From assembly GCF_004010195.1 (NCBI RefSeq), contig NC_057717.1:100081185-100145184 (forward strand): a stretch of 64,000 bases of DNA. The letters are read 5' to 3'. This document shows positions 1 through 64,000 of the stretch, piece by piece. Positions within the stretch are counted from its first letter, which is position 1. Each line of letters starts with the position of its first letter. This DNA comes from Chiloscyllium plagiosum. Lineage: Eukaryota. The translations under genes and the position numbers were made by a program. The notes beneath the pieces were generated by a model. It searched no databases, was not told the origin of the DNA, and saw nothing but the letters and a program-made list of their open reading frames with translations.

Positions 1-190
1 CTGGAGGTTGGTGGGGTGGTAGGTGAGGACCAATGGGGTTCTGTCCTGGTGGCGATTGGAGGGGCGGGGTTCAAGGGCGGAGGAGTGGGAAGTGGAGGAG
101 ATGCGGTAGAGAGCATTATCAACCATGTCTGAGGGAAAATTGCGTTCTTTGAAGAAGGTGGCCATCTGGGTTGTTCGGTATTGGAATTGG
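1..190 (-). mobile_element. Penelope-like element internal fragment (truncated by window edge)
   Basis: Purine-rich sequence clearly homologous to 25355-25520 (ggaggttggtggggtgg...ggggttctgtcc...ctttgaagaagg), which belongs to a GIY-YIG-bearing Penelope copy. Confidence 0.7.
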
Positions 191-247
191 TCCTTCATGG
201 TAACCACAGCCACTGCAGGAATTGAATCAACACTGCTGGCTTTTCTG

Positions 248-321
248 ATTTGGAGATGCCGGTGTTGGACTGGGGTGTACAAAGTTAAAAATCACACAAC
301 ACCGGGTTATAGTCCAACAGG
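248..321. repeat. Short interspersed repeat terminus, probably Penelope-type
   Basis: tttggagatgccggtgttggactggggtgtacaaagttaaaaatcacacaacacc...tccaacagg resembles a common shark repeat end; recognised by eye only. Confidence 0.35.
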
Positions 322-599
322 CTTTTCTGTGCATTGCAGATGAGCTGTTCAGCCAACTGAGTTAACCAATCCCCTTACAATATGTTGTAAATATTTAGGA
401 TGTATTGAAGTGCCCAAAAGTGCAATGTATGGTGATGAATTGAATTTTGTTGTGTGTACTGTAATTTCACATCTAAGTGTTTACAGTTTAAAATTTAGTT
501 TCAGAAAGGCGTGTGGGGAATGAGAGATTGCAAGTACGAATGAAGTCTGAACACTGCTAGGTGGCACCGTGTTGAACCTGTAATGGTGAAAATCAGGCA

Positions 600-1150
600 A
601 GCATTGCCTCTGACGTTGCCCATTCAAGACAATGTCCAGGCATCATTTCACCCCCCAGTGACAGGTCCCGCCTTTTGTTGGTGCTGATTGGCTGGTCCGG
701 GGGCTGGCCCGTGAATGGCGGTTGTCGCTGTCAATTTGACGTGTGCCCCGCCTATCTCGCCCCGCCTCCTCCCGTCCTCGGAGGGGTGGAGCCGTCCCCA
801 ATTTGCAAAGCCCCAGGCGTCCATTCAAACCAGCGAGCAAGTTCGGCTGAAGCGACCAGAGACCGCCCTCCCACCGACGCACCGCGCCCTATTCTCGCTT
901 GTGATTGGTTTCCTCCAGTCGACCCTTGCCAGCGATTGGGTGAAGACGAACGTCAATCAAATCCGCATCTATCAGGTTAGCGTGAGAGAAAGGCTGGGAG
1001 AGGGAGAAAGAAGGCTTGAAAGTAAAATGGCGGCTGATGTAGCGGAAGGTGACCTGAGATTGGCGCTCTGTTGATGTTTTCTTTTTGGTGGGGGGAATTA
1101 AAACGTTTTATATTTCGAATGAGTCGAGCTCTCAAGGTCAAAAAACAAAA
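600..1150 (+). promoter_or_regulatory. CpG-island promoter and 5' leader of RNF11-like gene
   Basis: High CpG density. Inverted CCAAT boxes (gattgg ~686, ~903, ~934), GC boxes (cccgcc ~668, ~748, ~762), TGACGT half-CREs (~611, ~737) and YY1-like AAAATGGCGGC (1024-1034). Confidence 0.8.
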
Positions 1151-1321
1151 ATGGGCAATTGCTTCAAGTCGCAGTCGGGCGACGACATTTCTCTGCTGAA
1201 TGACTCGGCGAGCTACGCCGGAGCGGCCGCCGGCGGGGAAGCCTCGGCGGAGGGAGCGCAGGACGCAGAGCCCCGGGCCCCGGGCTTGCTGCTCGTACTG
1301 CCGCCTTCACCGCTTTACCAG
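1151..1321 (+). CDS. RNF11: RING finger protein 11-like, coding exon 1
   Basis: MGNCFKSQSGDDISLL matches the RNF11 N-terminus (MGNC acylation signal, DDISLL dileucine). ATG in aaaATGg context; donor CAG|GTCGGT after 57 codons. Likely a paralogue, see findings. Confidence 0.9.
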
Positions 1322-3125
1322 GTCGGTGTGTAGGGACAGGGGCGATAGCAGCCGCCAGAAGAAGGAGAAGAAGGAAAATAGCAATTAAATACACGTATAC
1401 AATTGGGGACTGCATCCCAATGAAAGTAATTTTGTGCACTCGTGTAGCGCCTGTTTTGCCCCCTTAGATTGCCTTATGTAGAACCTTTTCATGTACTCAA
1501 CTTCTGTGCTACCCAACTACCAAGTGAACAAGGAGTATTTGCATTTATGTTAGCGCCTTTTACGCCCTCCTTTGCATCTCATGACACTTAGTGGAAGCAT
1601 TTTTAACTAAAATTAGAAACCTTTGCACCCCAAAATATTAAAATGCTTAAATGTTTGCATTTATGTAACTCCTTTCACAACATTCTTTAGTACCCTGTGG
1701 AATACTTCATAAATACATTTATGGAGTCATAGAGATATACAGCATGTAAACAGACCTTTCGGTCCAACTTGTCCATACCGATCAGATTTGTAACTAAATA
1801 AAACTTCATATAGTTTGTTTCCAATCTCCCCTTGCATCCCCAAAATATTTTATTAAAGCTTTTTTTGTTGCGTTTGCATAGCACCTTTCATGACCTCCTT
1901 TGAATGCTGCAAGATACTTCGTTGTCTTATTGTCTCTATGGTAGCAGAGTCATCCTTAATTTTTGTGCTGATCTCACTGCAGTGAGACTTGAACCTCGCA
2001 TTTTCTAACTCAGCGGTAAGAGTACACTCCACTGAACCACAACTGACTGTGGAGGCACGCCGTCGTTATCTGGTAACCTCTCAATCCAGTATTTGAAAAC
2101 ATGAATTAATGGGTTGCTATAAATTTCTCGTTGCAATGATTCTGTCAGTGAGCATCCGAAGCGCTGACTGGAGTTGGGCTTCCGAATGTGGCAGTTGAAA
2201 TACAGTGCCTTTACCAAATGGGTTGCAGTTTGGGGATGCAAGCTCTGAGCCAGCAATGGAGCTCTTCCCAAGTTATAAAGTTTCTGCTTCTAATATGCCC
2301 TCATTGTCATAGTCCTCACAGAGGCATCATTACAATTTTAAAGCCTCAAAATGGGTTCAGAGTAGGGAAAAAGTTCAAAGTCTGGAACCACAGCTAGAAT
2401 GCAAAAATGAATTACAGGTTTAGTATAAATATTTCTAAAAAGTTTTGTTTAAACTAATAATAATAAAGTATATTAAAAGATTGCATTTCTGTAATGCAGT
2501 TTTCAAAGTGCTAGACAGCTGTTTACATGCTTTTGTAGGGATTGTTATATTTTAGGAGAACAGGGTTGAGCACAGCAAGCTTCTATAAATACCTTGATAA
2601 GATCATCTTTGTTTCTAACGTTCAACATTGGTCAAACACTCCTACTCTTTTAATCATGCCAGAGGATATTTAGAGTCCGCAGAGGGGATACACAAGGCTT
2701 TAATCTGACAGCTTTTCTTGAGATGGCATGCTGGCAGTACAGCACACTCAGTACTGTACTGGAGCATCAGATTGGGTTTTATGCTCACATGTTATCACAA
2801 TAAATTCCAAGGGTCATTCCATCCTGAGGCTTACTTGACAGTTGGTGTGATTCTAAGAGGACAGGTGATCCATGTTTGATTCCTAGCTAGCTTGGATAGC
2901 TTTTGTATTGGATGGGGTTCTCTTGGGTGAAATTTGTGCAGAAACAGCAGGATTCCTGCTTCTGTTCATTACTTCTGACCCATGTTTCAAAGAGGAATGG
3001 AATGGGGTTTGTCTGTGAAGCACTTCACAGTCCATTAGCTTGCCAAGACTTGGAGCTGTGTCTCAACGGGAGCCTGTGGATTCAACAGAAATTTCCCAGT
3101 AAGTGATCAAAGGCATGAAACAGTA

Positions 3126-3424
3126 TTAGATTAGATTACTTACAATGTGGAAACGGGCCCTTCGGCCCAACAAGTCCACACCGACCCTCTGAAGAGCAAC
3201 CCACCCAGACCCATTCCCCTACATTTACTCCTTCACCTAACACTAGGGCAATTTAGCATAGCCAATTCACCTAACCTGCACATTTTTGGACTGTGGGAGG
3301 AAACCCACGCAGACACTGGGAGAATGTGCAAACTCCACACAGTGAGTCGCCTGAAGTGGGAATTGAACCCGGGTCTCTGGCGCTGTGAGACAGCAGTGCT
3401 AACCACTGTGCCACCGTGCTGCCC
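3126..3424 (-). mobile_element. HE1-type V-SINE (tRNA-derived)
   Basis: Reverse complement of the 38722 copy: tRNA head with A/B boxes, V-domain, (TAATC)n tail. Confidence 0.85.
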
Positions 3425-3474
3425 ATTCGAGCAGAAAGCAGGCTACCAAGTCTGATAATTTTAACAGTTCATTT

Positions 3475-3893
3475 GTATCATAGAATCCCTATATTGTGGA
3501 AGTAGATCATTCAGCCCCTGAGTCGACACTGACCCTCTGAAGAGTATCGAGGAGAAAGTGAGGACTGCAGATGCTGGAGATCAGAGCTGAAAATGTGTTG
3601 CTGGAAAAGCGCAGCAAGTCAGGCAGCATCCAAGGAACAGGAAATCGGTGTTTTGGGCATAAGCCCTGAAGAAACGTCGATTCTCCTGTTCCTTAGATGT
3701 TGCCTGACCTGCTGTGCTTTTCCAGCAACACATTTTCACCTCTGAAGAGTATCTCAAGCAGAACCACCCTATCTACCTAACCTGCACATCTTTGGACTGT
3801 AGGAGGAAACTGGAGTGCCTGGAGGAAATCTATGCAGACACGGAGAGCGTGCTATGAGGCAGCAGTGCTAACCATTGAGCTGCTGTGCTGCCC
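3475..3893 (-). mobile_element. Diverged HE1-type SINE interrupted by a Penelope-derived palindrome
   Basis: SINE tail at 3475-3548 resumes at ~3740 (acctaacctgcacatctttggactg...cagcagtgctaacc). Confidence 0.7.
3549..3738. mobile_element. Penelope-derived palindromic (hairpin) element with 15-bp TSD
   Basis: Arms tgaaaatgtgttgctggaaaag / cttttccagcaacacattttca; direct repeat cctctgaagagtatc at 3534-3548 and 3739-3753. Confidence 0.85.
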
Positions 3894-4374
3894 ATATTTG
3901 TGAATAATTGTTCCGCTCTAAAGGAGTTCACTCCATATGAGTTACTGTTTTTGTTTCATCAACTTTGCCACTTTCCGTTCAGCGCAATACAAGTCACATA
4001 CTTTTCTAATTCTATTCTTGATCAGGCCAATTATCTTCATTATTATTCTCAAGCCTAAATTTGTGTATAATCCCACAAAGGATTCAAATATTCTGAAGAG
4101 TTTTATTAATTTGATCTGTCCTTGCTAACAAAATAATTATGCATTCCTCGAGTGGTTTGTAAGGAGGTTTTAAATAATCCCTCCTTTTTCCTACCCACTT
4201 CCACTTCCTGTTGTCCCTCAAGAATAGAATATTGTTTTCGTGGAAGCATGCAAGATCCTTGCAGTATTCAACCGGGCAGATGTAGAAGGAATGTTACCCC
4301 TGGGGATGGGTCTCACTGGGGGCAGGCAGTTTTAGAATAAGGCCATTTTAGGACAAAGTGGAATATTTTGGGTT

Positions 4375-4669
4375 TGATTAGATTCCCTATAGTGTGGGAA
4401 CAGGCCATTCGGTCCAACCAGTCCACACCAACCCTCCAAAGAGTAACCCATTCAGACCCACTTCCCTCTGACTAATGCACCTAGCACTATGGCCAATTTA
4501 GCATAGCCAATTCATCTGACTTGCACATCTTTAGACTGTGGGAGGAAACCTACGCAGACACGGGGAGAATGTGCAAAATCCACACAGACAGTCGCTCAAG
4601 GCTGGAATCGAACCTTGGACCCTACTGCTGTGAGGCAACAGTGCTAGCCACTGAGCTACCATGCTGCCC
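4375..4669 (-). mobile_element. HE1-type V-SINE
   Basis: Homologous to 3126-3424 over its length. Confidence 0.8.
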
Positions 4670-6970
4670 ATAGAATATCTTAACACAGAAGGTAAGGAAT
4701 CTTTGGAATTCTGTCCAACCCTAAGGGCTTTAAAAGCTCCATCATGGAATATGTTCAAGACAGAAATTGAAAGGTTTCTAGAGATCCTGTGACGTCAAGG
4801 AATGTGCTCATAGCACAAGAATGGCATTGAGGTTGAAGATAGCAATGATCTATTTGACTGCTGGAGCTAGCTTGAGAGATTGAATGGCGTTTGCCTATGT
4901 TTCTATGGTTGTAGGTGATGATAATCAACATGTTTATCTGAGTCAGTGAAGTAGTTGTAGTCAAGCTATTTCTGATGGTGTAGTACATTGGATCATTTGG
5001 CCATTCATGTGATTATCAAAACATCTAATCTTCACCAAAACATGCTGTTGCCCAACTTCCTCTAACTCCATCGTCATCAAACTTCTGTTCCTTCCTCAGT
5101 TTTGCCTTTAAATGCAGCCATCATTGCATGTGTTTGTGTAAAGGCAATGACATTGTTATAAGGTGCATTTGTGAGAGTGGAGGTAAGCAGTGTTGTTGGG
5201 TCTGAGTAAAAGAACATTATGCTGGATCTGACCCAGCTACTGTAGTATCTGGGAGTCCTTTGGTCTGCATTTGTGAGGAGGTGAGACATGGCATTTTTAA
5301 TTCTTTTTCCAAATGTTGGATTTTGTAGAAAGGCGCTTGAGCAGTGAACAGAAATTGAGTATATTTGGAACTTTTTATTGAGCTATTTTGGTACTGTTTG
5401 AAACATTCTCAATGTAAAAAGATTAGAAACTTGAAAGAGGACAGTGTAAGAACAGGTGTAGGCCATTCAGCAACTTGTGCTTGTTCTGTATTTTGAGTAG
5501 ATCACAAGTGATTAACTGCATCCACTTCCTTTGGTTCTATAACTCTAATTGCCAGTAATGATAGGATCCTGTATGAAAACAGCTTCATTTACTCAGTATT
5601 CTTTTGAGGTGCAACTGTTCAGAAGGTTGTGTTACCTTTTTCTCGGACATTGAAACTGTTGACATCCTTTCAACTGTCTAGTAATGCATCTCTCTTTCAT
5701 TTGGGAAAGGTTGGATATTCATCAATGCTGAATTAATACTTACTGAATACTGAGTGGCACTGTTAACTGGCATACTTGCTGTGGTCAATCCCGAATGGTA
5801 CCATGGTTGAGGAATACTCCAGGGAATGATGCTTTACTGAGTAACGTGATAAGGGTTCTACCTGATTCACCACATACCAAACACTGGTTTCAAAGGTACC
5901 ACTGTGAGCACTTTTTGCCAAAGTAATTCTAAACCCTTCCTCATATAAAGTGTGTTACTGAGTTTCTGGTTCTGATATTTTGGGAAGTAATTTTACAGGA
6001 ATTCCTGAACTTCCAGAGGCATGTGAGATTTTTGTGTCGCAAACACCAGGGCAGCAATGACTGTTATGGAATGTGGACTGAATGCTAATACCAATGATGA
6101 CCTTTACATCCTTGCATTGTGTTTTTTTTTTCTAATGGTGTGGCCTAATGGACATGTGAGGTCTGACTGTTGCTGAAAAAAAAGTACTTGTGAAATGTTC
6201 AGTGTTTTCAAGAGCCACATGTGGAGATGAGATCTGTAAAATGGGTGCCAAGCTAAGGTGATGATGGATACGAATAGACTTTGGATCTCACATGTAGCAA
6301 TTCACTGTACTTGGAGCTTGTGGCTATAAGTACCCTTGCTGTAACACTGTCCAAAAAGTGTTTAAAAAAAAATTAAGGCCACGTTTACTGTGCAGAGGAT
6401 GTTGTTTCTGCACTTTACAACAAAACACAGGGGCTCACAATACTGATTACCATGTGGCTTTTCTTTTGCAGACAGGATTACTACAATAACAGATAACAGC
6501 AGGCTTATAGAAGAACAAAATCGAGGCAGTAAAGCCAGAGGAGACAAAGAGTGAGCAACACACAAAAGAGAAGAGAGAGGGAGACAGCCACGGGTATAGT
6601 GAGAAAGTGAAACAGTGCAACATGGCTGAGAGTAAAAAAGAGAGGATCAAAATTCGGGAGGAGCACAAAGGGAAAAGAGCTCACAGAGAACAGAGCGCAG
6701 TAAGTGAGAAGCAGACAGGTTGACTGACAGGCTGGTCAAATTACTGAAGATGCTTTCACAGTGGCATTTTCACAGTTGTAGTACTTGTTCAGGAGGCTAG
6801 CTTTTTATTAAGCACTAAACAAGTTTCATCCTCTCAACTGTTACTCATTGCACTAAAGTTTTACCTTGACATTAATTTGGTAAGATAGGTTGTTCACCAA
6901 GGACTGTGTTAATGCTTGCTGTGTACTGAGTAGCACTATTACCTGGCATTTTGTTTGAGGCCCTGAATAG

Positions 6971-7260
6971 GGGGTGGCATAGTGGTAATATCATGGACTA
7001 ATCAGAGGGCCAGGCTAATGTTCCGGGGATGTGTTTCCAAATCCTGGCGAAGTTTTAAATTTAGTTAGCCAGTCATGGTCGTGAAACTAGCCTCAGTGAT
7101 GGTGACCATACCAAATATCATGAATGATCGTAAAGACTACTCTGATTCACTAATGTCCTTTTAGGGAAGGAATTCTGTTGTCCTTTCCTGTGGTCTGGAC
7201 TACTTAGTTTAAGGATGAGTAGCAAATGCTCAATGTGTTAGTGATGACTGTGTCACATGG
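6971..7260 (+). mobile_element. Old tRNA-derived SINE (SacSINE/Deu-like)
   Basis: ggtggcatagtggtaat head; ctgattcactaatgtccttttagggaagg core; similar copy at ~57595-58025. Confidence 0.55.
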
Positions 7261-7739
7261 AAGAAAATAAAACAAATGAAAGGTTACTTAAGGAAAATTT
7301 ATTTTATGCAACAAGAGATCAGGATTTGGAATACTTGCCTGAAAGAGAAGCAGGCGCACATTCAGTAGTTGTCTTCAAAAGGAATTGGATAAATTGGAAG
7401 AAAGATTGCAGGGATATAAAGAATGGAGGAGGACTAACTGGATGGCTGTTCAGTGGGCCAAATGGTCGGCTGTTCAGTGCTCTCCAGTAATTCCGATGCA
7501 ATAAGAGCAGGTACATGTGGGATAGTGCACCACCGATGGGCTTTCCCAAGGATCCTAAGTTTAATTGGAGGCCTAGTGCTCCTGACTTGTCTCCAAATGT
7601 GCCTAGTGCTGATGCTGTTTGTTCCAATGCAGCCAGAGATTGAGTTATTCTGGAAGTTTTGTAGTTAGTTTTTGCACATGCAGTATTTCACATTGCTTGT
7701 ATTCTAAGTAGATTAAATAGCTTGATGGAGCTGTTATTA

Positions 7740-8270
7740 CGAGTACTCTGTACAGTTTTGGACTCCTCACTGAAGGAAGGATGTGCTTGCCATTGAGGGA
7801 GTGCAACAGAGATTTTGCAGATTGATTTCTGATTTGGCAGGACGGCTCTACAAGGTAACATTGAGGAGACTGAGCTGTATTCTCTTGAGTTTAGAAGAAT
7901 GAAAGGTGATCCATTTGAATCATGCAAAATTCTTGTGAGGCTCAACTGGGTAGATGCAAGAGGATACTTTCCAAGGGTGTTGCGGGTAGGTCTTGAAACA
8001 AGCAAAGCATTCTCTGAATAAAGGGCAGCACTTTAAGATTGAGAGGAGGAGGAATTTCTTCACTCAGAGGTTGGTGAATCTTTGGAGTTTTCTTACCAGT
8101 GGACTGTGGAGACTCCGTCATTGGGTATGTTCACAACAGAGATCAGTAGATTTCTACATATCTGGGATAGATCAGGGGGAACTGATTTAACCTCAGGCAA
8201 CTTTGAGATAGAAGGTCAGCATAATCTGGTGAATGACAGACCAAACCCAAGAGGCCAAATGCTTGTATGT
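7740..8270 (+). mobile_element. CR1-type LINE 3' fragment
   Basis: Decayed RT C-terminus (RRNFFTQRLVNLW; tttagaagaatgaaaggtgat) similar to the 48236 copy. Confidence 0.7.
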
Positions 8271-9050
8271 TAAATTGGCAGAATATTAGCTGAATACTGG
8301 AACGCGACTTCAGTAAGCTTTTGGTTTGTTGGTAGTGTCTGTACTCTGAGTCTGCTTTTTGAGTCTGCTTTACAGGCATACACTGGGTAAGAGCTTGACA
8401 GAATCAGGTGGTGCAATCTTTTAGTTTAAGAACATTAGTTCTTAAACCAAGGTACATATTCTGCTGTAACGTTCTGATAGTTTCATTGCAGACCTTGGGT
8501 CTAAGTGTTTTACACAATAAGCGCTGATTGCTGTAGCTAATGAGCAGGCTTTTGCGATTCAATCATTTGCATCCTCCACTCCTTTCCTTTTCCCTCCCAA
8601 TTCAGATGTTCTCTTCAAATAATGGTTACAGAATCGTTCCCGATCATTTGAGAAAATAATAGAGGTACCAATTTAATGTCTTATCTGGCATGACAGCACA
8701 CACTAAGTTCAAGACTGGGTATGTCAGTCAGGATTACGTATTGAGGTTTCTTCAGCCTAATGTAAACTGCTATGAAGAGGTTGAGGAAAGTATGGGCCTG
8801 TAACTATGAGAGTTTAGAAGAATGAGAGGTCATCTTATTGAAATAGGTAAGATCTTGAGGGGACTTGGAAGAGTGAATGCTGAAACAATGTCCCCTCTTG
8901 TGGAAGAGACTAGGACTAGGTGACAGTTTAAAAGAAGTTAAGGAGTTCTCATATTTTTCTGAAATATTTTTCTGTCTGATTGCAGGTCTGTAGAATTTTT
9001 TTTCTTAGAGTGGTGAGGGCAAGAACATTGGATTATTTTTACACAAGGTT

Positions 9051-9210
9051 ATAGAGTCATAGACTCATAGAGATGTACAGCACGGAAACAGACCCTTCGG
9101 TCCAACTAGTTCATACTGACCAGATATCTCAACCCAATCTAGTTCCACCTGCCAGCACCTGGCCCATATCCCTCCAAACCCTTCCTATTCATATACCCAT
9201 CCAGATGCCA
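9051..9210 (-). mobile_element. CR1/HER1-type LINE 3' terminal stub
   Basis: atagagtcatag...gatgtacagcacggaaacagacccttcggtccaac; same terminus as 48236. Other stubs at ~1722, ~12087, ~46465 and ~53457. Confidence 0.7.
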
Positions 9211-11211
9211 TCGAGATTAGATTGAAAAGTGAGTTAAGGCTGCAATCAGCTTAGCCACAATTCTGGCAAACGGCGGTGTAGGCTTGAGGGGCAAGTTGCC
9301 TACATCTACTCGAGTTTGTATGAACTCTTTGGTTCAGAGGTGAGAGTGCTATCTCTGTACTACAGCTTCCATTCTACCAATGTTAAAGCCTTGGAAAAAA
9401 AAACAAGCGGTTCATGAGAGTACAGAAACTGGGCATGGATGAAAGCAGAGTGTTACGCAAGGATAGGCTCATTAAAACACAGCTTGCCTAAAGCATTGCA
9501 CAGGATGAAGATGTCACAATCCAGTTGCTTAATAACACAGTCTCCAAGTGCTGTAATCCGCACATTAAACAGCTGAGAGACGCACAATATAGGGTGGAGC
9601 AGTATAAGGAAAGCAATGATTTCTGTGCAATTACTTGAGGTTCCTTTCATTTAATTAAATGCCTATCCTCTTTGCTGACAAGCACTTTATTTAAAGGAGT
9701 GGCTTGGGTAACACCTGAGTAACTCAATAATCTATTGAAACTACTTTCAGTCACATTGCTGCATTTACAACCTAATTTGGAGCTGAGAATTCTGAGTTAC
9801 TTGGGGAAGCATTGGTGGGCTTACTCGATTGGTGTTCCTGTGATATTTTATACCTTTTTTCTCTTGGATGGTCTAAGAATTTTTTGTTACTGGTAGATGT
9901 CTAGTATTTGTATACACTGCACATTGAACACCAGGAGATTGCCCCTTCTGTAAGAGTGTATTGGCCGTCCCTAACAAAAAAAGCACTGGAGAGTGAAGAG
10001 GGCTAGGTCTAGATGTCATTTTTCTCATCCCCTTCCCTCCCCTTCGTTCAATCCCTCTCTCCAGTTCCTAACCCTTGAGCTCTCGGATGTGACCAAGAAT
10101 TGAACCTCCCGGTTTTCTTGGTCTGTGTAACTGGTATCTTAGCAGGCGATGTATTTTCTGTCTGACACCTGCTTTCTGGAAGACTTTACAGTAGAATTAT
10201 GAAACAGTTCAGCACAAAGGGAGTTTATTCAGTCCAATGAGCCGGTACCAGTGTCTTGACACAGGCAGTCAAATCAGTCCCACAGCTTTACAGGCCTGCA
10301 ATCATTCCCCTATTAAAAGTTATAATAAATCTGCTTGCATAACCTTCTGGGGTAGTGCATTTCCTGTTTTTTTGTACCCTAAATCCATGTACTCTGGGTA
10401 TTGACCCTTCTTGACCTGAAAGAGGGGAGTAGAGGTGAAAAACCTCAGAAATTGGATGGGTGGGCTAAGAGAAGCATCGTTTCTTTCCCCGCCCCCATAT
10501 TTTTCTATAGGTAGTTTTGGGATGAGAGTACAGATGGTAAGGCCATAACATATTATCTATCTCTAATTATCTTTGGGAAAGAGGCAGTGGGTTGCTGCCC
10601 TAAACAATGGAATGATACTCACTCACATTACTGAAGGAGGCCATTCAGCCTATTGTCCCTGTACTAACCCTTTGGAAGGGTATTACCGTTTGGAGCTTAT
10701 TTTCAAGCTTTTATTTTCATAATCCTCTAAGTTCCTTATTCTCAGTACCTGCCCAAGCCCCTTTTAAAATGTTCATCTAATTCCAATTCTCTGTACAGCT
10801 CAAATCACTTGTTCCTGACAACTTCTAATCTGTAAATCTCATCCATATCCTGTTTCCAATGGAAAATATTTAATCTTTACTGATCAGAACTGTCAATGAA
10901 GGGTTTTTACACCTCTGTTAGGCAAGAAGTTCTGGGACTTTGACCTAGCGACTCTGAAGGAATAGTAGGTTGGTTTGGGGCTTGGAACGGTCTTGCAAGT
11001 GGTGATGTTCTTATGTATCTCCTACTCATGTCCTTTTAGATGGTGGAGGTCAAGGGTTTGGAAGGTACTGTCAAGAAACTTGGTTCGTTGCTGCAGTCCA
11101 TCTTGTAAATGATACCCACTGCGCTGGTACTGTGCATTAGTGATGGAGGAAGTAAATGTTGGGAATCTTGTTGCATACTGTTCCCTAACAAATGAATTGC
11201 ATGCATTTCAG

Positions 11212-11381
11212 GAACAAGTGCAAATTCCAGTTTATCACCCAACACCCAGTCAGACCCGCCTGGCAACTCAGCTGACAGAGGAAGAACAGATTCGAATAGC
11301 ACAGAGGCTTGGCCTAATCCAACACCTTCCCAAAGGCAGCTTTGACTTTGGCAAGGAAACCCACAACAAGAAAATCAAGGA
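11212..11381 (+). CDS. RNF11: RING finger protein 11-like, coding exon 2
   Basis: EQVQIPVYHPTPSQTRLATQLTEEEQIRIAQRLGLIQHLPKG; acceptor tttcag|, donor GA|gtgagt; 170 nt. Confidence 0.95.
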
Positions 11382-11820
11382 GTGAGTATGAGTACATTGG
11401 AAATTGGACTGTTGGTAGCAGGAAGCTGATGTACTCTAGTTATCCTCTCCTCAGGCTTCTTATTGAGTGAATAGGGAGAAAGCCCAGTTTTAAATAATTG
11501 ACAACATTTCCAGCAGAGAGGTTTGTGGAATTTTCTGTATGCAGTGAGTTTTCATGCATTGGCTGTAAGGGCAGTGGAAGCAGATTCAACTCCCAATTTT
11601 ATATATGTATATATATATATATAAAACATAGAACAGCCCAGCACAGAAACAGGCCCTTTGGCCCACCATGTCTGCAACAACCATGATGCCATTCTAAACT
11701 AATCTCATCTGCCTGTACATGATCATATCCCTCTGTTACTTGCAATTTCATGTGCTTGTCTAAATGCTTCTTAGACATTGCTGAATCATATCTTTTAATT
11801 ATTGCCTCTACCACCTGGCT

Positions 11821-12029
11821 AGGAGAAAGTGAGGACTGCAGATGCTGGAGATCAGAGCTGAAAATGTGTTGCTGGAAAAGCGCAGCAGGTCAGGCAGCAT
11901 CCAAGGAGCAGGAGAATCGACGTTTCGGGCATGAGCCCTCCTGAAGAAGGGCTCATGCCCCAAATGTCGATTCTCCTGCTCCTTGGATGCTGCCTGACCT
12001 GCTGCACTTTTCCAGCAACACATTTTCAG
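11821..12029. mobile_element. Penelope-derived palindromic element with 15-bp TSD
   Basis: ~85-nt inverted arms; direct repeat ctctaccacctggct at 11806-11820 and 12030-12044; nested in a CR1 remnant. Confidence 0.9.
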
Positions 12030-12229
12030 CTCTACCACCTGGCTGGCAGCATGTTCCAGGTATCTACCAACCTCTATGCCTTTCACATAGAGTCATAGAA
12101 ATGTACAGCATGGAATCAGACCCTTCGGTCCAACCTGTCCATGCCGACCAGATATCGCAACCCAATCTAGTCCCACCTGTCAGCACCTGGCCCATATCCC
12201 TCCAAACCTTTCCTATTCATCTCCTTTAA

Positions 12230-13590
12230 ACTTCCTCCTCTCACCTCACCTCAACTATGCCCCCCTAATATTTGACATTTTCAGCCTGAGAAAAAGGCCC
12301 TTGACTATCTACTCTATCCGCACCTCTCATCATTTTATGTACTTGTGTCGGGTCTCCCCTCAATCACTGACACTCTAGTGAAAACAATCAAGTTTGTTCA
12401 ATCTCTGCTTATAGCTGATATACTCCAAACCAGACAACATTCTGGCAAGTTTGTAAAAAAAAAAGTTTGCACCGGCTCCAAAGTTGCTACATTCTTCCTA
12501 TAGTGTGGTAACCAAAACTGCATACAACATTCCAAATGTGACCTAACTACAAGTTTTATAAAGCCTTAAATTGACTTGCCAACTTGTGTACTTAGTGCCC
12601 TAACCGATGAAGGCAAGCATGATGTGTGCTGTCTTTACCACCTTATCCACTTGTGTACCCCCTTTCAGTGAGATAAAGACTTGCACACCAAGTTCCCTCT
12701 CTATCAATTTCACTCTGGGTCCTGCCATTTACTGTATACTTTCCTCTTGTATTTGACCTCCCAAAATACATCACCGCATACTTGCCCGGATTAAACTCCA
12801 TCTGCCATTTCTCTGTCCAACTGATCTATATCCTGCTGTATCCTTTGACAACCTTCCTCATTATACATAATTCCAATTTTTGTGTCATCACCACCCACGT
12901 TATCATCCAAATTATAATATATATATATTACGAACAGCAAAGGTTCCAATACTGAGCCGAGCAGAACACTACTAGCCGTGGATCTCAGTCAGAAAAATTT
13001 CCCTCCTCAACTACTCTGTCAGCTATGCTGAAGCCAATTTTGTATCCGACTTATTAACTCACCATAGATCCCATGTGATTTAATCTTCTGGACCAGCCTA
13101 TGAGAGGGATCTTGTCAAGTGCTTTAGTAAAGCCGATGTAGACTATGTCCACTGCCCTGCCCTCACCAATTCACTTCCTCAAAAACCTTATCAGATTTGT
13201 GAGACAAGACTTTCCCTGCCCAAAGCCATGCTTGATTAACCCTAGAGGTCCATTCTATCCCAGTCGTAAGTAAATCCTGTCCCTAAGAATCTTCTCCAAT
13301 AGTTTCCCTACCACTGAGGTAATTTCCTGCATTATCCATGTTGCCCTTAAACAACAGAACAACATTGGCTATTCTCCAGTTTTCTGAGAGCTTACCTGAG
13401 GCTAAAGAGGGTACAAAGATCTCTGTTAAGATCCTAGTAATTTCCTCCATGCCTTTGGGTATCCGGGGAGAAATCCCATCAATCCTAAGGGACTTATCTG
13501 CCATCATCTTTTTCAGGACACCCAGCACTTACGACTCCATAATATCAACTTGCCCGAGAATATCAGCATATCCAACCCTAACCTTACCAT
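12230..13590 (-). mobile_element. Decayed CR1-type LINE ORF2
   Basis: Minus-strand ORF 13283-13528 reads like CR1 RT (DKS..DGISPR..WRIANVVLLFKG...GNY); continues the CR1 3' end starting near 11625. Confidence 0.75.
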
Positions 13591-14699
13591 CGTGTGTCTG
13601 GCTCCACACATTTATATTCAAAAAGGAGAAATTTGTAAGGCTGGAGAAGGAGAGTGGGATTAACCAGTTAGCTCTTCCAGAGAGCTAGCAGGAGCACAGT
13701 AGACAGAATGGCCTTCTGTGCTATCCCATTCTGTGGTTCACCTTAGGACCTTCAGCTGGTATTAATAGCTTCTTTGGGATGTGGGAGGGTCTCTTCCCAG
13801 TGTGACAGTAACTAAAATAGATTCGGTGGATCCCAGGTTCGATGTTCTCTTTGTATCTGATCTGAAGAGGGCTAGCTTTCAGGAGCGGGGAGGGGTTCTT
13901 CAGTGTGACCCCATGATAGGAAGAGAACATTCTACCAAGGTAATCCACAGTGTCGAGTGAGAAAAGGATCAGATCTTAGATGCAATATCCTTCATGGCCA
14001 CATAGTCTGGGCACGTTTTATATTGAGCATTGACTTGGGTGAGGTCTCTGCTTATTGTCAAGAATGGGAAACAATCAGTTACGTAAGTCTATGCTCTGTA
14101 GTTGTTACTGCTGTTTATGGCAGGCTTACTGCAGTTGTGTAGCATCAGTAATATTCTCAAGTGTGCAGAATGGATAAAATCAAAAGCCAGTCAGGATGCT
14201 TGGTGCATTAAGTAAAGATTTTATGTACTTACTGATACTCTCCACTCCCCTTTTTTCACTGTTGAGGAGGGTGTATTTTTCCATGGATGCTCCGTTCCTT
14301 GGTACTATGCCCCACTGATAACTATTCACGTGTATGTTAACAGGCTCGCTATCCACTGAGTGAGGTTTACTACATTTCTGCCCTATACTGTAACTAGCAT
14401 TGCATGAAAACAGAGGAGGTTTGCTTGAGCCTAGCAGTGTTGTTTTGGTCTCCATTCTGAGTAGTTGCTTTCCGTCATGCTATCTAACTCTAACTTTTCA
14501 CAAGACAGCACAGATATTTCCTTTGGCTGCTAAATCTTTGGTCTGATGGGCAGTCATTACAAGAAACTCCTTTCCAAAATAAATTCAACACAGTCATCTA
14601 GTACAGAAGGAGACTATGCAGCTTATCATTCCTATCAGAGGGTTATACAATTAACCATGCTCTCTCAAATTTTCTCTGTAACACTGCACCTTTTTTTAG

Positions 14700-17340
14700 A
14701 ACATAGTACTATAAAGCACAGGAACAGGCCCTTTGGGCCACGATATTGTCCAAATTAAACTTAAATCCTTCTGCCTGCCCTTGGTCCATATCCCTCCATC
14801 CTTACATATTTATGAGCTTATCTAACATTCTCTTATGCACCAATATCGTATCTGCGTTCCTTTGGCAGCGTGTTCCTTCCATCGCTACCCTCTGCCTTTT
14901 ATGGGCAAGCCAATTCTGAATCCACGCAGCGAAGCCACCCTGAATTCCATGCATTTTAATCTTCTCCCATGAGAGATCTTGTCGAAAGCCTTACTAAGAT
15001 CCATGTAGGCACCATCCATTGCTGTACCCTCACCTTTGTCACCTTCTCAAAAAATGCAACCAAGTTAAGACACATCCTGCCCTGCATAAAGCCATGCTGG
15101 CTGTTCTAATTAGGCCATGCTTTTCCGAATGCGCATAAATCCTATCCCTAAGAATTCTCTCCAATAGCTTCCCAACCACCGATGTCAGACTCACTGCTCT
15201 ATAGTTTCCTGAATTATCCCTTTTTCCTTTAAGTATTTATCTACTTCTCTTTTGGAAGTTACAATTGAATCTGACTGTGTGACTTCGTAGTCGACCATTC
15301 AAGCCTCCTCCAGCATTCATTGAGATCATGGCTGATATGATCATGCCTTGTTCCCGACTACTCTAATAAACTTTTACCCCCTTGTTATGACTAACGTCTC
15401 CACCTCTGCCTTAAAACTATTTAAAAACTCCTCCTACTGCTTCTGCAGAAGACAATTACGAAGATTCTCAAACCTCTGTAAGAAAACAAAATTAATGTGT
15501 TTTACATGAGGCTAATTGTTGTTTTGAAAAATTGATTCCCTAGTTCTAGATTTTTCCACAATAGGAAACATTCTCTCCACATCTATCCTATCAAGACCCC
15601 TCAGGATCTTTTGTTTCAGTCAAGTTGCCTCTTACTCTTGTAAACTCCAGAGAGTAGGAATATAGCCAACCTTTTCTCATAAGCTGACCCATATTTTCCA
15701 GGTGTAGGTCTGAAATGCTTTTTCATCCTTCCTTGAATAAGGTGACTGATACTCTGCACAACTCTCTAGATAAAGTCTTTAAAATACTCTGTATAACTGA
15801 AACATAAGGTCCCTGCTGTTGTATTTAACTCCTTCCAATAAACAATACTTTTAATTACTTGCTGTAGTTATATTCTCACCTTGTGATTTGTGCACCGGGA
15901 AGCCAAAAACCCTCTATTTTTGAGCTTTACAACATCTGACTATTTTACAATTTCTGACTATTTCCCAATGACGTGGACATTTACACATTTTCCCACATTA
16001 TATTACAGTTGCCAAATTCCAATTCACTTAACCTTCCTTTGTAGCCTCCTAGTATCATCCTAATGCATTTCATCTTGCCAACCAGAAAATAATACATGAG
16101 GCTAATTGTTTCCTGTTAGCTAGCCATGTCAATATGTTACTCCTTACAACACGAGCTGACACAGTAACATCAACATAGCCCTTAACAAAGTACATTGATT
16201 TCCAGGAGACAGTAGATCCACCAGTTCCCTTTTATTGACAGCATTTACTTAATAGAAGCCTATGTTCACTCTGCCAAATTACCTTGAAATTTCCTAAGTG
16301 CTGTGCTTAATAGTATCTTCTAACATCTTCCCTATGAAAGATGTTACACTTACTGGCCTGTAGATGACTGTTTTCTGTCTCCCTATTTTCAATTCTAATG
16401 GAACCTTCCCTGAATCTTTGGAACTAAAGTTAAAACCAAAACGTCAACTAACTTTCTAGCTAATTTTTCTAACACCCTAGGATGGAGTACATCAGGGCCT
16501 GAGGACTTGTCAGCTCCCAGCTTTGACTATGTGCTCAGTGTCTGGTCAATGTAGTTTTCTTGTTCCTCTCACCATTCCCTATCCTGATTTATTGGACTCT
16601 GTATCCCTTTCTACCATAATCTGTTTATTGTTTCTCACATTATTACCTCTTTTGCGTTGATTTACCAAACTTTCCACATTTGGTTTCTTGTCCTCCTTTA
16701 AAACCGTCTCCCTAGTTATGCAACTCGGTTAGTGCACTTCGAATGGAGTTTATCTTTATGGTACAGCTCCCATTTTCCCCAGTTTTGTTGCTGGTTCTTC
16801 ATGAAGCAGGACTCGGTTCTGCTGCGCCAGTCTTTGAACTTTATGCTTATTTCTCTAGTTTTATTTACCCTGACCCAATTTGAATGAGACTCAGTAGTTC
16901 TGCTTAATTTGGTGCTTAGCTCCTCATACTGACTCTACACAATCTCTTGCCTGGTCCCACCCATGACATTGATACCTACATGGATCCCCTCCCTCTCAAT
17001 TTTTCCTCTGTTATCTTGAATTTGTCTCCATTGGTTACCTACTGTCCTACCACTAGAAACAATTTGTCCCTATCTGCCCTCTCAAAACACCTCATGATTT
17101 TGAAAACCTCTATTAAGTATCTCAATCTTAAGTGCTCCAAGGTGAACAACCGTAGCATCTCTAGTCTTCTGCACAACCTAAGTCAATCATAACTGGTCCC
17201 ATTTTAGCAAGTCTCCTTTGCAACTTCTGCAAGGGTTGGACATCCTTCCTAAAATGAATAGAATGCTATACTCCAGCTGAGGCCTAATCAGTGATTTATA
17301 AAGTTTTAGCATATCTTGCCACTGTGACTGTATTTATAAA
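14700..17340 (-). mobile_element. Cluster of decayed CR1-type LINE fragments
   Basis: Repeated CR1 signatures (aggaacaggccctttg, taagaattctctccaatag, ccctcaggatctt, tactccagctgaggcctaa); boundaries approximate. Confidence 0.55.
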
Positions 17341-17501
17341 GCTCAGCTTCTGTATCTCCTGTGCTTTTTAATTTTAAAATGGCATCCTTACCATTTTTAC
17401 CATCTTCAGAAATCGTACGTGAAACACCTGTTCTTGCCTCTCCCACCCTTTGTAAAATTATGCTTTTTAATTAATTTTTTTTGTTTTGTCTCCACTCCTA
17501 G

Positions 17502-17673
17502 GTGTGTGATCTGTATGATGGACTTTGTATATGGTGACCCAATTCGGTTTCTGCCATGCATGCACATATACCACGTGGATTGTATTGACGAGTGGCTCAT
17601 GAGGTCCTTCACGTGCCCTTCATGTATGGAACCTGTAGACGCGGCTCTGCTTTCATCCTACGAGACCAACTGA
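17502..17673 (+). CDS. RNF11: RING finger protein 11-like, coding exon 3 (RING-H2 domain, stop)
   Basis: CVICMMDFVYGDPIRFLPCMHIYHVDCIDEWLMRSFTCPSCMEPVDAALLSSYETN*; polypyrimidine tract and ctag| acceptor. Total CDS 513 nt = 170 aa. Confidence 0.96.
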
Positions 17674-20600
17674 CTTAACTGGGCTTCAAGTCCAGTTGCA
17701 CTTTCGAGTGTCTTGCTGCCAAAGGGAGGGAAAAGTAAGGTGGGGAGGGGCGGGGAAAAGAATCATGCACTCACGCAGACCAAAGAAGTATCCTATTGTC
17801 TCACCATAGCTTTTAGGTGGGTACCAGACAGTGCATTTTTTTTCAGCTGGGAAAACAATCGATTGGCCAAATCTTCTACTTAACACTAACTGGCTAAAAG
17901 GGAAGTGATTAAAACCAAAGTGGGGGCAGTAGTCCCACTCTAACAGCAAGAAAGCCGTTTTTGGTTTGTCTTTCTGTACCTGTGCAGTCTTAGTCTTCTT
18001 CCAACTAGTCACATATGCAATGTGCTCTTTACTAGAAGACCAGAGCAAAAGCTTTGGATTTTACTTTTGCATTGCTCACTGCATGAGGACACTCCCTCGT
18101 GCTGAGTTCTAGATGATCATAGCTCACTTACACCTCACCACAGTGGTTATGCTTTTTACTCGCCTCCTGTGCTAATGTAACAGAGTACAGCTTTGGAACT
18201 GGAGACAGAGTGGGTCAGAGCAGTGCTTGGAAGAGGCAACTTGTATAGACAGAAGACAGTGGAATGATTTGCCTGTGGAGATAAAGAGCTGGAATGGAAT
18301 GTTGGCCTTTCTCGTGAAACTCTGCAGTACCCCGAAACTGGAAAGTTATTCACCCATGGGGGAGATGAAGCTGCAGCTTATTTAATTAAATTCATTCATG
18401 GCCTGTGCGGCATCACTGGTAAGGCCAGCATTTATAGCCAATCCCTAATTGCCCTTGAGAAGGTTGTGGTGAGTTGTGATTTAAGCCGCTGCTTTTCTGT
18501 GTTATAGATGTACCCACAGCACCATTTAAGAAGGGGTTGCAGGATTGGACCCATTGAAGAAAATGCCAATAGATTTCCAGTTTGGGATGGTGTGTCACTT
18601 GGAGAAAAAGCTTCAAACTGTTGATTGTTTCTGTGCACCTGCTTGCTTTGTCCTTCCACTGAGTGCCCCCCTGTTCGGCAGTTGCTGGGCTAAACTTCCT
18701 GTGGTACTGAGGGAGTTTGAAGCAGCCCACTATGATTGAAGTCCCCTTCTGAGGTCAGCTAGCTCAGCGCTTAACAAGGACAACTGAGGTTTTGACACAA
18801 CTTAGTCTGATATCGTAACTTGCTATATTGAATAAGCAGGACAGCCGCGTGGCAATGTCCCTGATTTGATATATTTTTTAAACTGTTTGGAATGTTCAGA
18901 ATCCACTGGGTTCAGTGTCGAATCAGTGAGATTGAGTGTCAGTATCCAAGGTTGCTCCCATCTTCCGCGACATTGGAATCCTGATATCGGCCAGCTGGAA
19001 GTACTATGTGGAGCCCGTGTGAGAGGGGCAGGGGATATAGTGGAGAGGCTGTCCTTTGAGAAGAACCATGTCATTTCCTGGTGGCAGACTTCTGAATGCC
19101 AGAGACCTGGTTAAGTCTTTTTGCTAACAACAGTAATGTGTGAAATGGGGAGTGTGATTTGAGAGCGACTAGCCCGCAAAATTTTTATTTTTGTAGCAAT
19201 CTGTCAGCACTTTAATATTTACTGTAGAGAGCTTGCTCAAGTATCAATTTAGGAGATTTAGTGCAATCTAATGACCCAAAAAAACTGAGAAATAGCAAAA
19301 GAGTAAAATAATCAAATGATAGAGCACTGATGGAGGCCATTCAGTCCCTTGTTTGTGCTGGCTTTGTACACTTCAGTTAGCTTGGGAAAAGAGCAAGGAC
19401 TTCCTTTTATATCCCGTACAGGTATTAGGAGGATTGTTTTGACACACCTTTTGAACAGTTTAAAGACAATCCTCTGGCAACTCCATTGAATTTGGTGCCA
19501 CCTGTGAGTATGCTTCCCCATTGCTGCTGCTGCACTACCCTTTTATTATCATTGATCCTGTATAAACTAGGGATTAAAACCAAAATCATCTTGGTCTACC
19601 TGGCTCCATACTCTGGAGCAGCCTTATTTGTTTACAAAACTTTGGCCTGAGTCGTTGGCTCAGGTAATGCCTCCAAGTTGCCTGACAATTTGGGGTCTTT
19701 TATGAACATGGTTGTCAGACCATTCAGGAGTGAAATTAGGTAACACTTCTTCACATACTGGGTGGTGAGAGTTTGGAACTCTCTCCCATGAATGATGATT
19801 GATGCAAACTCAGTTTGTTAGTTTTAAATCTGAGATTGATGGATGTTTATTTGCCAGAGGTATTGAGCGGTACGAGCCTTACACAGGTATGTGGAGTTTG
19901 CTCATCGTTCACCTGTGATCCTGTAGGTTGTTGAACAGACTCATAAGGTTGGACGGTCGCCTCCTGTTCCTGCATTACCTGGATAAGAGTGGGACTGAGC
20001 AAAATCTGTCTGGATTCAAATTGTACTATACAAGATGTTTATTTAATTTTTTTGTTTTTTAAGGCAAGTATTGAGTCAAAATTAAAAACTGCAGACTGTT
20101 ATCACATGGTAACATTTACTTCCAAAAAGCTCAAATGTTGAAAGTTGTAAATTCTCAGAGCTATTGGTTAGCATTCAGAAGTCACACATCAACGTTGGTT
20201 GGAGTTGATTTCAGTTTTGGAAGACCGGCAGTCTCCTCCTCGCTCCTGAAGCTGACTCAGACTGGGTCGCAATTGCACGGATGTTGGCTGCACACTCTTC
20301 TCATAGAGATATGTGCTGATACTGCAACTTTTGAAGTGTTGCATAAGCTCCAAGATGAATCCTCACAGCTGTGTCCAGTTTCACTGGGCGTCTCCATTGT
20401 GTGGGATAGAGAAATAGAGGATCTGAGCTTTACTGCAGGCTTTAGGACCCAACAAATGGGATTGAAAGATAGGTTTGAAGCCATCATGTACCAGCGGTGG
20501 GGCCAGTTCCTAAAATTGGCTGCTTTTGGAGCCCAAGAGAGCCAGTAGCTGTGAAGACATTTGGAAAAGTACTAGCTGCTGAGATATGTCAGTGATCTCA

Positions 20601-22449
20601 GGGCACCTCCCAAGTAAGTACAGGGGTGTAAATGTAAAGTATCTAAGGACCAGTAAGTGCACTCTCAGGAACTTGTCGTCCTTTGGTTAATCATTTCACC
20701 CTAGCATGTCTCTGAACTGATTCAATACCAACCAGTAATGAAACCTGTGATGACCTGAGCTCTGGATGATACGTATTACACCTTTACCTGGGGGGAGTCT
20801 CGGAAGCGTTCTTCAATCCATATGCTGCCACAAGTCTTGTTGCAGACTAACTCGTCTCCCAAATTCCACTAACTTTAGAGGTTTGTGGCTGTTTGATTTT
20901 GGGGTTTAGATATACATGTGGAGTGTTGGCAGTTTATTGGTTTTTAAGTATCATTTTTGCTTTTAGTGTTTACTAATTTTAGTCCTCTTAATTTGGGAGG
21001 AAGGAATGCTGGGTTGATATGTCTGTTGGTCAGGGAGAATGATGCCTGGCATGCTGTTTGGAGAGGGGCAGAATGGCATGGAATTAACCTTTCAGACTGT
21101 GACTGAAATCTATGTGGGTCAGGTGCGATACTTGAGAACTATAATAGCTGGTTAGTGTTAGAAATTATGTTTTCATGTGGAAATGTGTTAAACCCTCACA
21201 AATGTAGATGTAAAATTTATCAGAGAAATCTAAAAATATGAATGCGAAGTATGATTTTGAAATGGGAAAGGAATGATGGTTCTGTCCTGCAGTCCAGTGA
21301 CTCTCTCTAGTAATGTCCCTTTACCTGTATTGTGTAATGTCACAGGAGTTTGCTTTGTTGTACAAATCATAGGCAAAGAACCTCCAGTCATGGAAGCCAT
21401 TTATCACATTTTCCTGGGAACTGGCAGGAAATAAGGTGCAAACATTTAAGATATTTCTATAATATATTGTGCCCACTGAAAAATAACATATTTCAGAAGC
21501 CTTTGGGGACTGTGATCTCATTCTGGGTGAGTGGGTTGTTGATTGTGCTGTTAGGTTAAGAGAAGTACATTGAAGCAGCCAATACACCCCTTGTTTCTAC
21601 TAATAGAGCATGTCCTTTGTTTTTACAGAATTGACCATTGAGGAAAAGGTTATCATAATTTACAAATGTTGCTGTACCCGAGTTAGAGGGAGGAAGTATC
21701 AGACCAATAGAAAACTAACTTGTTTGAGCATATACATGTTAGCTGCACTTTTTGGCATTGTAATTAGCAACATTTTGCTGATATTCTCATATGGGTCACA
21801 GATTTAATCCCGAGTGTCAGAGGTTCGAGATTGTTTCAGTGTTAGCCCAAGAATTGCAGTTTTCACAAGTAACTGGCCACAGAGATGACAAAAAAAAAAA
21901 TTAAGTGGCAATATTGATAAAAGTGGGTAAGTGTATAAACACAGCTTCCATTTGTGGTTGGATGCACTTTCTCAGAATCCCTCTTCGTTTATTCTTCCAG
22001 TTGCAGTCACTGTGTATTCCTAGTGTTACAATGGCAGTTTAGTTTACACACAGAACTTTCTATGTTAACGATGCCTTAAAATCTCCAAGTTTTCTTCTAT
22101 TCAATCTTACACAAGCATCATCTGCTTCAGCTTGGGCAGTGATATCCTGGATCTGTATTTGAGTGTAAAGGTGTCTTTTTTTTGCCAGTAACTGCAGAGA
22201 AGTATGGACATACAATCTCTCAATATTGAGAGGCAATCCCACTGACTGCCACTTTCAGCTCAGACCATAATAATGGATATTATTGTTAATTCATTTTTGT
22301 AACCCAGATCTACCTGAACATGTCAGTCAAAATGTTGGAAACCAGAGCTGCCCAATACTCCAGTGATTTTGAGTACAAATGATATCTTTTGTTGGTTTAT
22401 ACTAGCTGCTGATAACAAATTATGTAAAAGTATGTATATTTTTTGAAAA

Positions 22450-22455
22450 AATAAA
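22450..22455 (+). terminator. Candidate polyadenylation signal of RNF11-like gene
   Basis: AATAAA preceded by TGTA motifs and followed by a T-rich tract (tttgttttct); repeat density rises sharply downstream. Confidence 0.5.
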
Positions 22456-23188
22456 CTATCAACTCCACAAATTTGTTTTCTATGGCATCAGTGATATTAT
22501 TGGATATGAAGTGTACCCAAAAATAAGCATGTTCCTTCCCCTGCCTTCTGGATCAGTATGTATCTCGATAAGTTCGGCTCAGACAAAACCCAAATAGCTC
22601 GTCACCTTCCAGGACAAAGCAGCTCACTTAATTGTTACTTCATTCACAGCCTTTAATGTTCATTCCCCATTCTGCAAAGGAACTGAGGGCATTGTTAAGA
22701 TTGCAGATGACACAAACATGGAGGGACAGGTGTTGAGCAAGCTGGGAGGCTGCAGAAGGACTTGGACAAGTTGGGAGACTGGGCAAAGAAGTGATAGGTG
22801 GAATACAATGTGGGAAAGTGAGGTTATGTACTTTGGTCGGATGACTAGAGGCATATTCTATTTTGTAAATGGGGAAAGGCTTCGGAAATCTAAAGCATAA
22901 AAGGACTTAAGTGAATACTTAACTAGGACTCCTAGGGTTAATGTGCAGGTTCCATTGATAGGCAAATGCAAGGTTAGCGTTCATTTATGGAGGGATAAAA
23001 TGCAAGAGCAGGGATGTACTGCTGAGGCTGTAGAAGGCTCTAGTCATACGATGTGGAATATTGAGAGCACTTTTAGGCTGTATCTAAGGATATGCTGGCC
23101 TTGGAGGGGGTCTAGAGGAGGTTTACTAGAATGATTCCAGGGGAGGAAGGGGTTGTCATGAAGAGTGGTTGAGGGCTCTGGACGTGTA

Positions 23189-23406
23189 CAGTTGGTTCTG
23201 CTATTATGCACGTTTCTTCGGTGCAAATTGGCTTTAACATGATTGAAGAATTTAGACCTTTATTTGTAAAACATGAACTTCCATTACCCATATTGGCTAT
23301 AATGCAATTCCAGCCCCATTAGTGTAAATGGTGTGGTTATTGCAAGATTTTCTTAGAACGTGAGTCTGCATGAGATTGGAACTTCCGCATATATCAGAAC
23401 AGACTG
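23189..23406. mobile_element. Tigger/pogo-like MITE
   Basis: Imperfect TIRs CAGTTGGTTCTGCTATTATGC / GCATATATCAGAACAGACTG flanked by TA on both sides. Confidence 0.7.
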
Positions 23407-23517
23407 TACTTGATGGAATTTAGAAGGATTTTGTTGAAACTTAATTTAATAGTGAGTGTGGATGTGGAGAAGATGTTGCCACTAATAGGAACCAAAGACA
23501 CAGCCTCAGAGTGATGG

Positions 23518-23752
23518 GTCAGAGACCAAAACAAACTGCAGATGCTGGAATCCAAAGTTGACAAACAGGAGGGCTGGAAGAACACAGCAAGGCAGGCAGC
23601 ATCAGGAGGTAGAGAAGTCAACATTTCAGGTATAATCCTTCAGGATTGGAGGAGATGTAGTCCTGAAGAAGGGTTATATCTGAAATGTTGACTTCTGCAC
23701 CTCCTGATGCTGCCTGCCTTGCTGTGTTCTTCCAGCCTCCTGTTTATCTACT
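23518..23752. mobile_element. Penelope-derived palindromic element, second subfamily
   Basis: Inverted arms ggctggaagaacacagcaaggcaggcagcatcaggaggt / acctcctgatgctgcctgccttgctgtgttcttccagcc; TSD tcagagtga(t/a)gg at 23506-23517 and 23753-23764. Confidence 0.8.
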
Positions 23753-24783
23753 TCAGAGTGAAGGATTGACCTTTTTGAATGGATTTAGGAATTCCTTCAG
23801 CTGGAGGGGATGAATCTGTGGAACTCTGCCACAGAAGGCGATGGAGTCTCAAATCATTGTGTATTTAAGACAGTGATGGGTTATTTTTCTCTTCTACCCC
23901 TAAGTGTTATTGTGCACAACTGAGTGACTTTCCCACCACCAAACTCTGACTGTTTTTTCAACTAGTAGCCAATTGAATATTTACAAGCAAAGTCTAGATT
24001 AGAGTGGTGCTGGAAAAGCACAGCAGTTCAGGCAGCATCTGAGGAGCAGCAAAAGCCATATGGACAATGCAAACCATAAAAGGCAGGGAAGGTGGTTGTG
24101 ATAGGGAAAGCAGGAAGAGACTAAATCAAAATGGAATTGATAAGTAAGGGGATCAAGAATTTTGGGAGAAGGCAGGAGAAGGAGGTTGAGAAGTATTTAG
24201 CCATAATTGAATGGCAGAGCGACCCAGTGGACTGAGTCGTCTATTTCTGCTCATATATCTTATGGTTGACTGCATGACTGAGGTGTGTACCATCTACAAG
24301 ATGCCCTGCAGTAGCTCACTGTTGCTCCTTCAATAGCATGTTCCAAACAGAAATTTCTACCACCTAGAAGAACTGTGGATTTCAAAACATTGCCTACAAC
24401 TTCCCCTCTTACGTCGTGCATTATCCTGACTCAGATATGTATAGTTATTGCTTTAGTATTGATGGGTCAAAATCCTAAAACCTTATAAGCACCAAAGAAG
24501 TATTTAGAGTGTTTGGGTTGACATGATTCAAGAAGGCAGCCTACCACAACTTTTTCAAGGGCATTTGAAATGAATGACATGCGCTCGCCTCATGAGCAAC
24601 ACCGTTGTCCCAGGACTTTTTCTTTTAAACCCCTAGCTTTTTCTTTGTATCTTTGCATACAAACTCCTCGGAATGAAGTGATGAAATCGATGCTGAAATG
24701 AGACCCAAGTTAGGAAATTCTATGTGAATAATATTGATTTTATGTTTATAATTCAAGCATAGTGTGTCTATCTCTGGGGTGAA

Positions 24784-26072
24784 CGGAGAAAGTGAGGATT
24801 GCAGATGCTGGAGATCAGAGTTGACAGTGTGGTGCTGGAAAAGCACAGCAGGTCGGGCAGCATCCGAGGAGCAGGAGGATCAATGTTTTGGGCAAGACCC
24901 CTTAATCAAGGATGATGCTTGTGAGCTGAGGGGGTGGAGGGAATTTAGCTGAGAGTGCAATAGGTAGATGGAAGTGGGGATAATGGTGATAGGGTTGAGT
25001 GAATAGGCAGGGAAGGAAGATGGACAGGTCAGGAGGGTCGTGGTGAGTTGTAAGGTTGGAGGAGGGGAAATGAGGAAACTGGATACAGTAGATAACGTAT
25101 GGAAGTGCAGGTAAAACTTTGATGGATGTAGAAGGCTCCTTTTGGGGCCTTGGACAGAGGTGAGGGGATAAGCGATTTGGTTTGCAATTCCTGCAGTGGC
25201 AGGAGAAGGTGCTAGGAGGAGAAGGTGGGTTGGTAGGGGGCGTGAACCTGACAAGAGAGTCATGGAGAGAATCGTCTTTGCAGAAAGCAAATAGGAGGGA
25301 AATATATCTCGTGGTAGGGACTGTTTGTAGGCGGCAGAAATGGTGCATGTGTATGGAGGTTGGTGGGGTGGAAGGTGAAGACCAGGGGGGTGGGGTTCTG
25401 TCCTTGTTGTGGTTGGAGGGGTGGGGTTCAAGGGTGGAGGTGTGGGAAGTGTTTGAGATGCACTGGAGGGCATCATCGACCACATTGAGGGCAATTGCAG
25501 TCTTTGAAGAAGGAGGCCATCTGTATATATTGGGGAGATAGGATGCCTATTTGCAGAGCACTTCAGAGAACATCTCCAGGACACCTGCACCAACCAACCC
25601 CACCACCTGTGGTCAAACACTTCAACTTCAACTCCACCCCCCCTCCCCCAACTGCGCCAAGGACATGCAGGTCCTGGGCCACCTCCATTGCCACATTCTA
25701 ACCATCCAACACCTGAAGGAAGAACACCACATTTTCTGCCTTGGGACCCTCCAACCAGATGGCATCAATGTGGATTTCACCAGTTTCCTCATTTCCACCC
25801 CCCGGTCCATCTTATCCCAGTTCCAACTCAGCACTGCCCTTATGACCTGTCCTACCTGTCCATCTTCCTTCCCACCTATCCCCTCCACCCTCCTCTCCGA
25901 CTTATCACCATTATTCCACCTATCACACTCTCATCTGCCTTCTCCCCCCCAGCCCCACCACCCTCGGCTCACAAGCCTCATTCTTGATGAAGGGTGTTTG
26001 CCCGAAACATCGATTCTCCTGCTCTTCAGATGCTGCCTGAACTGCTGTGCTTTTCCAGCACCACACTATTGA
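24784..26072. mobile_element. Penelope-like element with inverted architecture (two opposed 3' portions)
   Basis: GIY-YIG C-terminal remnants (VVKHFN..; MQVLG..EEHHIFCLGTLQPDGINVDF) on +, RT/linker remnants on -. Terminal arms are inverted; TSD ctctggggtgaa at 24772-24783 and 26073-26084. Confidence 0.85.
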
Positions 26073-28818
26073 CTCTGGGGTGAAAGGCCTGTGTTCAAGT
26101 CCCACTTGCCTCTCGTTGTGTAACATAGCTGAACAAGTTAATTAAAATATCACAAATAGGGCTTCCCTTGTATTCCATGATTGAGCATGTTGGATTTCAG
26201 GTACCAATTGTCAGCACAAAACACTTACAGCTCATGTTTAGCATCTTGCTGTCTGTATCCAGTAGAACAGTGTTGGGTCAGACAGGATGACCTAATGGTT
26301 TGACATTTCCTTTCCCAATCTCCATATTTTGGAAGACCACTCAAAAATTGTGATGACATGCTGTTGTTGAACCCTTATGATGCAACCAAGAAAAATAGCT
26401 AAACTCTAGAAAGCAAAACATGTTTTGGTTAGTACTTCAGTGCAGTTTTGAGGAAATAGTTTCAGAAGCATGTTCAACAAAAAGGTAAGGGAGTTTCAAT
26501 CTAAAGGAGAAGTTACACAAGTGCCAACAAAAATGGATGTTCAGACTAAGACATCAGTAAGAAGCAGAAAAGTAATAAAAAGGTGCAAGACTAACAAATG
26601 TTAAAAAAAATGAAGAAAAGGTTATGTAGATGCATTAAAATTGGACAGATGGGAGGATAAATGAATTAGAAAGGGGCATTGATTAAATTATGACAAATGG
26701 AATGACATGGGTAACTGATCTCCACTAAAATCTAGGAAAGACCAAGTGAAATTGTATTTGTTTACTGATGAGGGTCTAGGGAGCTGTGGAGGAGTTTAGG
26801 GTTCCAATGTAAACCAGTCAATGAAGTTAGTGAACAGATAAAAAGGTAACCAAAAACGCTAACAGAATATTAGACTAGTCAGACAAATACTATGGGTATA
26901 AAAGGATAGAGGCTAAGCGTTTTGCAGTAAGCAACTCATCTCTTGCTTTCCCAATGTCTGTTAATTATTGATAAGGCATAAGAAGCTTGATACCATCCAG
27001 AATATAGCAGCCTACTTGGTTGACACCACATCCACTAATATTCATTCCCTTCACTACTAATGTTTAGTGTGTTCTATCCACAAAAAGCATTGCAGAGATG
27101 CAGCAAAGCTTCTTTAATGGCACCTTTCAAACTTAGGAACACTTCCACCTGGAAGGGCGAGGACAACAGCTACATAGGAACACCACCTTCAAGTGCCAAG
27201 GTATCCACAAGCCAGATATGGAAATATATCATTCTTCCTTCCTGTTGCTGGATCAAAATCCTGGAACACCCTCTGCAACGACTTTGGTGACATGCCATCA
27301 CCAAGTGGACTGCAGCAGTTCAAAAAGGCAACTCACCATCACCTTTAAGGGCAAATAGAGATGGGCAATAAATTTAAGCAAGCCAGTGATGCCCACATAC
27401 CCTGAGTGAATGTTTAAACATTGTTTAGGGTTATAATTGAGGAAATGATGTTCCGGTTGGACATACAAATTAGGATTAGGCTACTCAGTCCCTTGAGGGT
27501 GCTGCATCATTCAGTAAGACTATGCCTGATTTGACTACTTCACATTCCTGTCTACGCTTGATACGTTTTCACACTATTGCTTATCAGTAATCCATCTACG
27601 TCTGCCTTAAAGATACTTAAAAACTATTTCCACCAACATTTTAGGATGAATGTTCCAGAGATTCAGGAACCTGTGTGAGAAATGCCTCCTTAGCTCTGTT
27701 TTAAATGAGAAATACTTTATTTTAAACAGTGATTTCTGGATATGGCCTATTGAACCTATCTGGGGTACTGCATTAAGTGCTGAACGTTTGATCTCAAGAA
27801 TGAGGCTTTGGAACAGTGCGAATTCATCAGAATGATGTCTCAAGGAGTCAACTATTAGCATTGCATAGGTGTGGCTTGTTTCCCTTTATGACATCTCCTT
27901 TTACCATCAGAATTAGTACTGCCAATGGGGTAGACCTCATTTTCTGGAGCTATGCTAGAGCTGTTCTGGTCTCTTTAGCATGGAAGTCAGACATACTGGC
28001 AACTCCCTGCAGGAAGTTTGTGCACATTGAACAGTAATACAGTAGTCATGTTACTGGGTTTAGCAATCCAGAGGTCAAGTAGCACCACTAATCCAGAATC
28101 TGGTTTCCAGCATCTGCAGTCATTGTTTTTACTTACTTAAATGAATTGGAGACAACTCTTCCAGAACTAATCAGATGAGTTTCTAATGGCAATCTAGTAG
28201 TTTTACAGTGACAATGCCTTTTATTTCAAATTTAATTAATTGAATGTAAATTCACTGGCTGCTGTAACTGGGATTGAAATACATTTCCAATTCATTAATC
28301 CAGTCCTCTGGGTACCAGTCTAGTAACTTAACCACGCTAATAACATATCCTTCAAGCAAACCATGAGGACTTCTGTCCCCTCTATTGCCAGTGTCCATTT
28401 ACTAGCATGACACCTTTAGAATTTCCTTGTGAGTAACCTTCCATTTCCATCTTGTTCTGTCTTCTTGCACTCTGGAACACACTGTAATTATGGCGAGGAA
28501 AAGTCATATCAGACTCGAAACGTTAACTACTTCTCTCGCTACAGATTTAGCGATCTCCAGCATTTTGCTTCAATGTAATTATAATGAGCTGGCCCCAGTA
28601 TAATTCGGGCGATATTTGCATTGCTCTTAATTATTCAGATAAACCAAAGACTGCCGTTGCTAGACATCAGAAACAAAAGCAGAAATTGCTGGAAAATTGT
28701 TAGTCTTCAGGACTCAATTTCTAGTTCAATAATTTTAGGGTCTGAGCACCTTTTTCCATATCCTTACCCCGACCCCTATACAGTAGACTTTCTCATCACA
28801 CAGCTTGCTTTCACAAAT

Positions 28819-28989
28819 CGTGTTGAGTGTGTGGTGTTGGAAAAGCACAGCAGGTCATCCGAGCAGGAGAATCAACGTTTCGGGCGTAAAACCTTCATCA
28901 GTTTATGCCCGAAATGTCGATTCTCCTGCTCCTCGGGTGCAGCCTGACCTGCTGTGCTTTTCCAGCATCACCACTCCTCACTTTCTCCC
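28819..28989. mobile_element. Penelope-derived palindromic element
   Basis: Arms ggaaaagcacagcaggtca / tgacctgctgtgcttttcc; imperfect TSD tgct(t/a)tcacaaat at 28806-28818 and 28990-29002; nested in an older Penelope subfamily copy (~28660-29270). Confidence 0.75.
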
Positions 28990-30815
28990 TGCTATCACAA
29001 ATAACCCGTTTTCAGCAATTAGTGGACCCCATTAACAGCTATTGATTCTCCCAGGCTGATCATTACCTATTACTTTGCCTAATCGCTGTTCTCTCTCCAA
29101 GAGCTCGATCTATCATTTATTCCTTCCCCTCCCACCTTTAGCAGGTATGCCTACCTTTCTCTAGCTTCAATCAGTTCTGAAGATGGGTCACTGTACCCGC
29201 AATATCAACTATATTTTCTCTTCACAGATGCTATCAAACGTGCTGAGATTTCCCCCAATTTCTGTTTTGATTCTTAATTATTCAGAATGGGCGCTTCAAC
29301 ACACGATTATCTGCCTGAGTATCCCATCCTAATCAGTTGATACCAAAGCCAGTAGAGCTCAATGTAACTAAACTATAATTTGTCCCGTTCTCCTCTCACA
29401 TCACTTCTCTAAATTGTGAATTAGTTTCAGTTACTTTTCATACATTATTCCGAAAAGGTTCAAAGTCAATGTTTAATTCTGCAGCTCTTTCCTCACTCTC
29501 CTGGAGTGGTAGTGGTGATTGGATTGAGTGCATGAAACTAGTCTAGTTCTTCAATAAAGTTCACAATTTCTGCATACAAACGGAACAGAACGAATGACAA
29601 CTGGTTTATCTCAAAGTTAACTCGTATTTTACCGCCTAATTCGGGGCCTTGATAGATGCTGCAAGTTTCTCAGGCCCTTACTGGGATTTCAATAGTTAAC
29701 AACGAAGATTCTACTGTCAAACTTATGGTTGAGGATCATTCCAGTCTGATTTTGATACCCAACATCCCTAACTACGTTCGAGCCAGGAGTTACTTGCCTA
29801 CAATACTATCAAGAGGAGTCTTGCCCTGGTGTAGAATCCGGATGCATTGGAAAGTGATAATAGTAACACTCGAAAGCTCTTTATGATACTTTATTCAGTG
29901 AACTGCAAAAAAACTTGATTTATGTTCAGTACCTGAAAAATGACTAAATTGCGGCTGTAGACTGCACAATGAAACGACGTCGAGTGGAAACGACCAGTTT
30001 AAGTTCAAGGTAACCTCAACCTGGTCGAGTTATTGCCTTCCGTTCAGTTTTTGACCACTGTACAATTTTAATGTTATATTTTGTCGCTGTAGGAATAAAC
30101 AATAGTTTAACATAAGTGATTAGTAAGTATGAATTGATGAGCTGTGCCATTGCTGGATCTTGTTCCCATCACTCGGGAATGGTAGAGAGGCCATAATCAA
30201 TTGCTGTTTCCTTCTCTCTGTGTTGGGTCTATGGAATTATCTTCCTTACACAGTAGTGGAGACTGGATTGGATGGATTCTGGATTATCAAAAGGTCAAAA
30301 TAAAATTGAAAAGTATAAGGGCAGGTCCTCCCCGCCTCAAAAACACACAGTAGACAGGACCCCACATTGGGCACAACTGAAGGAATTATCACAGCCGTGC
30401 TCCCGCTCTTACAGACCCTCATTCTCAGAGGCTGAAAACTTTCAAACCTCAATATGGGGTCACAGCGGAAAATAAAAGTTTGGGAAGGACTGGTACACAG
30501 GCTAGACGTGACTAACCCAACCAGTGTAACTGAACATATGTCTCCCAGCTGCTGCTAGTTACCAGGTTTACACCATCTAACTTCTCGACAGGAAATTCCA
30601 CCAATGATATCTATCCCAGCGAATTCTTGTTGAAAAGTGGAGCTGCTTGGACAGCAGATGATACCAAAGTGAAAAGCTCCTTACTATTAAAAAAATCTGC
30701 TCACCTTAGTTGTTAGTTATACAGGTAACATCTAAAGGCTTGTCAACTTCGATGAATGTACAAGAGTCGGTGGAGAATGATCAACAGCTAAACACCTGGT
30801 TGACTCGCTGCCATG

Positions 30816-30972
30816 GAGAAAGTGAGGACTGCGGATGCTGGAGATCAGAGTCGAGTGTGTGGTGCTGGAAAAGCACAGCGGGTCATGCAGCATCCGAGGA
30901 GCAAGAGAATCGACGTTTTGGGCAGCCTTCATCAGCCTCTCATTCCTGCTGTTCGGATGCTGCATGACTTGC
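30816..30972. mobile_element. Penelope-derived palindromic element with 15-bp TSD
   Basis: gagaaagtgaggactgcggatgctggagatc start; direct repeat tgactcgctgccatg at 30801-30815 and 30973-30987. Confidence 0.85.
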
Positions 30973-31313
30973 TGACTCGCTGCCATGTTCAATTCACCAC
31001 ATTTAGTTGGGAAGAAAGAAGTCAATCTTCCATCAATTTCTGATCAGCCCTAATGCACAAAAACGGTGCTGTACAAAAATTATGAGAATTGTCAGCAATG
31101 AGTTTATCATATCCAAAATGAATTAATGCTAATGCAGAACGGTACCAGGAGTCAAATAACATAGGGTATAGGCACAAAGTGACAAATCATGGTTATAGGT
31201 ATCTAGGGGGTCAACGTTTGTACATTGGTGAGGGGACATTGCAGATTGGGAAAATGCTTGTGATATCAGGTTTTCAGGCAGAAGAATCCAGTGTGAAGTG
31301 ACTGGCTTTTCCT

Positions 31314-31319
31314 TTTATT
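31314..31319 (-). terminator. Candidate distal polyadenylation signal of TRIR
   Basis: AATAAA on the minus strand at the end of a ~3.3 kb relatively repeat-poor tract downstream of the stop; not provable from sequence. Confidence 0.3.
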
Positions 31320-34300
31320 TTGAAAGGCTACTTTGCATGCAAAACATAGCATGGCACTGAGAAGTGTCACCAATACATTAGATATTAGACACGTACACCA
31401 ATGGTTATCAGACACAACCACCGTTAACTTGCTTTATATATCATCATATGCTACTTGACTTTAGAAAGCAAATACTTAAAACATCAGTAAAAAAAAACCA
31501 TTCGTCAAACTAATGAGCTGGCTACTGCGGTTTTATTTTACCTTCTAGTCAAACCAAATTAGCGGTTGAGAATACACCCTTTCTCCACTCCAACTCTTAC
31601 ACCCAATGTCTGGCACGACCAATACCATTTAATGGAGTAACTGTGACTATTTAATTCCAAATGAACTTCCAGAACCCCTTATTGATTCAATTAATCACAG
31701 ATATTTATACATAATGAGGAAGTTAAGATTCAATCCCCTTGCCCTAAATTTGACTTTGAAAGAACTATTTTCTTTTCCTATACATTTACATTGGGACTTA
31801 CAGCTCAGTATGTGCTAACTCAATTCACTGCCAATTTGCAAACTGCCAGGTCCTCTAATAAGATAAACAACCAAATAATCAGTTTCTTCTATTGGTTTGG
31901 GTGAATGTTAGTCAAAACACCAGAGCTTCATTGCTCTTCTTTTCAAAAAGTGGTCACCCAACACAGCAGGGCCTTGGTTTAATCTCATCCAAAAGACAGC
32001 ATCTCTGACAGTGCAGCAATTCCTCAATCTAAACGGTCAAGTATGTATGTACAGTTCTGGAGTGAGGCTTTGAGCTAGACCCTAACTCAGCAGTGCAAGT
32101 GTCTCATGGAGTTAGGACTGACACTCAAGATTGGTTACGATTCCATTGGGTTTGGCGCACTCTAGTAACTAACCCAAATAACTATTCACAAAATCAGTCT
32201 GATAGCAGCAGGCCATTCAACTAGCAGAACATCAGTTAAATCTCAACCTCCACACATGTAATGGAAGTGGGAACTATACCAGATTTCATTCTCTGTAACT
32301 CAGGAAGAGCTGAAGACAACTTTATCACGGCCAGGATGAACTAACTCAGCGAAGCCATAAGATTGCTCAACTCTTCATTGCTGCGCTATTTACAGGGTGA
32401 ATGACTACGGTTTAATTTGATCTTAAGTGCATCTTGGTCCCTATACCTCAAGTAAGTTTGAAAAACAAAAATCTCAAAATCCTTCAAACAAAAGTGCTCG
32501 TGTTTGTCTATTTGCCCTTCCTCCAGAAAGTGGCAACTTTTATAAACACTAGTGAGACATCCAATATATCATCCATGTTTCATAAGTGTACACAGCAGTT
32601 CTGGCTACTTGACGATGAAATGTATTGCTAACATTCTTGGCAACATCCGAATCTTTCAGTGGAGGCAGCTAAGACAGTGACCAGGAGCAGGAACCTGCAG
32701 ATGAATTTTTGATTTCCCAGCTCCACATACTCACCAATACACCTGAAAGAAGCTAACACACCAAAGTCCAGGATGAACTTCCTGGCTTGGGTCGCTGAAT
32801 CCCCATCCAAGTCATCAGGGAACTTTTGCTTTTAGTGTCAGATATTTAAACTAGCAGCACATTGCACAGAAAAGATGAATGACAACTCAAATCTCCAAAT
32901 CAGTCAGTCTTTGTTGCCCCCCAATCCATAATACAAACTATTTCAATAAGTGAGCCTATAAGATTTGGAAAATATCAAGTTGGGTTACAATGTGCCTGGG
33001 AATCTCTCTCACTGCGTAACGACCGGCCATAAAAGGTGGTGAAATCTGGAAATAACAAAAGGCACGTCCAGAAAGACTGAGGAACAAGAGGCATTACTTA
33101 AAGGGAAATTTAAATATCAAAATTACTAATTTGTTAAAGGCAATGCCATCAAGTATTCTATGATCTAGTTCTACTTTACCTCATCTACCTTTGCCCCATT
33201 TAACTTCCTTCTCATTCCATTTCTAGAAAGTATCATTCAAATGACAGATAAATCCTATACAAAACAGACATTTGCAGTAACAGTCCTGTGGAAATCCAGC
33301 AGAGATTTGTGCTTCAGGCAAAGTGAGAGCTCTGCATTACTCTAAAGGAAAGACAGGGACCATATAGCAGACCTTTTTTGCAACACTTAAGATGCAGGCT
33401 GCGTTGAGCTTCTAGTTCTGCTCCTGCTGTTGTCAGCAGACAGCAACCACCACTGTGGCCCAGACGTTCTATTTTATCAAATCTTCTGCTTTTCCAATCT
33501 GACCTTATTCTGCTCATGGAGGAAGAAATGCTCTCTTCACTGCTCACTAATAGGAAAGGGAAATTCAAACAGCAGACAAGAAGCTACATCTCACTAGCAC
33601 TGCCGAAAGAGAAACATTACAAACAAAGTGAAAACTCAACTGGGTAGATTGTAACAAGAGCTTTGTAATAATGTTTCACTGATACATCTGAGGTAGTTTT
33701 GTGAACTTGAGAAACATTTTCTCATCCCATCCAAGTTTCTGGGCTCACTGATTGCATCCTCATTGCCCACTCCCACTTTAAGTTCTTTATGGGGAATCCC
33801 ACACATTGGCTGCCCCATCCAAATACTCATTTGAGGCACAGCAGTGGTCACAACTGCAACTTTTGTCCTTCTGGATAAGCTAATTCTCATGAAGAAACAC
33901 AGGAAATCATTGGTCTTCAGCAATGTAAATGCTGTAGCAAACAGACTATGAGAAACAAGTCCCACTACTGCTTCTTACAGTTCAGCTCTTAATGCTAGTA
34001 ATGTCATAATTCTGATCAAAAATGTAAATACCTCACCAGCACCAATCAGGCAATGGGCTCCTTCCAACACAGATGTATTGAGGTGCCTGACCAGTCATTG
34101 ATCAAACCAGCCCTACAATTCTAGCCAACTTAGCAACAAGGGCCAGTAAGATGTACAATATTGTGTACAAGTTTCAAAAACTTGCTACAGTTTTGTAATT
34201 AATAACTGCAGGCGCATAAGAGTAAATATGCATGGACTTTTTTTTACTGACAACTGAAGCTTTATCGTGCATTTTATAAAAAATAAAGATTAAAAGTGTC

Positions 34301-34594
34301 TGGAAACTATGTTCTATATTGAAACAGGGTGTGAGACATAACTATATGAAAACTGTACACTATCAATCACATTTTGAAAGCGGACAGGATTTCAATGTTG
34401 AAAATTAAACATTGCGTTGGAGTTTTGTTTGCAAGTGTTGTCTTCAAACCACAAATCCAAATAAATACATATTCCAGGCAGTCAAAAGAAAAAATCTTAT
34501 ACTGGCTGTACAGTGAGGGCATTGGGTGGAGGACTTGATCTTAACGGTTGTAAAATATAATACAGTTCTTGGCTGCATAAGCTTGCAAATCTGG

Positions 34595-34702
34595 CTATTT
34601 AACAAGAGGCCGGGTTTTGTCATCATCACTGCACTGATGTGCTTTGTATTTCTTCACTTCTGCCATGTATTTGGCCCACGCATCTCCACCTCGTGCTTCA
34701 GC
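34595..34702 (-). CDS. TRIR: Telomerase RNA component interacting RNase (C19orf43), coding exon 3
   Basis: AEARGGDAWAKYMAEVKKYKAHQCSDDDKTRPLVK* matches the conserved TRIR C-terminus; acceptor ttcag|. Confidence 0.95.
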   Translation of the reverse strand, partial: AEARGGDAWAKYMAEVKKYKAHQCSDDDKTRPLVK

Positions 34703-34927
34703 CTGAAGATAAAATGGAGAAAAAAAAGATAGGTTGAATTGGGCATTTAATATAACATGGAAACAACAAATTGCATTGTGGCAACTACAGGATTGAACTT
34801 TCACTATTACTGACAAAAGCTCTGGATTCAAAATCAGTTTAATTGCCAGAAGGAATTCACTGGCTACTTAATAAGCCAAATTGTACTTATTTTTGTCTTT
34901 CCTGCTTTCTTGAATGCACCAACTTGC

Positions 34928-36989
34928 TGTAGTGAAGTGAAGAAGCAGCTACCATCTAAGATGTTGGTACACTATGATCCCAAGTCAGATCTGGTGCTGA
35001 AATGAGATGCCTCCCTGTATGGTATCAGGTGATGGCCCAATAGACAGGAGTGACTAATAGCATATGTTTCCTGGATTTTGGCTGATGCAGAGTGCAAATA
35101 CACCCAGATAGAGAAGGTAGGTTTGGTGGTCATCCTTGATGTGAGTTAGTCCCATCAATACCAATACAAATGTAAATTTGTAATAATAACGGACCACAAA
35201 CCCTTGGGCTACTCAAAGAGGACAAGACCGTGCCGCCCATACTTTCAGGTTGCATTCAGTAGTGGGATCTCTTTCTAAGTGCATACAATTACCAGTTGGA
35301 ACACTGTCTGGGAGGCCAAGTAGCAAAGGCAGGTGCCTTGAGCTGCCTCCTGCTGGCAGATACATCACTAGTGGTGCTGCCACTGGAAGAGTCTGTTCTG
35401 GTTTTAAACTTTCTGGATGCTTCTGGTCACTGCTGACATCAGGCGGTGGGCACAAAAAGATCCCATCTTGCCAAAACTAAAACAGCTGGTGGTGTTGGGA
35501 GAAACAAAAGGGCCATCACAACCAGAACTGAAACTTTCCTGGACTTGGCAAAGTCAGATCACCATAGAGGTTGGCATTTTATTATAGGGAGCAAGAATGA
35601 TTGTCCCAAGCAAAGGTTGGATCCAGATACTTGGCTAAACTCCACCAGGTTCATACAGGATTGTCAAAAATGAAGATGTTGGTGAGAAGTTATGTCTGGT
35701 GGCGAGAATTGGATGCAGACATTGCCGCATTGGTGGGTCAATGTCCACAATGTGAACAAGGACAAAAATTACCACTAGTAGCTCCCCCATACTGGCTGGA
35801 TAAACCCTGAACTCGGTTACATGTTGATTATGCTAGGCCTTTTCATGGGCTCAACATTCTTAGCATTGTGAATGCCCACTCAAAATGGGTGGATATGCCT
35901 AGTGTTGATTTGTCAAACACGGGGACAACAACAGAAAAGCTGCAAGCATCTTTTGCAATACAGGCTGTTGAGAGTGTTGATCATAGACAACGGACCAATA
36001 TTTACCAGCAGGAAATTCAAACATTGCGAGCATGTGGAAAGAACGGTTCAAGCTTTGAAGCCAGGCTTAAATAAACAGCCTACAGCTTCACTCGATACTG
36101 AACTTTCCTGGTTCCTATTTGATTATTGAACTACTCATCATGCAACTATGGGATAGCTCCAGCAAAGTTGCTAATACAAGGATTCCGCACCAGGTTATAT
36201 CGGATCTTCCTAGACAGTGGGGGTGAGACACACATGGCATCAGGAACGCCAATGCCAGACACAGGACACCTCTAAGTGACAAAGACAGTTTACTTCAGGG
36301 GATGAAGACTGGTGCCGAAACCATGGAAATGGCCCCACGAGTGAGGGGCATGGTCTATGTGAGGGGCATGGTCTATGTGAGGTCAGGTGCCATAACATAC
36401 TAAGTTTGGGTGGGTGAGCCAATCCTGAACAAGCATGTAGACCGCATGAAAGTGGCAAACTCACAAACGGGGCAGGAGGAAAACATACCCAGCCCCCCAG
36501 AACAGACAGAAAGGCTGTCAGAATCCATAGGTTCTCCACTCTGTCTAGCATCGACGAAACCTCAAAGTTAGATACGGACACAGTGGATGTCACAACCTTG
36601 ACAGCTTTACCACCCAAAAAGGGTGAATTTCTTCAGAGATGTTCCAAACGCAAGAGGTGGGCTACATTCCGGTACATAGCACCTGTATCCGAGGCTAAGT
36701 TAGAGGAACTGGACCCGGTGTGAAAATGCCCCAAGAGAGCCTACGCCCCTGGACTCAGTGGGAGGAGAATGTAGTGATTGTAACAATGTCAGCCAGGTGT
36801 ACCTCGTAGAATGAGTTCCCTGACTGAAGCCTGGTCTAATCTGGGAGCCCTGGATGACAGATATAAACAGGACTGACAGAGATTCTGCTCACTCAGAGCG
36901 AGCTCTGAGGAAGCCAGGCCAGTGTCAAGTACACATGTAAATAAAGGGTGACTTGGTAATGGGATATCAGTCTCTGTGAAGTTATTTCA
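34928..36989 (+). mobile_element. Decayed Ty3/Gypsy LTR retrotransposon (RNase H-integrase, PPT, 3' LTR)
   Basis: HHCC zinc motif LHQVHTG..MKMLVRSYVWW..CPQC, DNGPIF integrase core, many stops and frameshifts. Polypurine gggaggagaa precedes a TG...CA LTR at 36770-36989 containing atataaa and aataaa. Confidence 0.85.
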
Positions 36990-37831
36990 GATACCACATC
37001 CAAGATGGCACTTTTTTGGTTCTTACCTTTGATCTTGCAACATTGAAAGGGATTTAATAAAGGAACACTAATTGTTGATCTGTCCACATCCAGAGTTGCC
37101 CAGGTTAACTGCAGTAATCCTTGGCTGAGATTGGAAAACTCAGTAGGAAATGGACAGAAAATAAAAGGGCTGTGGGACTTCAATTATATGCATAGAGGGA
37201 AGAAACTTGTATTGTTCTTAGAATACAGGAGGTAAGAGAACAGTACACGTGCTCAAATTATAAGTTTGGATATAGTAAATAAGGAGAAGCTGTTTCCACT
37301 GTAATAATCAGCAAGCAGAGGAAAAATATTTGACATTAGCAAAAGAATTATGGTGACATCAGAACTTTTGAAAAAGGTGAATTGCTATGATTTACAATAC
37401 ATTACTTGAAAAGCTGGTGAAAACAAATTCAAAAGAAATTGGTTAACTAGTTAAGGGTAAAAGTTTGCTATGGGGAAACAGAAAAGTGCTGAGTTTAGTT
37501 GGATAACACTATCAAAGAGCCAGCACGGGTAAAATAGGCAAATACTGTCACTGTACTGTATAATTCTATGAAGTATAAGAGTTTGATTTGGTCAGTACAG
37601 GGTTGTGAAGAGCCTAATGACCATTAAATTTACATAAAGGGCAGTCGCAAAGGTTGCAGAGGATAACTGTGTTCTTTTAAGTAATAATCCCAATGAGAAG
37701 ATTGGCTGGCTCAAAATGAAGTGAATATATTCAAATGCTTTATGGATATGAGCAGTACATATGCACAGAAGTTTAGACAATTCAAGACAGACTGCAGAGA
37801 GGATTCTCGTCAAAGGGCTACTGAATCTTAC

Positions 37832-37909
37832 CTCCTCTTCAGTCTTGTGTTTCTTGGCTACCATTCCCGTCTTGAGGGCTAGCTTTGCCCCACCTCGCCG
37901 CTTTCCCAC
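37832..37909 (-). CDS. TRIR: TRIR coding exon 2
   Basis: VGKRRGGAKLALKTGMVAKKHKTEEE; cccag| acceptor, |gtaaga donor; 78 nt, phase 0. Confidence 0.95.
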
Positions 37910-38721
37910 CTGGGGTAAGGGACAGAAGACTGCAACCATTACACGAGCGCTTGGAGCTGCAATGTCAATGCTGCCCACTATGTAATAAAACAGGGATCCT
38001 GAAATTAGATCTCATTCCACAACAGAATGCATCTCCCACGTCAACATCTCAAAGCATTTCTAACATACAGTACACAAGCTACTGTCAGCGGAAGTAGGCA
38101 ATTCTTTATACTTCCCTATAAGGCAAAAGTGACAGTGCGGGTGTTACCAATTGATAAACCAACAATAGTTACTTAAATCTTTTCGGCATTGAATTAGCCA
38201 GACATCTAAAATGAGATCTTGCAAACCCATCAACAGATCCTTAGCAGGTTTCTTGCATCAATACACTGTAAGTCTAATTCACTGCTGAAATATAAAATAT
38301 TTCTCAGATACAAGTGTTAGCCAGTTATGCGGCATTGCTTATTCATAATGACACAAGTAAAATCTAAACCTAAAATATTGGGATTAAACCCCCATTTAAC
38401 AACATTATACCTACTTGAAAGCCTTTTCCATTGGATGAGTTATTTCAACTTTAGAAAAACAAATCATAAGTTTGTTTCAGTACAGAAGCATATAATTACC
38501 TTGCATGTGTCTTCTGACAGTGCAAGTGGAATTGAATTCGCCAGTGCAGAATTTAAAAAAAAAATTATGCTGTTCTGCGGTGTGGCCATTGCTTTGGAGC
38601 TTGTGAATGCAATTCCTAATTGACAAGCTGGTCCAAAATATTTCAATTTGATTATTTCATGGACTTTGGCTTACTGGGTTAGTTTGCAAACCAATATCTC
38701 TTGTTTACTGCATTAATTAGT

Positions 38722-39046
38722 GGACGGCACGGTGGCACAGTGGTTAGCACTGCTGCCTCACAGCACCAGAGACCCGGGTTCAATTCCCGCCTCAGGCAAC
38801 TGACTGTGTGGAGTTTGTACGTTCTCCCCGTGTCTGCGTGGGTTTCCTCCGGGTGCTCCGGTTTCCTCCTACAGTCCAAAGATGTGCAGGTTAGGTGAAT
38901 TGGCCATGCTAAATTGCCCATAATGTTAGGTAAGGGGTAAATGTCGGGGTAAATGTAGGGGTTACGCTTCGGCGGGTCGGTGTGGACTTGTTGGGCCGAA
39001 GGGCCTGTTTCCACACTGTAATGTAATGTAATCTAATCTAATCTAA
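38722..39046 (+). mobile_element. Near-intact HE1-type V-SINE
   Basis: A box TGGCACAGTGG, B box GGTTCAATTCC, V-domain (gtgtctgcgtgggtttcctccgggtgctccggtttcctcc), (TAATG/TAATC)n tail; CpGs retained. Confidence 0.9.
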
Positions 39047-39387
39047 TTCTGCTTTGCTTTCTTGATTAAAGTACCCACATTAAAAATCTAAAATTGCAAA
39101 TACAGTCAAATGATCAAGCTGGCTGCTCAACAAATAACATATGACAACTGCAATATTTAACAAAAACTGATCAAAGAACATCTCAGTTAGCTGACTGATG
39201 TTTCTGCTTCCCCCACTCTACTTTAAGAGTGATCCTGGAAACTTCAATACAAAATAATCCCAAATGCTTTCAAAGTTACAGAAGTTCAAATCTACACTCA
39301 AAAATTGAGAGAAGCATTGCCCAAGCAGTTCTGTATTTAAATTAACAGAATATAAAATCATGACAGGTCTGCTCTGCCGCTACATAT

Positions 39388-39970
39388 TGTGACGATATTG
39401 TCACTTTAAAAAAGATTATTTTATCCTTTTCTTTGAAAAGAAAAATTGTAAAGGCAGAGGTACCAAAAGGTCTAGGGTGCTGGAAAGCTAAACAGCTTAA
39501 CAATAGGAGAGTGGCCATTTCTCCCAGTTTTCTATTGTTTTGAAGGTGCAGCAGTCACAAGATGCAGGAGGCCAGAAGGGTTGCAAGCTTCAGTAATGAT
39601 TCCTAACTGACTTTCTCTGAAATCTCTCTGGATGTTGTTTCTTCCTGTCTGTAAGAATCTGTGTTTGAATTTAGCTTTTTGCCAAGGGATGTGTTTATGT
39701 GATGTAACTAAACTGGAACAGTTAATTAGTTCAGTTGCTATATTGGGTCAGTTACGTTTTCCAATAGTTAAGTTATTCTAAATTCTGCTTTTTTTTGTTC
39801 ATGTTTCAACGATAGGGTTTACATAAATTCTGTTTTGCTTAAAGCAAAGTGGGGTTTGCCCAGTTGAATCACACCTGGAATACCCACTTCAATCTACTAT
39901 TAAAAGAAAACATTAGGGTCTAGACTACCTTGTTGAAATATTTTGAGGGGGTCTGGCCTGATCCATCGCA
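39388..39970. mobile_element. Solo LTR with 4-bp TSD
   Basis: Starts TGTGACG, ends CATCGCA (imperfect inverted termini); ATAT on both sides (39384-39387, 39971-39974). Confidence 0.65.
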
Positions 39971-42847
39971 ATATATTCCAGCTACTCACCGTTTTTTGGG
40001 TTTGAAATTAAGGCAGAAGTAAAACTAGCAGCAGGATTAACAGAGAGAAACCTTTGATCTGCCAACATGGTAGGATAGTGAAATAATATTTAAATTGCTA
40101 ATTTATAAATATGATCAAATATTTTACAAAGCTCATAGAAAGCAGAAGGATGGACCTATTAGTTATTACAGCTAAACTTTCATGTCAAAGAGAGAATAAA
40201 AGAGGCAAAAAAGTTATAAAGTACCAACTTGGTCAGAAGACAGATACACCCTGACTAAAATAATAAAAGTTTATTCTAATGCTAACTGAACTGCTGGCTG
40301 TCCCTAATATTTATTTCAGATTTTCAGTTACTTTCTTACATGATTACACTTTACTCAAGTGAAACAGGAACATTTGGAAAATAACATTTATGGCAAACTA
40401 TGTGAAACCACGCTCATTAAAAGGGACATGACACATTGTGTAGTCTGCTGAAAATTAAGTATTAATAAACACAGATCTAATGCAACTTTGAGTTACTGAT
40501 TCAACATCACCTACAGCACCAGTGCCATTTCTAACCAATGCCACTTCTAGGTGTTCAAAATTAGACCCATGGTCTGTTTACAGATACATTTGTAAACTGA
40601 AATCCAACTAAACTGGGAAATAAAATGACCCAAGTATCATATTATACAATATCACGTGACTTGGCTTATCTAACAAACACCAAAATAATTTTATATCAGG
40701 GTACAACAGAACTCCTTGAAGATGTAATTTTTAAAACTGAACATCGGAATATTGTTACCTAAGACAGCACCAATAGTAATTTTCAAACTAGCTTTGGTCT
40801 GAAAAGTCTTCTTGTAGTTGTACAACTTGTTGGGATAAGATAGTCAGATTTAATTATGCTAACACTGAGCTAATATTACTATCACTCACCCACAATCAAA
40901 CAACTAGAAATTGAATGTTTACTCCACAAGAGAATTTCTCTGTCAATGTGAAAAGGACATTTAAGCTCTGAAGATATAATTGTTCAGGAAAGTAATTTAA
41001 ACCAAAATTTCTGGAAATGAACCTATGCAGGAATCTATTTTAATAAAATATTAAGAGAAACGCATTATACAAGCGACCAAAAGGGCGACCTGAAGAACTG
41101 AGAATACAAAACTCATTTCCTCACATACACCAGTTCCCTCAATGAAATCAGAATTGGGATCAAGCAGTCTTCCTGTACAAGATTTTCAGAGACATGTTTT
41201 TAACCTTCAACTAATGAGAGGTCATCTGCTACAGAAACTAATTCCTCTTCTCATTTGTTCCTCAATCAACTGTAGTACTGTTGTTTATTCTCAAATTGAT
41301 AAAGTCCCAGAGTCTGACACTGCTCTTAGAGTCATACAGCATGTGCTTCTGTGAAAACAAAAATGAGCGCTGCATTCACACTTCAGTATGAATTGGTTGT
41401 GACTCCCAAGCTGAAATGAAGCTGTGCTGGGTCAATTGGGCACTGAATTTGGACTTCAAAAACAAGAGAGTAGATGCACTCTTAATTGTAGCACTAACAT
41501 TCTGATGTTACTATTCTCTTCCTCACCCATCCCAGCATCACACTAACAAGAATGGAGTGGCAGAACATACATTCTTTATTATTTTTACAAGAGCTTTTGA
41601 GTCATTACATGAAGTATTAGTGCTGGAGAATGGAACTGTGTTTCAGGAATTTAGTGTCAGCATCAAATGCTCCCAGATCCAGTGTTGGAGAGGTTTGACC
41701 AAAAAGGTCTCTTTCCAGCCTGGATTAATCTATCGCAGGTCAAAGATTAGAAGACATGCTGCGAGACTGATATGACATCTCTACTTCTTACACCGATCTC
41801 TCAGAGTCATGTTGCCAATTAGTATCATTTGGAACTGGTTGAGACTGCCTGACGCGTTTCTCATATGATTCTGACCATATCCAGTGGGAAAAAGATATTT
41901 TTGTCTCAACAATATGGGCCAGACCCCAAAAAGCCCAACACATTCTTTTTGCAGTAGAAATAAATATCTTGTCCAAGTGCTTACATTTCTAATATAAAAT
42001 ATCAGAATGTCATTGGACCACGTGAACCAGGATATCAAACATGCATTTTTACAACCAGAAGATTTTTTTTTCATTAAGTAAAATAAACTGAGAAGTCTCT
42101 CAAAGAGCACAAAAGGGAACTTTCAGATTTGCAACGAACAAAATCCATGGAACGGTGTAACATTCTCAATATCATCATGACAACAAAGGTAATAGAAGCA
42201 GTTCTGAGAGAAAAGTGGTTACGAGCTCCTCTACCAGCAACTATAATTATTTTATTTAAAAATTTAGGAAGCTTTACCAGGTTGTGGATGAGAGGTGTTG
42301 AGGATGTTGTCAGAGGCCCCTCTGCAGTAAATATTTAAGGCAATCTGACAAAGCACTAGTGTTGCAGTCTTTACATTGGAACGACAACTTGTAGTATGAA
42401 ATTTCACTCTGTTTCTTAATGGTGAGAGAAGCAATGGGAAAATGGCATTTAAATGTTCATATACAGGAACCACAAAGTTGGTGTACAAGTACAAAAGAGG
42501 AAATGGAAATACTAATACACTGTTTGCCTTTACATTATTCCGAATTCAGAAGTGAAGAAGTGGTACAGAGGGTAGACCAAACTTAGCTTCTTTATCTTGA
42601 AGACTGACCTATAATCTAAGTGTTTTAACATGAGATTCAATAAAACATATATGAACAATTGTTTCTATTAATCACATCCAGGCCAAGTGGACACAATTCT
42701 TTTTGCCATATGGCTGTGGTTGCTCAGTTATCAAGTTCATTTATGACAGATCAATGGAGTTTTGAATAGGAATTAAGAACTACTAGGACACTGAATAAGG
42801 TCAGTTGTAAGCTTTTAGAATTATAAAGCAGACTTAAAGGAGGTTGG

Positions 42848-42950
42848 CTTAGAGTGGTGCTGGAAAAGCACAGCAGTTCAGGCAGCATCCGAGGAGTAGG
42901 AAAATCGAGGTTTTGGGCAAAAGCCCTTCATCAGGAACACAGGCAGAGTG
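42848..42950 (-). mobile_element. Penelope terminal fragment with decayed hammerhead motif
   Basis: Reverse strand reads CTGATGA-A-GGGC-TTTT-GCCC-AAAA-CCTC; similar stub at ~23990-24050. Confidence 0.7.
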
Positions 42951-43004
42951 TAGACAGTAGTTTTCGAAAAATTGCTGAACTCTGAGGGGAGGGTTGAAAT
43001 CTGA

Positions 43005-43170
43005 ATTCCCAAGCTTTGTTAATGCCTGGGTTTAAAAAAAACCTTCTATCTCCTGAGCTTCGTTGATCTCTGAAGTAAAACAAAATTGATCTCCCGAGAT
43101 TTGTTAATTTACGTTTTTTAAAAACAATTTCGGCTGCTCGAACTTAGTTAATTTTCGGGTTTTTTAAAAG
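43005..43170. repeat. Degenerate ~43-bp tandem repeat, 4 copies
   Basis: Units resemble cccgagctttgttaat...ggttt(t)aaaa: cccaagctttgttaat, cctgagcttcgttgat, cccgagatttgttaat, ctcgaacttagttaat. Confidence 0.6.
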
Positions 43171-44109
43171 GAGTATATGACTTACTCCTTTACTACCACT
43201 ACTTATGTTCTTCAACCTCATTAACTTTATATTTAGTATCATTAATTTAAATTTAATGGATGTATTTTAAGAGATTTAGCATCCTTAGCAATAAAAAAGG
43301 TTCTTAAGAACACAAGGTCATACGGAAAATGACCAATTGTCCCTAAAGTAAGTCTGCCAGAGACACAATATTTGCAAACATATGAGAATTGCTTTAAAAT
43401 TCTTATGATTGAATGAGAGTAAGCAAAGATTTAATTTAAATAATGCTTCATGCTTAAATTCAAACAATTCTGGAAATGTACAGGTCAGCCAATATTTCAG
43501 AAGAAAAATGTGTATGTATTATGTTTCAAAATATCTTTGATTTTGATATCTTTGCGATGGCGTATATTCAGGAATTGGAGGCAACACACAAAGTCAGTAG
43601 TGAACCAATGATTCCAGTGTCCAATTAGAAAGTCCAGGTTACATTAAATTTCATCAATCTGTCCTCCAATTTTCAGAGATTTGAAAGTGCAAATCCCAAA
43701 ATTTTACTTTTCCCAAGCTCCCCGTAATTAGAGGCCACTTAATTTACAGTGTCTCTGCTTATTCAGTAAGGTTTAACATTTAATCTCAAGATTGGAACAT
43801 CATGTTAGAATACATAAAGTTACTATAATGAGGCTCAAAGTCTTGAATGCCCGACCCAACAGAGGAAACCCTACCCACTGGAATATCAGTGGCACAAGAT
43901 GTCAGTCCATCAATCCTTGCTGAGGGAGTCACATCTGCAAATCAAAAAACTTTGCCTTTTCAGATGATGACAGGGCTCTGTATTTTCAGATAAACAATTC
44001 TTAGCTGAGTTTTCTCTAAAAGCAAAAATTCAGAGCTCAGAATTTAATGACAAAAATTATACTTTGTTTCTTTTGTTTTAAAAATGTCCCACATCACTCT
44101 TATAGCCAG

Positions 44110-44620
44110 TGAATGAATCAATCTATAAATTCAGACAAGACAGGGGCAGCATACTTTTATGTAAAATAAAACTATACATATTGCCCCGAACATTGATGAA
44201 TGATGGAAGGAGTCAATCAGCAAATTCAAGCAAAAGAACTAGTCGTATTGTTTTGTAAAATTAAAGGGATGTACATACTGCACCTAACATAATAATGATG
44301 CAAGGAACCAATCTGTAAATTCAAGCAAGAGTGGGAGGAGTGGCAGGAGTATGATTTTTTTTAAAGTGTAAAATAGTGCATTGCCTCTAACATTGTTGAA
44401 TGAATGAAATAATCAAATCTGTAAACTTAGGCAAAAGAGCAGGTAGCATTATTTTGTAAAAGACTGTTGGCATTTCTCCTGACACTGTTGAAGGAAGGAA
44501 GGAATAAGTGTATAAACTCAGGCAACAGAACAGGGAGCATTGCTTTGTGAGAGTTATGACTGTACATATTGCTGCCAATACTGTTGAACGAAGGAAACAA
44601 TCTAATTTATGTCAAGATAG
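44110..44620. repeat. Degenerate ~95-bp tandem repeat, ~5.5 copies
   Basis: caatctgtaaattcaggcaaga...ttttgtaaa...acatattgc...aacattgttgaatgaaggaa recurs at ~44119, 44214, 44309, 44415, 44505 and 44598. Confidence 0.7.
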
Positions 44621-44745
44621 TGGATAACATTTCTTTTTCGTGGTGATGGGAGGGGAGGGCAATGAACTAACGGCATCTTTCACCAATTCCCCAGCCCTGC
44701 TCATTAACCAGGAGGCAAATTGAGAGCAAAATCTCTCGCTCTTAC

Positions 44746-45021
44746 AATATTCAGCACGCTTTTCTTCCTGTCGCTCTGGGCCTCAGCACTTTGCTCCTGG
44801 CCAGCGGCCACACTCCTCTTGCCTCCATTGTCTATGTCCCCGCCGCTCGGCGCGGCTCCCCCTTCGCTCCTCAGCCTCTCCTCCTCCATCTTCTTCTTGA
44901 AAAGTGCCATGAAGCTGCCATCGTTGGCGAAGGCGTTCACCCCTTTGCTCTCCGAGCCACCGTCCGCTTCGCTCGGCTCGGAGCTTCCAGAAACTTCGCG
45001 GTTCCTCCGCCTCTCCGCCAT
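44746..45021 (-). CDS. TRIR: TRIR coding exon 1
   Basis: MAERRR...GVNAFANDGSFMALFKKKMEEE...SVLNI; donor |gtaaga. The ATG is 2 nt from an N gap, so an upstream start cannot be excluded. Confidence 0.9.
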
Positions 45022-45712
45022 CTNNNNNNNNNNNNNGGGCGCCGGGGGCGGAGCGGGCGGGGGGGGGGGGGGGTGGTGTGTGTGTGCGTGTGTGGAAATG
45101 GGAGGGGAGAGGGTAAAAGACAGCCGCCAGAACGAATCTACACCCTCAAACACAAACAAATCACTGGCTCAACAAAAAAACGGGGCCAGCCGCCTCATTT
45201 TCCTCTCCAAAGAAGGTGTGGTCGAGGAACCCCCCCCCCGCCGCCGATATCTTGGATTAGGCGACAACTGCGCATGACCGAACTTTAAACCGCCCCAAAT
45301 ATTTCCCTTTCCTTCCCCCCCTCAGCCGAAACAAAAACAAATTTCAATGACCACGAATCGTAACATTTCAAATTTCATGATCAGTGAACGTGCAGCTGCC
45401 CGTTCTAAAAAAGGATATCGATTGAAATGTGGTACCGAACCAATCTGAACGCGTTTTACTAAAACGGCGTTGGACCAATCAGTGTCGAAGATGGAAGGTG
45501 GTGTGAAGGGGGCAATACGTGGAGTTTCGAGGCGCGGAATATCTCGAATGTGAGAAAAAATACCCTGGTCTTAACCCCGCTTTCGATGGCGTTAAAATAG
45601 CCCGCTCGTCAGATGATCGTGTTTTTAATTATTAACTACAAATAAGTTGAGAAGTTCGAGGTCGGGTGATTCATTCTCTCTATCAATCCTCGGTCACGTG
45701 GTACCTTCCGAG
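45022..45712. promoter_or_regulatory. Bidirectional CpG promoter shared by TRIR and GET3
   Basis: Divergent ATGs ~0.69 kb apart. CCAATC at ~45440 and ~45476, NRF1-like tgcgcatg ~45269, E-box gtcacgtgg ~45693; 13-N gap at 45024-45036. Confidence 0.85.
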
Positions 45713-45864
45713 ATGGCGGCGGCGGCGGCGACGATGGATGAGGAGTTCGAGGATGCCATAGACGTGGAGCCCCTGGAACCAACCCTGTCCAATATTATCG
45801 AGCAGAAGTCCCTCAAGTGGATCTTTGTGGGTGGGAAAGGAGGCGTGGGCAAAACCACGTGCAG
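45713..45864 (+). CDS. GET3: ATPase GET3 (ASNA1/TRC40), coding exon 1
   Basis: [25 protein letters not shown]...[16 protein letters not shown] with deviant Walker A motif; donor AG|gtaat. Confidence 0.96.
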
Positions 45865-48229
45865 GTAATAAGCGAGGAGAGACCACCTTTACCCACTAAC
45901 TTCAGCATGTTAGACCTTGTCTGTATTAACCTAAAAAGAGCTGCCTCTGGAGAAGGTGGGAAATGAACACGGGTCCTGGCTCAGTAAGCAGGGATACTAC
46001 CACTGTGCCATGAGTGCCCCAACTCCAATGAATTATACTTGTTACTGTGTTTACGAAGGTCTCCCTTTTTTTTTCTGCTGATGAGTGCAGTCAATGGCCA
46101 CGTTAACACGACACATTTAAAATCAGCAGGTGTTCCTCAGCACGGTGTCCGAGTTAAGTTTCATAGAGTCATTGATTCAGAAAGCATGGAAACAGGTTCA
46201 AAACTCTGTTAATCCCAGAGGATTAGCCAGGGAAGCACTATGCAGAGAACTGAGGGTGCTGAAGGTCTGAAACAAAAACAGAAATTGTTGAAGAAACTTA
46301 ACAAGTCTGGTAGTATCTGTGAAGAGAAGTAGAGTTAAAGGTTTGAATCCAGTGACCCTCCTTCAGCAAACACATTGTGGTGTGTACAGTTAAATTGGAG
46401 CTTTGGACAGTTGGGCTTAATGTGCTGCTCTGGAATATTTAATTATTCAGGTTTTTTTTAGAGACCTAAGGGGCAACCTTTTCACACAGAGAGTGGTGCA
46501 GGTATGGAATGAGCTGCCAGAGGAAGTGGTACAATTGCAACATTTAAGAGGCATTTGGATGGGTATATGAATAGGAAGGGTTTGGAGGGATATGGGTCAG
46601 GTGCTGGCTGGTGGGACTAGATTAGTCGGGATATCTGGGTCGGCTTGGATGGAAGGATCTGTTTCCATGCTATACGTCTCTCTGACTCTAATATACTTGC
46701 CAACATCACATCTGTCTATGCATAACTTTCATTTCACATAGGCAAAAGGAACTAGAGAAGACTATTCCCCTCAGACTTATTCCACCATTCAACCAGGTTA
46801 CAGTTGATCTTCTGCATCAGTCTCACTTTCTTGCATTATCTTCATGTCTTTTATGATCACGGATTGAAAATGAAGCAAAGGGAACAGGTTTAGACCATTC
46901 ACTTTCTTTTTGTGCTTTCTCAATCTTTCAAAGTGAATGTGGCTGATCTTCTATGCTGACTCAACTGTGTGACAATCTGTCAATCTCCGTTTTGAATATA
47001 GTCAAGGTGACTATATTCATGTTGAAGGCATGTTGAATTCCAAAAGTCAAGTTCCCCACAAGTGAAGAGCTTTCTCTGTCTAAAGTGGTTGCCTCCTTAT
47101 TGTGAGGTTATGCTACCTAGTTTTTGACTTTCCAACCAAGGATTGTAGAATGTTCACAGCATAGAAGGACATCGTTCCCACATCATGGTTACATTAGTTC
47201 TCTGAAGCACTAGTTGAATTAGTGTCCCTCTTCCACCCCCACCTTTTGTCCTTTAGCCCTGCGCATTCTTCCTTTTTTTTAATTAGGTAACCAATTACCT
47301 TTTTGTATGTCTTAATTGAACCTCTCTTCACCATATTAAGACAGTACATTGTAGATACTTGTCACTCACTATTAATGAGGCACAACTTCAGTATCCAATG
47401 CATAGAGTCCTGTGTGAGTAAATTTTTCTATTTTAATGAGATCATATCACTAAATGCAAAAGCAATACTGGCTTGTTCTAATGAAATCATTCAGTTGTGG
47501 CAACCTAAATATCAGCAATCAGTTTGTTGAGCCTTAGTTTCACTTCTTTGAAAGCAAGTGTGTCCTTCAAAGGGTACAGATGCCAAAGCTGTATTGAGTA
47601 TTCCTGGTGTGCTCTCTCTGGATCCCTTGAAAATAGCAGTAAAATACTTTTTTTGTAAAAGTAAAATGCAGTGGATGTTGGAGTTCTGAAAAATGAAGTG
47701 ATGGAGAAATTCAGGTCTGGTAACACTTGTGGTGTAAGGAATGGTGTCAATGTTTTGAGATCAATTCCTTCTTCCGTGGAAGAGTCCGATTGGGTTGCAA
47801 ATTTTAACAGTTTCTCTCACCTGAGATTCTGTCCGATCTGTGTTTCTTCAGTATTTTCTGTTTTTACATTCCTTTTTCTTGTACCGCCTTGCACTTAATA
47901 TTCTAAGTGCCTTCCAAACTGCCGAAACTTGTGACCAAATTTAATTGATTATTTTTTAATGTCATTCAATAGGGCATATTACTGGGAAAAAAACTTTTAT
48001 CCTTACAGATTTTGCTATCAGAGGGGTTTCTGTCAAATCTGGATTGGAAAAATTTTGTCTTTCTTTTATTAATAGTATACTTCTGAAAGAAATTTATGGG
48101 GTTGTGTAAAAGTAGACTTTAGTGTTTGTCCTACAGAAGGATGTGACCAGCTTTAAGGAATACCGGTTTCATCTTTTGTGTGGTGATTTGACAATAAAAG
48201 GACACTATAGTCATTTTTTCAAGGTTGCC

Positions 48230-49070
48230 CATAGAGAGTCATAGAAATGTACAGCATGGAAACAGACCGTTCGGTCCAAACCATCCGTGCCGACCAGATC
48301 TCCCAACCCAATCTGGTCCCACCTGCCAGCATCCGGCCCATATCCCTCCAAACCCTTCCTGTTCATATACCCATCCAAATGCCTCTTAAATGTTGCAATC
48401 GTACCAGCCTCCTCCACATCCTCTGGTAGCTCATTCCATACACGTACCACCCTCTGCTTGAAAAAATTGCCCCTTTGGTCTCTTTTATATCTTTCCCCTC
48501 TCACCCTAAACCTATGCCCTCTAGTTCTGGACTCTCCGACCCCATGAAAAAAGACTTTGTCTATTTATCCTATCCATGCCCCTCATAATTTTGTAAACCT
48601 CTATACGGTCACCCCTCAACCTCCGCTCCAGAGAAAACAGCCCCATTCTGTTCAGCCTCTCCCTGTAGCTCAGATCCTTCAACCCTGGCAACATCCTTTT
48701 AAATCTTTTCTGAACCCTTTCAAGTTTCACAACATCTTTCCGATAGGAAGGAGACCAGAATTGCACGCAATATTCCAACAGTGGCCTAACCAATGTCCTG
48801 TACAGCTGCAACATGACCTCCCAACTCCTGTACTCAATACTCTGACCAATAAAGGAAAGCATACGAAACGCCGCCTTCACTATCCTATCTACCTGCGATT
48901 CCACTTTCAAGGAGCTATGAACCTGCACTCCAAGATCTCTTTTGTTCAGCAACACTCCCTAGGACCTTTCCATTAAGTGTATAAGTCCTGCTAAGATTTG
49001 TTTTCCCAAAATGCTGCACCTCGCATTTATCTGAATTAAACTCCATCTGCCACTTCTCAGTCCATTGGCC
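48230..49070 (-). mobile_element. Young 5'-truncated CR1/HER1-type LINE
   Basis: ORFs 48521-48955 (RDLGVQVHSSLK...LYRTLVRPLLEYCVQFWSP..LERVQKRF) and 48211-48504 are the CR1 ORF2 C-terminus, followed by a 3' microsatellite-like tail. Confidence 0.92.
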
Positions 49071-49361
49071 GAGAATTAGAGGTCATGACGGTACGGTTTC
49101 AAGAAATATCAGCAGTGGAGTTAAGAAAAATCTCTCCAAATCAAATACACTTATGAACGTTGCAACTTGTACTGTTCTCATGTTCCATTTTGTTTTCCAC
49201 ATCACTGAGTATTGTGTTGTCTCAAACTGCAAACTACATGTGCCATGGGTGGGGGCAGAAGAAAGGTCGAGGTGGGAATGTCTCTTTCAAATTTTTGCCC
49301 TACTGACCACTTGTCATGTTTCAGAAGGTGGCATCTAATTTGTAATTTTTTTTCCAAACAG

Positions 49362-49509
49362 CTGTAGTTTGGCTGTGCAGTTGGCGGATGTTCGGGAGAG
49401 TGTGCTGATAATTTCCACAGACCCAGCTCATAACATCTCTGATGCATTTGATCAGAAATTCTCAAAAGTACCAACAAAAGTGAAAGGCTATGATAATCTG
49501 TTTGCTATG
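49362..49509 (+). CDS. GET3: GET3 coding exon 2
   Basis: [33 protein letters not shown] (switch I STDPAH); acag| and |gtgagt. Confidence 0.97.
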
Positions 49510-50755
49510 GTGAGTAAAAATACAAGCTGCGGAGAAGATAAATATGCAAATTAAATGTTTGTATATGTGGCTCAAATAATTTGCTTCTCACAGTGAGGTG
49601 TGTCAATAACTGATAATACAAATGTTGGTGGAATTGGGAATCCCATATGTAGCAGCAAGGAATGGTAAAAGGTTCTGCAGCGATTTCTAATGAGAGTGCA
49701 GTTAAATCTGTTGCAGAAGTTTAGATTGGTATATTTTGTGCTCTGTGCTGAGATGAGCCTGATGAAGCAATCCTTAACATTGCAGCCATCAAACCTATAA
49801 ACATGATGTTTCAGGTTGGGAGGAGTTTAAAAATAAGAATTTTTAATGTAGACATTTTTTTCTGATTTTCTCTTTAAGCTTTAAATAGTGACTTTACAAT
49901 CTCCCAATTGAGGGGTGTTGGCCTTATTTCTATGTATTTGCTTGTCATTAATAGTTCAGCTCATCTTATTTATATGCCATTTCCAGTTGTTATAGCCTTT
50001 GCCAAGAAAACCTAGTTAATATTTCAAATCTTGGCAGAACTCGAAATGTTAACTCTGTTTTCTCTCCACATATGCTGTCAGACCTGCTAATTTCTCCAAC
50101 AGTTTCTGGTTTTGCTTGTGTCAGATCTCCAACATCCGCAGTGCTTTATTTTATTAAATTATGTTCAAGATCCAGTTAGACATATGTGGCTAGACAAAGT
50201 ATACTATTTTGGAGAAGGCTAGCAAACTGCAGTCAAGAAACTGAACAGAATTTATATTTCTATATGTTAATTAGGGGATGTAAGTATAACTTATTACCCA
50301 TCCCTAATTATCCTTCAGAAAGTGGTGGTGAGCTGCTGCCTTGAACTGTTAAAATTCAGGTGTAGGTAAATCCACAATGCTTGTTAGTGAGCAAGTTACA
50401 AGATTATTGATGATGGCAGTTACCCCAATCTATCTTTCAAGTCAAAATCTTATCTTTTTTTATAAAGTGCCTTGGTGTATTTCTTGATGTTTAAAAATGC
50501 TGAAGAAGTTCAGATCATTGCCTTATGTTCAAACTACTCCTGCTTCATGCAACAATGAAAGGAAGTTATTGCAACTGTCAAAGGGGTAGATTGCTAATGG
50601 AATGAGAAAATAAGGTTAGAATTCTGGGAATAAAACATTTTCATTTACCTGCTGTATGAACAAGGGCCAAATTCAGTAGTTTCAAATCCTGCAGGAGCAT
50701 GGATTTAAAGATTAAACATGCAGAAACGTTGTGGCTTCTTCCTTTCCTCATGCAG

Positions 50756-50904
50756 GAAATTGACCCAAGTCTGGGAGTGGCGGAATTACCTGATGAATTT
50801 TTTGAGGAAGATAATATGCTGAGCATGGGTAAGAAGATGATGCAGGAAGCAATGAGCGCATTCCCTGGCATCGATGAAGCTATGAGCTATGCTGAAGTAA
50901 TGAG
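50756..50904 (+). CDS. GET3: GET3 coding exon 3
   Basis: [49 protein letters not shown]; gcag| and |gtaat. Confidence 0.97.
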
Positions 50905-50924
50905 GTAATGTGGGAGGGAACAGA

Positions 50925-51540
50925 ATTTATTGTTGTCGCATATGCCTAAGTACTGTGGAAAGTTCTGTTTTGCGTGCAGTACAGGCAGATTATAATATGC
51001 AAGGACATATTGATCAAAGGGTGTTTAGAGTGGGGCATACAAGGTTATGACTGCACAGGAGCTGCACGGAAGCAAGATCATCGTTTCAGTTTGAAATTAG
51101 AAAGTTCCATTCAGCAGTCTAATAACGGTGGGGAAGAAGCTGTTCTTGAACCTGTTAGGATGTTTGTTTAATCTTCTGTTTGAGACTGATAGTAGAGGTT
51201 GGAAGAGAGTATAACTGGTGTGGTAGGGGTCTTTGATGATGTTGGCCACCTTTCTGCAGCAACGAGAAGTGTATATGGAGTCCGAGGATGGGAGTTTGGC
51301 TTTCGTGATGGTCTAGGCTGTGTTCACAACTTTTTGTAGTTCTTACGGTCCTCAGCAGAGCAATTGCTGTAACAAGCCCTGATGCATCTGGACAGAATGC
51401 TTTCTATGGCGCATCTGTAAATGTTGGTGAGGTTCCTTGTGGAAATTCTGAATCTCCTTAGTCTCCTGAGGAGGAAGAGGTGTTGCTGTGGAGGACCAGG
51501 GCAGTTTGTTGATTATTGTCACTCCTAGGAACTTGATGCT
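50925..51540 (-). mobile_element. LINE 3' fragment, probably Rex1/Babar-like
   Basis: tttatt tail then ggggaagaagctgttcttgaacctg ... gaggaagaggtgttgctgtg resembling fish Rex1 antisense; recognition by eye. Confidence 0.5.
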
Positions 51541-53795
51541 TTCAACAGAAGGGCATCATTTAGCCCCTCAAGCCTGACCTGCCATTTAGTGAGATCGTAA
51601 CGATTCGGTGAGCTAGCGTTATTTATGCACCTTTGCCTCATATCCCTTAATACTTTCACTTCAGCAAAATCAATCAGTCTTGGTTTTTAAACAAGCACTT
51701 AATCTAGCATTGATTACTATTTCCAGAAGGGTGTTCTATCATTTTTGTATGTATGATTTTATTTCTGAAATGTCTGGCTCTAGTTATAAAACTGTGCCCC
51801 CTCATTCTGTACTCTCCAAATCAGGCAGTTCAGTTCTTTCTGCTATTCGATTTTATTTTATATTTTGTACTTTCATCAAATCACCCCTTAATCTAAATTA
51901 AAGGAATTACTTGCACCCAAAAGTAAAGTTGTACAGCATTATTTTAATCAAAAGGTATTCTTTGTGAAATGCTGCACCAATAGGAAAGACAACGGACACT
52001 TCGTTGTCTGATTGGATGATTCTTGGTTGTCAGCCAAACAACTTTGTTTACTAATTTCTAATATGTCTATGATTAATCACTGTGTTCAATGGCAATAAAA
52101 CTGCACAATTTCCATAAAGTTGCTTTGTCTGGTTTTCGCAGAGCAGTGTTGCAAGAACAGGCAGGCACAGATTTAAAGCGATTGGGATTGAGTGGTTGGG
52201 GTTAATCCACAGCCTGAGAGCACAGTGAAAGCTTGTTGAGTCGAGGCTTTAAGATGCAATTGATTATTATCTGAAAACAGAGTGTATAGGGGCGAAAGGT
52301 TGGAAATGGCAATAAGTGCATCATTTCAGAAAGCCAGTACAGACATGATAGGCTGAATTGCTGCCTCCTATGCTGCGCCTATTCTTTAATTCTAGGCTCT
52401 CTAGTCTTGTTTAAATCTGTAACATATAATCCATATGATATGTTTAGTGTTTTTTATTTTTGAAAGGTGAAGTTGATTAGTGTACATGACTTCCCCATGT
52501 AGCTTTGATTGGGCCCAGCATGGAGAACCTGCACCCTGGCTTTCAAGCAGAACTGAGGTGGAACTGCTACATTTATCTTTTGTCCCTTGTGAATGCTTTT
52601 GAGCCTGATGAACTGCAATAATTATAGAATAATCTCATTGGATATGGTAATATCTTTGTGGGAATTTAAAAGGTTCCTATGCAGTTTGCCCCTTGGTGTA
52701 TTGGGAGCACATTAGCAGAAGCTGTTGTCAAGAAGACCTTCGGGAGTGATTAATGATTGAAATGGATTTCCTAATCAAGTAATGGAGAAGAAAACTTTGG
52801 AATTGTTTAAGATGGCTCGTGGGAGTGATTGGGAGACTGTATGAGATAACTGTGACAACATAGCTAAGATAATATCCTTACCTAGAGAGTAGTTACAATC
52901 TGGACTCATTATCTCATGGAGCAGTTGTGATTTTTGGGAAAGCTTTAAGGAATAGAAGCTTGCGAGACAGGGAAAAAGGGTTATGCTGAAAGCGTTAGAT
53001 GTTGGGAGGGGATTCATGTTGAATATAAATACCACTTGGGATGAATAACCTGTTTCTGCACAATAAATTTATGTAATGTTTCAAACTCTTACCAGTTGTG
53101 AAATCTATACTTTGATGGATTTGAAAATATTACCTTTTTAATAATTTTTATATTTGGAGGATCTGAATTAATCCAAATCTAATTTGAAAATGCATTGTTT
53201 GGCGTAGGGGTTTTAATACTGAGGTACTTGCTGATCTGATTGCAAAGTGAAACAGTAGAAAGTAAATCCTATTGCACACTGAATCTCCGACCCATTATTT
53301 ATTTTAATAGATCCAGGTCACAGCCTCTATGAAAAATTTAAAAGATGTATAATCATAATGTAATATTACATCAATTAAGATCCCATTCTCAACATTCTTG
53401 CCTATCAGTGACACAGTGAATTATTGTGGCTTTACTTGCTTGTTGATCTACACTAATAGAGTCAAACAGCATGGAAACAGACCCTTCAGTCCAACTCATC
53501 CATGCCAACCAAGTTTCCCAAACTAAACTAATCCCATTTGCCTGGTTCATATGTAATTTATGTAAAGTGCTTGATACAAACTTAAGCATTGCAACATTGA
53601 GTCTTCACGTGTTGATGCTCTTTAAAAACATGCTTTTATGGAATTCTAATATTGGTGAGGTTCCAAAACCTCTGTCAAATTAAGTTGTTCAAGCATATAA
53701 AATTGGTGGGCACTGGTTTGCAGGGGAACAAGGTTCCAAGAATGCATTTGTTGTAGGTAGTTTTTAATATCCTTTTGTTAAATTGTGTTTTACAG

Positions 53796-53946
53796 GTTGG
53801 TGAAAGGCATGAATTTCTCAGTAGTAGTGTTTGACACAGCACCAACAGGGCATACGTTACGACTTCTGAACTTTCCGACTATCGTTGAGAGGGGACTTGG
53901 GCGACTGATGCAAATTAAAAACCAGATCAGCCCTTTCATCTCCCAG
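53796..53946 (+). CDS. GET3: GET3 coding exon 4
   Basis: Manual translation [50 protein letters not shown] (switch II DTAPTGH); acag| and |gtagc. Confidence 0.97.
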
Positions 53947-54047
53947 GTAGCATAAGCCAATTACTTAATTTGCTCTGGAAAAGTTTAGACAATATATTAA
54001 CAGTAAATTGGTGCTAAGATTGAGATTCTAATTGCTCTGTCAGTGGT

Positions 54048-54570
54048 GGAGAAAGTGAGGTCTGCAGATGCTGGAGATCAAAGTTGAAACTTTATTGCTG
54101 GAACAGCACAGCAGGTCAGGCAGCATCCAGGGAACAGGAGATTCGACGTTTCGGGCACAGGCCCTTCTTCAGGAATGAGCAGAGAGTGTTCAGCAGGAGA
54201 AGATAAAAGGTAGGGATGAGGGACTTGGAGGAGGGGCGTTGGAAATGTGATAGGTGGAAAGAGGTCAAGGTGAGGGTGATAGGTCGGAGTAGGATGGAGG
54301 CGGAGAGGTCAAGAAGAAGACTGCAGGTCAGGAAGGCGGTGCCGGGCTGGAGGGATCCGGCTGAGACAAGGTGGGGGGAGGGGGGATGAAGAAACTGGTG
54401 AAGTCCAAGTTCATCCCCTGCGGTTGGAGGGTTCCCAGTCGGAAGATAAGACGCTCCTCCTCCGACCGTCGGGTTGTTGTGGTTTGGCGGTGGATGAGTC
54501 CAATGACCTGCATATCCTCGGTGGAGTGGGAGGGGGAGTTGAAATGCTGTGCTACAGGTTGGTTGGGTGC
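54048..54570 (-). mobile_element. Young Penelope-like element 3' fragment (GIY-YIG C-terminus plus terminal repeat)
   Basis: Minus-strand translation NQPVAQHFNSPSHSTEDMQVIGLIHRQTTTTRRSEEERLIFRLGTLQPQGMNLDF is typical of Penelope endonuclease ends; CpGs retained. Confidence 0.9.
54141..54176 (-). ncRNA. Putative minimal type I hammerhead ribozyme
   Basis: Minus strand: ATTC-CTGAAGA-A-GGGC-CTGT-GCCC-GAAA-CGTC-GAAT = stem I, CUGANGA, stem II, GAAA, GUC cleavage triplet, stem I'. Confidence 0.7.
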
Positions 54571-55796
54571 AAAATGTGCCTTTTGTAGTACTTTTGAATG
54601 CCAATGGACTAAGAAGAGATTGAAAGTAAAATTGGACAGCATTTCTACTCCTTGTGCTATCCAGTGTTGGCAACATTGTAATGCTTGCAAGTGTAGAATA
54701 TTTTTCCTATGATCAAATAGCCTACCAACAATTACTTCATGTTTACATGTCGGGAACTGCCACTTCAAAATAATAGGAGGTTACTGCACAAGTGGAAGTG
54801 GTAAAGCACAAAGAAAGGAATAAGATCAGAAGGAAGGAAATAGAGCAACATTTATTCATTGTTTATGTATTTTAAGCATAATTTCAAATCAGTCCCTGAG
54901 GCACTGTTTGATTACGGGGTCGCCCAAAAGTTTGTTTGAAGTTGTATGTGTTCATGCTGTAAAACGTGGCCATTGCTTTTGCTTTGAAATCTGCATATGT
55001 TTGACAAATGAGCATAGGAATTAGGAGCAGGAATAGACACTTTGGCCCTTTGAGCCAGCTCTGCAATTCAATAAGATAACATAGATCTGGTTGCTCCACA
55101 TTCCTGCCTAACCCGTCAGTCCCATGCTTTTCAAGAATCTATATAAATCTGCCTTAAAGATATTCAAAGACCCTGCTTTCACCCCCTTTTGAGGGCGAGT
55201 GAATCAAAGATTCATGGTCCTCTGAGAGAGTTTCTCCTGTGCCTGTTTTAAATTGGTAGTCGCTTATTTTTAAATGGTAACCCCAAGCTCTAGATTCCCC
55301 CACAAGAGCATACATCTCTTCCACATCAATCCTGTCAACACCCCTCTGGTTACTATCTGCTTCAATCAAGTTGTATATTGCTCTTCTAAATTGCACAACC
55401 TAAACAGGGGATACTCCATTATACAGCAGGTGGGTTAGGTCTTCTCCCAGTTGACAAACAGCCAGTCTATTCCAGTTAAGCTGTGCAATTGCTACATATG
55501 GAAAGTCTTGATATGCATGTTGGTGAATTACTGGTGTGATAAATCTTCATATTGTTCATAGGTCTTCCATACATAGTGTGCATTTGGATTATTAGCATTT
55601 TAATGTTAAAGCATGTAGTTTTGGAATAGAATGAACTAAGGTACTTTCCATATAAGTGCATTGACCTTTTAAATTAAAAAAAAAATGACTGAGATGTTCC
55701 GCAAACATTTAACTTTAAATAATTGGTCGGTCTGTATCATCTTTCTACTGGTTGTGCGGTCAAACTGTATTTATTTAATCATTGCTAACATTTCAG

Positions 55797-55904
55797 ATGT
55801 GCAGTATGCTTGGACTCGGTGACATGAATGCAGATCAACTTGCTTCAAAGCTAGAAGAAACCTTACCTGTCATTCGTTCAGTCAGTGAACAGTTTAAAGA
55901 CCCG
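55797..55904 (+). CDS. GET3: GET3 coding exon 5
   Basis: [36 protein letters not shown]; ttcag| and |gtaat. Confidence 0.96.
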
Positions 55905-56124
55905 GTAATTATCACTTAATTTTTTTGTTCCCCTTTGTCTAAAGACCAGTACTGACATGAGGATTAATGGTTTAACTGAAGTTGTCATTGACTTGGGAGT
56001 ATTGAGATTAAACTGTAGTGTGAAAGATCATAGCAGTCACTGAACCCTTTTTTCTTTTCAATAAATCTCATGCTAGTCCACCGATTCTGGAATTTGTGAA
56101 CTCTGGATTGCTGGTCCAGTACTA

Positions 56125-56666
56125 CAGAGGAACCTCGATTATCCGAATACCAATTATCCAAAAATCGGATTATCCGAAGGAGATCTAGAGGTCCCGATGG
56201 AAACATTACATTAATGATGCGTTTCCAACACTGATCGCGATTAAACAGGCATCGTCTCCAAATGACTGACTGACCGCTCTCGCTCTCTCTGCCCCCCCCC
56301 ACCGGAGTTCTACACAGGGGTGTACTCTTAAACCCCCCTTCCCCAGATAATCTCTCCAACATTGTCCTGTACAGGGCAAAGGTGGAACCTGTCAAAAAGG
56401 TGTGTGTGTGCGCGCAATTTGGAGACTTACTCTACAAAGGCAACTGCAGCAGTCTTACTGTTGGGTGTCCAGTCCAGTCCAGCTGCCCCGGGGGGAGGAG
56501 GAGGGAGCAGCGGGGCTTTTTGTGCTTTTGCAGTCTCATGAACGGGGAGCAGACTTTTAAAAAGCTCCGAACCCCAGAGGAAAGGCATTTAATCGATTAA
56601 CTGAATAATTGATTATTCGAGCGAAATAGTGCCTGCCATCACATTTGGATAATCGAGGTTCCCCTG
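56125..56666. mobile_element. Tigger/pogo-like MITE (non-autonomous DNA transposon)
   Basis: 24-bp TIRs CAGAGGAACCTCGATTATCCGAAT / ATTTGGATAATCGAGGTTCCCCTG (22/24); TA on both sides; subterminal GATTATCCGA repeats. Confidence 0.9.
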
Positions 56667-57023
56667 TATACCTCCAAAGCAGCGATATTCTAATAATTGG
56701 CATTACCTGGACAAATTGAATGAATTGCTAATTTGTGCTTTAAATTTATCATTCTGGGAGGCAATCACTTCTGATGGTGCAAAAGTCTCCCAGTACTGCA
56801 CAGAAGCAAAGGCTGTTCTGAAATCCTGGTATGGAGCCATAGCCACCTTGAGTCATGGATACTTTTGCTACTGAATGAGACAACAAGAGGAATACTGGAG
56901 AAAGTTAGGACAAAGTGAAAGGAAGTGTGAAATCAAAGCTGACGTTTTTGCTGCAGTTGCCACTGTTGGATGAGTTCCAAGATGACAGTTATCTACTAAA
57001 TCTGTTTTCTGGCCTTTTCACAG

Positions 57024-57224
57024 GAACAGACCACCTTCATCTGTGTTTGCATTGCTGAGTTTCTGTCCTTATATGAGACTGAACGACTAATTCAAGAGTT
57101 GGCCAAGTGTAAGATTGACAGCCACAACATAATAGTAAACCAGCTAGTATTTCCAGACCCTGGGGAGAAACCATGTAAGATGTGTGAGGCTCGACACAAA
57201 ATCCAATCCAAATATCTAGACCAG
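57024..57224 (+). CDS. GET3: GET3 coding exon 6
   Basis: [67 protein letters not shown] with CxC and Zn-binding CxxC; acag| and |gtaat. Confidence 0.97.
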
Positions 57225-58338
57225 GTAATGTTATAATGGCATAAACTTTCTATTTTGTTTGTATTTTGCACAGAAAATGTGACCAGCACCATATGACCAG
57301 CAATATTAGCCTCAGGCTTGAATTGGATCAGCTATTTGTTTAATGCACTCTGGGTTTGAGCTCATTTTGGATTATCCATTTGAAATTAAGAGATAGGAAC
57401 ACTAATGTTAGCTTACCGCTATGCCAGCATCTTCCTATGTTCCTTTCTAATTTTCACTGCTGCTGTCTGCACCTCCAAGGTCAGTGCATGCCAGCGATTT
57501 CTGGAACTGAAAGTCATTGATTCCTCACACTGGATGTGTGCCAGACCCTCTGAGTAGCTGTCCAAGCACACCGCTTCAAGGAACCATTCATGATCATGTC
57601 AGTAGTAATTCACAGGTTCAGGCTAATGTCTTGAGGGCAAAAACAGAAATTGCTGGAGAAGCTCAGCAGGTCTGATTGCATGTATGGAGACAAAGCAAAG
57701 TTCATGTTTTGAGTTCTGTGACCCTCTTATTTGAATGTTTTGATGCCATGGGTTCAGATCCCACCACTGTTGCTGGTGAGATTAACAAACCGATTCATTA
57801 ATAAATTTGGAATAGAAAGCTGGTGTCTGTAATGGTGATCATGAAAGTTATCAGCAGTTTTTAATAAAGCACCTTGTTCACTTAAGGAAATCTGCTATTC
57901 TTATCTGGTTTGGTCTACATGTGCCTTGAGATGCAGAAATGTAGATGGCTCTTCCTTGTATTCAGATCAAGGCCATCAGGGATGAGCAATAAATCCTGGG
58001 CTTGCCAACACTACCCACATCAAATACTTTTTAGAAAAAGGAGTTGGCTGTTCAGTTTCTTCAGTGTGTTTGATTATTTAGTCAGATTGTAGCTGTTTTG
58101 TAGTTCAACTCTATTAATCCCTTCTTTGACCTATTCATCTGATGTCCTTGCTTTCAAAATCCCTTTTGAAAATTTCAAATAACTCAGAGAAGGAGTTTCA
58201 AGTTACCTCACCCATCTGTTGCAAACAAATGCCCCAAGATCTTTGAAGGTGGTTCCTCAGACTTGTTTTGAGATTGTGGGTGATTTGTGTCAGAATGTGG
58301 TCTCTTTAAATTTTTTTGCATGGCTATATGTGTAAGGT

Positions 58339-58581
58339 GCTGAAAATGTGTTGCTGGAAAAGCGCAGCAGGTCAGGCAGCATCCAAGGAACAGGAGAATC
58401 GACATTTCGGGCATAAGCCCTTCTTCAGGAATGTCTTCAGGAAGTCTTTCCTCATTCCTGAAGAAGGGCTTATGCCCGAAACGTCGATTCTCCTGTTCCT
58501 TGGATGCTGCCTGACCTGCGCTTTTCCAGCAAGACATTTTCAGCTCTGATCTCCAGCATCTGCAGTCCTCACTTTCTCCTC
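58339..58581. mobile_element. Penelope-derived palindromic element with two opposed hammerhead motifs and 15-bp TSD
   Basis: ~95-nt inverted arms; direct repeat ctatatgtgtaaggt at 58324-58338 and 58582-58596; hammerhead cores at 58458-58485 (+) and 58401-58428 (-). Confidence 0.92.
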
Positions 58582-58842
58582 CTATATGTGTAAGGTAACT
58601 TAAAGGCACCGACATGTTTGCGGTCTGCATGGAGGCTTTCTGGTTTCTGAGCGGCTGCACAGCTGAGAGAGAACAGTAATTGTGTTTTCTTCTTATGAAT
58701 TTATAATAGTTTCTCAGTAACTATTGCTCACCTGGCGAGCGCATATCCAATTTTCCCGCTAAGGGGTAGCTCATCATTTGCACCTCAAGTGCTCTTTTTG
58801 TGAATAAGATTACTTTAGCTTGTCTGTCTGTTTTTCTTTCAG

Positions 58843-58971
58843 ATGGAGGATTTGTATGAAGATTTTCACATTGTGAAGCTCCCATTGTTACCTCATGAAG
58901 TCAGGGGCACTGACAAAGTCAATACTTTCTCTAAACTCCTGCTTGAGCCCTACAAGGCACCTAGTAAATGA
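58843..58971 (+). CDS. GET3: GET3 coding exon 7 (stop)
   Basis: [42 protein letters not shown]. Total CDS 1038 nt = 345 aa. Confidence 0.97.
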
Positions 58972-60514
58972 ACAGACTTCCCTCATTCCGTTTCAAAACT
59001 GAGGCAAAGAGATCCAAGATTTGTAATTTATTAACACTGTTTGTAGGAAGGAGTTGGGGAGGGGATGCCTGGATGTTATTTATTGTTTTTGATCAATTTT
59101 TGATTTCTGGTTATTGTAACTTTTAAGGAGGTGATTTTGCATTGCCTATATGTGATCTCAAGACGTTGTGTCAAAGTTGTAGAATAGAGCATTATGTATC
59201 TACAGCTTTATTCTGTGATTAACCACTTTAAAAGAAAATGGCTTTTGAGCTTCAAACTCTTCCCCTCCTCTTAATGATTTTCTGTCCTCTCTCACGTGAC
59301 CCTATAGTCTTGAGGACTCAATGCATTTTCTGTAATCCTCCTTCCAGTAGTGGTTCAGTTGCGGTTGCTGCTTCTCCAGTTGAACACCTCAAAATGGAAG
59401 TGATACTATAGGAGCAACGATTATATTAGGAAGCAACAGTGACCCCTTTCCTACTCCCCACCTCTGCCCCATTCCTTTCCACAGATGCTGCTACCTAAAA
59501 ATAGTGTTACGAAACTGGCTCATTAAACACTTTGACACAAGCAAGCTACTCTCATAACTCCAGGTTTCATCTCAGCAGCAATTGAAGTTGTTAATTATTT
59601 ATGTGAATGGGAGCCAGCTGCCCAATATTAGGCAATAAGTTCACATTTTTGAGACCAATTTAACATTTCATATATCCTACAAGTGTTTCTTTAGAGTCTT
59701 CCTTATTTCACTCACCTATCCATTAGGTGAGCACACCAAATACATCTTCTGTCTCTTTCAGAACATGGGTTATATGAGAAAGCTACTCTCATCCTGACCA
59801 CTGACAAAATACTTAAAACGGTGCATTAGGTTTAAAAACTTATCTGGCATTGCTTGTTCTGGTGTTGTCAGGCATCAGATTTGATTTAACACTTACATAA
59901 GAGTTTACCTGTGTTGATATGCTGCTTTGAATGCGCTCCGTGCTTTATGGGATCTTTTTCCAATTTGGAAAATATCTTTATGAAGAGAATGGGCTATGAA
60001 GAACCTATGCACACTTGGTATTTTTTGAAACCTGTCCCTTTTGTTGCATGGTCTGTTTGCAGATTCCCTTGTAGCCGTTGTTTTCTTTAACACTGTTCAT
60101 GGTCAGACTCTGGACCAGATGGGAGTTGGTCTGGAGCCTCTTCTCTGAATTTGGGGTGAGGAGTGGGATTGGACTGTTTATACTTTCTGACTGAATCTTT
60201 GCATCTGTTAAATGGCTCACCTAGTTTAACATAATGAGCCATTATGGAGCAGGAAGATCAAATGGTGGGCAAAGTACAGAGGTCAAAGTGGTGACGTTTG
60301 CCAGGGCAGGAGTTGACAAGACTAGCTATGGTTCCTGCTGCTTGTCCTTGTCTGTATTCTCCTGGGCTGATGAGTATTTGGAAATTGCTTGTTGGCCTGA
60401 CACCTGAAAGTGCCCACTTAGTACAGAAGGCTGTCTAAACTGCGCATGGTGTCCATCTGACAATCAACACCTTTTATTTGAATGGGGGCATTTATAATGT
60501 GGGGGAAGAAATTC

Positions 60515-60520
60515 AATAAA
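60515..60520 (+). terminator. Candidate polyadenylation signal of GET3
   Basis: Canonical AATAAA ~1.5 kb after the stop with GT/T-rich sequence downstream. Confidence 0.5.
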
Positions 60521-61984
60521 TACCTAATTATTCATGGTGGTTTCACCACACACAAGTACTGCAATTGTTTTTTAATAGTTTGTGAAGACTGTGATGAGTT
60601 GTCTTGAATGCATAATTCTGAGACTGTCGTTGAAGTCAAAATGCAGACTAAATACTACAGATGCCATACACCACTTGGTGACTGCAAATAGTGTGTGTTT
60701 TATTTCCCTCCCACATCGAGGACTGCATGTTGAATTACAGGTCCACTCTGCTCCAGTCAGTGTTCTGAAAAGAGTGCTTCCCAAATGGTACAATAGATCG
60801 AATTTGTGTTTTAATGTTCGGGAAACTGTGGGAAAGACAAGCTTATTTAAAAGGACTAGGGCAATCATCCCCTGCTTTCTGTTCACTTTAGACAATTATC
60901 TACTCTGCAACAGACACTTCCCATTGACTAAACAGACAGTTCCTCGAGTTTTAACTAACCAACTCTCATTCAAGAAAGATGGGCAGAGAGATGGAGGGAA
61001 GAATACATAACCCGGAATGCTTTTTTTTAGATAAGAAAAACAACCTGCTAGCAAACAACAAAGATAACTCATAGAATTTAAATTAATCTTATATTTTAAT
61101 TTAAAGCCCATCCCCAAAGTGCTTTTCTGCAGAGTGACCTTTTTGGTGGCCTCCAATAGCTCATTTGATTCCAAATGGATGCCATGTGGCTGAGTAGTAT
61201 ATGTCAATAATTCCCAATCTATATTGACTAGACAGAATCCATCCCATTTAAGGGAGGTGGTCCAACATTTGGCATCTGAAGGTAGGGCTGGTAAAGAGAA
61301 ATTTACCTGGGATTCCTACTCCTGAACTGTTTGTAGGGTGTCTGAGCATGGTTGGAAGATACACATTTGTGGGTGACGAGTGAGCAGAATGTACCTCAGT
61401 GAATTGATAGCTTGTGACACTGCAAAAAGCAGTGATAAGGGCAAGATACTGGAAGTAACTGACTGTATGACCAGACCCTAACTATCAGCAGAAGAAAGAA
61501 AATTATAGAGAAAAGTTATCTTTTTAAAGTAGTAACACTAATTGCTATTAATATTGTTTGAGTTCAGTTTAAATTGTACAAGGGCAAACTTTAAGTATTG
61601 TATTGTTTACAATAATTTCTGGGATGGAGATGGGGACTAAATGAATTAAAACTCTTGAAATATATAATTATTTCAGGCTACTGTGTTTTTAAAAAAAAAA
61701 ATGCAAGAAGGGCACTTGGAGCTTGCAACTTGGTTTGTTATATTGTGTATTAGAGACGCTTCTGAGAGCAACCATTACAGTTCACAGAAGAATGTGGGAG
61801 CAGTGATGATTCCTTGGTTTCTAATGTTTTGAAGTTGCTCACCTTTACTGGCATAGGCCAAACATAGCAGTTGCAAATCAGAATCTTCCATTATTGGACC
61901 AAGCCTGTCTCCTGAAAGAAAGGATCACCACATTTTCCATTTGCATCTGCCTCTGTGGGAAGTCATACAAACTCAATCAAAGGT

Positions 61985-62135
61985 AAATATTTAACTTAGC
62001 TCGCTGAGCTTGTTTTCAGATGTTTCGTCACCATACTAGGTAACATCAGTGAGAGTCTCTGGTGAAGCGCCTCTCTATTCAAGCTCAGCGAGCTAATTTA
62101 CTTACTATCAACCTGAGCTACTAATCTTCTCAATC
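61985..62135. mobile_element. Palindromic element of a further Penelope-like subfamily
   Basis: Inverted arms ttagctcgctgagcttg / caagctcagcgagctaa. The minus strand carries TCA-CTGAT-GTTACC-TAGTAT-GGTGAC-GAAACATC-TGA, a hammerhead with a core deletion. Confidence 0.6.
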
Positions 62136-62769
62136 AAAGGTGGTGACTGGATGTTATGCTAGACATAAGCAGCGTTACAGAATTTTACAGCATGGAAGAC
62201 AACAGTTTGGTTAAAGATACCTATTATTAATCCCCTGAAAATTATCAAATTTGATTTCCATCTTAGCGCTCTTTCTCCATTCCTGACTGTGGCCTTCCGA
62301 ATTTCTAAATCTAAAACATCTGTTTCATAATCCTCAGATTGTGCTTCCACCTCTAGTTTTAGTAGGGTGTTCCACTTTTTACCAAGCTTTTAAATCAATT
62401 CTGCTTCAGCAATTCAGTTTCTGTTGACTACTAATCCACTGACCATTGCAAATGGATTTACAGCGCTGTGTGTATACCTACATCTCAAGAATGGTAGCAT
62501 TTCAAGATAGTAGCTCACCACCACTTTCTCTAGGATAATTAAGCACTAAATGTTAGCCTAGTCAGTGACACCTGTGTCCAATGAACAAATAAACAATTTA
62601 GTGCAGGTCATAGATTGGGACCCACCATGCTCAGATCTAATGTGAATATACTTGCTGAAACCACAAAGGTAATTGTTGCCCCTCACCATTGTTGCCCCTG
62701 AATATTTGGGATCCTGTTGTTAATTCCTGCATGTACATGCTGGGTAAATCAGCATTTCTGCGCAATCCT

Positions 62770-63660
62770 TAATTGCTGTGGAGAATGTAATGGTGAGCTG
62801 CCTTCTTGAAATGCTATAGTCGATATGTTGGACTACAAGTACATTTCCACAACTTTGACCCAGCGACAGAGAAGGAACAAAGATTTAGATCCAAGTCGGG
62901 ATGTTGTATGACTTAGAGGTGCCCTTGACCCTCCAGATGGTAGGAGTCATGGATTTGGAAGATGCTGTCATTGAAGCATTGGTGAGTTACTACAGATACA
63001 CTGCTGCCCTCTGTGCATTGGTGCTGATAGGAATGGATAATGACCATGTTGGATGGGATGCCAGTCAAATAGGCTACTTTTTACTGGATGGTTTTGTATT
63101 TGTGTGTTGTTGAAGTTGCACACATCAAGGCAATTATGTTATCATACTCCTGATTTGTGCCTTGCAAATAGTGGACAATCTCTAGGGAGTTAGAAGTACC
63201 ACAGAACCTTTAGCCTGTGAGCTACTTTTGTAGCCACAGTGTTTATATGGCTGGTCCATTTCAGTTTCTGCTCAATAGTAACCTCCAGGATGTTGATCGT
63301 GGGGTAATTAGTGACATAGTGCCATTGAAGGTTATGGAAAAATAATTTGTTTCTCTGTTATTAGAGATGGTCATTGCCTGACATTTGTGTGTATGTTACT
63401 TGTCACTTACCACCTCAAGTCTGAATATTGTCCACATCTTGCTATATAGATTGACAGATGGCTTTAATATCTGAGGAGTCACGAATGGTGCAGAACAATA
63501 ATGGTTGCATAATGAGCATCCCCACTTCAGACCTTTCACGGAGGAAAGTTTATTCATGAAGCAGCTGAAGATGGTTGGACCTAGGGACACTACCCTGAGG
63601 AACCCTTGCAGAAATGATGGACTGAGATGAATAACACCCAATAATCGCTGCCATTGTAGG
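62770..63660 (-). mobile_element. Decayed CR1/L2-type LINE
   Basis: Minus-strand remnant QG..V..LGPTIFSCFMN.L of the RT domain (ORF 63396-63668) plus a 3' tail shared with 18390-18720 and 10920-11150. Confidence 0.65.
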
Positions 63661-64000
63661 TACTGCATAAGTTACAGATTTAGGTTTTAATGTCTAATTG
63701 GAGGCCAGTAGTGTCTCTGCTGGCTCAGAAATAATAGCGCTCAGTGCCATGCCCATTTTCTCCCCACACTACTTGCATTCTTCCTTTTCAGATAGTAATC
63801 CAATTCCCACCTGAATGTCTCAATTGAACTTGCCTCCATCATATTTTCAGGCAGTTAATTCCAGATTTGAATCACTCACTTAATGAAAAAGTATTGCTTG
63901 TCACTGGTGAGGTAATCTCTTTTTAGTAGTGATAATTGGTATTCTTTAACATATTACCCAAGACAGCTGGAGATGTGGAGTGGGTGGCACCGCTGCCTCA

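Follow-up and report, generated by a model that had tools for sequence, protein, structure and literature searches.

What produces a series of short palindromic insertions, each apparently made of two opposed Penelope termini and flanked by a target-site duplication (TSD)? The question is raised by the window analyzed here (the whole stretch of DNA, 64 kb in length), in which a preliminary description had recognized at least six such hairpins and regarded them as a non-coding family formed by fold-back or twin priming on ribozyme-processed RNA.

Short hairpins and their target-site duplications

The six hairpins, described as 150–250 bp long, measured 157–243 nt between their TSDs (Table 1), and their predicted folding energies were −68 to −182 kcal/mol, compared with shuffle means of −45 to −63. 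The four exact 15-bp TSDs (3534/3739, 11806/12030, 30801/30973, and 58324/58582) were found where they had been placed; 15 nt was also the maximum TSD length, and when random flank pairs were compared as a control, a match of at least 15 nt occurred in 0 of 3,000 and a match of at least 12 nt in 1 of 3,000. The two copies considered older do have imperfect TSDs, with 11 of 13 positions matching by eye at 23506/23753 (exact core of 9 nt) and 12 of 13 at 28806/28990 (exact core of 8 nt). AT content of the TSDs ranged between 33 and 67%, versus 59% for the window. That the TSDs are real was further supported by an empty-site proxy, a host-repeat paralog (3173–3213) in which the TSD of hairpin 1 is present once, at offset 0; this approach via paralogous host repeats was informative for one of the seven inverted copies in the window, the other six being without a flank pair. 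The central sequence was, as claimed, different in every hairpin (6/6).

Two statements on the outer anatomy fared less well. The long arm had been said always to end in the same motif, which applies to four of the six hairpins; an internal deletion interrupts the motif in the 28806 copy, and another tail is present in the 23506 copy. Microhomology of the short arm with the TSD, said to occur often, reached 4 nt or more at two of six hairpins (three of seven if the long copy is included), for which “often” is a generous term.

The seventh inverted copy, a long one (24785–26072), had been overlooked. It and the six short hairpins, all within the window, are the seven copies examined in full. 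Positions are counted from the predicted scissile bond of the hammerhead, using as frame the single copy at 54045..54575, to which contigs and reads were also aligned. In this frame, six of the seven inverted copies are centered within one 30-nt zone, and in none of the seven do both arms place the center between +5 and +60.

Table 1. Penelope-derived features of the window
Feature	Position	Strand	Remarks
Hairpin 1	3534..3753		TSDs 3534–3548 and 3739–3753; host repeat is insertion site; tail arm left (element sense −), tail-less arm right
Hairpin 2	11806..12044		TSDs 11806–11820 and 12030–12044; tail arm left; 4-nt microhomology at tail-less end
Older hairpin	23506..23767		Related PLE family; tail ∼35 nt; imperfect TSD
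Older hairpin	28804..29002		Tail arm right, with internal deletion; imperfect TSD
Hairpin	30801..30987		Exact 15-bp TSD; tail-less arm atypically short, ∼+5 to +36
Hairpin	58324..58596		Youngest-looking; arms 98% identical; tail arm right; complete minimal hammerhead motif in both arms; central filler repeats arm end
Minimal type I hammerhead motif (predicted)	58454..58489	+	Motif scans; helix I 5′ strand, CUGAAGA core (58458), stem II, GAAA, GUC, helix I 3′ strand
Scissile bond of this motif (predicted)	after 58485		Before helix I 3′ strand
Tail	58545..58581	+	∼37 nt, tail-less end to tail end, i.e., between two presumed RT start sites
Long inverted copy with TSDs	24772..26087		TSD 12 nt exact (15 with one mismatch)
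Single non-inverted 5′-truncated copy	54045..54575	−	GIY-YIG C-terminus, 3′-UTR, hammerhead, tail
Single arm, related subfamily	42850..42937	−	TSD not found by eye
Short single-arm fragment, related subfamily	24000..24049	−	
PLE ORF piece, RT thumb region	1..210	−	Truncated by window edge

Identity of the element

The Penelope origin was supported by protein matches: the ORF end is 63–66% identical to P0001 and P0002, both of which carry RVT_1 and GIY-YIG, and tblastn maps this region onto two copies, the long one and the one at 54045. None of five window ORF fragments had a Pfam match, and no Rfam family was matched at gathering scores; the hammerhead is predicted from motif scans, which detect the core, stem II, and GUC/GA in the terminal repeat. 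The architecture found is that of EN+ Penelope-like elements (PLEs), with RT and C-terminal GIY-YIG in one ORF, a minimal hammerhead in the terminal repeat, a TSD, and inverted or tandem pseudo-LTRs of which one end bears a 30–40 nt tail. A Cys-rich linker between RT and EN defines Neptune (PMC3846280, PMC8557442); it is present in P0001 and P0002 and, in decayed form, in the long copy. The assignment to Neptune is by this linker and thus a probable one, as the window contains no RT core and Nematis PLEs also have a linker motif (PMC8557442).

The long copy has the same anatomy as the short hairpins, but its arms are coding (end of the PLE ORF). The left arm comprises tail, hammerhead, and 3′-UTR and then jumps to the GIY motif, the Cys linker, and the RT thumb; the right arm leads from the YIG motif to the ORF end, the hammerhead, and the tail-less end. 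Each arm holds ORF sequence missing from the other, in parts that are adjacent, non-overlapping, and of opposite orientation, the segment copied by the right arm being almost exactly the one skipped by the left arm; the copy looks twin-primed on one RNA. The notion of a separate non-coding family does not hold, because the hairpins are, judging from their sequence, probably short insertions of an autonomous EN+ PLE of Neptune type.

Several sublineages are represented. Arms of the 23506 copy are 72–86% identical to those of the other hairpins, and its tail differs; in the 11806 and 30801 copies, sublineage variants are common to both arms. Within the youngest subfamily, arms of the same copy are 90, 96, and 98% identical and those of different copies 89–96%. 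In two species, 37,469 and 36,269 contigs aligned to the reference, numbers that include all copy types and not hairpins only; contig depth was not taken as copy number.

Host junctions and arm ends

In all seven copies, both junctions with the host are 3′ ends of the element. Relative to the scissile bond, the tail-end junction is located at +97 to +100; the other junction is 31–37 nt upstream of the tail end, where six of the seven tail-less arms end. The tail end is fixed genome-wide: among the matches listed, loose ends at this point were present in at least 655 contigs (X2), at least 717 + 350 contigs (X14), and at least 643 + 180 reads (X21), with a flank agreement of 0.35 in the contig rows. 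Near the tail-less end there were, again among the matches listed, at least 346 (X2), at least 439 (X14), and at least 556 + 162 reads (X21). Primer–template homology of 4–6 nt (CTCT type) was observed at three of seven tail-less junctions (P ∼3e-5, post hoc test). The presence of element 3′ ends at both host junctions fits cDNA priming by both nicked target strands, as had been proposed, at the two RT start positions known from in vitro work. Reading both ends as 3′ splice sites (pyrimidine tract plus AG, as in the youngest subfamily) was rejected, because other subfamilies share the end point without AG.

The inner ends of the arms, where the sequence inverts, had been placed at or near the hammerhead. 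Within the window this is correct, but they lie at the 5′ edge of the motif and not at the cut. Eleven of 12 arms continue past the scissile bond in the 5′ direction, by 13–41 nt, and none ends at +1; the lone exception, one arm of the 30801 copy, stops at +5. Three arms end in or beside stem II (−13 to −21) and several others at −28 to −41, 5′ of the palindromic stem. Genome-wide, seven opposite-strand joints were found among the 15 listed of 31 joint rows, and five of these look like centers. Of the ten inner ends of these five listed joints, six coincide with the cut or lie on its 3′ side (+4, +4, +17, +18, +56, and +58), two of them not more than 4 nt away, which indicates that the cluster at the 5′ edge may be looser genome-wide; at inner ends, alignments can be clipped by reference-private mismatches. 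In X21, a poly(A) single-cell library, read depth in successive bins just 5′ of the hammerhead was 1866, 1384, 552, and 207, a drop confounded by the upstream divergence of subfamilies. Molecule starts and ends did not accumulate at any point in X21, a library type unsuited to start or cut sites, a transcript start at −32 was not seen, and X22, of the same type, had no read on the reference. The X21 reads stem from both strands, as expected of passengers within host transcripts. An Initiator-like match at −32, noticed by eye and without a control, is given little weight.

Origin of the hairpins

With a probability of roughly 0.7, each hairpin is an independent, extremely 5′-truncated inverted insertion by an autonomous Neptune-type Penelope via a two-primer mechanism. 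A GIY-YIG endonuclease, probably dimeric, would nick both target strands ∼15 nt apart, leaving 3′ overhangs, and cDNA synthesis on sense RNA that has not been cleaved would start from each 3′-OH, using the tail site in one case and the tail-less site in the other, at times assisted by base pairing over 4–6 nt. The two cDNAs would run toward each other, mostly halt 13–41 nt past the scissile bond, and be connected head-to-head through an end-joining process that uses microhomology or adds templated filler. The halt point is the least certain step; preferred is a run-off at an RNA 5′ end near the 5′ edge of the hammerhead (∼−32), likened to retroviral strong-stop DNA. Long and tandem copies could result from template jumps during cDNA synthesis or from its initiation at a downstream pseudo-LTR.

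Alternatively, the RNA end may not be special at all, and random 5′ truncation, the picking of short hairpins, and joining at a palindromic motif would make the clustering of centers an effect of ascertainment and end-joining. We consider this a real possibility, if one short of even odds; it differs from the preferred explanation only in the run-off step. Long and single copies do exist (24785, 54045), several of the listed joints end 3′ of the cut, and near-palindromes in the motif offer microhomology, whereas the 30-nt zone shared by six of seven centers, the void between +5 and +60, and the arms that end 5′ of the palindromic stem speak against it. Fold-back, or self-priming at the palindromic stem II, by which one cDNA or an antisense RNA would produce the second arm, is improbable, even though stem II is self-complementary, three arms end in or beside it, the arms of the 11806 and 30801 copies each share sublineage variants, and palindromic junctions were read as self-priming, with antisense RNA proposed, in PMC3846280. 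The bases farthest upstream in the 3534 and 11806 copies are in the tail-less-arm orientation and missing from the tail arm, and because they cannot arise from a tail-arm cDNA that folds back, the model fails in at least these two copies. Conversely, a tail-less arm cannot be the template for a tail; both arms of the long copy hold ORF sequence that the other lacks, and same-copy arms of the youngest subfamily are no more alike than arms from different copies.

Even less probable is that RNAs shortened by hammerhead cleavage, or circles derived from them, are the usual template. Breakpoints near the motif, a potential 4-bp helix I in two of seven copies checked, and the cleave-and-circularize model proposed elsewhere (PMC4209133) would agree with it; the two listed joints ending at +4 could, given a reference mismatch at +3, be cut ends and leave room for a minority route via cut RNA. 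However, because 11 of 12 arms pass the scissile bond, none stopping at it, and because cleavage was dispensable in vitro (hammerhead mutants inserted unchanged; PMC11167929), cut RNA as the usual template is mostly unsupported. Moreover, X21 depth directly 5′ of the cut was 74% of that directly 3′, RNA-seq ends were not seen at the cut in anole (PMC11167929), and a circular template would not halt at −32. Amplification of a pre-formed hairpin unit in the manner of a MITE or SINE would suit short, palindromic, and abundant copies, as well as a near-constant TSD length, yet it is hardly credible in view of six distinct centers out of six, several subfamilies, and a coding member with the same ends. 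The separate origin of each copy by target-primed reverse transcription, as originally claimed, is thus upheld, all the more since no listed hairpin-type joint occurs in more than two contigs.

A more specific version of the two-primer mechanism is put forward tentatively, and we hold it to be somewhat doubtful: the hairpins may be trapped double strong-stop products of a Neptune dimer with a fixed 15-nt stagger and two fixed priming sites, the second pairing-aided, with run-off from a transcript whose first base is also that of the hammerhead fold; for longer events, such as the 24785 copy, both primers would use one tandem RNA. If so, the cut geometry, the RNA 5′ end, and both start sites could be read from the many genomic copies, and the origin of Penelope inverted and tandem repeats, described as unresolved (PMC8557442), would be explained.

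Comparison with known systems

Inverted 5′-truncated copies with a one-sided tail of 30–40 bp are standard for PLEs (PMC8557442, PMC3846280). Head-to-head 5′ truncation, one-sided tail of 30–40 nt, TSD, terminal-repeat hammerhead, and partial tandems are all shared with the inverted-pLTR EN+ PLEs (Schostak et al, 2008, PMC2377424; Arkhipova, 2013, PMC3846280; Craig et al, 2021, PMC8557442). The published ones, however, flank an ORF and have TSDs of 8–10 bp in Adineta, whereas here six of seven copies consist of two termini only, with a 15-nt TSD. The dual minimal hammerheads of Schistosoma, on opposite strands and 100–700 bp apart, are probably the same type of object, mentioned in a single sentence without junction or TSD analysis (Cervera & de la Peña, 2014, PMC4209133).

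The anole Poseidon protein (PAc), predicted to be dimeric, nicks and extends both strands in vitro, starts reverse transcription at two internal sites bounding the tail, and inserts independently of hammerhead cleavage (Frangieh et al, 2024, PMC11167929). Its start lies 85–92 nt past the cut, similar to the 97–100 nt found here. PAc belongs to the Poseidon clade, whereas the window element is probably Neptune-type, and it is reported to use AT-rich targets without primer–template homology, in contrast to the TSD composition and tail-less-end homology described above. The same paper leaves later insertion steps unvalidated, and we found in it neither a stagger length nor a route to inverted copies. 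In a literature survey outside most subscription papers and Repbase/Dfam entries, we found no short Penelope hairpins in cartilaginous fishes, no 15-bp TSD, no 15-nt stagger or 4–6 nt homology at the tail-less end, and neither arms stopping close to the hammerhead 5′ edge, which may be where the RNA begins, nor a twin-primed-looking long copy.

Retrozymes are likewise short, non-coding, and hammerhead-bearing; the hairpins differ in that they lack a pair of ribozymes on one strand within direct terminal repeats, their two hammerhead motifs being on opposite strands. MITEs, too, are short, non-coding, and hairpin-forming, but a shared center is missing here, and so are true, symmetric terminal inverted repeats, because the arms are asymmetric (tail on one only). 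In L1 twin priming, the second target strand primes via short homology, as proposed here, and the adjacent, oppositely oriented ORF parts of the long copy are a further likeness; L1 inversions are non-palindromic, whereas both arms of the hairpins repeat the same terminal 90–130 nt. Annotation can mistake such hairpins for MITEs or microRNA precursors; long double-stranded stems would be expected in their transcripts. The family is abundant, its products are very short, and its 15-bp TSDs are clean, which makes it a convenient natural dataset for stagger, RT start sites, and stop point, and one that can decide between two-primer and self-priming models. Ordinary in kind, the hairpins represent a known PLE insertion pattern at its shortest; hints about the cutting and copying steps of the enzyme come from their fixed ends and 15-base target duplications.

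Inverted copies in the window

With one arm as the query, a census of the window recovered seven inverted copies, three single arms or copies, a tail fragment and an ORF piece (see the table). The six short inverted copies, hairpins with inserts of 157–243 nt, are a real observation that the preliminary description spotted correctly: exact 15-bp direct repeats flank four of them, as claimed, and the centre is distinct in all six. The flank repeats claimed for the two older hairpins were present as well, with exact cores of only 9 and 8 nt; that of the long inverted copy is 12 nt (15 nt with one mismatch). Among 3,000 random flank pairs from the window, none reached 15 nt and one at least 12 nt. 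Folding energies were far below those of shuffled sequences, the weakest being that of the 30801 copy (−68 versus −49 ± 3.5). At 3173–3213, a host-repeat paralog contains the flank repeat of hairpin 1 once, and both flanks project onto the same base, which is the pattern expected of a true target-site duplication (TSD). For the other six inverted copies no usable paralogous host repeat was found; flank paralogs of hairpin 2 start at least 50 nt from the junction. Hairpin 1 is inserted within another host repeat, and the sequences bordering the 11806 and 23506 copies also appear repeat-derived (SINE/CR1-like).

Features of the window
Feature	Position	Strand	Basis
Hairpin 1	3534
Hairpin 2	11806
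Other hairpins	23506; 28806; 30801; 58324
Long inverted copy	24785–26072
Single arms or copies	24000; 42850		census
Single 5′-truncated copy	54045–54575	−	census
Tail fragment	28099		census
ORF piece	window start		census
Termini resembling other, older Penelope families	239–320; 28099–28129; 28500–28700; 29170–29235		mostly by eye
Decayed hammerhead, within last of these termini	29177
RING-H2 protein, last exon	17485–17673	+	Pfam zf-RING_2, E 1.6e-14
GC-rich first-exon-like ORF, acidic/basic stretch	44704–45030	−	ORF translation

The RING-H2 exon, which looks like that of RNF11, belongs to a gene whose introns may harbor hairpins 1 and 2. The GC-rich ORF, which resembles TRIR/C19orf43, gave no Pfam hits; the 13 N bases of the window appear just upstream of it (an X run in translations). 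Several lineages of Penelope-like elements (PLEs) appear to be present in the 64 kb.

The end of the element's ORF is present in the 54045 copy and the long copy. The best relatives of the 54045 fragment are cartilaginous-fish proteins (63–66% identity) carrying RVT_1, a Cys-rich linker and GIY-YIG, a region placed on both copies by tblastn, which bears out the proposed Penelope origin. Judged by this linker, which defines Neptune (PMC3846280, in part), the element is a probable Neptune-type PLE. Arm identities across copies are 72–98%. Because the long copy ends as the hairpins do (tail left, tail-less end right, 5 nt microhomology), the hairpins are the short end of a single element's insertion spectrum, comprising several subfamilies; sharing their ends with an ORF-bearing copy, they do not form the separate non-coding family originally proposed.

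Arm geometry in the window and beyond

With the sense strand set by the ORF, the arms are directed outward in all inverted copies; hence, both host junctions are 3′ ends of the element, and two 5′ truncations meet at the centre. Counted from the predicted scissile bond of the minimal hammerhead (core at −28, 5′ edge of helix I at −32), the tail of one arm ends at about +97 to +100, and the opposed, tail-less arm ends 31–37 nt earlier in six of the seven inverted copies (the exception is 30801). The 5′ ends of the hairpin arms from local alignment (−21/−20, −24/−30, −39/−30, −13/−28, −26/+5, −41/−33) are accurate to a few bases, since the hammerhead motif is partly palindromic. Including microhomologous bases, the TSD is exactly 15 nt in all four young copies, which suggests that these bases are target-derived and that the stagger is 15 nt. 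The microhomology described as frequent at the short arm held for three of seven tail-less junctions (4–6 nt homologous to the template; P about 3e-5, post hoc test); two of seven had none. In the centre of hairpin 1 (3664–3680), the core is fused straight to GAAA, stem II being skipped at a 3-nt repeat, possibly through a slip of reverse transcriptase (RT) over the folded stem of the RNA. The filler in the youngest hairpin (58434–58452) duplicates the final nucleotides of the tail-less arm; we infer a templated insertion, like RT re-priming or polymerase-theta joining.

Two contig sets, X2 and X14, and two raw poly(A) single-cell RNA runs were aligned to the 54045 copy. The contigs that aligned numbered 37,469 for the species of the window and 36,269 for a second species; X21, sampled at about 2%, gave 3,384 reads and X22 none. 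Counts refer to the best-supported 18 of 1,070 loose ends, 15 of 31 joints and 12 of 28 filler joints. Those loose ends pile up in two places: the tail end, where the flanks are heterogeneous (655 in X2; 717 + 350 in X14; 643 + 180 reads in X21), and the vicinity of the tail-less end (346; 439; 556 + 162). In many copies, therefore, each of the two 3′ ends is fixed. Others were clipped at −13 (279; 332; 196) with an element-like consensus to about −32, and X21 depth drops over the hammerhead, starting at 1866 and ending at 207; subfamily divergence upstream confounds both readings. Among those 15 joints, seven were opposite-strand: two join outer ends, and five look centre-type by side lengths, with at most two contigs each and inner ends at −32, −28, −18, far upstream, +4, +4, +17, +18, +56 and +58. 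In further joints, a truncation is followed by a new start at either the tail or the tail-less site, yielding partial tandems. Joints 54048–54096 (5 contigs in X2, 2 in X14) and 54039–54085 are tail-to-tail in opposite orientation, one copy's tail end adjoining another's tail-less end, which suggests insertion at the end of a pre-existing copy. At 54178–54507 and 54179–54508, contigs skip 328 nt, leaving the element at about −34 and resuming in the C-terminal region of GIY-YIG, reflecting either an internally deleted subfamily or a template jump where hairpin arms stop.

Origin of the hairpins

The best reading of the arm geometry, together with parts of PMC11167929, is that two target-primed cDNAs would be joined head-to-head. 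There, an anole Poseidon protein, predicted to dimerise, cuts and extends both target strands, starts RT at two internal sites bounding the tail, and inserts uncleaved RNA. Fold-back of one cDNA, one of the two routes first proposed, or self-priming (PMC3846280, in part) fails in the 3534 and 11806 copies, whose tail-less arms hold upstream bases absent from the tail arm; it fails in the long copy also. There, the left arm extends from the tail as far as about −232, then skips to the GIY motif and carries on upstream, and the right arm starts some 20 nt farther along, at the YIG motif; thus, the left arm omits almost exactly the stretch that only the right arm holds. This one old copy, for which later deletion is an alternative, hints that one RNA can serve both primers; a further reading, double run-off products and one shared RNA, is tentative and rather doubtful.

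Ribozyme-cut RNA as the template, also proposed, predicts ends at +1, yet 11 of the 12 hairpin arms in the window extend across the cut, and not one ends there; the two joints ending at +4 (best 15 of 31) leave room for it as a minority route. For two target-primed cDNAs, an RNA 5′ end may account for the stop near −32. The pseudo-LTR contains the promoter in Drosophila virilis, and 46 bp past the start comes an intron (PMC2377424, in part) that ends at helix I (PMC4209133, in part). A serious rival explanation of this stop combines ascertainment with end-joining at the palindromic motif, and the spread of inner ends among the best-supported joints counts against a tight 5′-end cluster.

Comparison with known elements

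The literature search turned up no paper on short Penelope hairpins in cartilaginous fishes, on TSDs of 15 nt or on homology at the second RT start site. The value of the hairpins lies in the data that they offer on mechanism. Excerpts from PMC4209133 describe paired minimal hammerheads in Schistosoma, on opposite strands and 100–700 bp apart. TSDs measure 8–10 bp in a rotifer (PMC3846280, in part), in contrast to the 15 nt of the young hairpins. An inverted, 5′-truncated copy with a 30–40 bp tail at one end is typical of PLEs (PMC8557442 and PMC8969392, both in part), and the hairpins are this known architecture reduced to its minimal form.

Follow-up and report, generated by a model that had tools for sequence, protein, structure and literature searches.

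Minimal hammerhead motifs at the ends of Penelope-like elements in a shark genome, and the joint change of their stems

The minimal hammerheads (min-HHRs) of metazoan Penelope-like elements (PLEs) and their family-level covariation were published in 2014 (Cervera & De la Peña, PMC4209133). They have the core CUGANGA-H-G...C-GAAA-palindrome-UH, no helix III, a short helix I and one unpaired base before stem II; they lie in the pLTR behind the RT-EN frame and occur mostly as solitary truncated copies or as pairs on opposite strands, with several covarying families in one genome (6 in coelacanth, 8 in Xenopus). All of these properties recur in the DNA of Chiloscyllium plagiosum described here; no cartilaginous fish is found among the 56 motifs of Fig. 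S3 of that work. Activity and protein-assisted cleavage have been demonstrated for the Poseidon element PAc of Anolis carolinensis (Frangieh et al. 2024, PMC11167929), whereas the shark elements are known from sequence. In the same study, insertion in vitro was not reduced in hammerhead mutants, and read ends were absent from the cut site. Naiad PLEs lack the motif and have spread nonetheless (Craig et al.).

Motifs in the window and their parent elements

The window, that is, the whole 64,000-nucleotide stretch analysed, contains all four motifs reported in an initial annotation. Judged by their letters, they are minimal type-I hammerhead sequences at the ends of broken PLEs, an identity which that annotation overlooked, as it did the broken stem I pair of the commonest subfamilies. 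The four copies span two unrelated lineages: the first three have homologous tails, and the fourth does not share them. The bare pattern is weak by itself, with 15 matches in the window against a shuffle mean of 6.6 (1 of 100 shuffles reached 15); a structure scan gave 6 matches at a score of at least 5, compared with 0-2 in each of 10 shuffles, and with family profiles 26 remnants came up in the window, whereas the reversed sequence yielded none. The features, with hammerheads assigned by sequence, are as follows.

268..327, minus strand: lineage F (palindrome AGCU), tail only; profile match
3580..3745, no single strand: head-to-head pair of A2 remnants, broken off within the motif
11851..12033, no single strand: head-to-head A2 pair, loop UCAU; core lesions in both
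23551..23644, minus strand: inverted copy paired with that at 23659; arms of 70 nt with 94% complementarity
23659..23693, plus strand: hammerhead of subfamily B (AGUC/GACU) with an intact core; palindrome CG>TG, stem II damaged
23989..24061, minus strand: A-type tail without motif; profile match
24814..25483, minus strand: inverted PLE piece; RT-EN remnant 25101-25483, decayed A-type hammerhead at 24912
25523..26077, plus strand: PLE 3' end; GIY-YIG remnant, then A-type hammerhead at 25980, C3>T
28495..28566, plus strand: decayed C2-type copy, stem II of GAGUC/GACUC type
28819..28971, no single strand: head-to-head A-type pair; the minus copy keeps the core and has lost the stem I 5' arm
29173..29210, plus strand: subfamily C hammerhead AGUU/AACU; GAAA>GCAA, palindrome lost, CG>TA
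30844..30936, minus strand: A-type copy; stem II deletion, G12>A
42843..42938, minus strand: A3-type copy, loop UUUU; G12>A
46270..46368, minus strand: subfamily C copy, decayed
47689..47866, no single strand: C-type inverted pair, very decayed; weak profile scores
50035..50115, plus strand: subfamily C remnant, broken within the motif; profile match
54050..54570, minus strand: 5'-truncated Penelope-like insertion; GIY-YIG C-terminus 54415-54567, 3' UTR, hammerhead, ~90-nt tail
54141..54176, minus strand: intact minimal hammerhead of A1, the youngest subfamily, with every letter as in the subfamily majority; stems I AUUC/GAAU and II GGGC/GCCC, palindrome ACGU; cleavage predicted 3' of C17, at 54145/54144
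57638..57725, minus strand: subfamily C remnant, broken within the motif; profile match
58397..58432, minus strand: A2 inverted partner; palindrome CG>TG
58454..58489, plus strand: A2 hammerhead AUUC/GAUU with a U·U mismatch; core intact, within a 99% inverted repeat
62017..62052, minus strand: subfamily D1 hammerhead UCA/UGA, GUUACC/GGUGAC, of the putatively Poseidon-like lineage DE; 3-nt deletion in the 5' core
62078..62131, plus strand: lineage DE tail remnant adjoining the 62017 motif; profile match

The density first given as one motif per 5 kb is corrected to 18 motif-bearing remnants in 64 kb, or 1 per 3.6 kb. Most copies do have core lesions, often at CpG, as had been stated: 13 of the 18 are lesioned, and 2 of the other 5 are without the CG palindrome. 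The core is intact in 3 of the 18, 2 of which also have paired stems. The motif at 54141-54176, for which stem I ATTC/GAAT had rightly been given, is fully intact; its strand is minus, which had been omitted, and this stem I marks the youngest subfamily only. At 29173, the reading GGGT/ACCC with loop CACTGT turned out to reflect a private mutation, the family having stem GGGTC/GACCC and loop ACTG.

The core CUGANGA / GAAA / UH is present in all 16 subfamily majorities. A single unpaired base separates A9 from stem II (A in lineages ABC and F, U in DE), and the closing pair G10.1-C11.1 is G-C in 14 of the 16 subfamilies and G-U in 2. N17 is always C, U or A and N7 is free; the letters that never vary coincide exactly with the catalytic set of the hammerhead. 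Helix III is absent, and segment 15.1-16.1 is palindromic, self-complementary in 14/16 subfamily majorities; the other two read CA, that is, CpG decay. Helix I is short and helix II is paired, with compensatory change between families. An Rfam search of the window returned no hammerhead family at E<=5 and 12 weak matches, mostly to miRNA models; the strongest of these fall on inverted repeats. A canonical type-I hammerhead or a non-LTR retrozyme was considered and rejected, given the absence of helix III and of any Rfam hammerhead match and the mostly solo or inverted copies; the 6-bp helix I that makes tertiary loop contacts in the canonical type is likewise missing, stem I pairs 5 and 6 being paired in 1/16 and 3/16 subfamilies.

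The motif sits in a terminal repeat, downstream of an RT/GIY-YIG frame, and the insertions show 5' truncation, an adjoining inverted copy and variable tails, as in PLEs with an endonuclease (EN+). Pfam gave no relevant match on the ORF fragments of the window and the locus, and therefore the link to RT/GIY-YIG goes via P0002, which is the ABC lineage's nearest full protein. P0002 is a single ORF with RT, a CX4CxxC linker and, at the C-terminus, GIY-YIG (RVT_1 E=0.008, GIY-YIG E=2.5e-4, both below Pfam's cut-off), and pieces of RT and EN lie upstream of the motifs. The GIY-YIG piece at 54415-54567 is identical to it at 38 of 51 residues. The nearest proteins bear names from Chiloscyllium, in agreement with the shark host initially proposed. 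Some copies in 9/9 ABC clusters and 3/5 DE clusters have a same-strand GIY-YIG C-terminus upstream, and E and F were tied to PLEs by translation. In lineage DE, a conserved frame starts from an ATG located where stem II begins and overlaps the motif, which adds a coding constraint; a shallow look at ABC and F showed no frame opening at the motif, in which they differ from PAc. From motifs alone, ABC would be Neptune-type (by the linker) and DE Poseidon-like (by the ATG position).

Change of the stems between subfamilies

Core-anchored columns were aligned for 16 tail-defined subfamilies of the three PLE lineages ABC, DE and F, using consensus strings that are majority calls from 4-45 copies, three of which contain CpG-decay letters. 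Pairs 1-2 of stem I and pairs 2-3 of stem II are paired in 16/16 subfamilies, with 3-4 pair types, which bears out the initial claim of covarying stems. Overall, 53/64 cells of stem I and 62/64 of stem II are paired, compared with 14-24 and 16-34 in slid registers. An exact within-lineage permutation on distinct haplotypes gave p=0.0014 for stem I and p=0.0083 for stem II. Along 14 subfamily edges, assigned by hand, all 7 double changes starting from a pair ended on a pair (p=0.003), and the 11 core columns underwent 0 changes vs 7 at the free N7. A tool check on 15 real copies, three F rows of which were aligned one column off, scored covariation at 0.509 vs 0.181±0.034, and none of 500 shuffles reached this value. 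The signal is uneven: in stem I, no more than 12/16 subfamilies pair at pair 3 and 9/16 at pair 4, a stem II mismatch is fixed in lineage E, and six false column pairs were also paired in 14-15/16 subfamilies. In hand counts, the C2 test, the cleaner of the two, gave 93/100, and the first 100 GAGC-loop matches listed for A5 comprised 49 with the compensating U and 48 with C; the A5 result is weak support, because C-keepers are partly expected to be single mutants from the GGGC family, which is far larger.

The hairpins might have been kept for a non-catalytic reason, such as coding, a role in initiating reverse transcription or the binding of a protein; alternatively, the pairing might reflect shared descent alone. 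The conserved DE frame opening at stem II, the missing match from Rfam hammerhead models and the sampling of only three independent lineages speak for such an origin; the restriction of invariance to the catalytic letters, with N7 free and N17 C/U/A, and the within-lineage permutation and event counts, which remain significant, make it very improbable. The compensatory change lies between subfamily masters, and therefore the proposed selection on the RNA fold in active ancestors is upheld at that level.

Number and decay of the copies

Genome-wide, 227,174 intact-core matches were counted vs 7,123 for the control, a net of about 220,000 or ~1 per 16 kb, which agrees with the very large motif count initially proposed. 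A 581-kb sample held 177 motif-bearing remnants (1 per 3.3 kb), and remnants as a whole come to about 1 per 3.5 kb; from the sample, roughly a million remnants genome-wide can be extrapolated. Decay was measured in 115 tail-selected copies. Catalytic G12 is lost at about the same rate as neighbouring CpG sites (G12 at CpG 23/97, C11.1 24/105, palindrome 50/185 changed), and the non-CpG core is changed by 7.1% vs 7.0% for the tail. The core is changed less than the stems (7.1% vs 11%, p=0.0008), with subfamily mixing left in the data; such mixing would explain the difference. Intact cores are concentrated among the youngest subfamilies. A head-to-head partner lies within 500 nt of 130/231 sampled remnants and of 15/26 window remnants, and a direct-orientation neighbour within 500 nt of 36/231 sampled ones; such head-to-head copies would yield abundant double-stranded RNA in pre-mRNAs. 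When two window copies from inverted pairs were folded in context, the predicted long hairpin swallowed the motif. In a related species' single-cell poly(A) data, taken as raw reads, 1,060 family reads from both strands appeared in one run and 0 in the other, and 93% of the family reads continue into unlike flanks; no ends piled up at the cut site, in a library type unable to show such ends.

These data bear on the suggestion of a diversified ribozyme repertoire, in its strongest form a set of dispersed copies kept and used by the shark host on its own transcripts. The number of intact cores, the family RNA in the library of the related species and the somewhat lower change of non-CpG core than of stem letters could be cited for it, but G12 decays like neutral DNA, intact cores cluster in the youngest subfamilies, 16/18 window motifs are broken, a lone motif has no helix III, and the two inverted-pair copies that were folded bury it in a long hairpin. 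Such host use is hardly credible, and since the copies are mostly broken and G12 decays neutrally, "repertoire" overstates a fossil record.

Most probably, these are PLE terminal-repeat hammerheads of three lineages, the stems of which coevolved in the masters, likely for dimer cleavage, and the copies of which are likely neutral fossils. Helix III is not encoded by a single motif, and two copies, present as tandem repeats in one transcript, would therefore be needed to form it via ACGU/AGCU. The short palindrome would thus pair two motifs that cut the multimeric RNA of the element, the dimer being cleaved after N17, probably with the help of the element's own protein, as published work on other species suggests; the stems likely changed in step because two motifs had to pair and cut this RNA. 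Reverse transcription would begin ~60-110 nt downstream of the motif and usually stop early, so nearly every insertion, however small, would carry the motif, and the high count would arise without selection on the copies.

Palindrome switch, stem I series and comparison with known systems

The palindrome centre is CG in two lineages (ACGU in ABC and DE) and GC in the third (AGCU in F), a lineage-wide ACGU-to-AGCU switch in line with the published dimer model. GC-palindrome matches number 37,059 genome-wide vs 536 for the control, and ~90 of the first 100 listed are lineage F; the first 100 matches listed contained no distinct family whose palindrome is A/T. Two further candidates were rejected. 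A supposed fourth lineage with an AUAU palindrome consists of 6 identical copies with identical flanks, i.e., one decayed C2-like motif in a young larger repeat, and a 7-member cluster with an AT-rich tail is a chance core-like match within the F 3' UTR.

In the commonest subfamilies, a U·U mismatch is fixed in stem I, and of the 43 intact cores in an unbiased sample, 19 read GATT (U·U at pair 3) and 8 GAAT. Divergence is about 10-16% in subfamilies with G-C at pair 3, 8-10% with U·C, 3-8% with U·U and 1% with U-A, and each mismatched stage left thousands of copies or more. It is possible, albeit doubtful, that this order is a stepwise, dated fossil record of compensatory evolution. The restoration of pair 3 in A1 was not taken to prove selection, since a pair results from 4 of the 6 single changes that can start at U·U. 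In the subfamily tree, B and C2 sit on long branches and the single C row is misplaced; in rooting the series, the ages from divergence therefore carry as much weight as the tree. If mismatched ribozymes cut more weakly, the series would be a natural in vivo test of the cleavage that a Penelope element needs.

The same subfamilies raise the question of whether the hammerhead is real and conserved in fold yet a weak, dispensable passenger, unneeded for transposition, which would have left masters free to spread with stem I damaged. Subfamilies with U·C or U·U, at about 3-10% divergence, dominate the intact copies (19/43) with stem I barely predicted, and those with U·U, at a predicted stem I probability <0.1, were amplified most. 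Moreover, the Anolis hammerhead mutants insert normally in vitro (PMC11167929), and the possibility that HHRs "simply parasitize PLEs" is considered by Craig et al. A dispensable motif would, however, be expected to erode in some successful masters, whereas no core change accompanies the 7 at N7 on the 14 edges, stem I pairs 1-2 are intact in 16/16 subfamilies, and the palindrome stays self-complementary across lineages. We therefore regard a passenger role as rather unlikely and retain dimer cleavage in the masters as the preferred reading.

Compared with the min-HHRs of PMC4209133, stem II is often only 4-5 bp here, and the commonest subfamilies have the fixed stem I mismatch. The intact-core count of about 220,000 is far above the ~4,000 of coelacanth and ~9,000 of Xenopus published there, although the descriptors differ and the counts are not strictly comparable. 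Like PAc (PMC11167929), the shark copies end ~60-110 nt downstream of the motif with variable tails, and P0002 has the CX4CxxC linker that Craig et al. give for Neptune/Nematis. Non-LTR retrozymes (Li et al. bioRxiv 10.64898/2026.07.22.740005), present in the one chondrichthyan sampled there, share the type-I hammerhead, in its canonical form, and a PLE origin; they form head-to-tail tandem arrays, whereas the shark motifs lie at scattered 3' ends of coding PLEs and are for the most part solo or inverted. The RNA class, its location in PLEs and the covariation of families have all been published, so there is nothing new in kind. For specialists, the value lies in the extension to sharks, the very large count, the lineage-level switch of the dimer palindrome and the age-ordered stem I series, which bears on the role of the PLE hammerhead.

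Pairing of the hammerhead stems

All four hammerhead motifs claimed by the initial annotation were found, at 23659-23693, 29173-29210, 54141-54176 and 62017-62052, the third in its assigned position but on the minus strand. They share one layout, consisting of a short arm, CUGANGA, one base, a hairpin, GAAA, two bases, UH and a complementary arm. When 856 lenient candidates were clustered on the tail beyond stem I and not on the stems, 271, 63 and 57 copies fell into three unrelated lineages, and the remaining candidates into small clusters that were dropped; the motifs at 23659, 29173 and 54141 belong to lineage ABC, and that at 62017 to lineage DE.

The covariation proposed for these motifs is real: stems I and II are paired across 16 subfamily majorities, each drawn from 4-45 copies, with columns anchored on the core. 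Pair 1 (C-G, A-U or U-A) and pair 2 (U-A, C-G or A-U) of stem I were paired in 16/16 subfamilies, pair 3 in 12/16 and pair 4 in 9/16, while stem II was paired in 16/16 at each of pairs 1-3 and in 14/16 at pair 4. In the true register, 53/64 cells of stem I and 62/64 of stem II were paired, compared with 14-24/64 and 16-34/64 in slid registers, and an exact within-lineage permutation of distinct haplotypes gave p=0.0014 and p=0.0083, respectively. Among 351 column pairs, the four that were paired in 16/16 with at least two Watson-Crick types were all true pairs; seven false column pairs were listed at 14-15/16 or below that mark, and single columns are therefore not decisive.

Along 14 subfamily edges, which were set by hand, all seven double changes led from one pair to another (p=0.003, with a chance of 4/9 for each change). 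Five single changes kept the pair, two of them owing to one majority that carries a CpG artefact; the other single changes comprised two that broke a pair, two from mismatch to mismatch and one restoring. The 11 core columns did not change on these edges, and N7 changed seven times. For 15 real copies, aligned with the lineage F rows one column off, the pair-count tool returned a covariation score of 0.509 versus 0.181±0.034 (0/500 shuffles), its pair-count and type-count measures not exceeding the shuffles.

As an independent test, a genome-wide pattern search for non-CG palindromes led to lineage F with AGCU (37,059 matches versus 536 in the control). Among the matches listed for palindromes of A/T letters, most were CpG decay of known families. 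Lineage F, absent from the initial annotation, has tens of thousands of copies genome-wide (sampled loci L247-L265; window 268-327, tail only); its cut site is GUA or GUU, and its 3' UTR contains a (CA)n tract.

The AUUC/GAAU stem I drawn at 54141-54176 holds for the youngest subfamily, A1 (~1% divergence), and fails in the older and commoner A subfamilies, in which pair 3 is U·U or U·C. In an unbiased sample of intact cores GAUU made up 19/43 and GAAU 8/43, and the predicted probability of stem I was <0.1 in the U·U and U·C subfamilies versus 0.5-1.0 in A1, B, C and C2. Divergence and a tree with pair 3 masked order this pair as G-C (C, C2, B), U·C, U·U and U-A; A1 is nested inside A2 in that tree (support 100/99), the deep root of which is uncertain. 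In 57 copies of DE, pair 3 was U-A in 23, C-G in 22 and G-C in 10. The GGGT/ACCC stem at 29173 turned out to be a private lesion of a family stem GGGUC/GACCC.

Remnants, decay and copy number

A structure-aware scan of the window gave 6 matches at a score of at least 5 versus 0-2 in 10 shuffles, and the plain core pattern 15 versus a shuffled mean of 6.6; Rfam offered no model matching the window motifs. Family profiles trained only on copies from outside the window located 26 remnants within it, 18 of which extend to the 5' core, and none in the reversed window sequence. As had been suggested for most copies, the core is lesioned in 13/18 of these; core and palindrome are retained in 3/18, and the first stem pairs as well in 2/18, at 54176 (minus) and 58454 (plus). 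Other features of the window are as follows.

17302-17673, minus: exon with a RING-H2 finger, ending ...AALLSSYETN, which we take to resemble RNF11
44704-45168, minus: exon with the motif NAFANDGSFMALFKKKMEEE, adjoined by an N gap and presumably resembling TRIR/C19orf43
9042-9209, 12070-12237, 48216-48958, 53431-53542: recurrent 3' ends that include an RT-like frame (a fragment of this repeat gave no Pfam match), assumed to resemble CR1/L2 LINEs
3246-3426, 3768-3896, 4491-4672, 38721-38903: second dispersed repeat family, presumably resembling a tRNA-derived shark SINE
11851-12033, 23551-23754, 58337-58550: near-perfect inverted repeats (94-99%), which draw spurious Rfam miRNA matches and whose transcripts, if made, would fold into long hairpins

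Decay was followed in the 115 of 415 tail-found candidates that kept the upstream flank as well. The catalytic G12, at a CpG, was changed in 23/97, its neighbour C11.1 in 24/105 and the palindrome in 50/185. Non-CpG letters were changed at 7.1% in the core and 7.0% in the tail, the tail figure being biased low by the selection of copies; stems were changed at 11%, above the core (p=0.0008), as would follow from subfamily mixing. The observations fit neutral decay of the copies, with room for a few kept ones. Folding in context predicts that the motifs at 23659 and 58454 are each hidden in a long hairpin formed with the inverted partner, that those at 54141 and 62017 form stem II and not stem I, and that the one at 29173 forms neither stem as drawn. 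The copies are mostly fossils.

Genome-wide, CG cores with 11-18 nt spacers gave 140,845 matches versus 911 in the control, and the union pattern 227,174 versus 7,123, a net density of ~1 per 16 kb (genome size 3.56 Gb). A sample of 60 stretches of 10 kb, placed at even intervals and amounting to 581 kb after exclusion of N, contained 231 remnants, of which 177 extend to the core (1 per 3.3 kb), 46 have it intact and 33 keep the first pairs too. The earlier estimate of one motif per 5 kb was thus slightly low for remnants and ~3x too high for intact cores.

Carrier elements and comparison with known systems

Two proteins named from Chiloscyllium punctatum match the minus-strand frame that ends at 54328; one of them, P0002, is identical at 38/51 residues and contains RT and GIY-YIG domains, both below the Pfam cut-off. 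In 9/9 ABC and 3/5 DE clusters, some copies are preceded by a GIY-YIG end in the same orientation, and for E and F the coding link was obtained by translation of upstream DNA. Most copies are truncated near the motif. In lineage E (L184, L193, L198, L052) N17 is C or U, both giving Leu codons in the overlapping frame, and a mismatch, A·G or G·G, is fixed in stem II; the constraint from coding coincides here with that from folding. Six loci (L276-L281) share, on either side of a dead C2-like hammerhead, the same flanking sequence, and probably represent a larger multi-copy element of very recent origin, or a duplication, that took along an old fossil hammerhead.

The motif most likely served the active element. 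Drawing on Cervera & De la Peña (PMC4209133), who report low activity as dimers and none for the monomer, and on Frangieh et al. (PMC11167929), who report cleavage only with protein and unneeded for insertion in vitro, we suggest that the palindrome would allow tandem copies within a single transcript to pair and so form helix III, and that the dimerised motif would cut after N17, probably aided by the element's own protein. Reverse transcription would start just downstream of the motif, which would therefore be present even in the shortest insertions.

The hammerhead class is known, and the shark lineage is absent from earlier lists in the literature examined (further PMC6765202, PMC6155905, PMC4350176, PMC8455134 and bioRxiv 2025.02.19.638963); a search covering few subscription papers found no shark-specific report, and the supplements of bioRxiv 2026.07.22.740005 may give shark counts. 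Three features resemble described elements. Head-to-head partners within 500 nt, found for 130/231 sampled remnants, are like those of the insertions of Penelope-like elements (PLEs) in PMC8557442. The ATG that opens the conserved frame of DE stands where stem II begins, as it does in the Anolis Poseidon element (PMC11167929). Finally, the protein nearest to ABC has a CX4CxxC linker, as in Neptune-type elements (PMC8557442), the likeness resting on this linker motif.

What the first reader, a model, noticed from the sequence alone, without database searches (positions are those of the whole stretch)
54141..54176. Complete minimal hammerhead ribozyme motif at the end of a young Penelope fragment in GET3 intron 4
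Seen: the minus strand reads ATTC CTGAAGA A GGGC CTGT GCCC GAAA CGTC GAAT. This gives a perfect 4-bp stem I (ATTC/GAAT), the CUGANGA box, a 4-bp stem II, GAAA and a GUC cleavage triplet. Stem III is reduced to the palindrome ACGT, and there is one extra A between A9 and G10.1. The motif lies downstream of, and on the same strand as, the GIY-YIG remnant. Established: Penelope-like elements carry minimal type I hammerheads thought to cleave as dimers through a palindromic stem III, and an extra A after A9 is tolerated in a natural viroid hammerhead (CChMVd). Inference: this is a potentially active self-cleaving RNA, antisense to GET3.
Basis: partly seen in the sequence, partly recalled or inferred. 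Interest (0 to 1): 0.8.

Follow-up and report, generated by a model that had tools for sequence, protein, structure and literature searches.

The report
Common Penelope retrotransposon hammerhead in intron
This is a real but ordinary tiny hammerhead ribozyme motif at the end of a recent jumping-gene fragment, one of about 8,500 identical copies in this genome, and because it is alone and on the strand opposite to the GET3 gene it likely does nothing to that gene.

Summary
The motif is there as described (54141-54176, minus strand; predicted cut after 54145), beyond chance (2 hits in the window, 0.03 per shuffle). It is the minimal type I hammerhead that Penelope-like elements carry in their terminal repeats (PMC4209133); the extra A is a family hallmark. 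It sits in a 521-bp, 5'-truncated copy, over 99% identical to others, of an element with a Neptune-type linker, in GET3 intron 4. The exact 36-mer occurs 8,512 times. Across subfamilies no core or stem II column changes; N7 and loop II do. Cleavage is untested: no monomer stem III can form, the nearest same-strand partner is 4.3 kb away, and GET3 pre-mRNA carries the non-catalytic strand. Genomic copies keep the site intact: 45 of 84 start at the first bases of stem I, 1 of 84 at the cut. An apparent excess of junctions at the cut failed its control (63 versus 231 at a non-cleaved box). Most novel reading left: the ribozyme is the very 5' end of the element's RNA. The scan noted this family before (189 notes, at least 16 genomes). 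New member of a known kind; low interest.

The parts
54048..54568 (-). 5'-truncated Penelope-like element copy (521 bp), 3-4 bp duplicated or microhomologous at the ends
   Evidence: BLAST to 29 other loci at 98.9-99.8% over the same span; shared 3' end and variable 5' ends; junction letters
54328..54568 (-). C-terminal remnant of the RT/GIY-YIG reading frame, with its stop codon
   Evidence: Frame 54328..54780; same C-terminus ends the 673-aa RVT_1 + GIY-YIG frame of L032
54177..54327 (-). Pyrimidine-rich 3' untranslated stretch between stop codon and hammerhead
   Evidence: Sequence; same in L032
54141..54176 (-). Minimal type I hammerhead motif; predicted cut between 54145 and 54144
   Evidence: 8,512 exact copies
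54146..54149 (-). Palindrome ACGT (A15.1, C15.2, G16.2, U16.1) that would form stem III between two copies
   Evidence: Sequence; dimer model evaluated
54172..54178 (-). Initiator-like TCATTCC whose A is the first base of stem I; peak of 5' ends of genomic copies (inferred RNA start)
   Evidence: 45 of 84 copies start at -35..-28, peak -32/-31; 104 RNA reads leave the element at 54176 into mixed flanks; match to the initiator consensus is from recall
54082..54144 (-). pLTR part after the cut site (+1..+63), with an ATG at 54126 and AATAAA at 54096-54091; first common 3' end of copies
   Evidence: 3' end histogram; 33 RNA reads with a poly(T) loose end at 54082; frame
54048..54081 (-). Optional 34-bp tail (+64..+97); second common 3' end of copies
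   Evidence: 3' ends in two clusters, 37 of 84 at +55..+68 and 40 of 84 at +92..+100; tail described in PMC11167929 and PMC8557442
53947..55796 (+). GET3 (ArsA family) intron 4, host of the insertion, which starts about 100 bp after the donor
   Evidence: Spliced joint GT..AG in contigs of 2 of 4 runs; exon positions
58397..58432 (-). Nearest same-strand hammerhead relative (4,256 nt upstream), with AUGU instead of ACGU and a U.U pair in stem I; one arm of an inverted pair
58454..58489 (+). Other arm of the inverted pair: intact core on the GET3-sense strand in intron 6

Best explanation
The motif is the minimal hammerhead of the terminal repeat of a young, very abundant Penelope-like retrotransposon, copied into GET3 intron 4 with its cut site intact, and at this locus it is likely inert cargo. 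Shown: sequence, family, copy number, position, strand. Inferred: in the parent element's RNA two such motifs, or one motif helped by the element's protein, would pair through the ACGU palindrome and cut after GUC; reverse transcription likely starts inside the RNA at +63 or +97 past that site and runs through the uncut ribozyme, stopping most often at the first base of stem I (the likely RNA 5' end) and sometimes, as here, further upstream. This copy has no cis partner nearby and lies antisense to GET3, so the GET3 pre-mRNA cannot be cut by it.
For: All minimal-hammerhead traits of PMC4209133 are present. Parent has RT, a C-x4-C-x2-C linker and GIY-YIG in one frame (linker criterion). 8,512 exact copies, 53,273 with a 22-nt piece of the tail. 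Among subfamilies clustered on tail columns only, 0 of 11 core and 0 of 8 stem II columns differ, while N7 and 1 of 4 loop II columns do. 3' ends in two clusters 34-35 bp apart and 42 of 84 copies with an inverted arm, as for the anole element, whose reverse transcription starts inside the RNA and uses uncut template. Element sequence continues past +97 in 4 of 221 copies. Only 1 of 84 copies starts at the cut site. No CUGANGA on the GET3-sense strand.
Against: No cleavage was measured. Covariation is thin: stem II shows no compensatory change between subfamilies and the third stem I pair is U.U in 134 of 275 copies. Copy-level conservation of the core (0.87-0.91) is hardly above that of the tail (0.86-0.89), though the tail was the selection anchor. 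No full-length element with both repeats was found among 20 RT-bearing loci, many with assembly gaps, so the tandem template is inferred. An antisense transcript over this locus was not excluded.
Confidence: 0.85

Rival explanations
1. The motif is kept mainly as a promoter and protein-binding signal at the RNA's 5' end (initiator plus downstream element, template recognition) and hardly cleaves in this family.
For: Copies start at an initiator-like sequence overlapping stem I. Drosophila Penelope has an internal promoter with Inr and DPE. Hammerhead mutants did not affect insertion in vitro and no reads ended at the cut in anole RNA. No pile of read ends at the cut here. Stem I pair 3 is mismatched in most copies.
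Against: Variation falls on exactly the positions a hammerhead leaves free (N7, loop II) and on none of 11 core positions. The anole motif does cleave with protein, and C3G/G8C mutants behave as in hammerheads. The two roles do not exclude each other.
Confidence: 0.2
2. This locus makes an antisense RNA that self-cleaves, in trans with transcripts of other copies or in cis with the copy at 58401, and so influences GET3.
For: The copy has a perfect 4-bp stem I, which with all other criteria holds for only 33 of 275 copies. Family RNA is abundant on both strands in one run, so trans partners exist. A second same-strand motif lies 4,256 nt upstream.
Against: 0 of 58 reads over 54217 carry this copy's private letter. 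The modelled dimer (-13.1 kcal/mol) is no more stable than two monomers (-14.2) and less than a competing duplex (-18.3) (tertiary contacts not modelled). The partner has AUGU and a U.U pair and sits in a long inverted repeat. The insert is recent, with no sign of being kept for the host.
Confidence: 0.05
3. The ribozyme cuts the element's RNA in the germ line often enough to leave copies that start exactly at the cut site.
For: Among 99 copies selected for lacking the GAAA box, 29 start at +1 against 1-12 at each other position from -4 to +5 (19 at the +6 anchor edge). Of those joined to unrelated flank, by eye 5 start at +1 against 0-3 elsewhere (rows).
Against: 20 of the 29 are inverted junctions and 13 use the stem I complementarity as microhomology. 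Genome-wide control: the same inverted arm joins the non-cleaved GAAA box (3-nt microhomology) 231 times and the cut site (2-nt) 63 times, about what one more matching base would give. 1 of 84 unselected copies starts at +1.
Confidence: 0.15
4. Chance match without ribozyme ancestry.
For: Folding z-score is unremarkable and Rfam finds no hammerhead family.
Against: 2 hits against 0.03 per shuffle; position, architecture and extra nucleotide all match the published PLE motif.
Confidence: 0.01

Closest known systems
Minimal type I hammerheads (min-HHR) in pLTRs of metazoan Penelope-like elements (Cervera and de la Pena 2014, PMC4209133)
   Same: No helix III, palindromic 15.2/16.2, nucleotide between 9 and 10.1, G10.1-C11.1, short helix I, mostly single motifs on truncated copies, pairs on opposite strands, thousands per genome.
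   Different: Helix II is 4 bp, shorter than the 7-8 bp given for Schistosoma. 8,512 identical copies of one variant, whereas that paper stresses high variability (about 4,000 and 9,000 motifs in coelacanth and Xenopus in total). No shark entry in the supplement files searched (file 1 could not be searched).
Anole Poseidon element PAc (Frangieh et al. 2024, PMC11167929)
   Same: Hammerhead at the pLTR, two internal start sites of reverse transcription that bound a 30-40 bp tail, uncut RNA as template, no read ends at the cut.
   Different: PAc is of the Penelope/Poseidon clade and its ORF starts at stem II. Here the parent has the Cys linker of Neptune/Nematis type, and the ATG at +19 opens only 42 codons in the copies that continue. 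Copy ends lie at +63/+97; one PAc site lies 85-92 nt past its cut (my subtraction from the paper's numbers).
Non-LTR retrozymes of animals (Li et al. 2026, 10.64898/2026.07.22.740005)
   Same: Type I hammerhead derived from PLE pLTRs; reported in one chondrichthyan genome.
   Different: Retrozymes are tandem repeats with a hammerhead in each unit; this is a single truncated copy that still carries endonuclease coding sequence.

Membership tests
Minimal type I hammerhead of PLEs | Core C3 U4 G5 A6 N7 G8 A9, G12 A13 A14, A15.1-U16.1, H17 | tested here: met
Minimal type I hammerhead of PLEs | Helix II with G10.1-C11.1 and one unpaired nucleotide between 9 and 10.1 | tested here: met
   criterion
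Minimal type I hammerhead of PLEs | No helix III; palindromic 15.2/16.2 | tested here: met
   ACGT at 54149-54146; C/G in 173 of 275 copies, most others CpG-type changes
Minimal type I hammerhead of PLEs | Short helix I closing the motif | tested here: met
   4 bp in this copy; third pair U.U in 134 of 275 relatives
Minimal type I hammerhead of PLEs | Core conserved and stems covarying across families | tested here: inconclusive
   0 of 11 core columns differ between subfamilies, but no compensatory change in stem II and mixed pairs at stem I pair 3
Minimal type I hammerhead of PLEs | Site-specific self-cleavage as dimer or with protein | not testable with these tools
   Needs a bench assay; RNA reads and genomic junctions gave no support
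EN+ Penelope-like element | Single frame with RT followed by GIY-YIG endonuclease | tested here: met
   L032, 673 aa: RVT_1 E 1.1e-08; GIY-YIG E 5.6e-04, under the curated cut-off
EN+ Penelope-like element | 5' truncation, inverted 5' copies, optional 30-40 bp tail | tested here: met
EN+ Penelope-like element | Full-length copy between two direct pLTRs | tested here: inconclusive
   0 of 20 RT-bearing loci showed it; 15 of the 20 hold assembly gaps. Short direct arrays exist (L033, L034)
Neptune clade | CX2-5CxxC linker between RT and endonuclease (shared with Nematis) | tested here: met
   C-x4-C-x2-C read from L032 (L033 frame); criterion
Neptune clade | Placement by RT phylogeny | not tested
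   No reference PLE sequences were fetched
Non-LTR retrozyme | Tandem units, each with a hammerhead, no coding sequence | tested here: not met
   Single copy with endonuclease remnant

The most novel reading that the evidence does not exclude
In this family the hammerhead is the very 5' end of the element's RNA: transcription starts at an initiator whose +1 is the first base of stem I, so a cut would remove a 32-nt capped leader and take the RNA out of translation or copying, rather than release unit-length genomes. Only uncut RNA is copied, which is why about half of all copies are 95-130 bp pieces that begin at stem I. The ribozyme would be a self-limiting switch of the element.
Probability: 0.3. 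Interest if true: 0.5.

Novelty: new member of a known kind. Interest (0 to 1): 0.14.

Why it matters
As a single locus it matters little: a recent insertion of a described motif, on the wrong strand to cut GET3 RNA. The family is useful because the role of Penelope hammerheads is open (passage), and tens of thousands of young copies record where reverse transcription starts and stops. They say that uncut RNA is the normal template and suggest that the ribozyme sits at the RNA's 5' end, which 5'-end sequencing of gonad RNA could test directly.

Tried and rejected
Rfam: no hammerhead family at E <= 10 in 50000-60000, only hairpin (miRNA-model) matches to the inverted pair. Cleavage footprint in DNA: 29 of 99 at +1 looked like support but the matched control went the other way, 63 against 231; rejected for inverted junctions, open and weak for flank-joined copies. 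Cap-derived G in front of stem I: 10 G of 40 lone copies (p 0.32), 10 of 22 after dropping templated C (p 0.044), confounded by target microhomology and by older subfamilies with other upstream letters; inconclusive. ATG at +19 as ORF start: stops after 42 codons in the copies that continue; rejected as the main start. RNA runs: no RNA holder listed on record; X20 gave 0 reads, no test; X19 showed no place where many molecules begin or end, but a poly(A)-primed single-cell library with about 2% read is a poor test. A DNA-like contig reaches only 30 letters into the insert, under the tool's 31-letter rule, so presence in another individual is not counted. Full-length element: not found in 20 loci. 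Lunse et al. 2017 is not held; seen only as cited in PMC6765202. Literature on 5' ends at the hammerhead: the search returned 0 papers and one search returned 1 review whose only 'shark' is the hammerhead simile; subscription papers are not covered.

Full report
Observation. The minus strand at 54176-54141 reads as stated, with C17 at 54145. The 36-mer folds into stems I and II (z -0.81). A strict type I descriptor gives 2 hits in the window and 0.03 per shuffle over 200 shuffles; a loose family pattern gives 11, and a profile built from related copies gives 17. Rfam reports no hammerhead family here. The host is GET3 on the plus strand (Pfam ArsA_ATPase on 3 of 3 exon frames scanned; exon motifs); contigs of 2 of 4 runs splice 53946 to 55797. 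The motif is antisense in intron 4.

What it belongs to. The insert spans 54568 to 54048 (521 bp) and is 98.9-99.8% identical to 29 other loci. These share the 3' end and differ in 5' extent. One longer relative, L032, has a 673-aa frame with RVT_1 (E 1.1e-08) and a weak GIY-YIG match (E 5.6e-04, under the cut-off) that ends in the same C-terminus as the window remnant, with a C-x4-C-x2-C linker, the mark of Neptune and Nematis elements (PMC8557442 passages). No tree was built, so 'Neptune-type' rests on the linker alone. The exact 36-mer occurs 8,512 times in the 3.56-Gb genome and a 22-nt tail piece 53,273 times, reversed controls 0. The label 'shark' comes from earlier notes and my recall of such repeats; I did not test it.

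Comparison with the literature. PMC4209133 (text parts 1-2 of 4; supplement search, file 1 not searchable) describes this motif: no helix III, palindromic 15.2/16.2, a nucleotide between 9 and 10.1, mostly single motifs on truncated elements, inactive as monomer and weak as dimer. PMC11167929 (parts 1-2 of 4) shows for an anole element that reverse transcription starts inside the RNA at two sites bounding the tail, that uncut RNA is the main template, that the hammerhead cleaves only with the element's protein, and that no RNA-seq reads end at the cut. The 2026 preprint on retrozymes (part 1 of 5 and passages) includes one chondrichthyan; its supplements are closed and may name this family. 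PMC2377424, PMC3846280, PMC6155905 and PMC6765202 were seen as passages. Lunse et al. 2017 was not held.

Conservation. In 275 copies spanning -32 to +41 relative to the cut, drawn from 1.3 Mb of fetched loci that were chosen around young copies, majority frequency is 0.91 in the core and 0.89 in the tail, so copy-level data do not separate them; the tail was also the anchor. With subfamilies clustered on tail columns only (6 clusters of 5 or more at one threshold, 4 at another), 0 of 11 core and 0 of 8 stem II columns differ, N7 and 1 of 4 loop II columns do, and stem I differs in 0 or 2 of 8. The 9 of 37 differing tail columns are inflated by the clustering and are no fair control. Stem II shows no compensatory change. 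The third pair of stem I is U.U in 134, U-A in 59, A-U in 17, G.U in 16 and G-C in 7 of 275. The window's subfamily is among the 33 of 275 that meet every criterion with a perfect stem I.

How copies are made. Of 84 copies taken from the first 100 listed tail matches (first 4.2 Mb of contig C1; the rest were not fetched or lay at locus edges), 45 start at -35 to -28 with a peak at -32/-31, the first bases of stem I; 23 start at -27 to -11, 10 further upstream, 4 at -10 to -1, 1 at +1 and 1 at +2. Among 40 without an inverted arm, 22 start at -35 to -28. 3' ends cluster at +55 to +68 (37) and +92 to +100 (40); 42 of 84 have an inverted arm. In the seven closely spaced inverted pairs picked for (L039-L044, L048) one arm ends near +63 and the other at +97. 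Element sequence continues past +97 in 4 of 221 copies, which fits a start of reverse transcription inside the RNA. The 5' peak lies on TCATTCC, which fits the initiator consensus as I recall it; Drosophila Penelope has an internal promoter. That this is the RNA start is inference. In one RNA run 104 reads leave the element at 54176 into mixed flanks, which repeats the DNA boundary and does not show an RNA end; 33 reads carry a poly(T) loose end at 54082 (+63), 9 nt after AATAAA, from an unknown number of loci.

Does it cut in vivo? I selected copies lacking the GAAA box (731 in the genome) and classified 99 of the first 100 listed: 29 start at +1, against 1-12 at other positions from -4 to +5 and 19 at the +6 anchor edge. 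But 20 of the 29 are inverted junctions, and 13 join through stem I complementarity. The genome-wide control went against cleavage: the same inverted arm joins the cut site 63 times (2-nt microhomology) and the non-cleaved GAAA box 231 times (3-nt), though the latter pattern spans CpG sites that decay. Flank-joined copies give by eye 5 at +1 against 0-3 elsewhere, too few to carry a claim. RNA reads showed no pile of ends at the site, a weak test.

This locus. A monomer cannot close stem III. The modelled dimer (-13.1 kcal/mol) gains nothing over two monomers (-14.2) and a competing duplex is lower (-18.3). The nearest same-strand relative is 4,256 nt upstream, has AUGU and a U.U pair, and is one arm of an inverted repeat. 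The GET3-sense strand of the insert has no CUGANGA. At 54217 this copy has a private letter and 0 of 58 reads carry it.

Verdict. Observation confirmed; interpretation partly supported. It is a member of the PLE minimal hammerheads by every sequence criterion tested; activity is untested and likely needs a partner or protein. New member of a known kind, interest 0.14. The scan has 189 notes on such elements in at least 16 genomes; I checked their shared claims on uncut template and fixed starts on my own sample.

Noticed in passing
window 58339-58580: Head-to-head pair of hammerhead-bearing ends in GET3 intron 6; the plus arm (58454-58489) has an intact core on the GET3-sense strand, but is paired with its inverted partner in a hairpin of about 120 nt. 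This copy, not the one flagged, is in the pre-mRNA.
   Followed up: partly
window 3585-3741, 11856-12031, 23567-23742, 28823-28972: Four more inverted pairs of the same family; 17 family hits in 64 kb in all.
   Followed up: partly
window 23663-23693 (+): Second strict-descriptor hit, an older variant with stem I AGTC/GACT, a compensatory form of the window copy's ATTC/GAAT.
   Followed up: partly
window 54082 (element +63): 33 RNA reads carry a poly(T) loose end here, 9 nt after AATAAA at 54096-54091, suggesting that family copies supply a poly(A) site at the same position as one common DNA end.
   Followed up: partly
L034:2939-3803 and L033:1297-1934: Short direct arrays of hammerhead-bearing ends (224-bp spacing in L034) that continue past +97 into further element sequence; these are places where a cis dimer could form.
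   Followed up: partly
L033 and L034, after +97: The ATG at +19 opens 42 codons; a second ATG about 135 nt past the cut, in another frame, may be the true ORF start (read by eye).
   Followed up: no
window 48211-48958 (-): Two overlapping frames that resemble the end of a CR1-type LINE reverse transcriptase (from recall; the one frame scanned gave no Pfam hit).
   Followed up: no
L051, L070, L112, L137, L154: Copies in which the hammerhead core between stem I strands is skipped by short jumps (rows); could be reverse transcriptase skipping the stem II hairpin.
   Followed up: no
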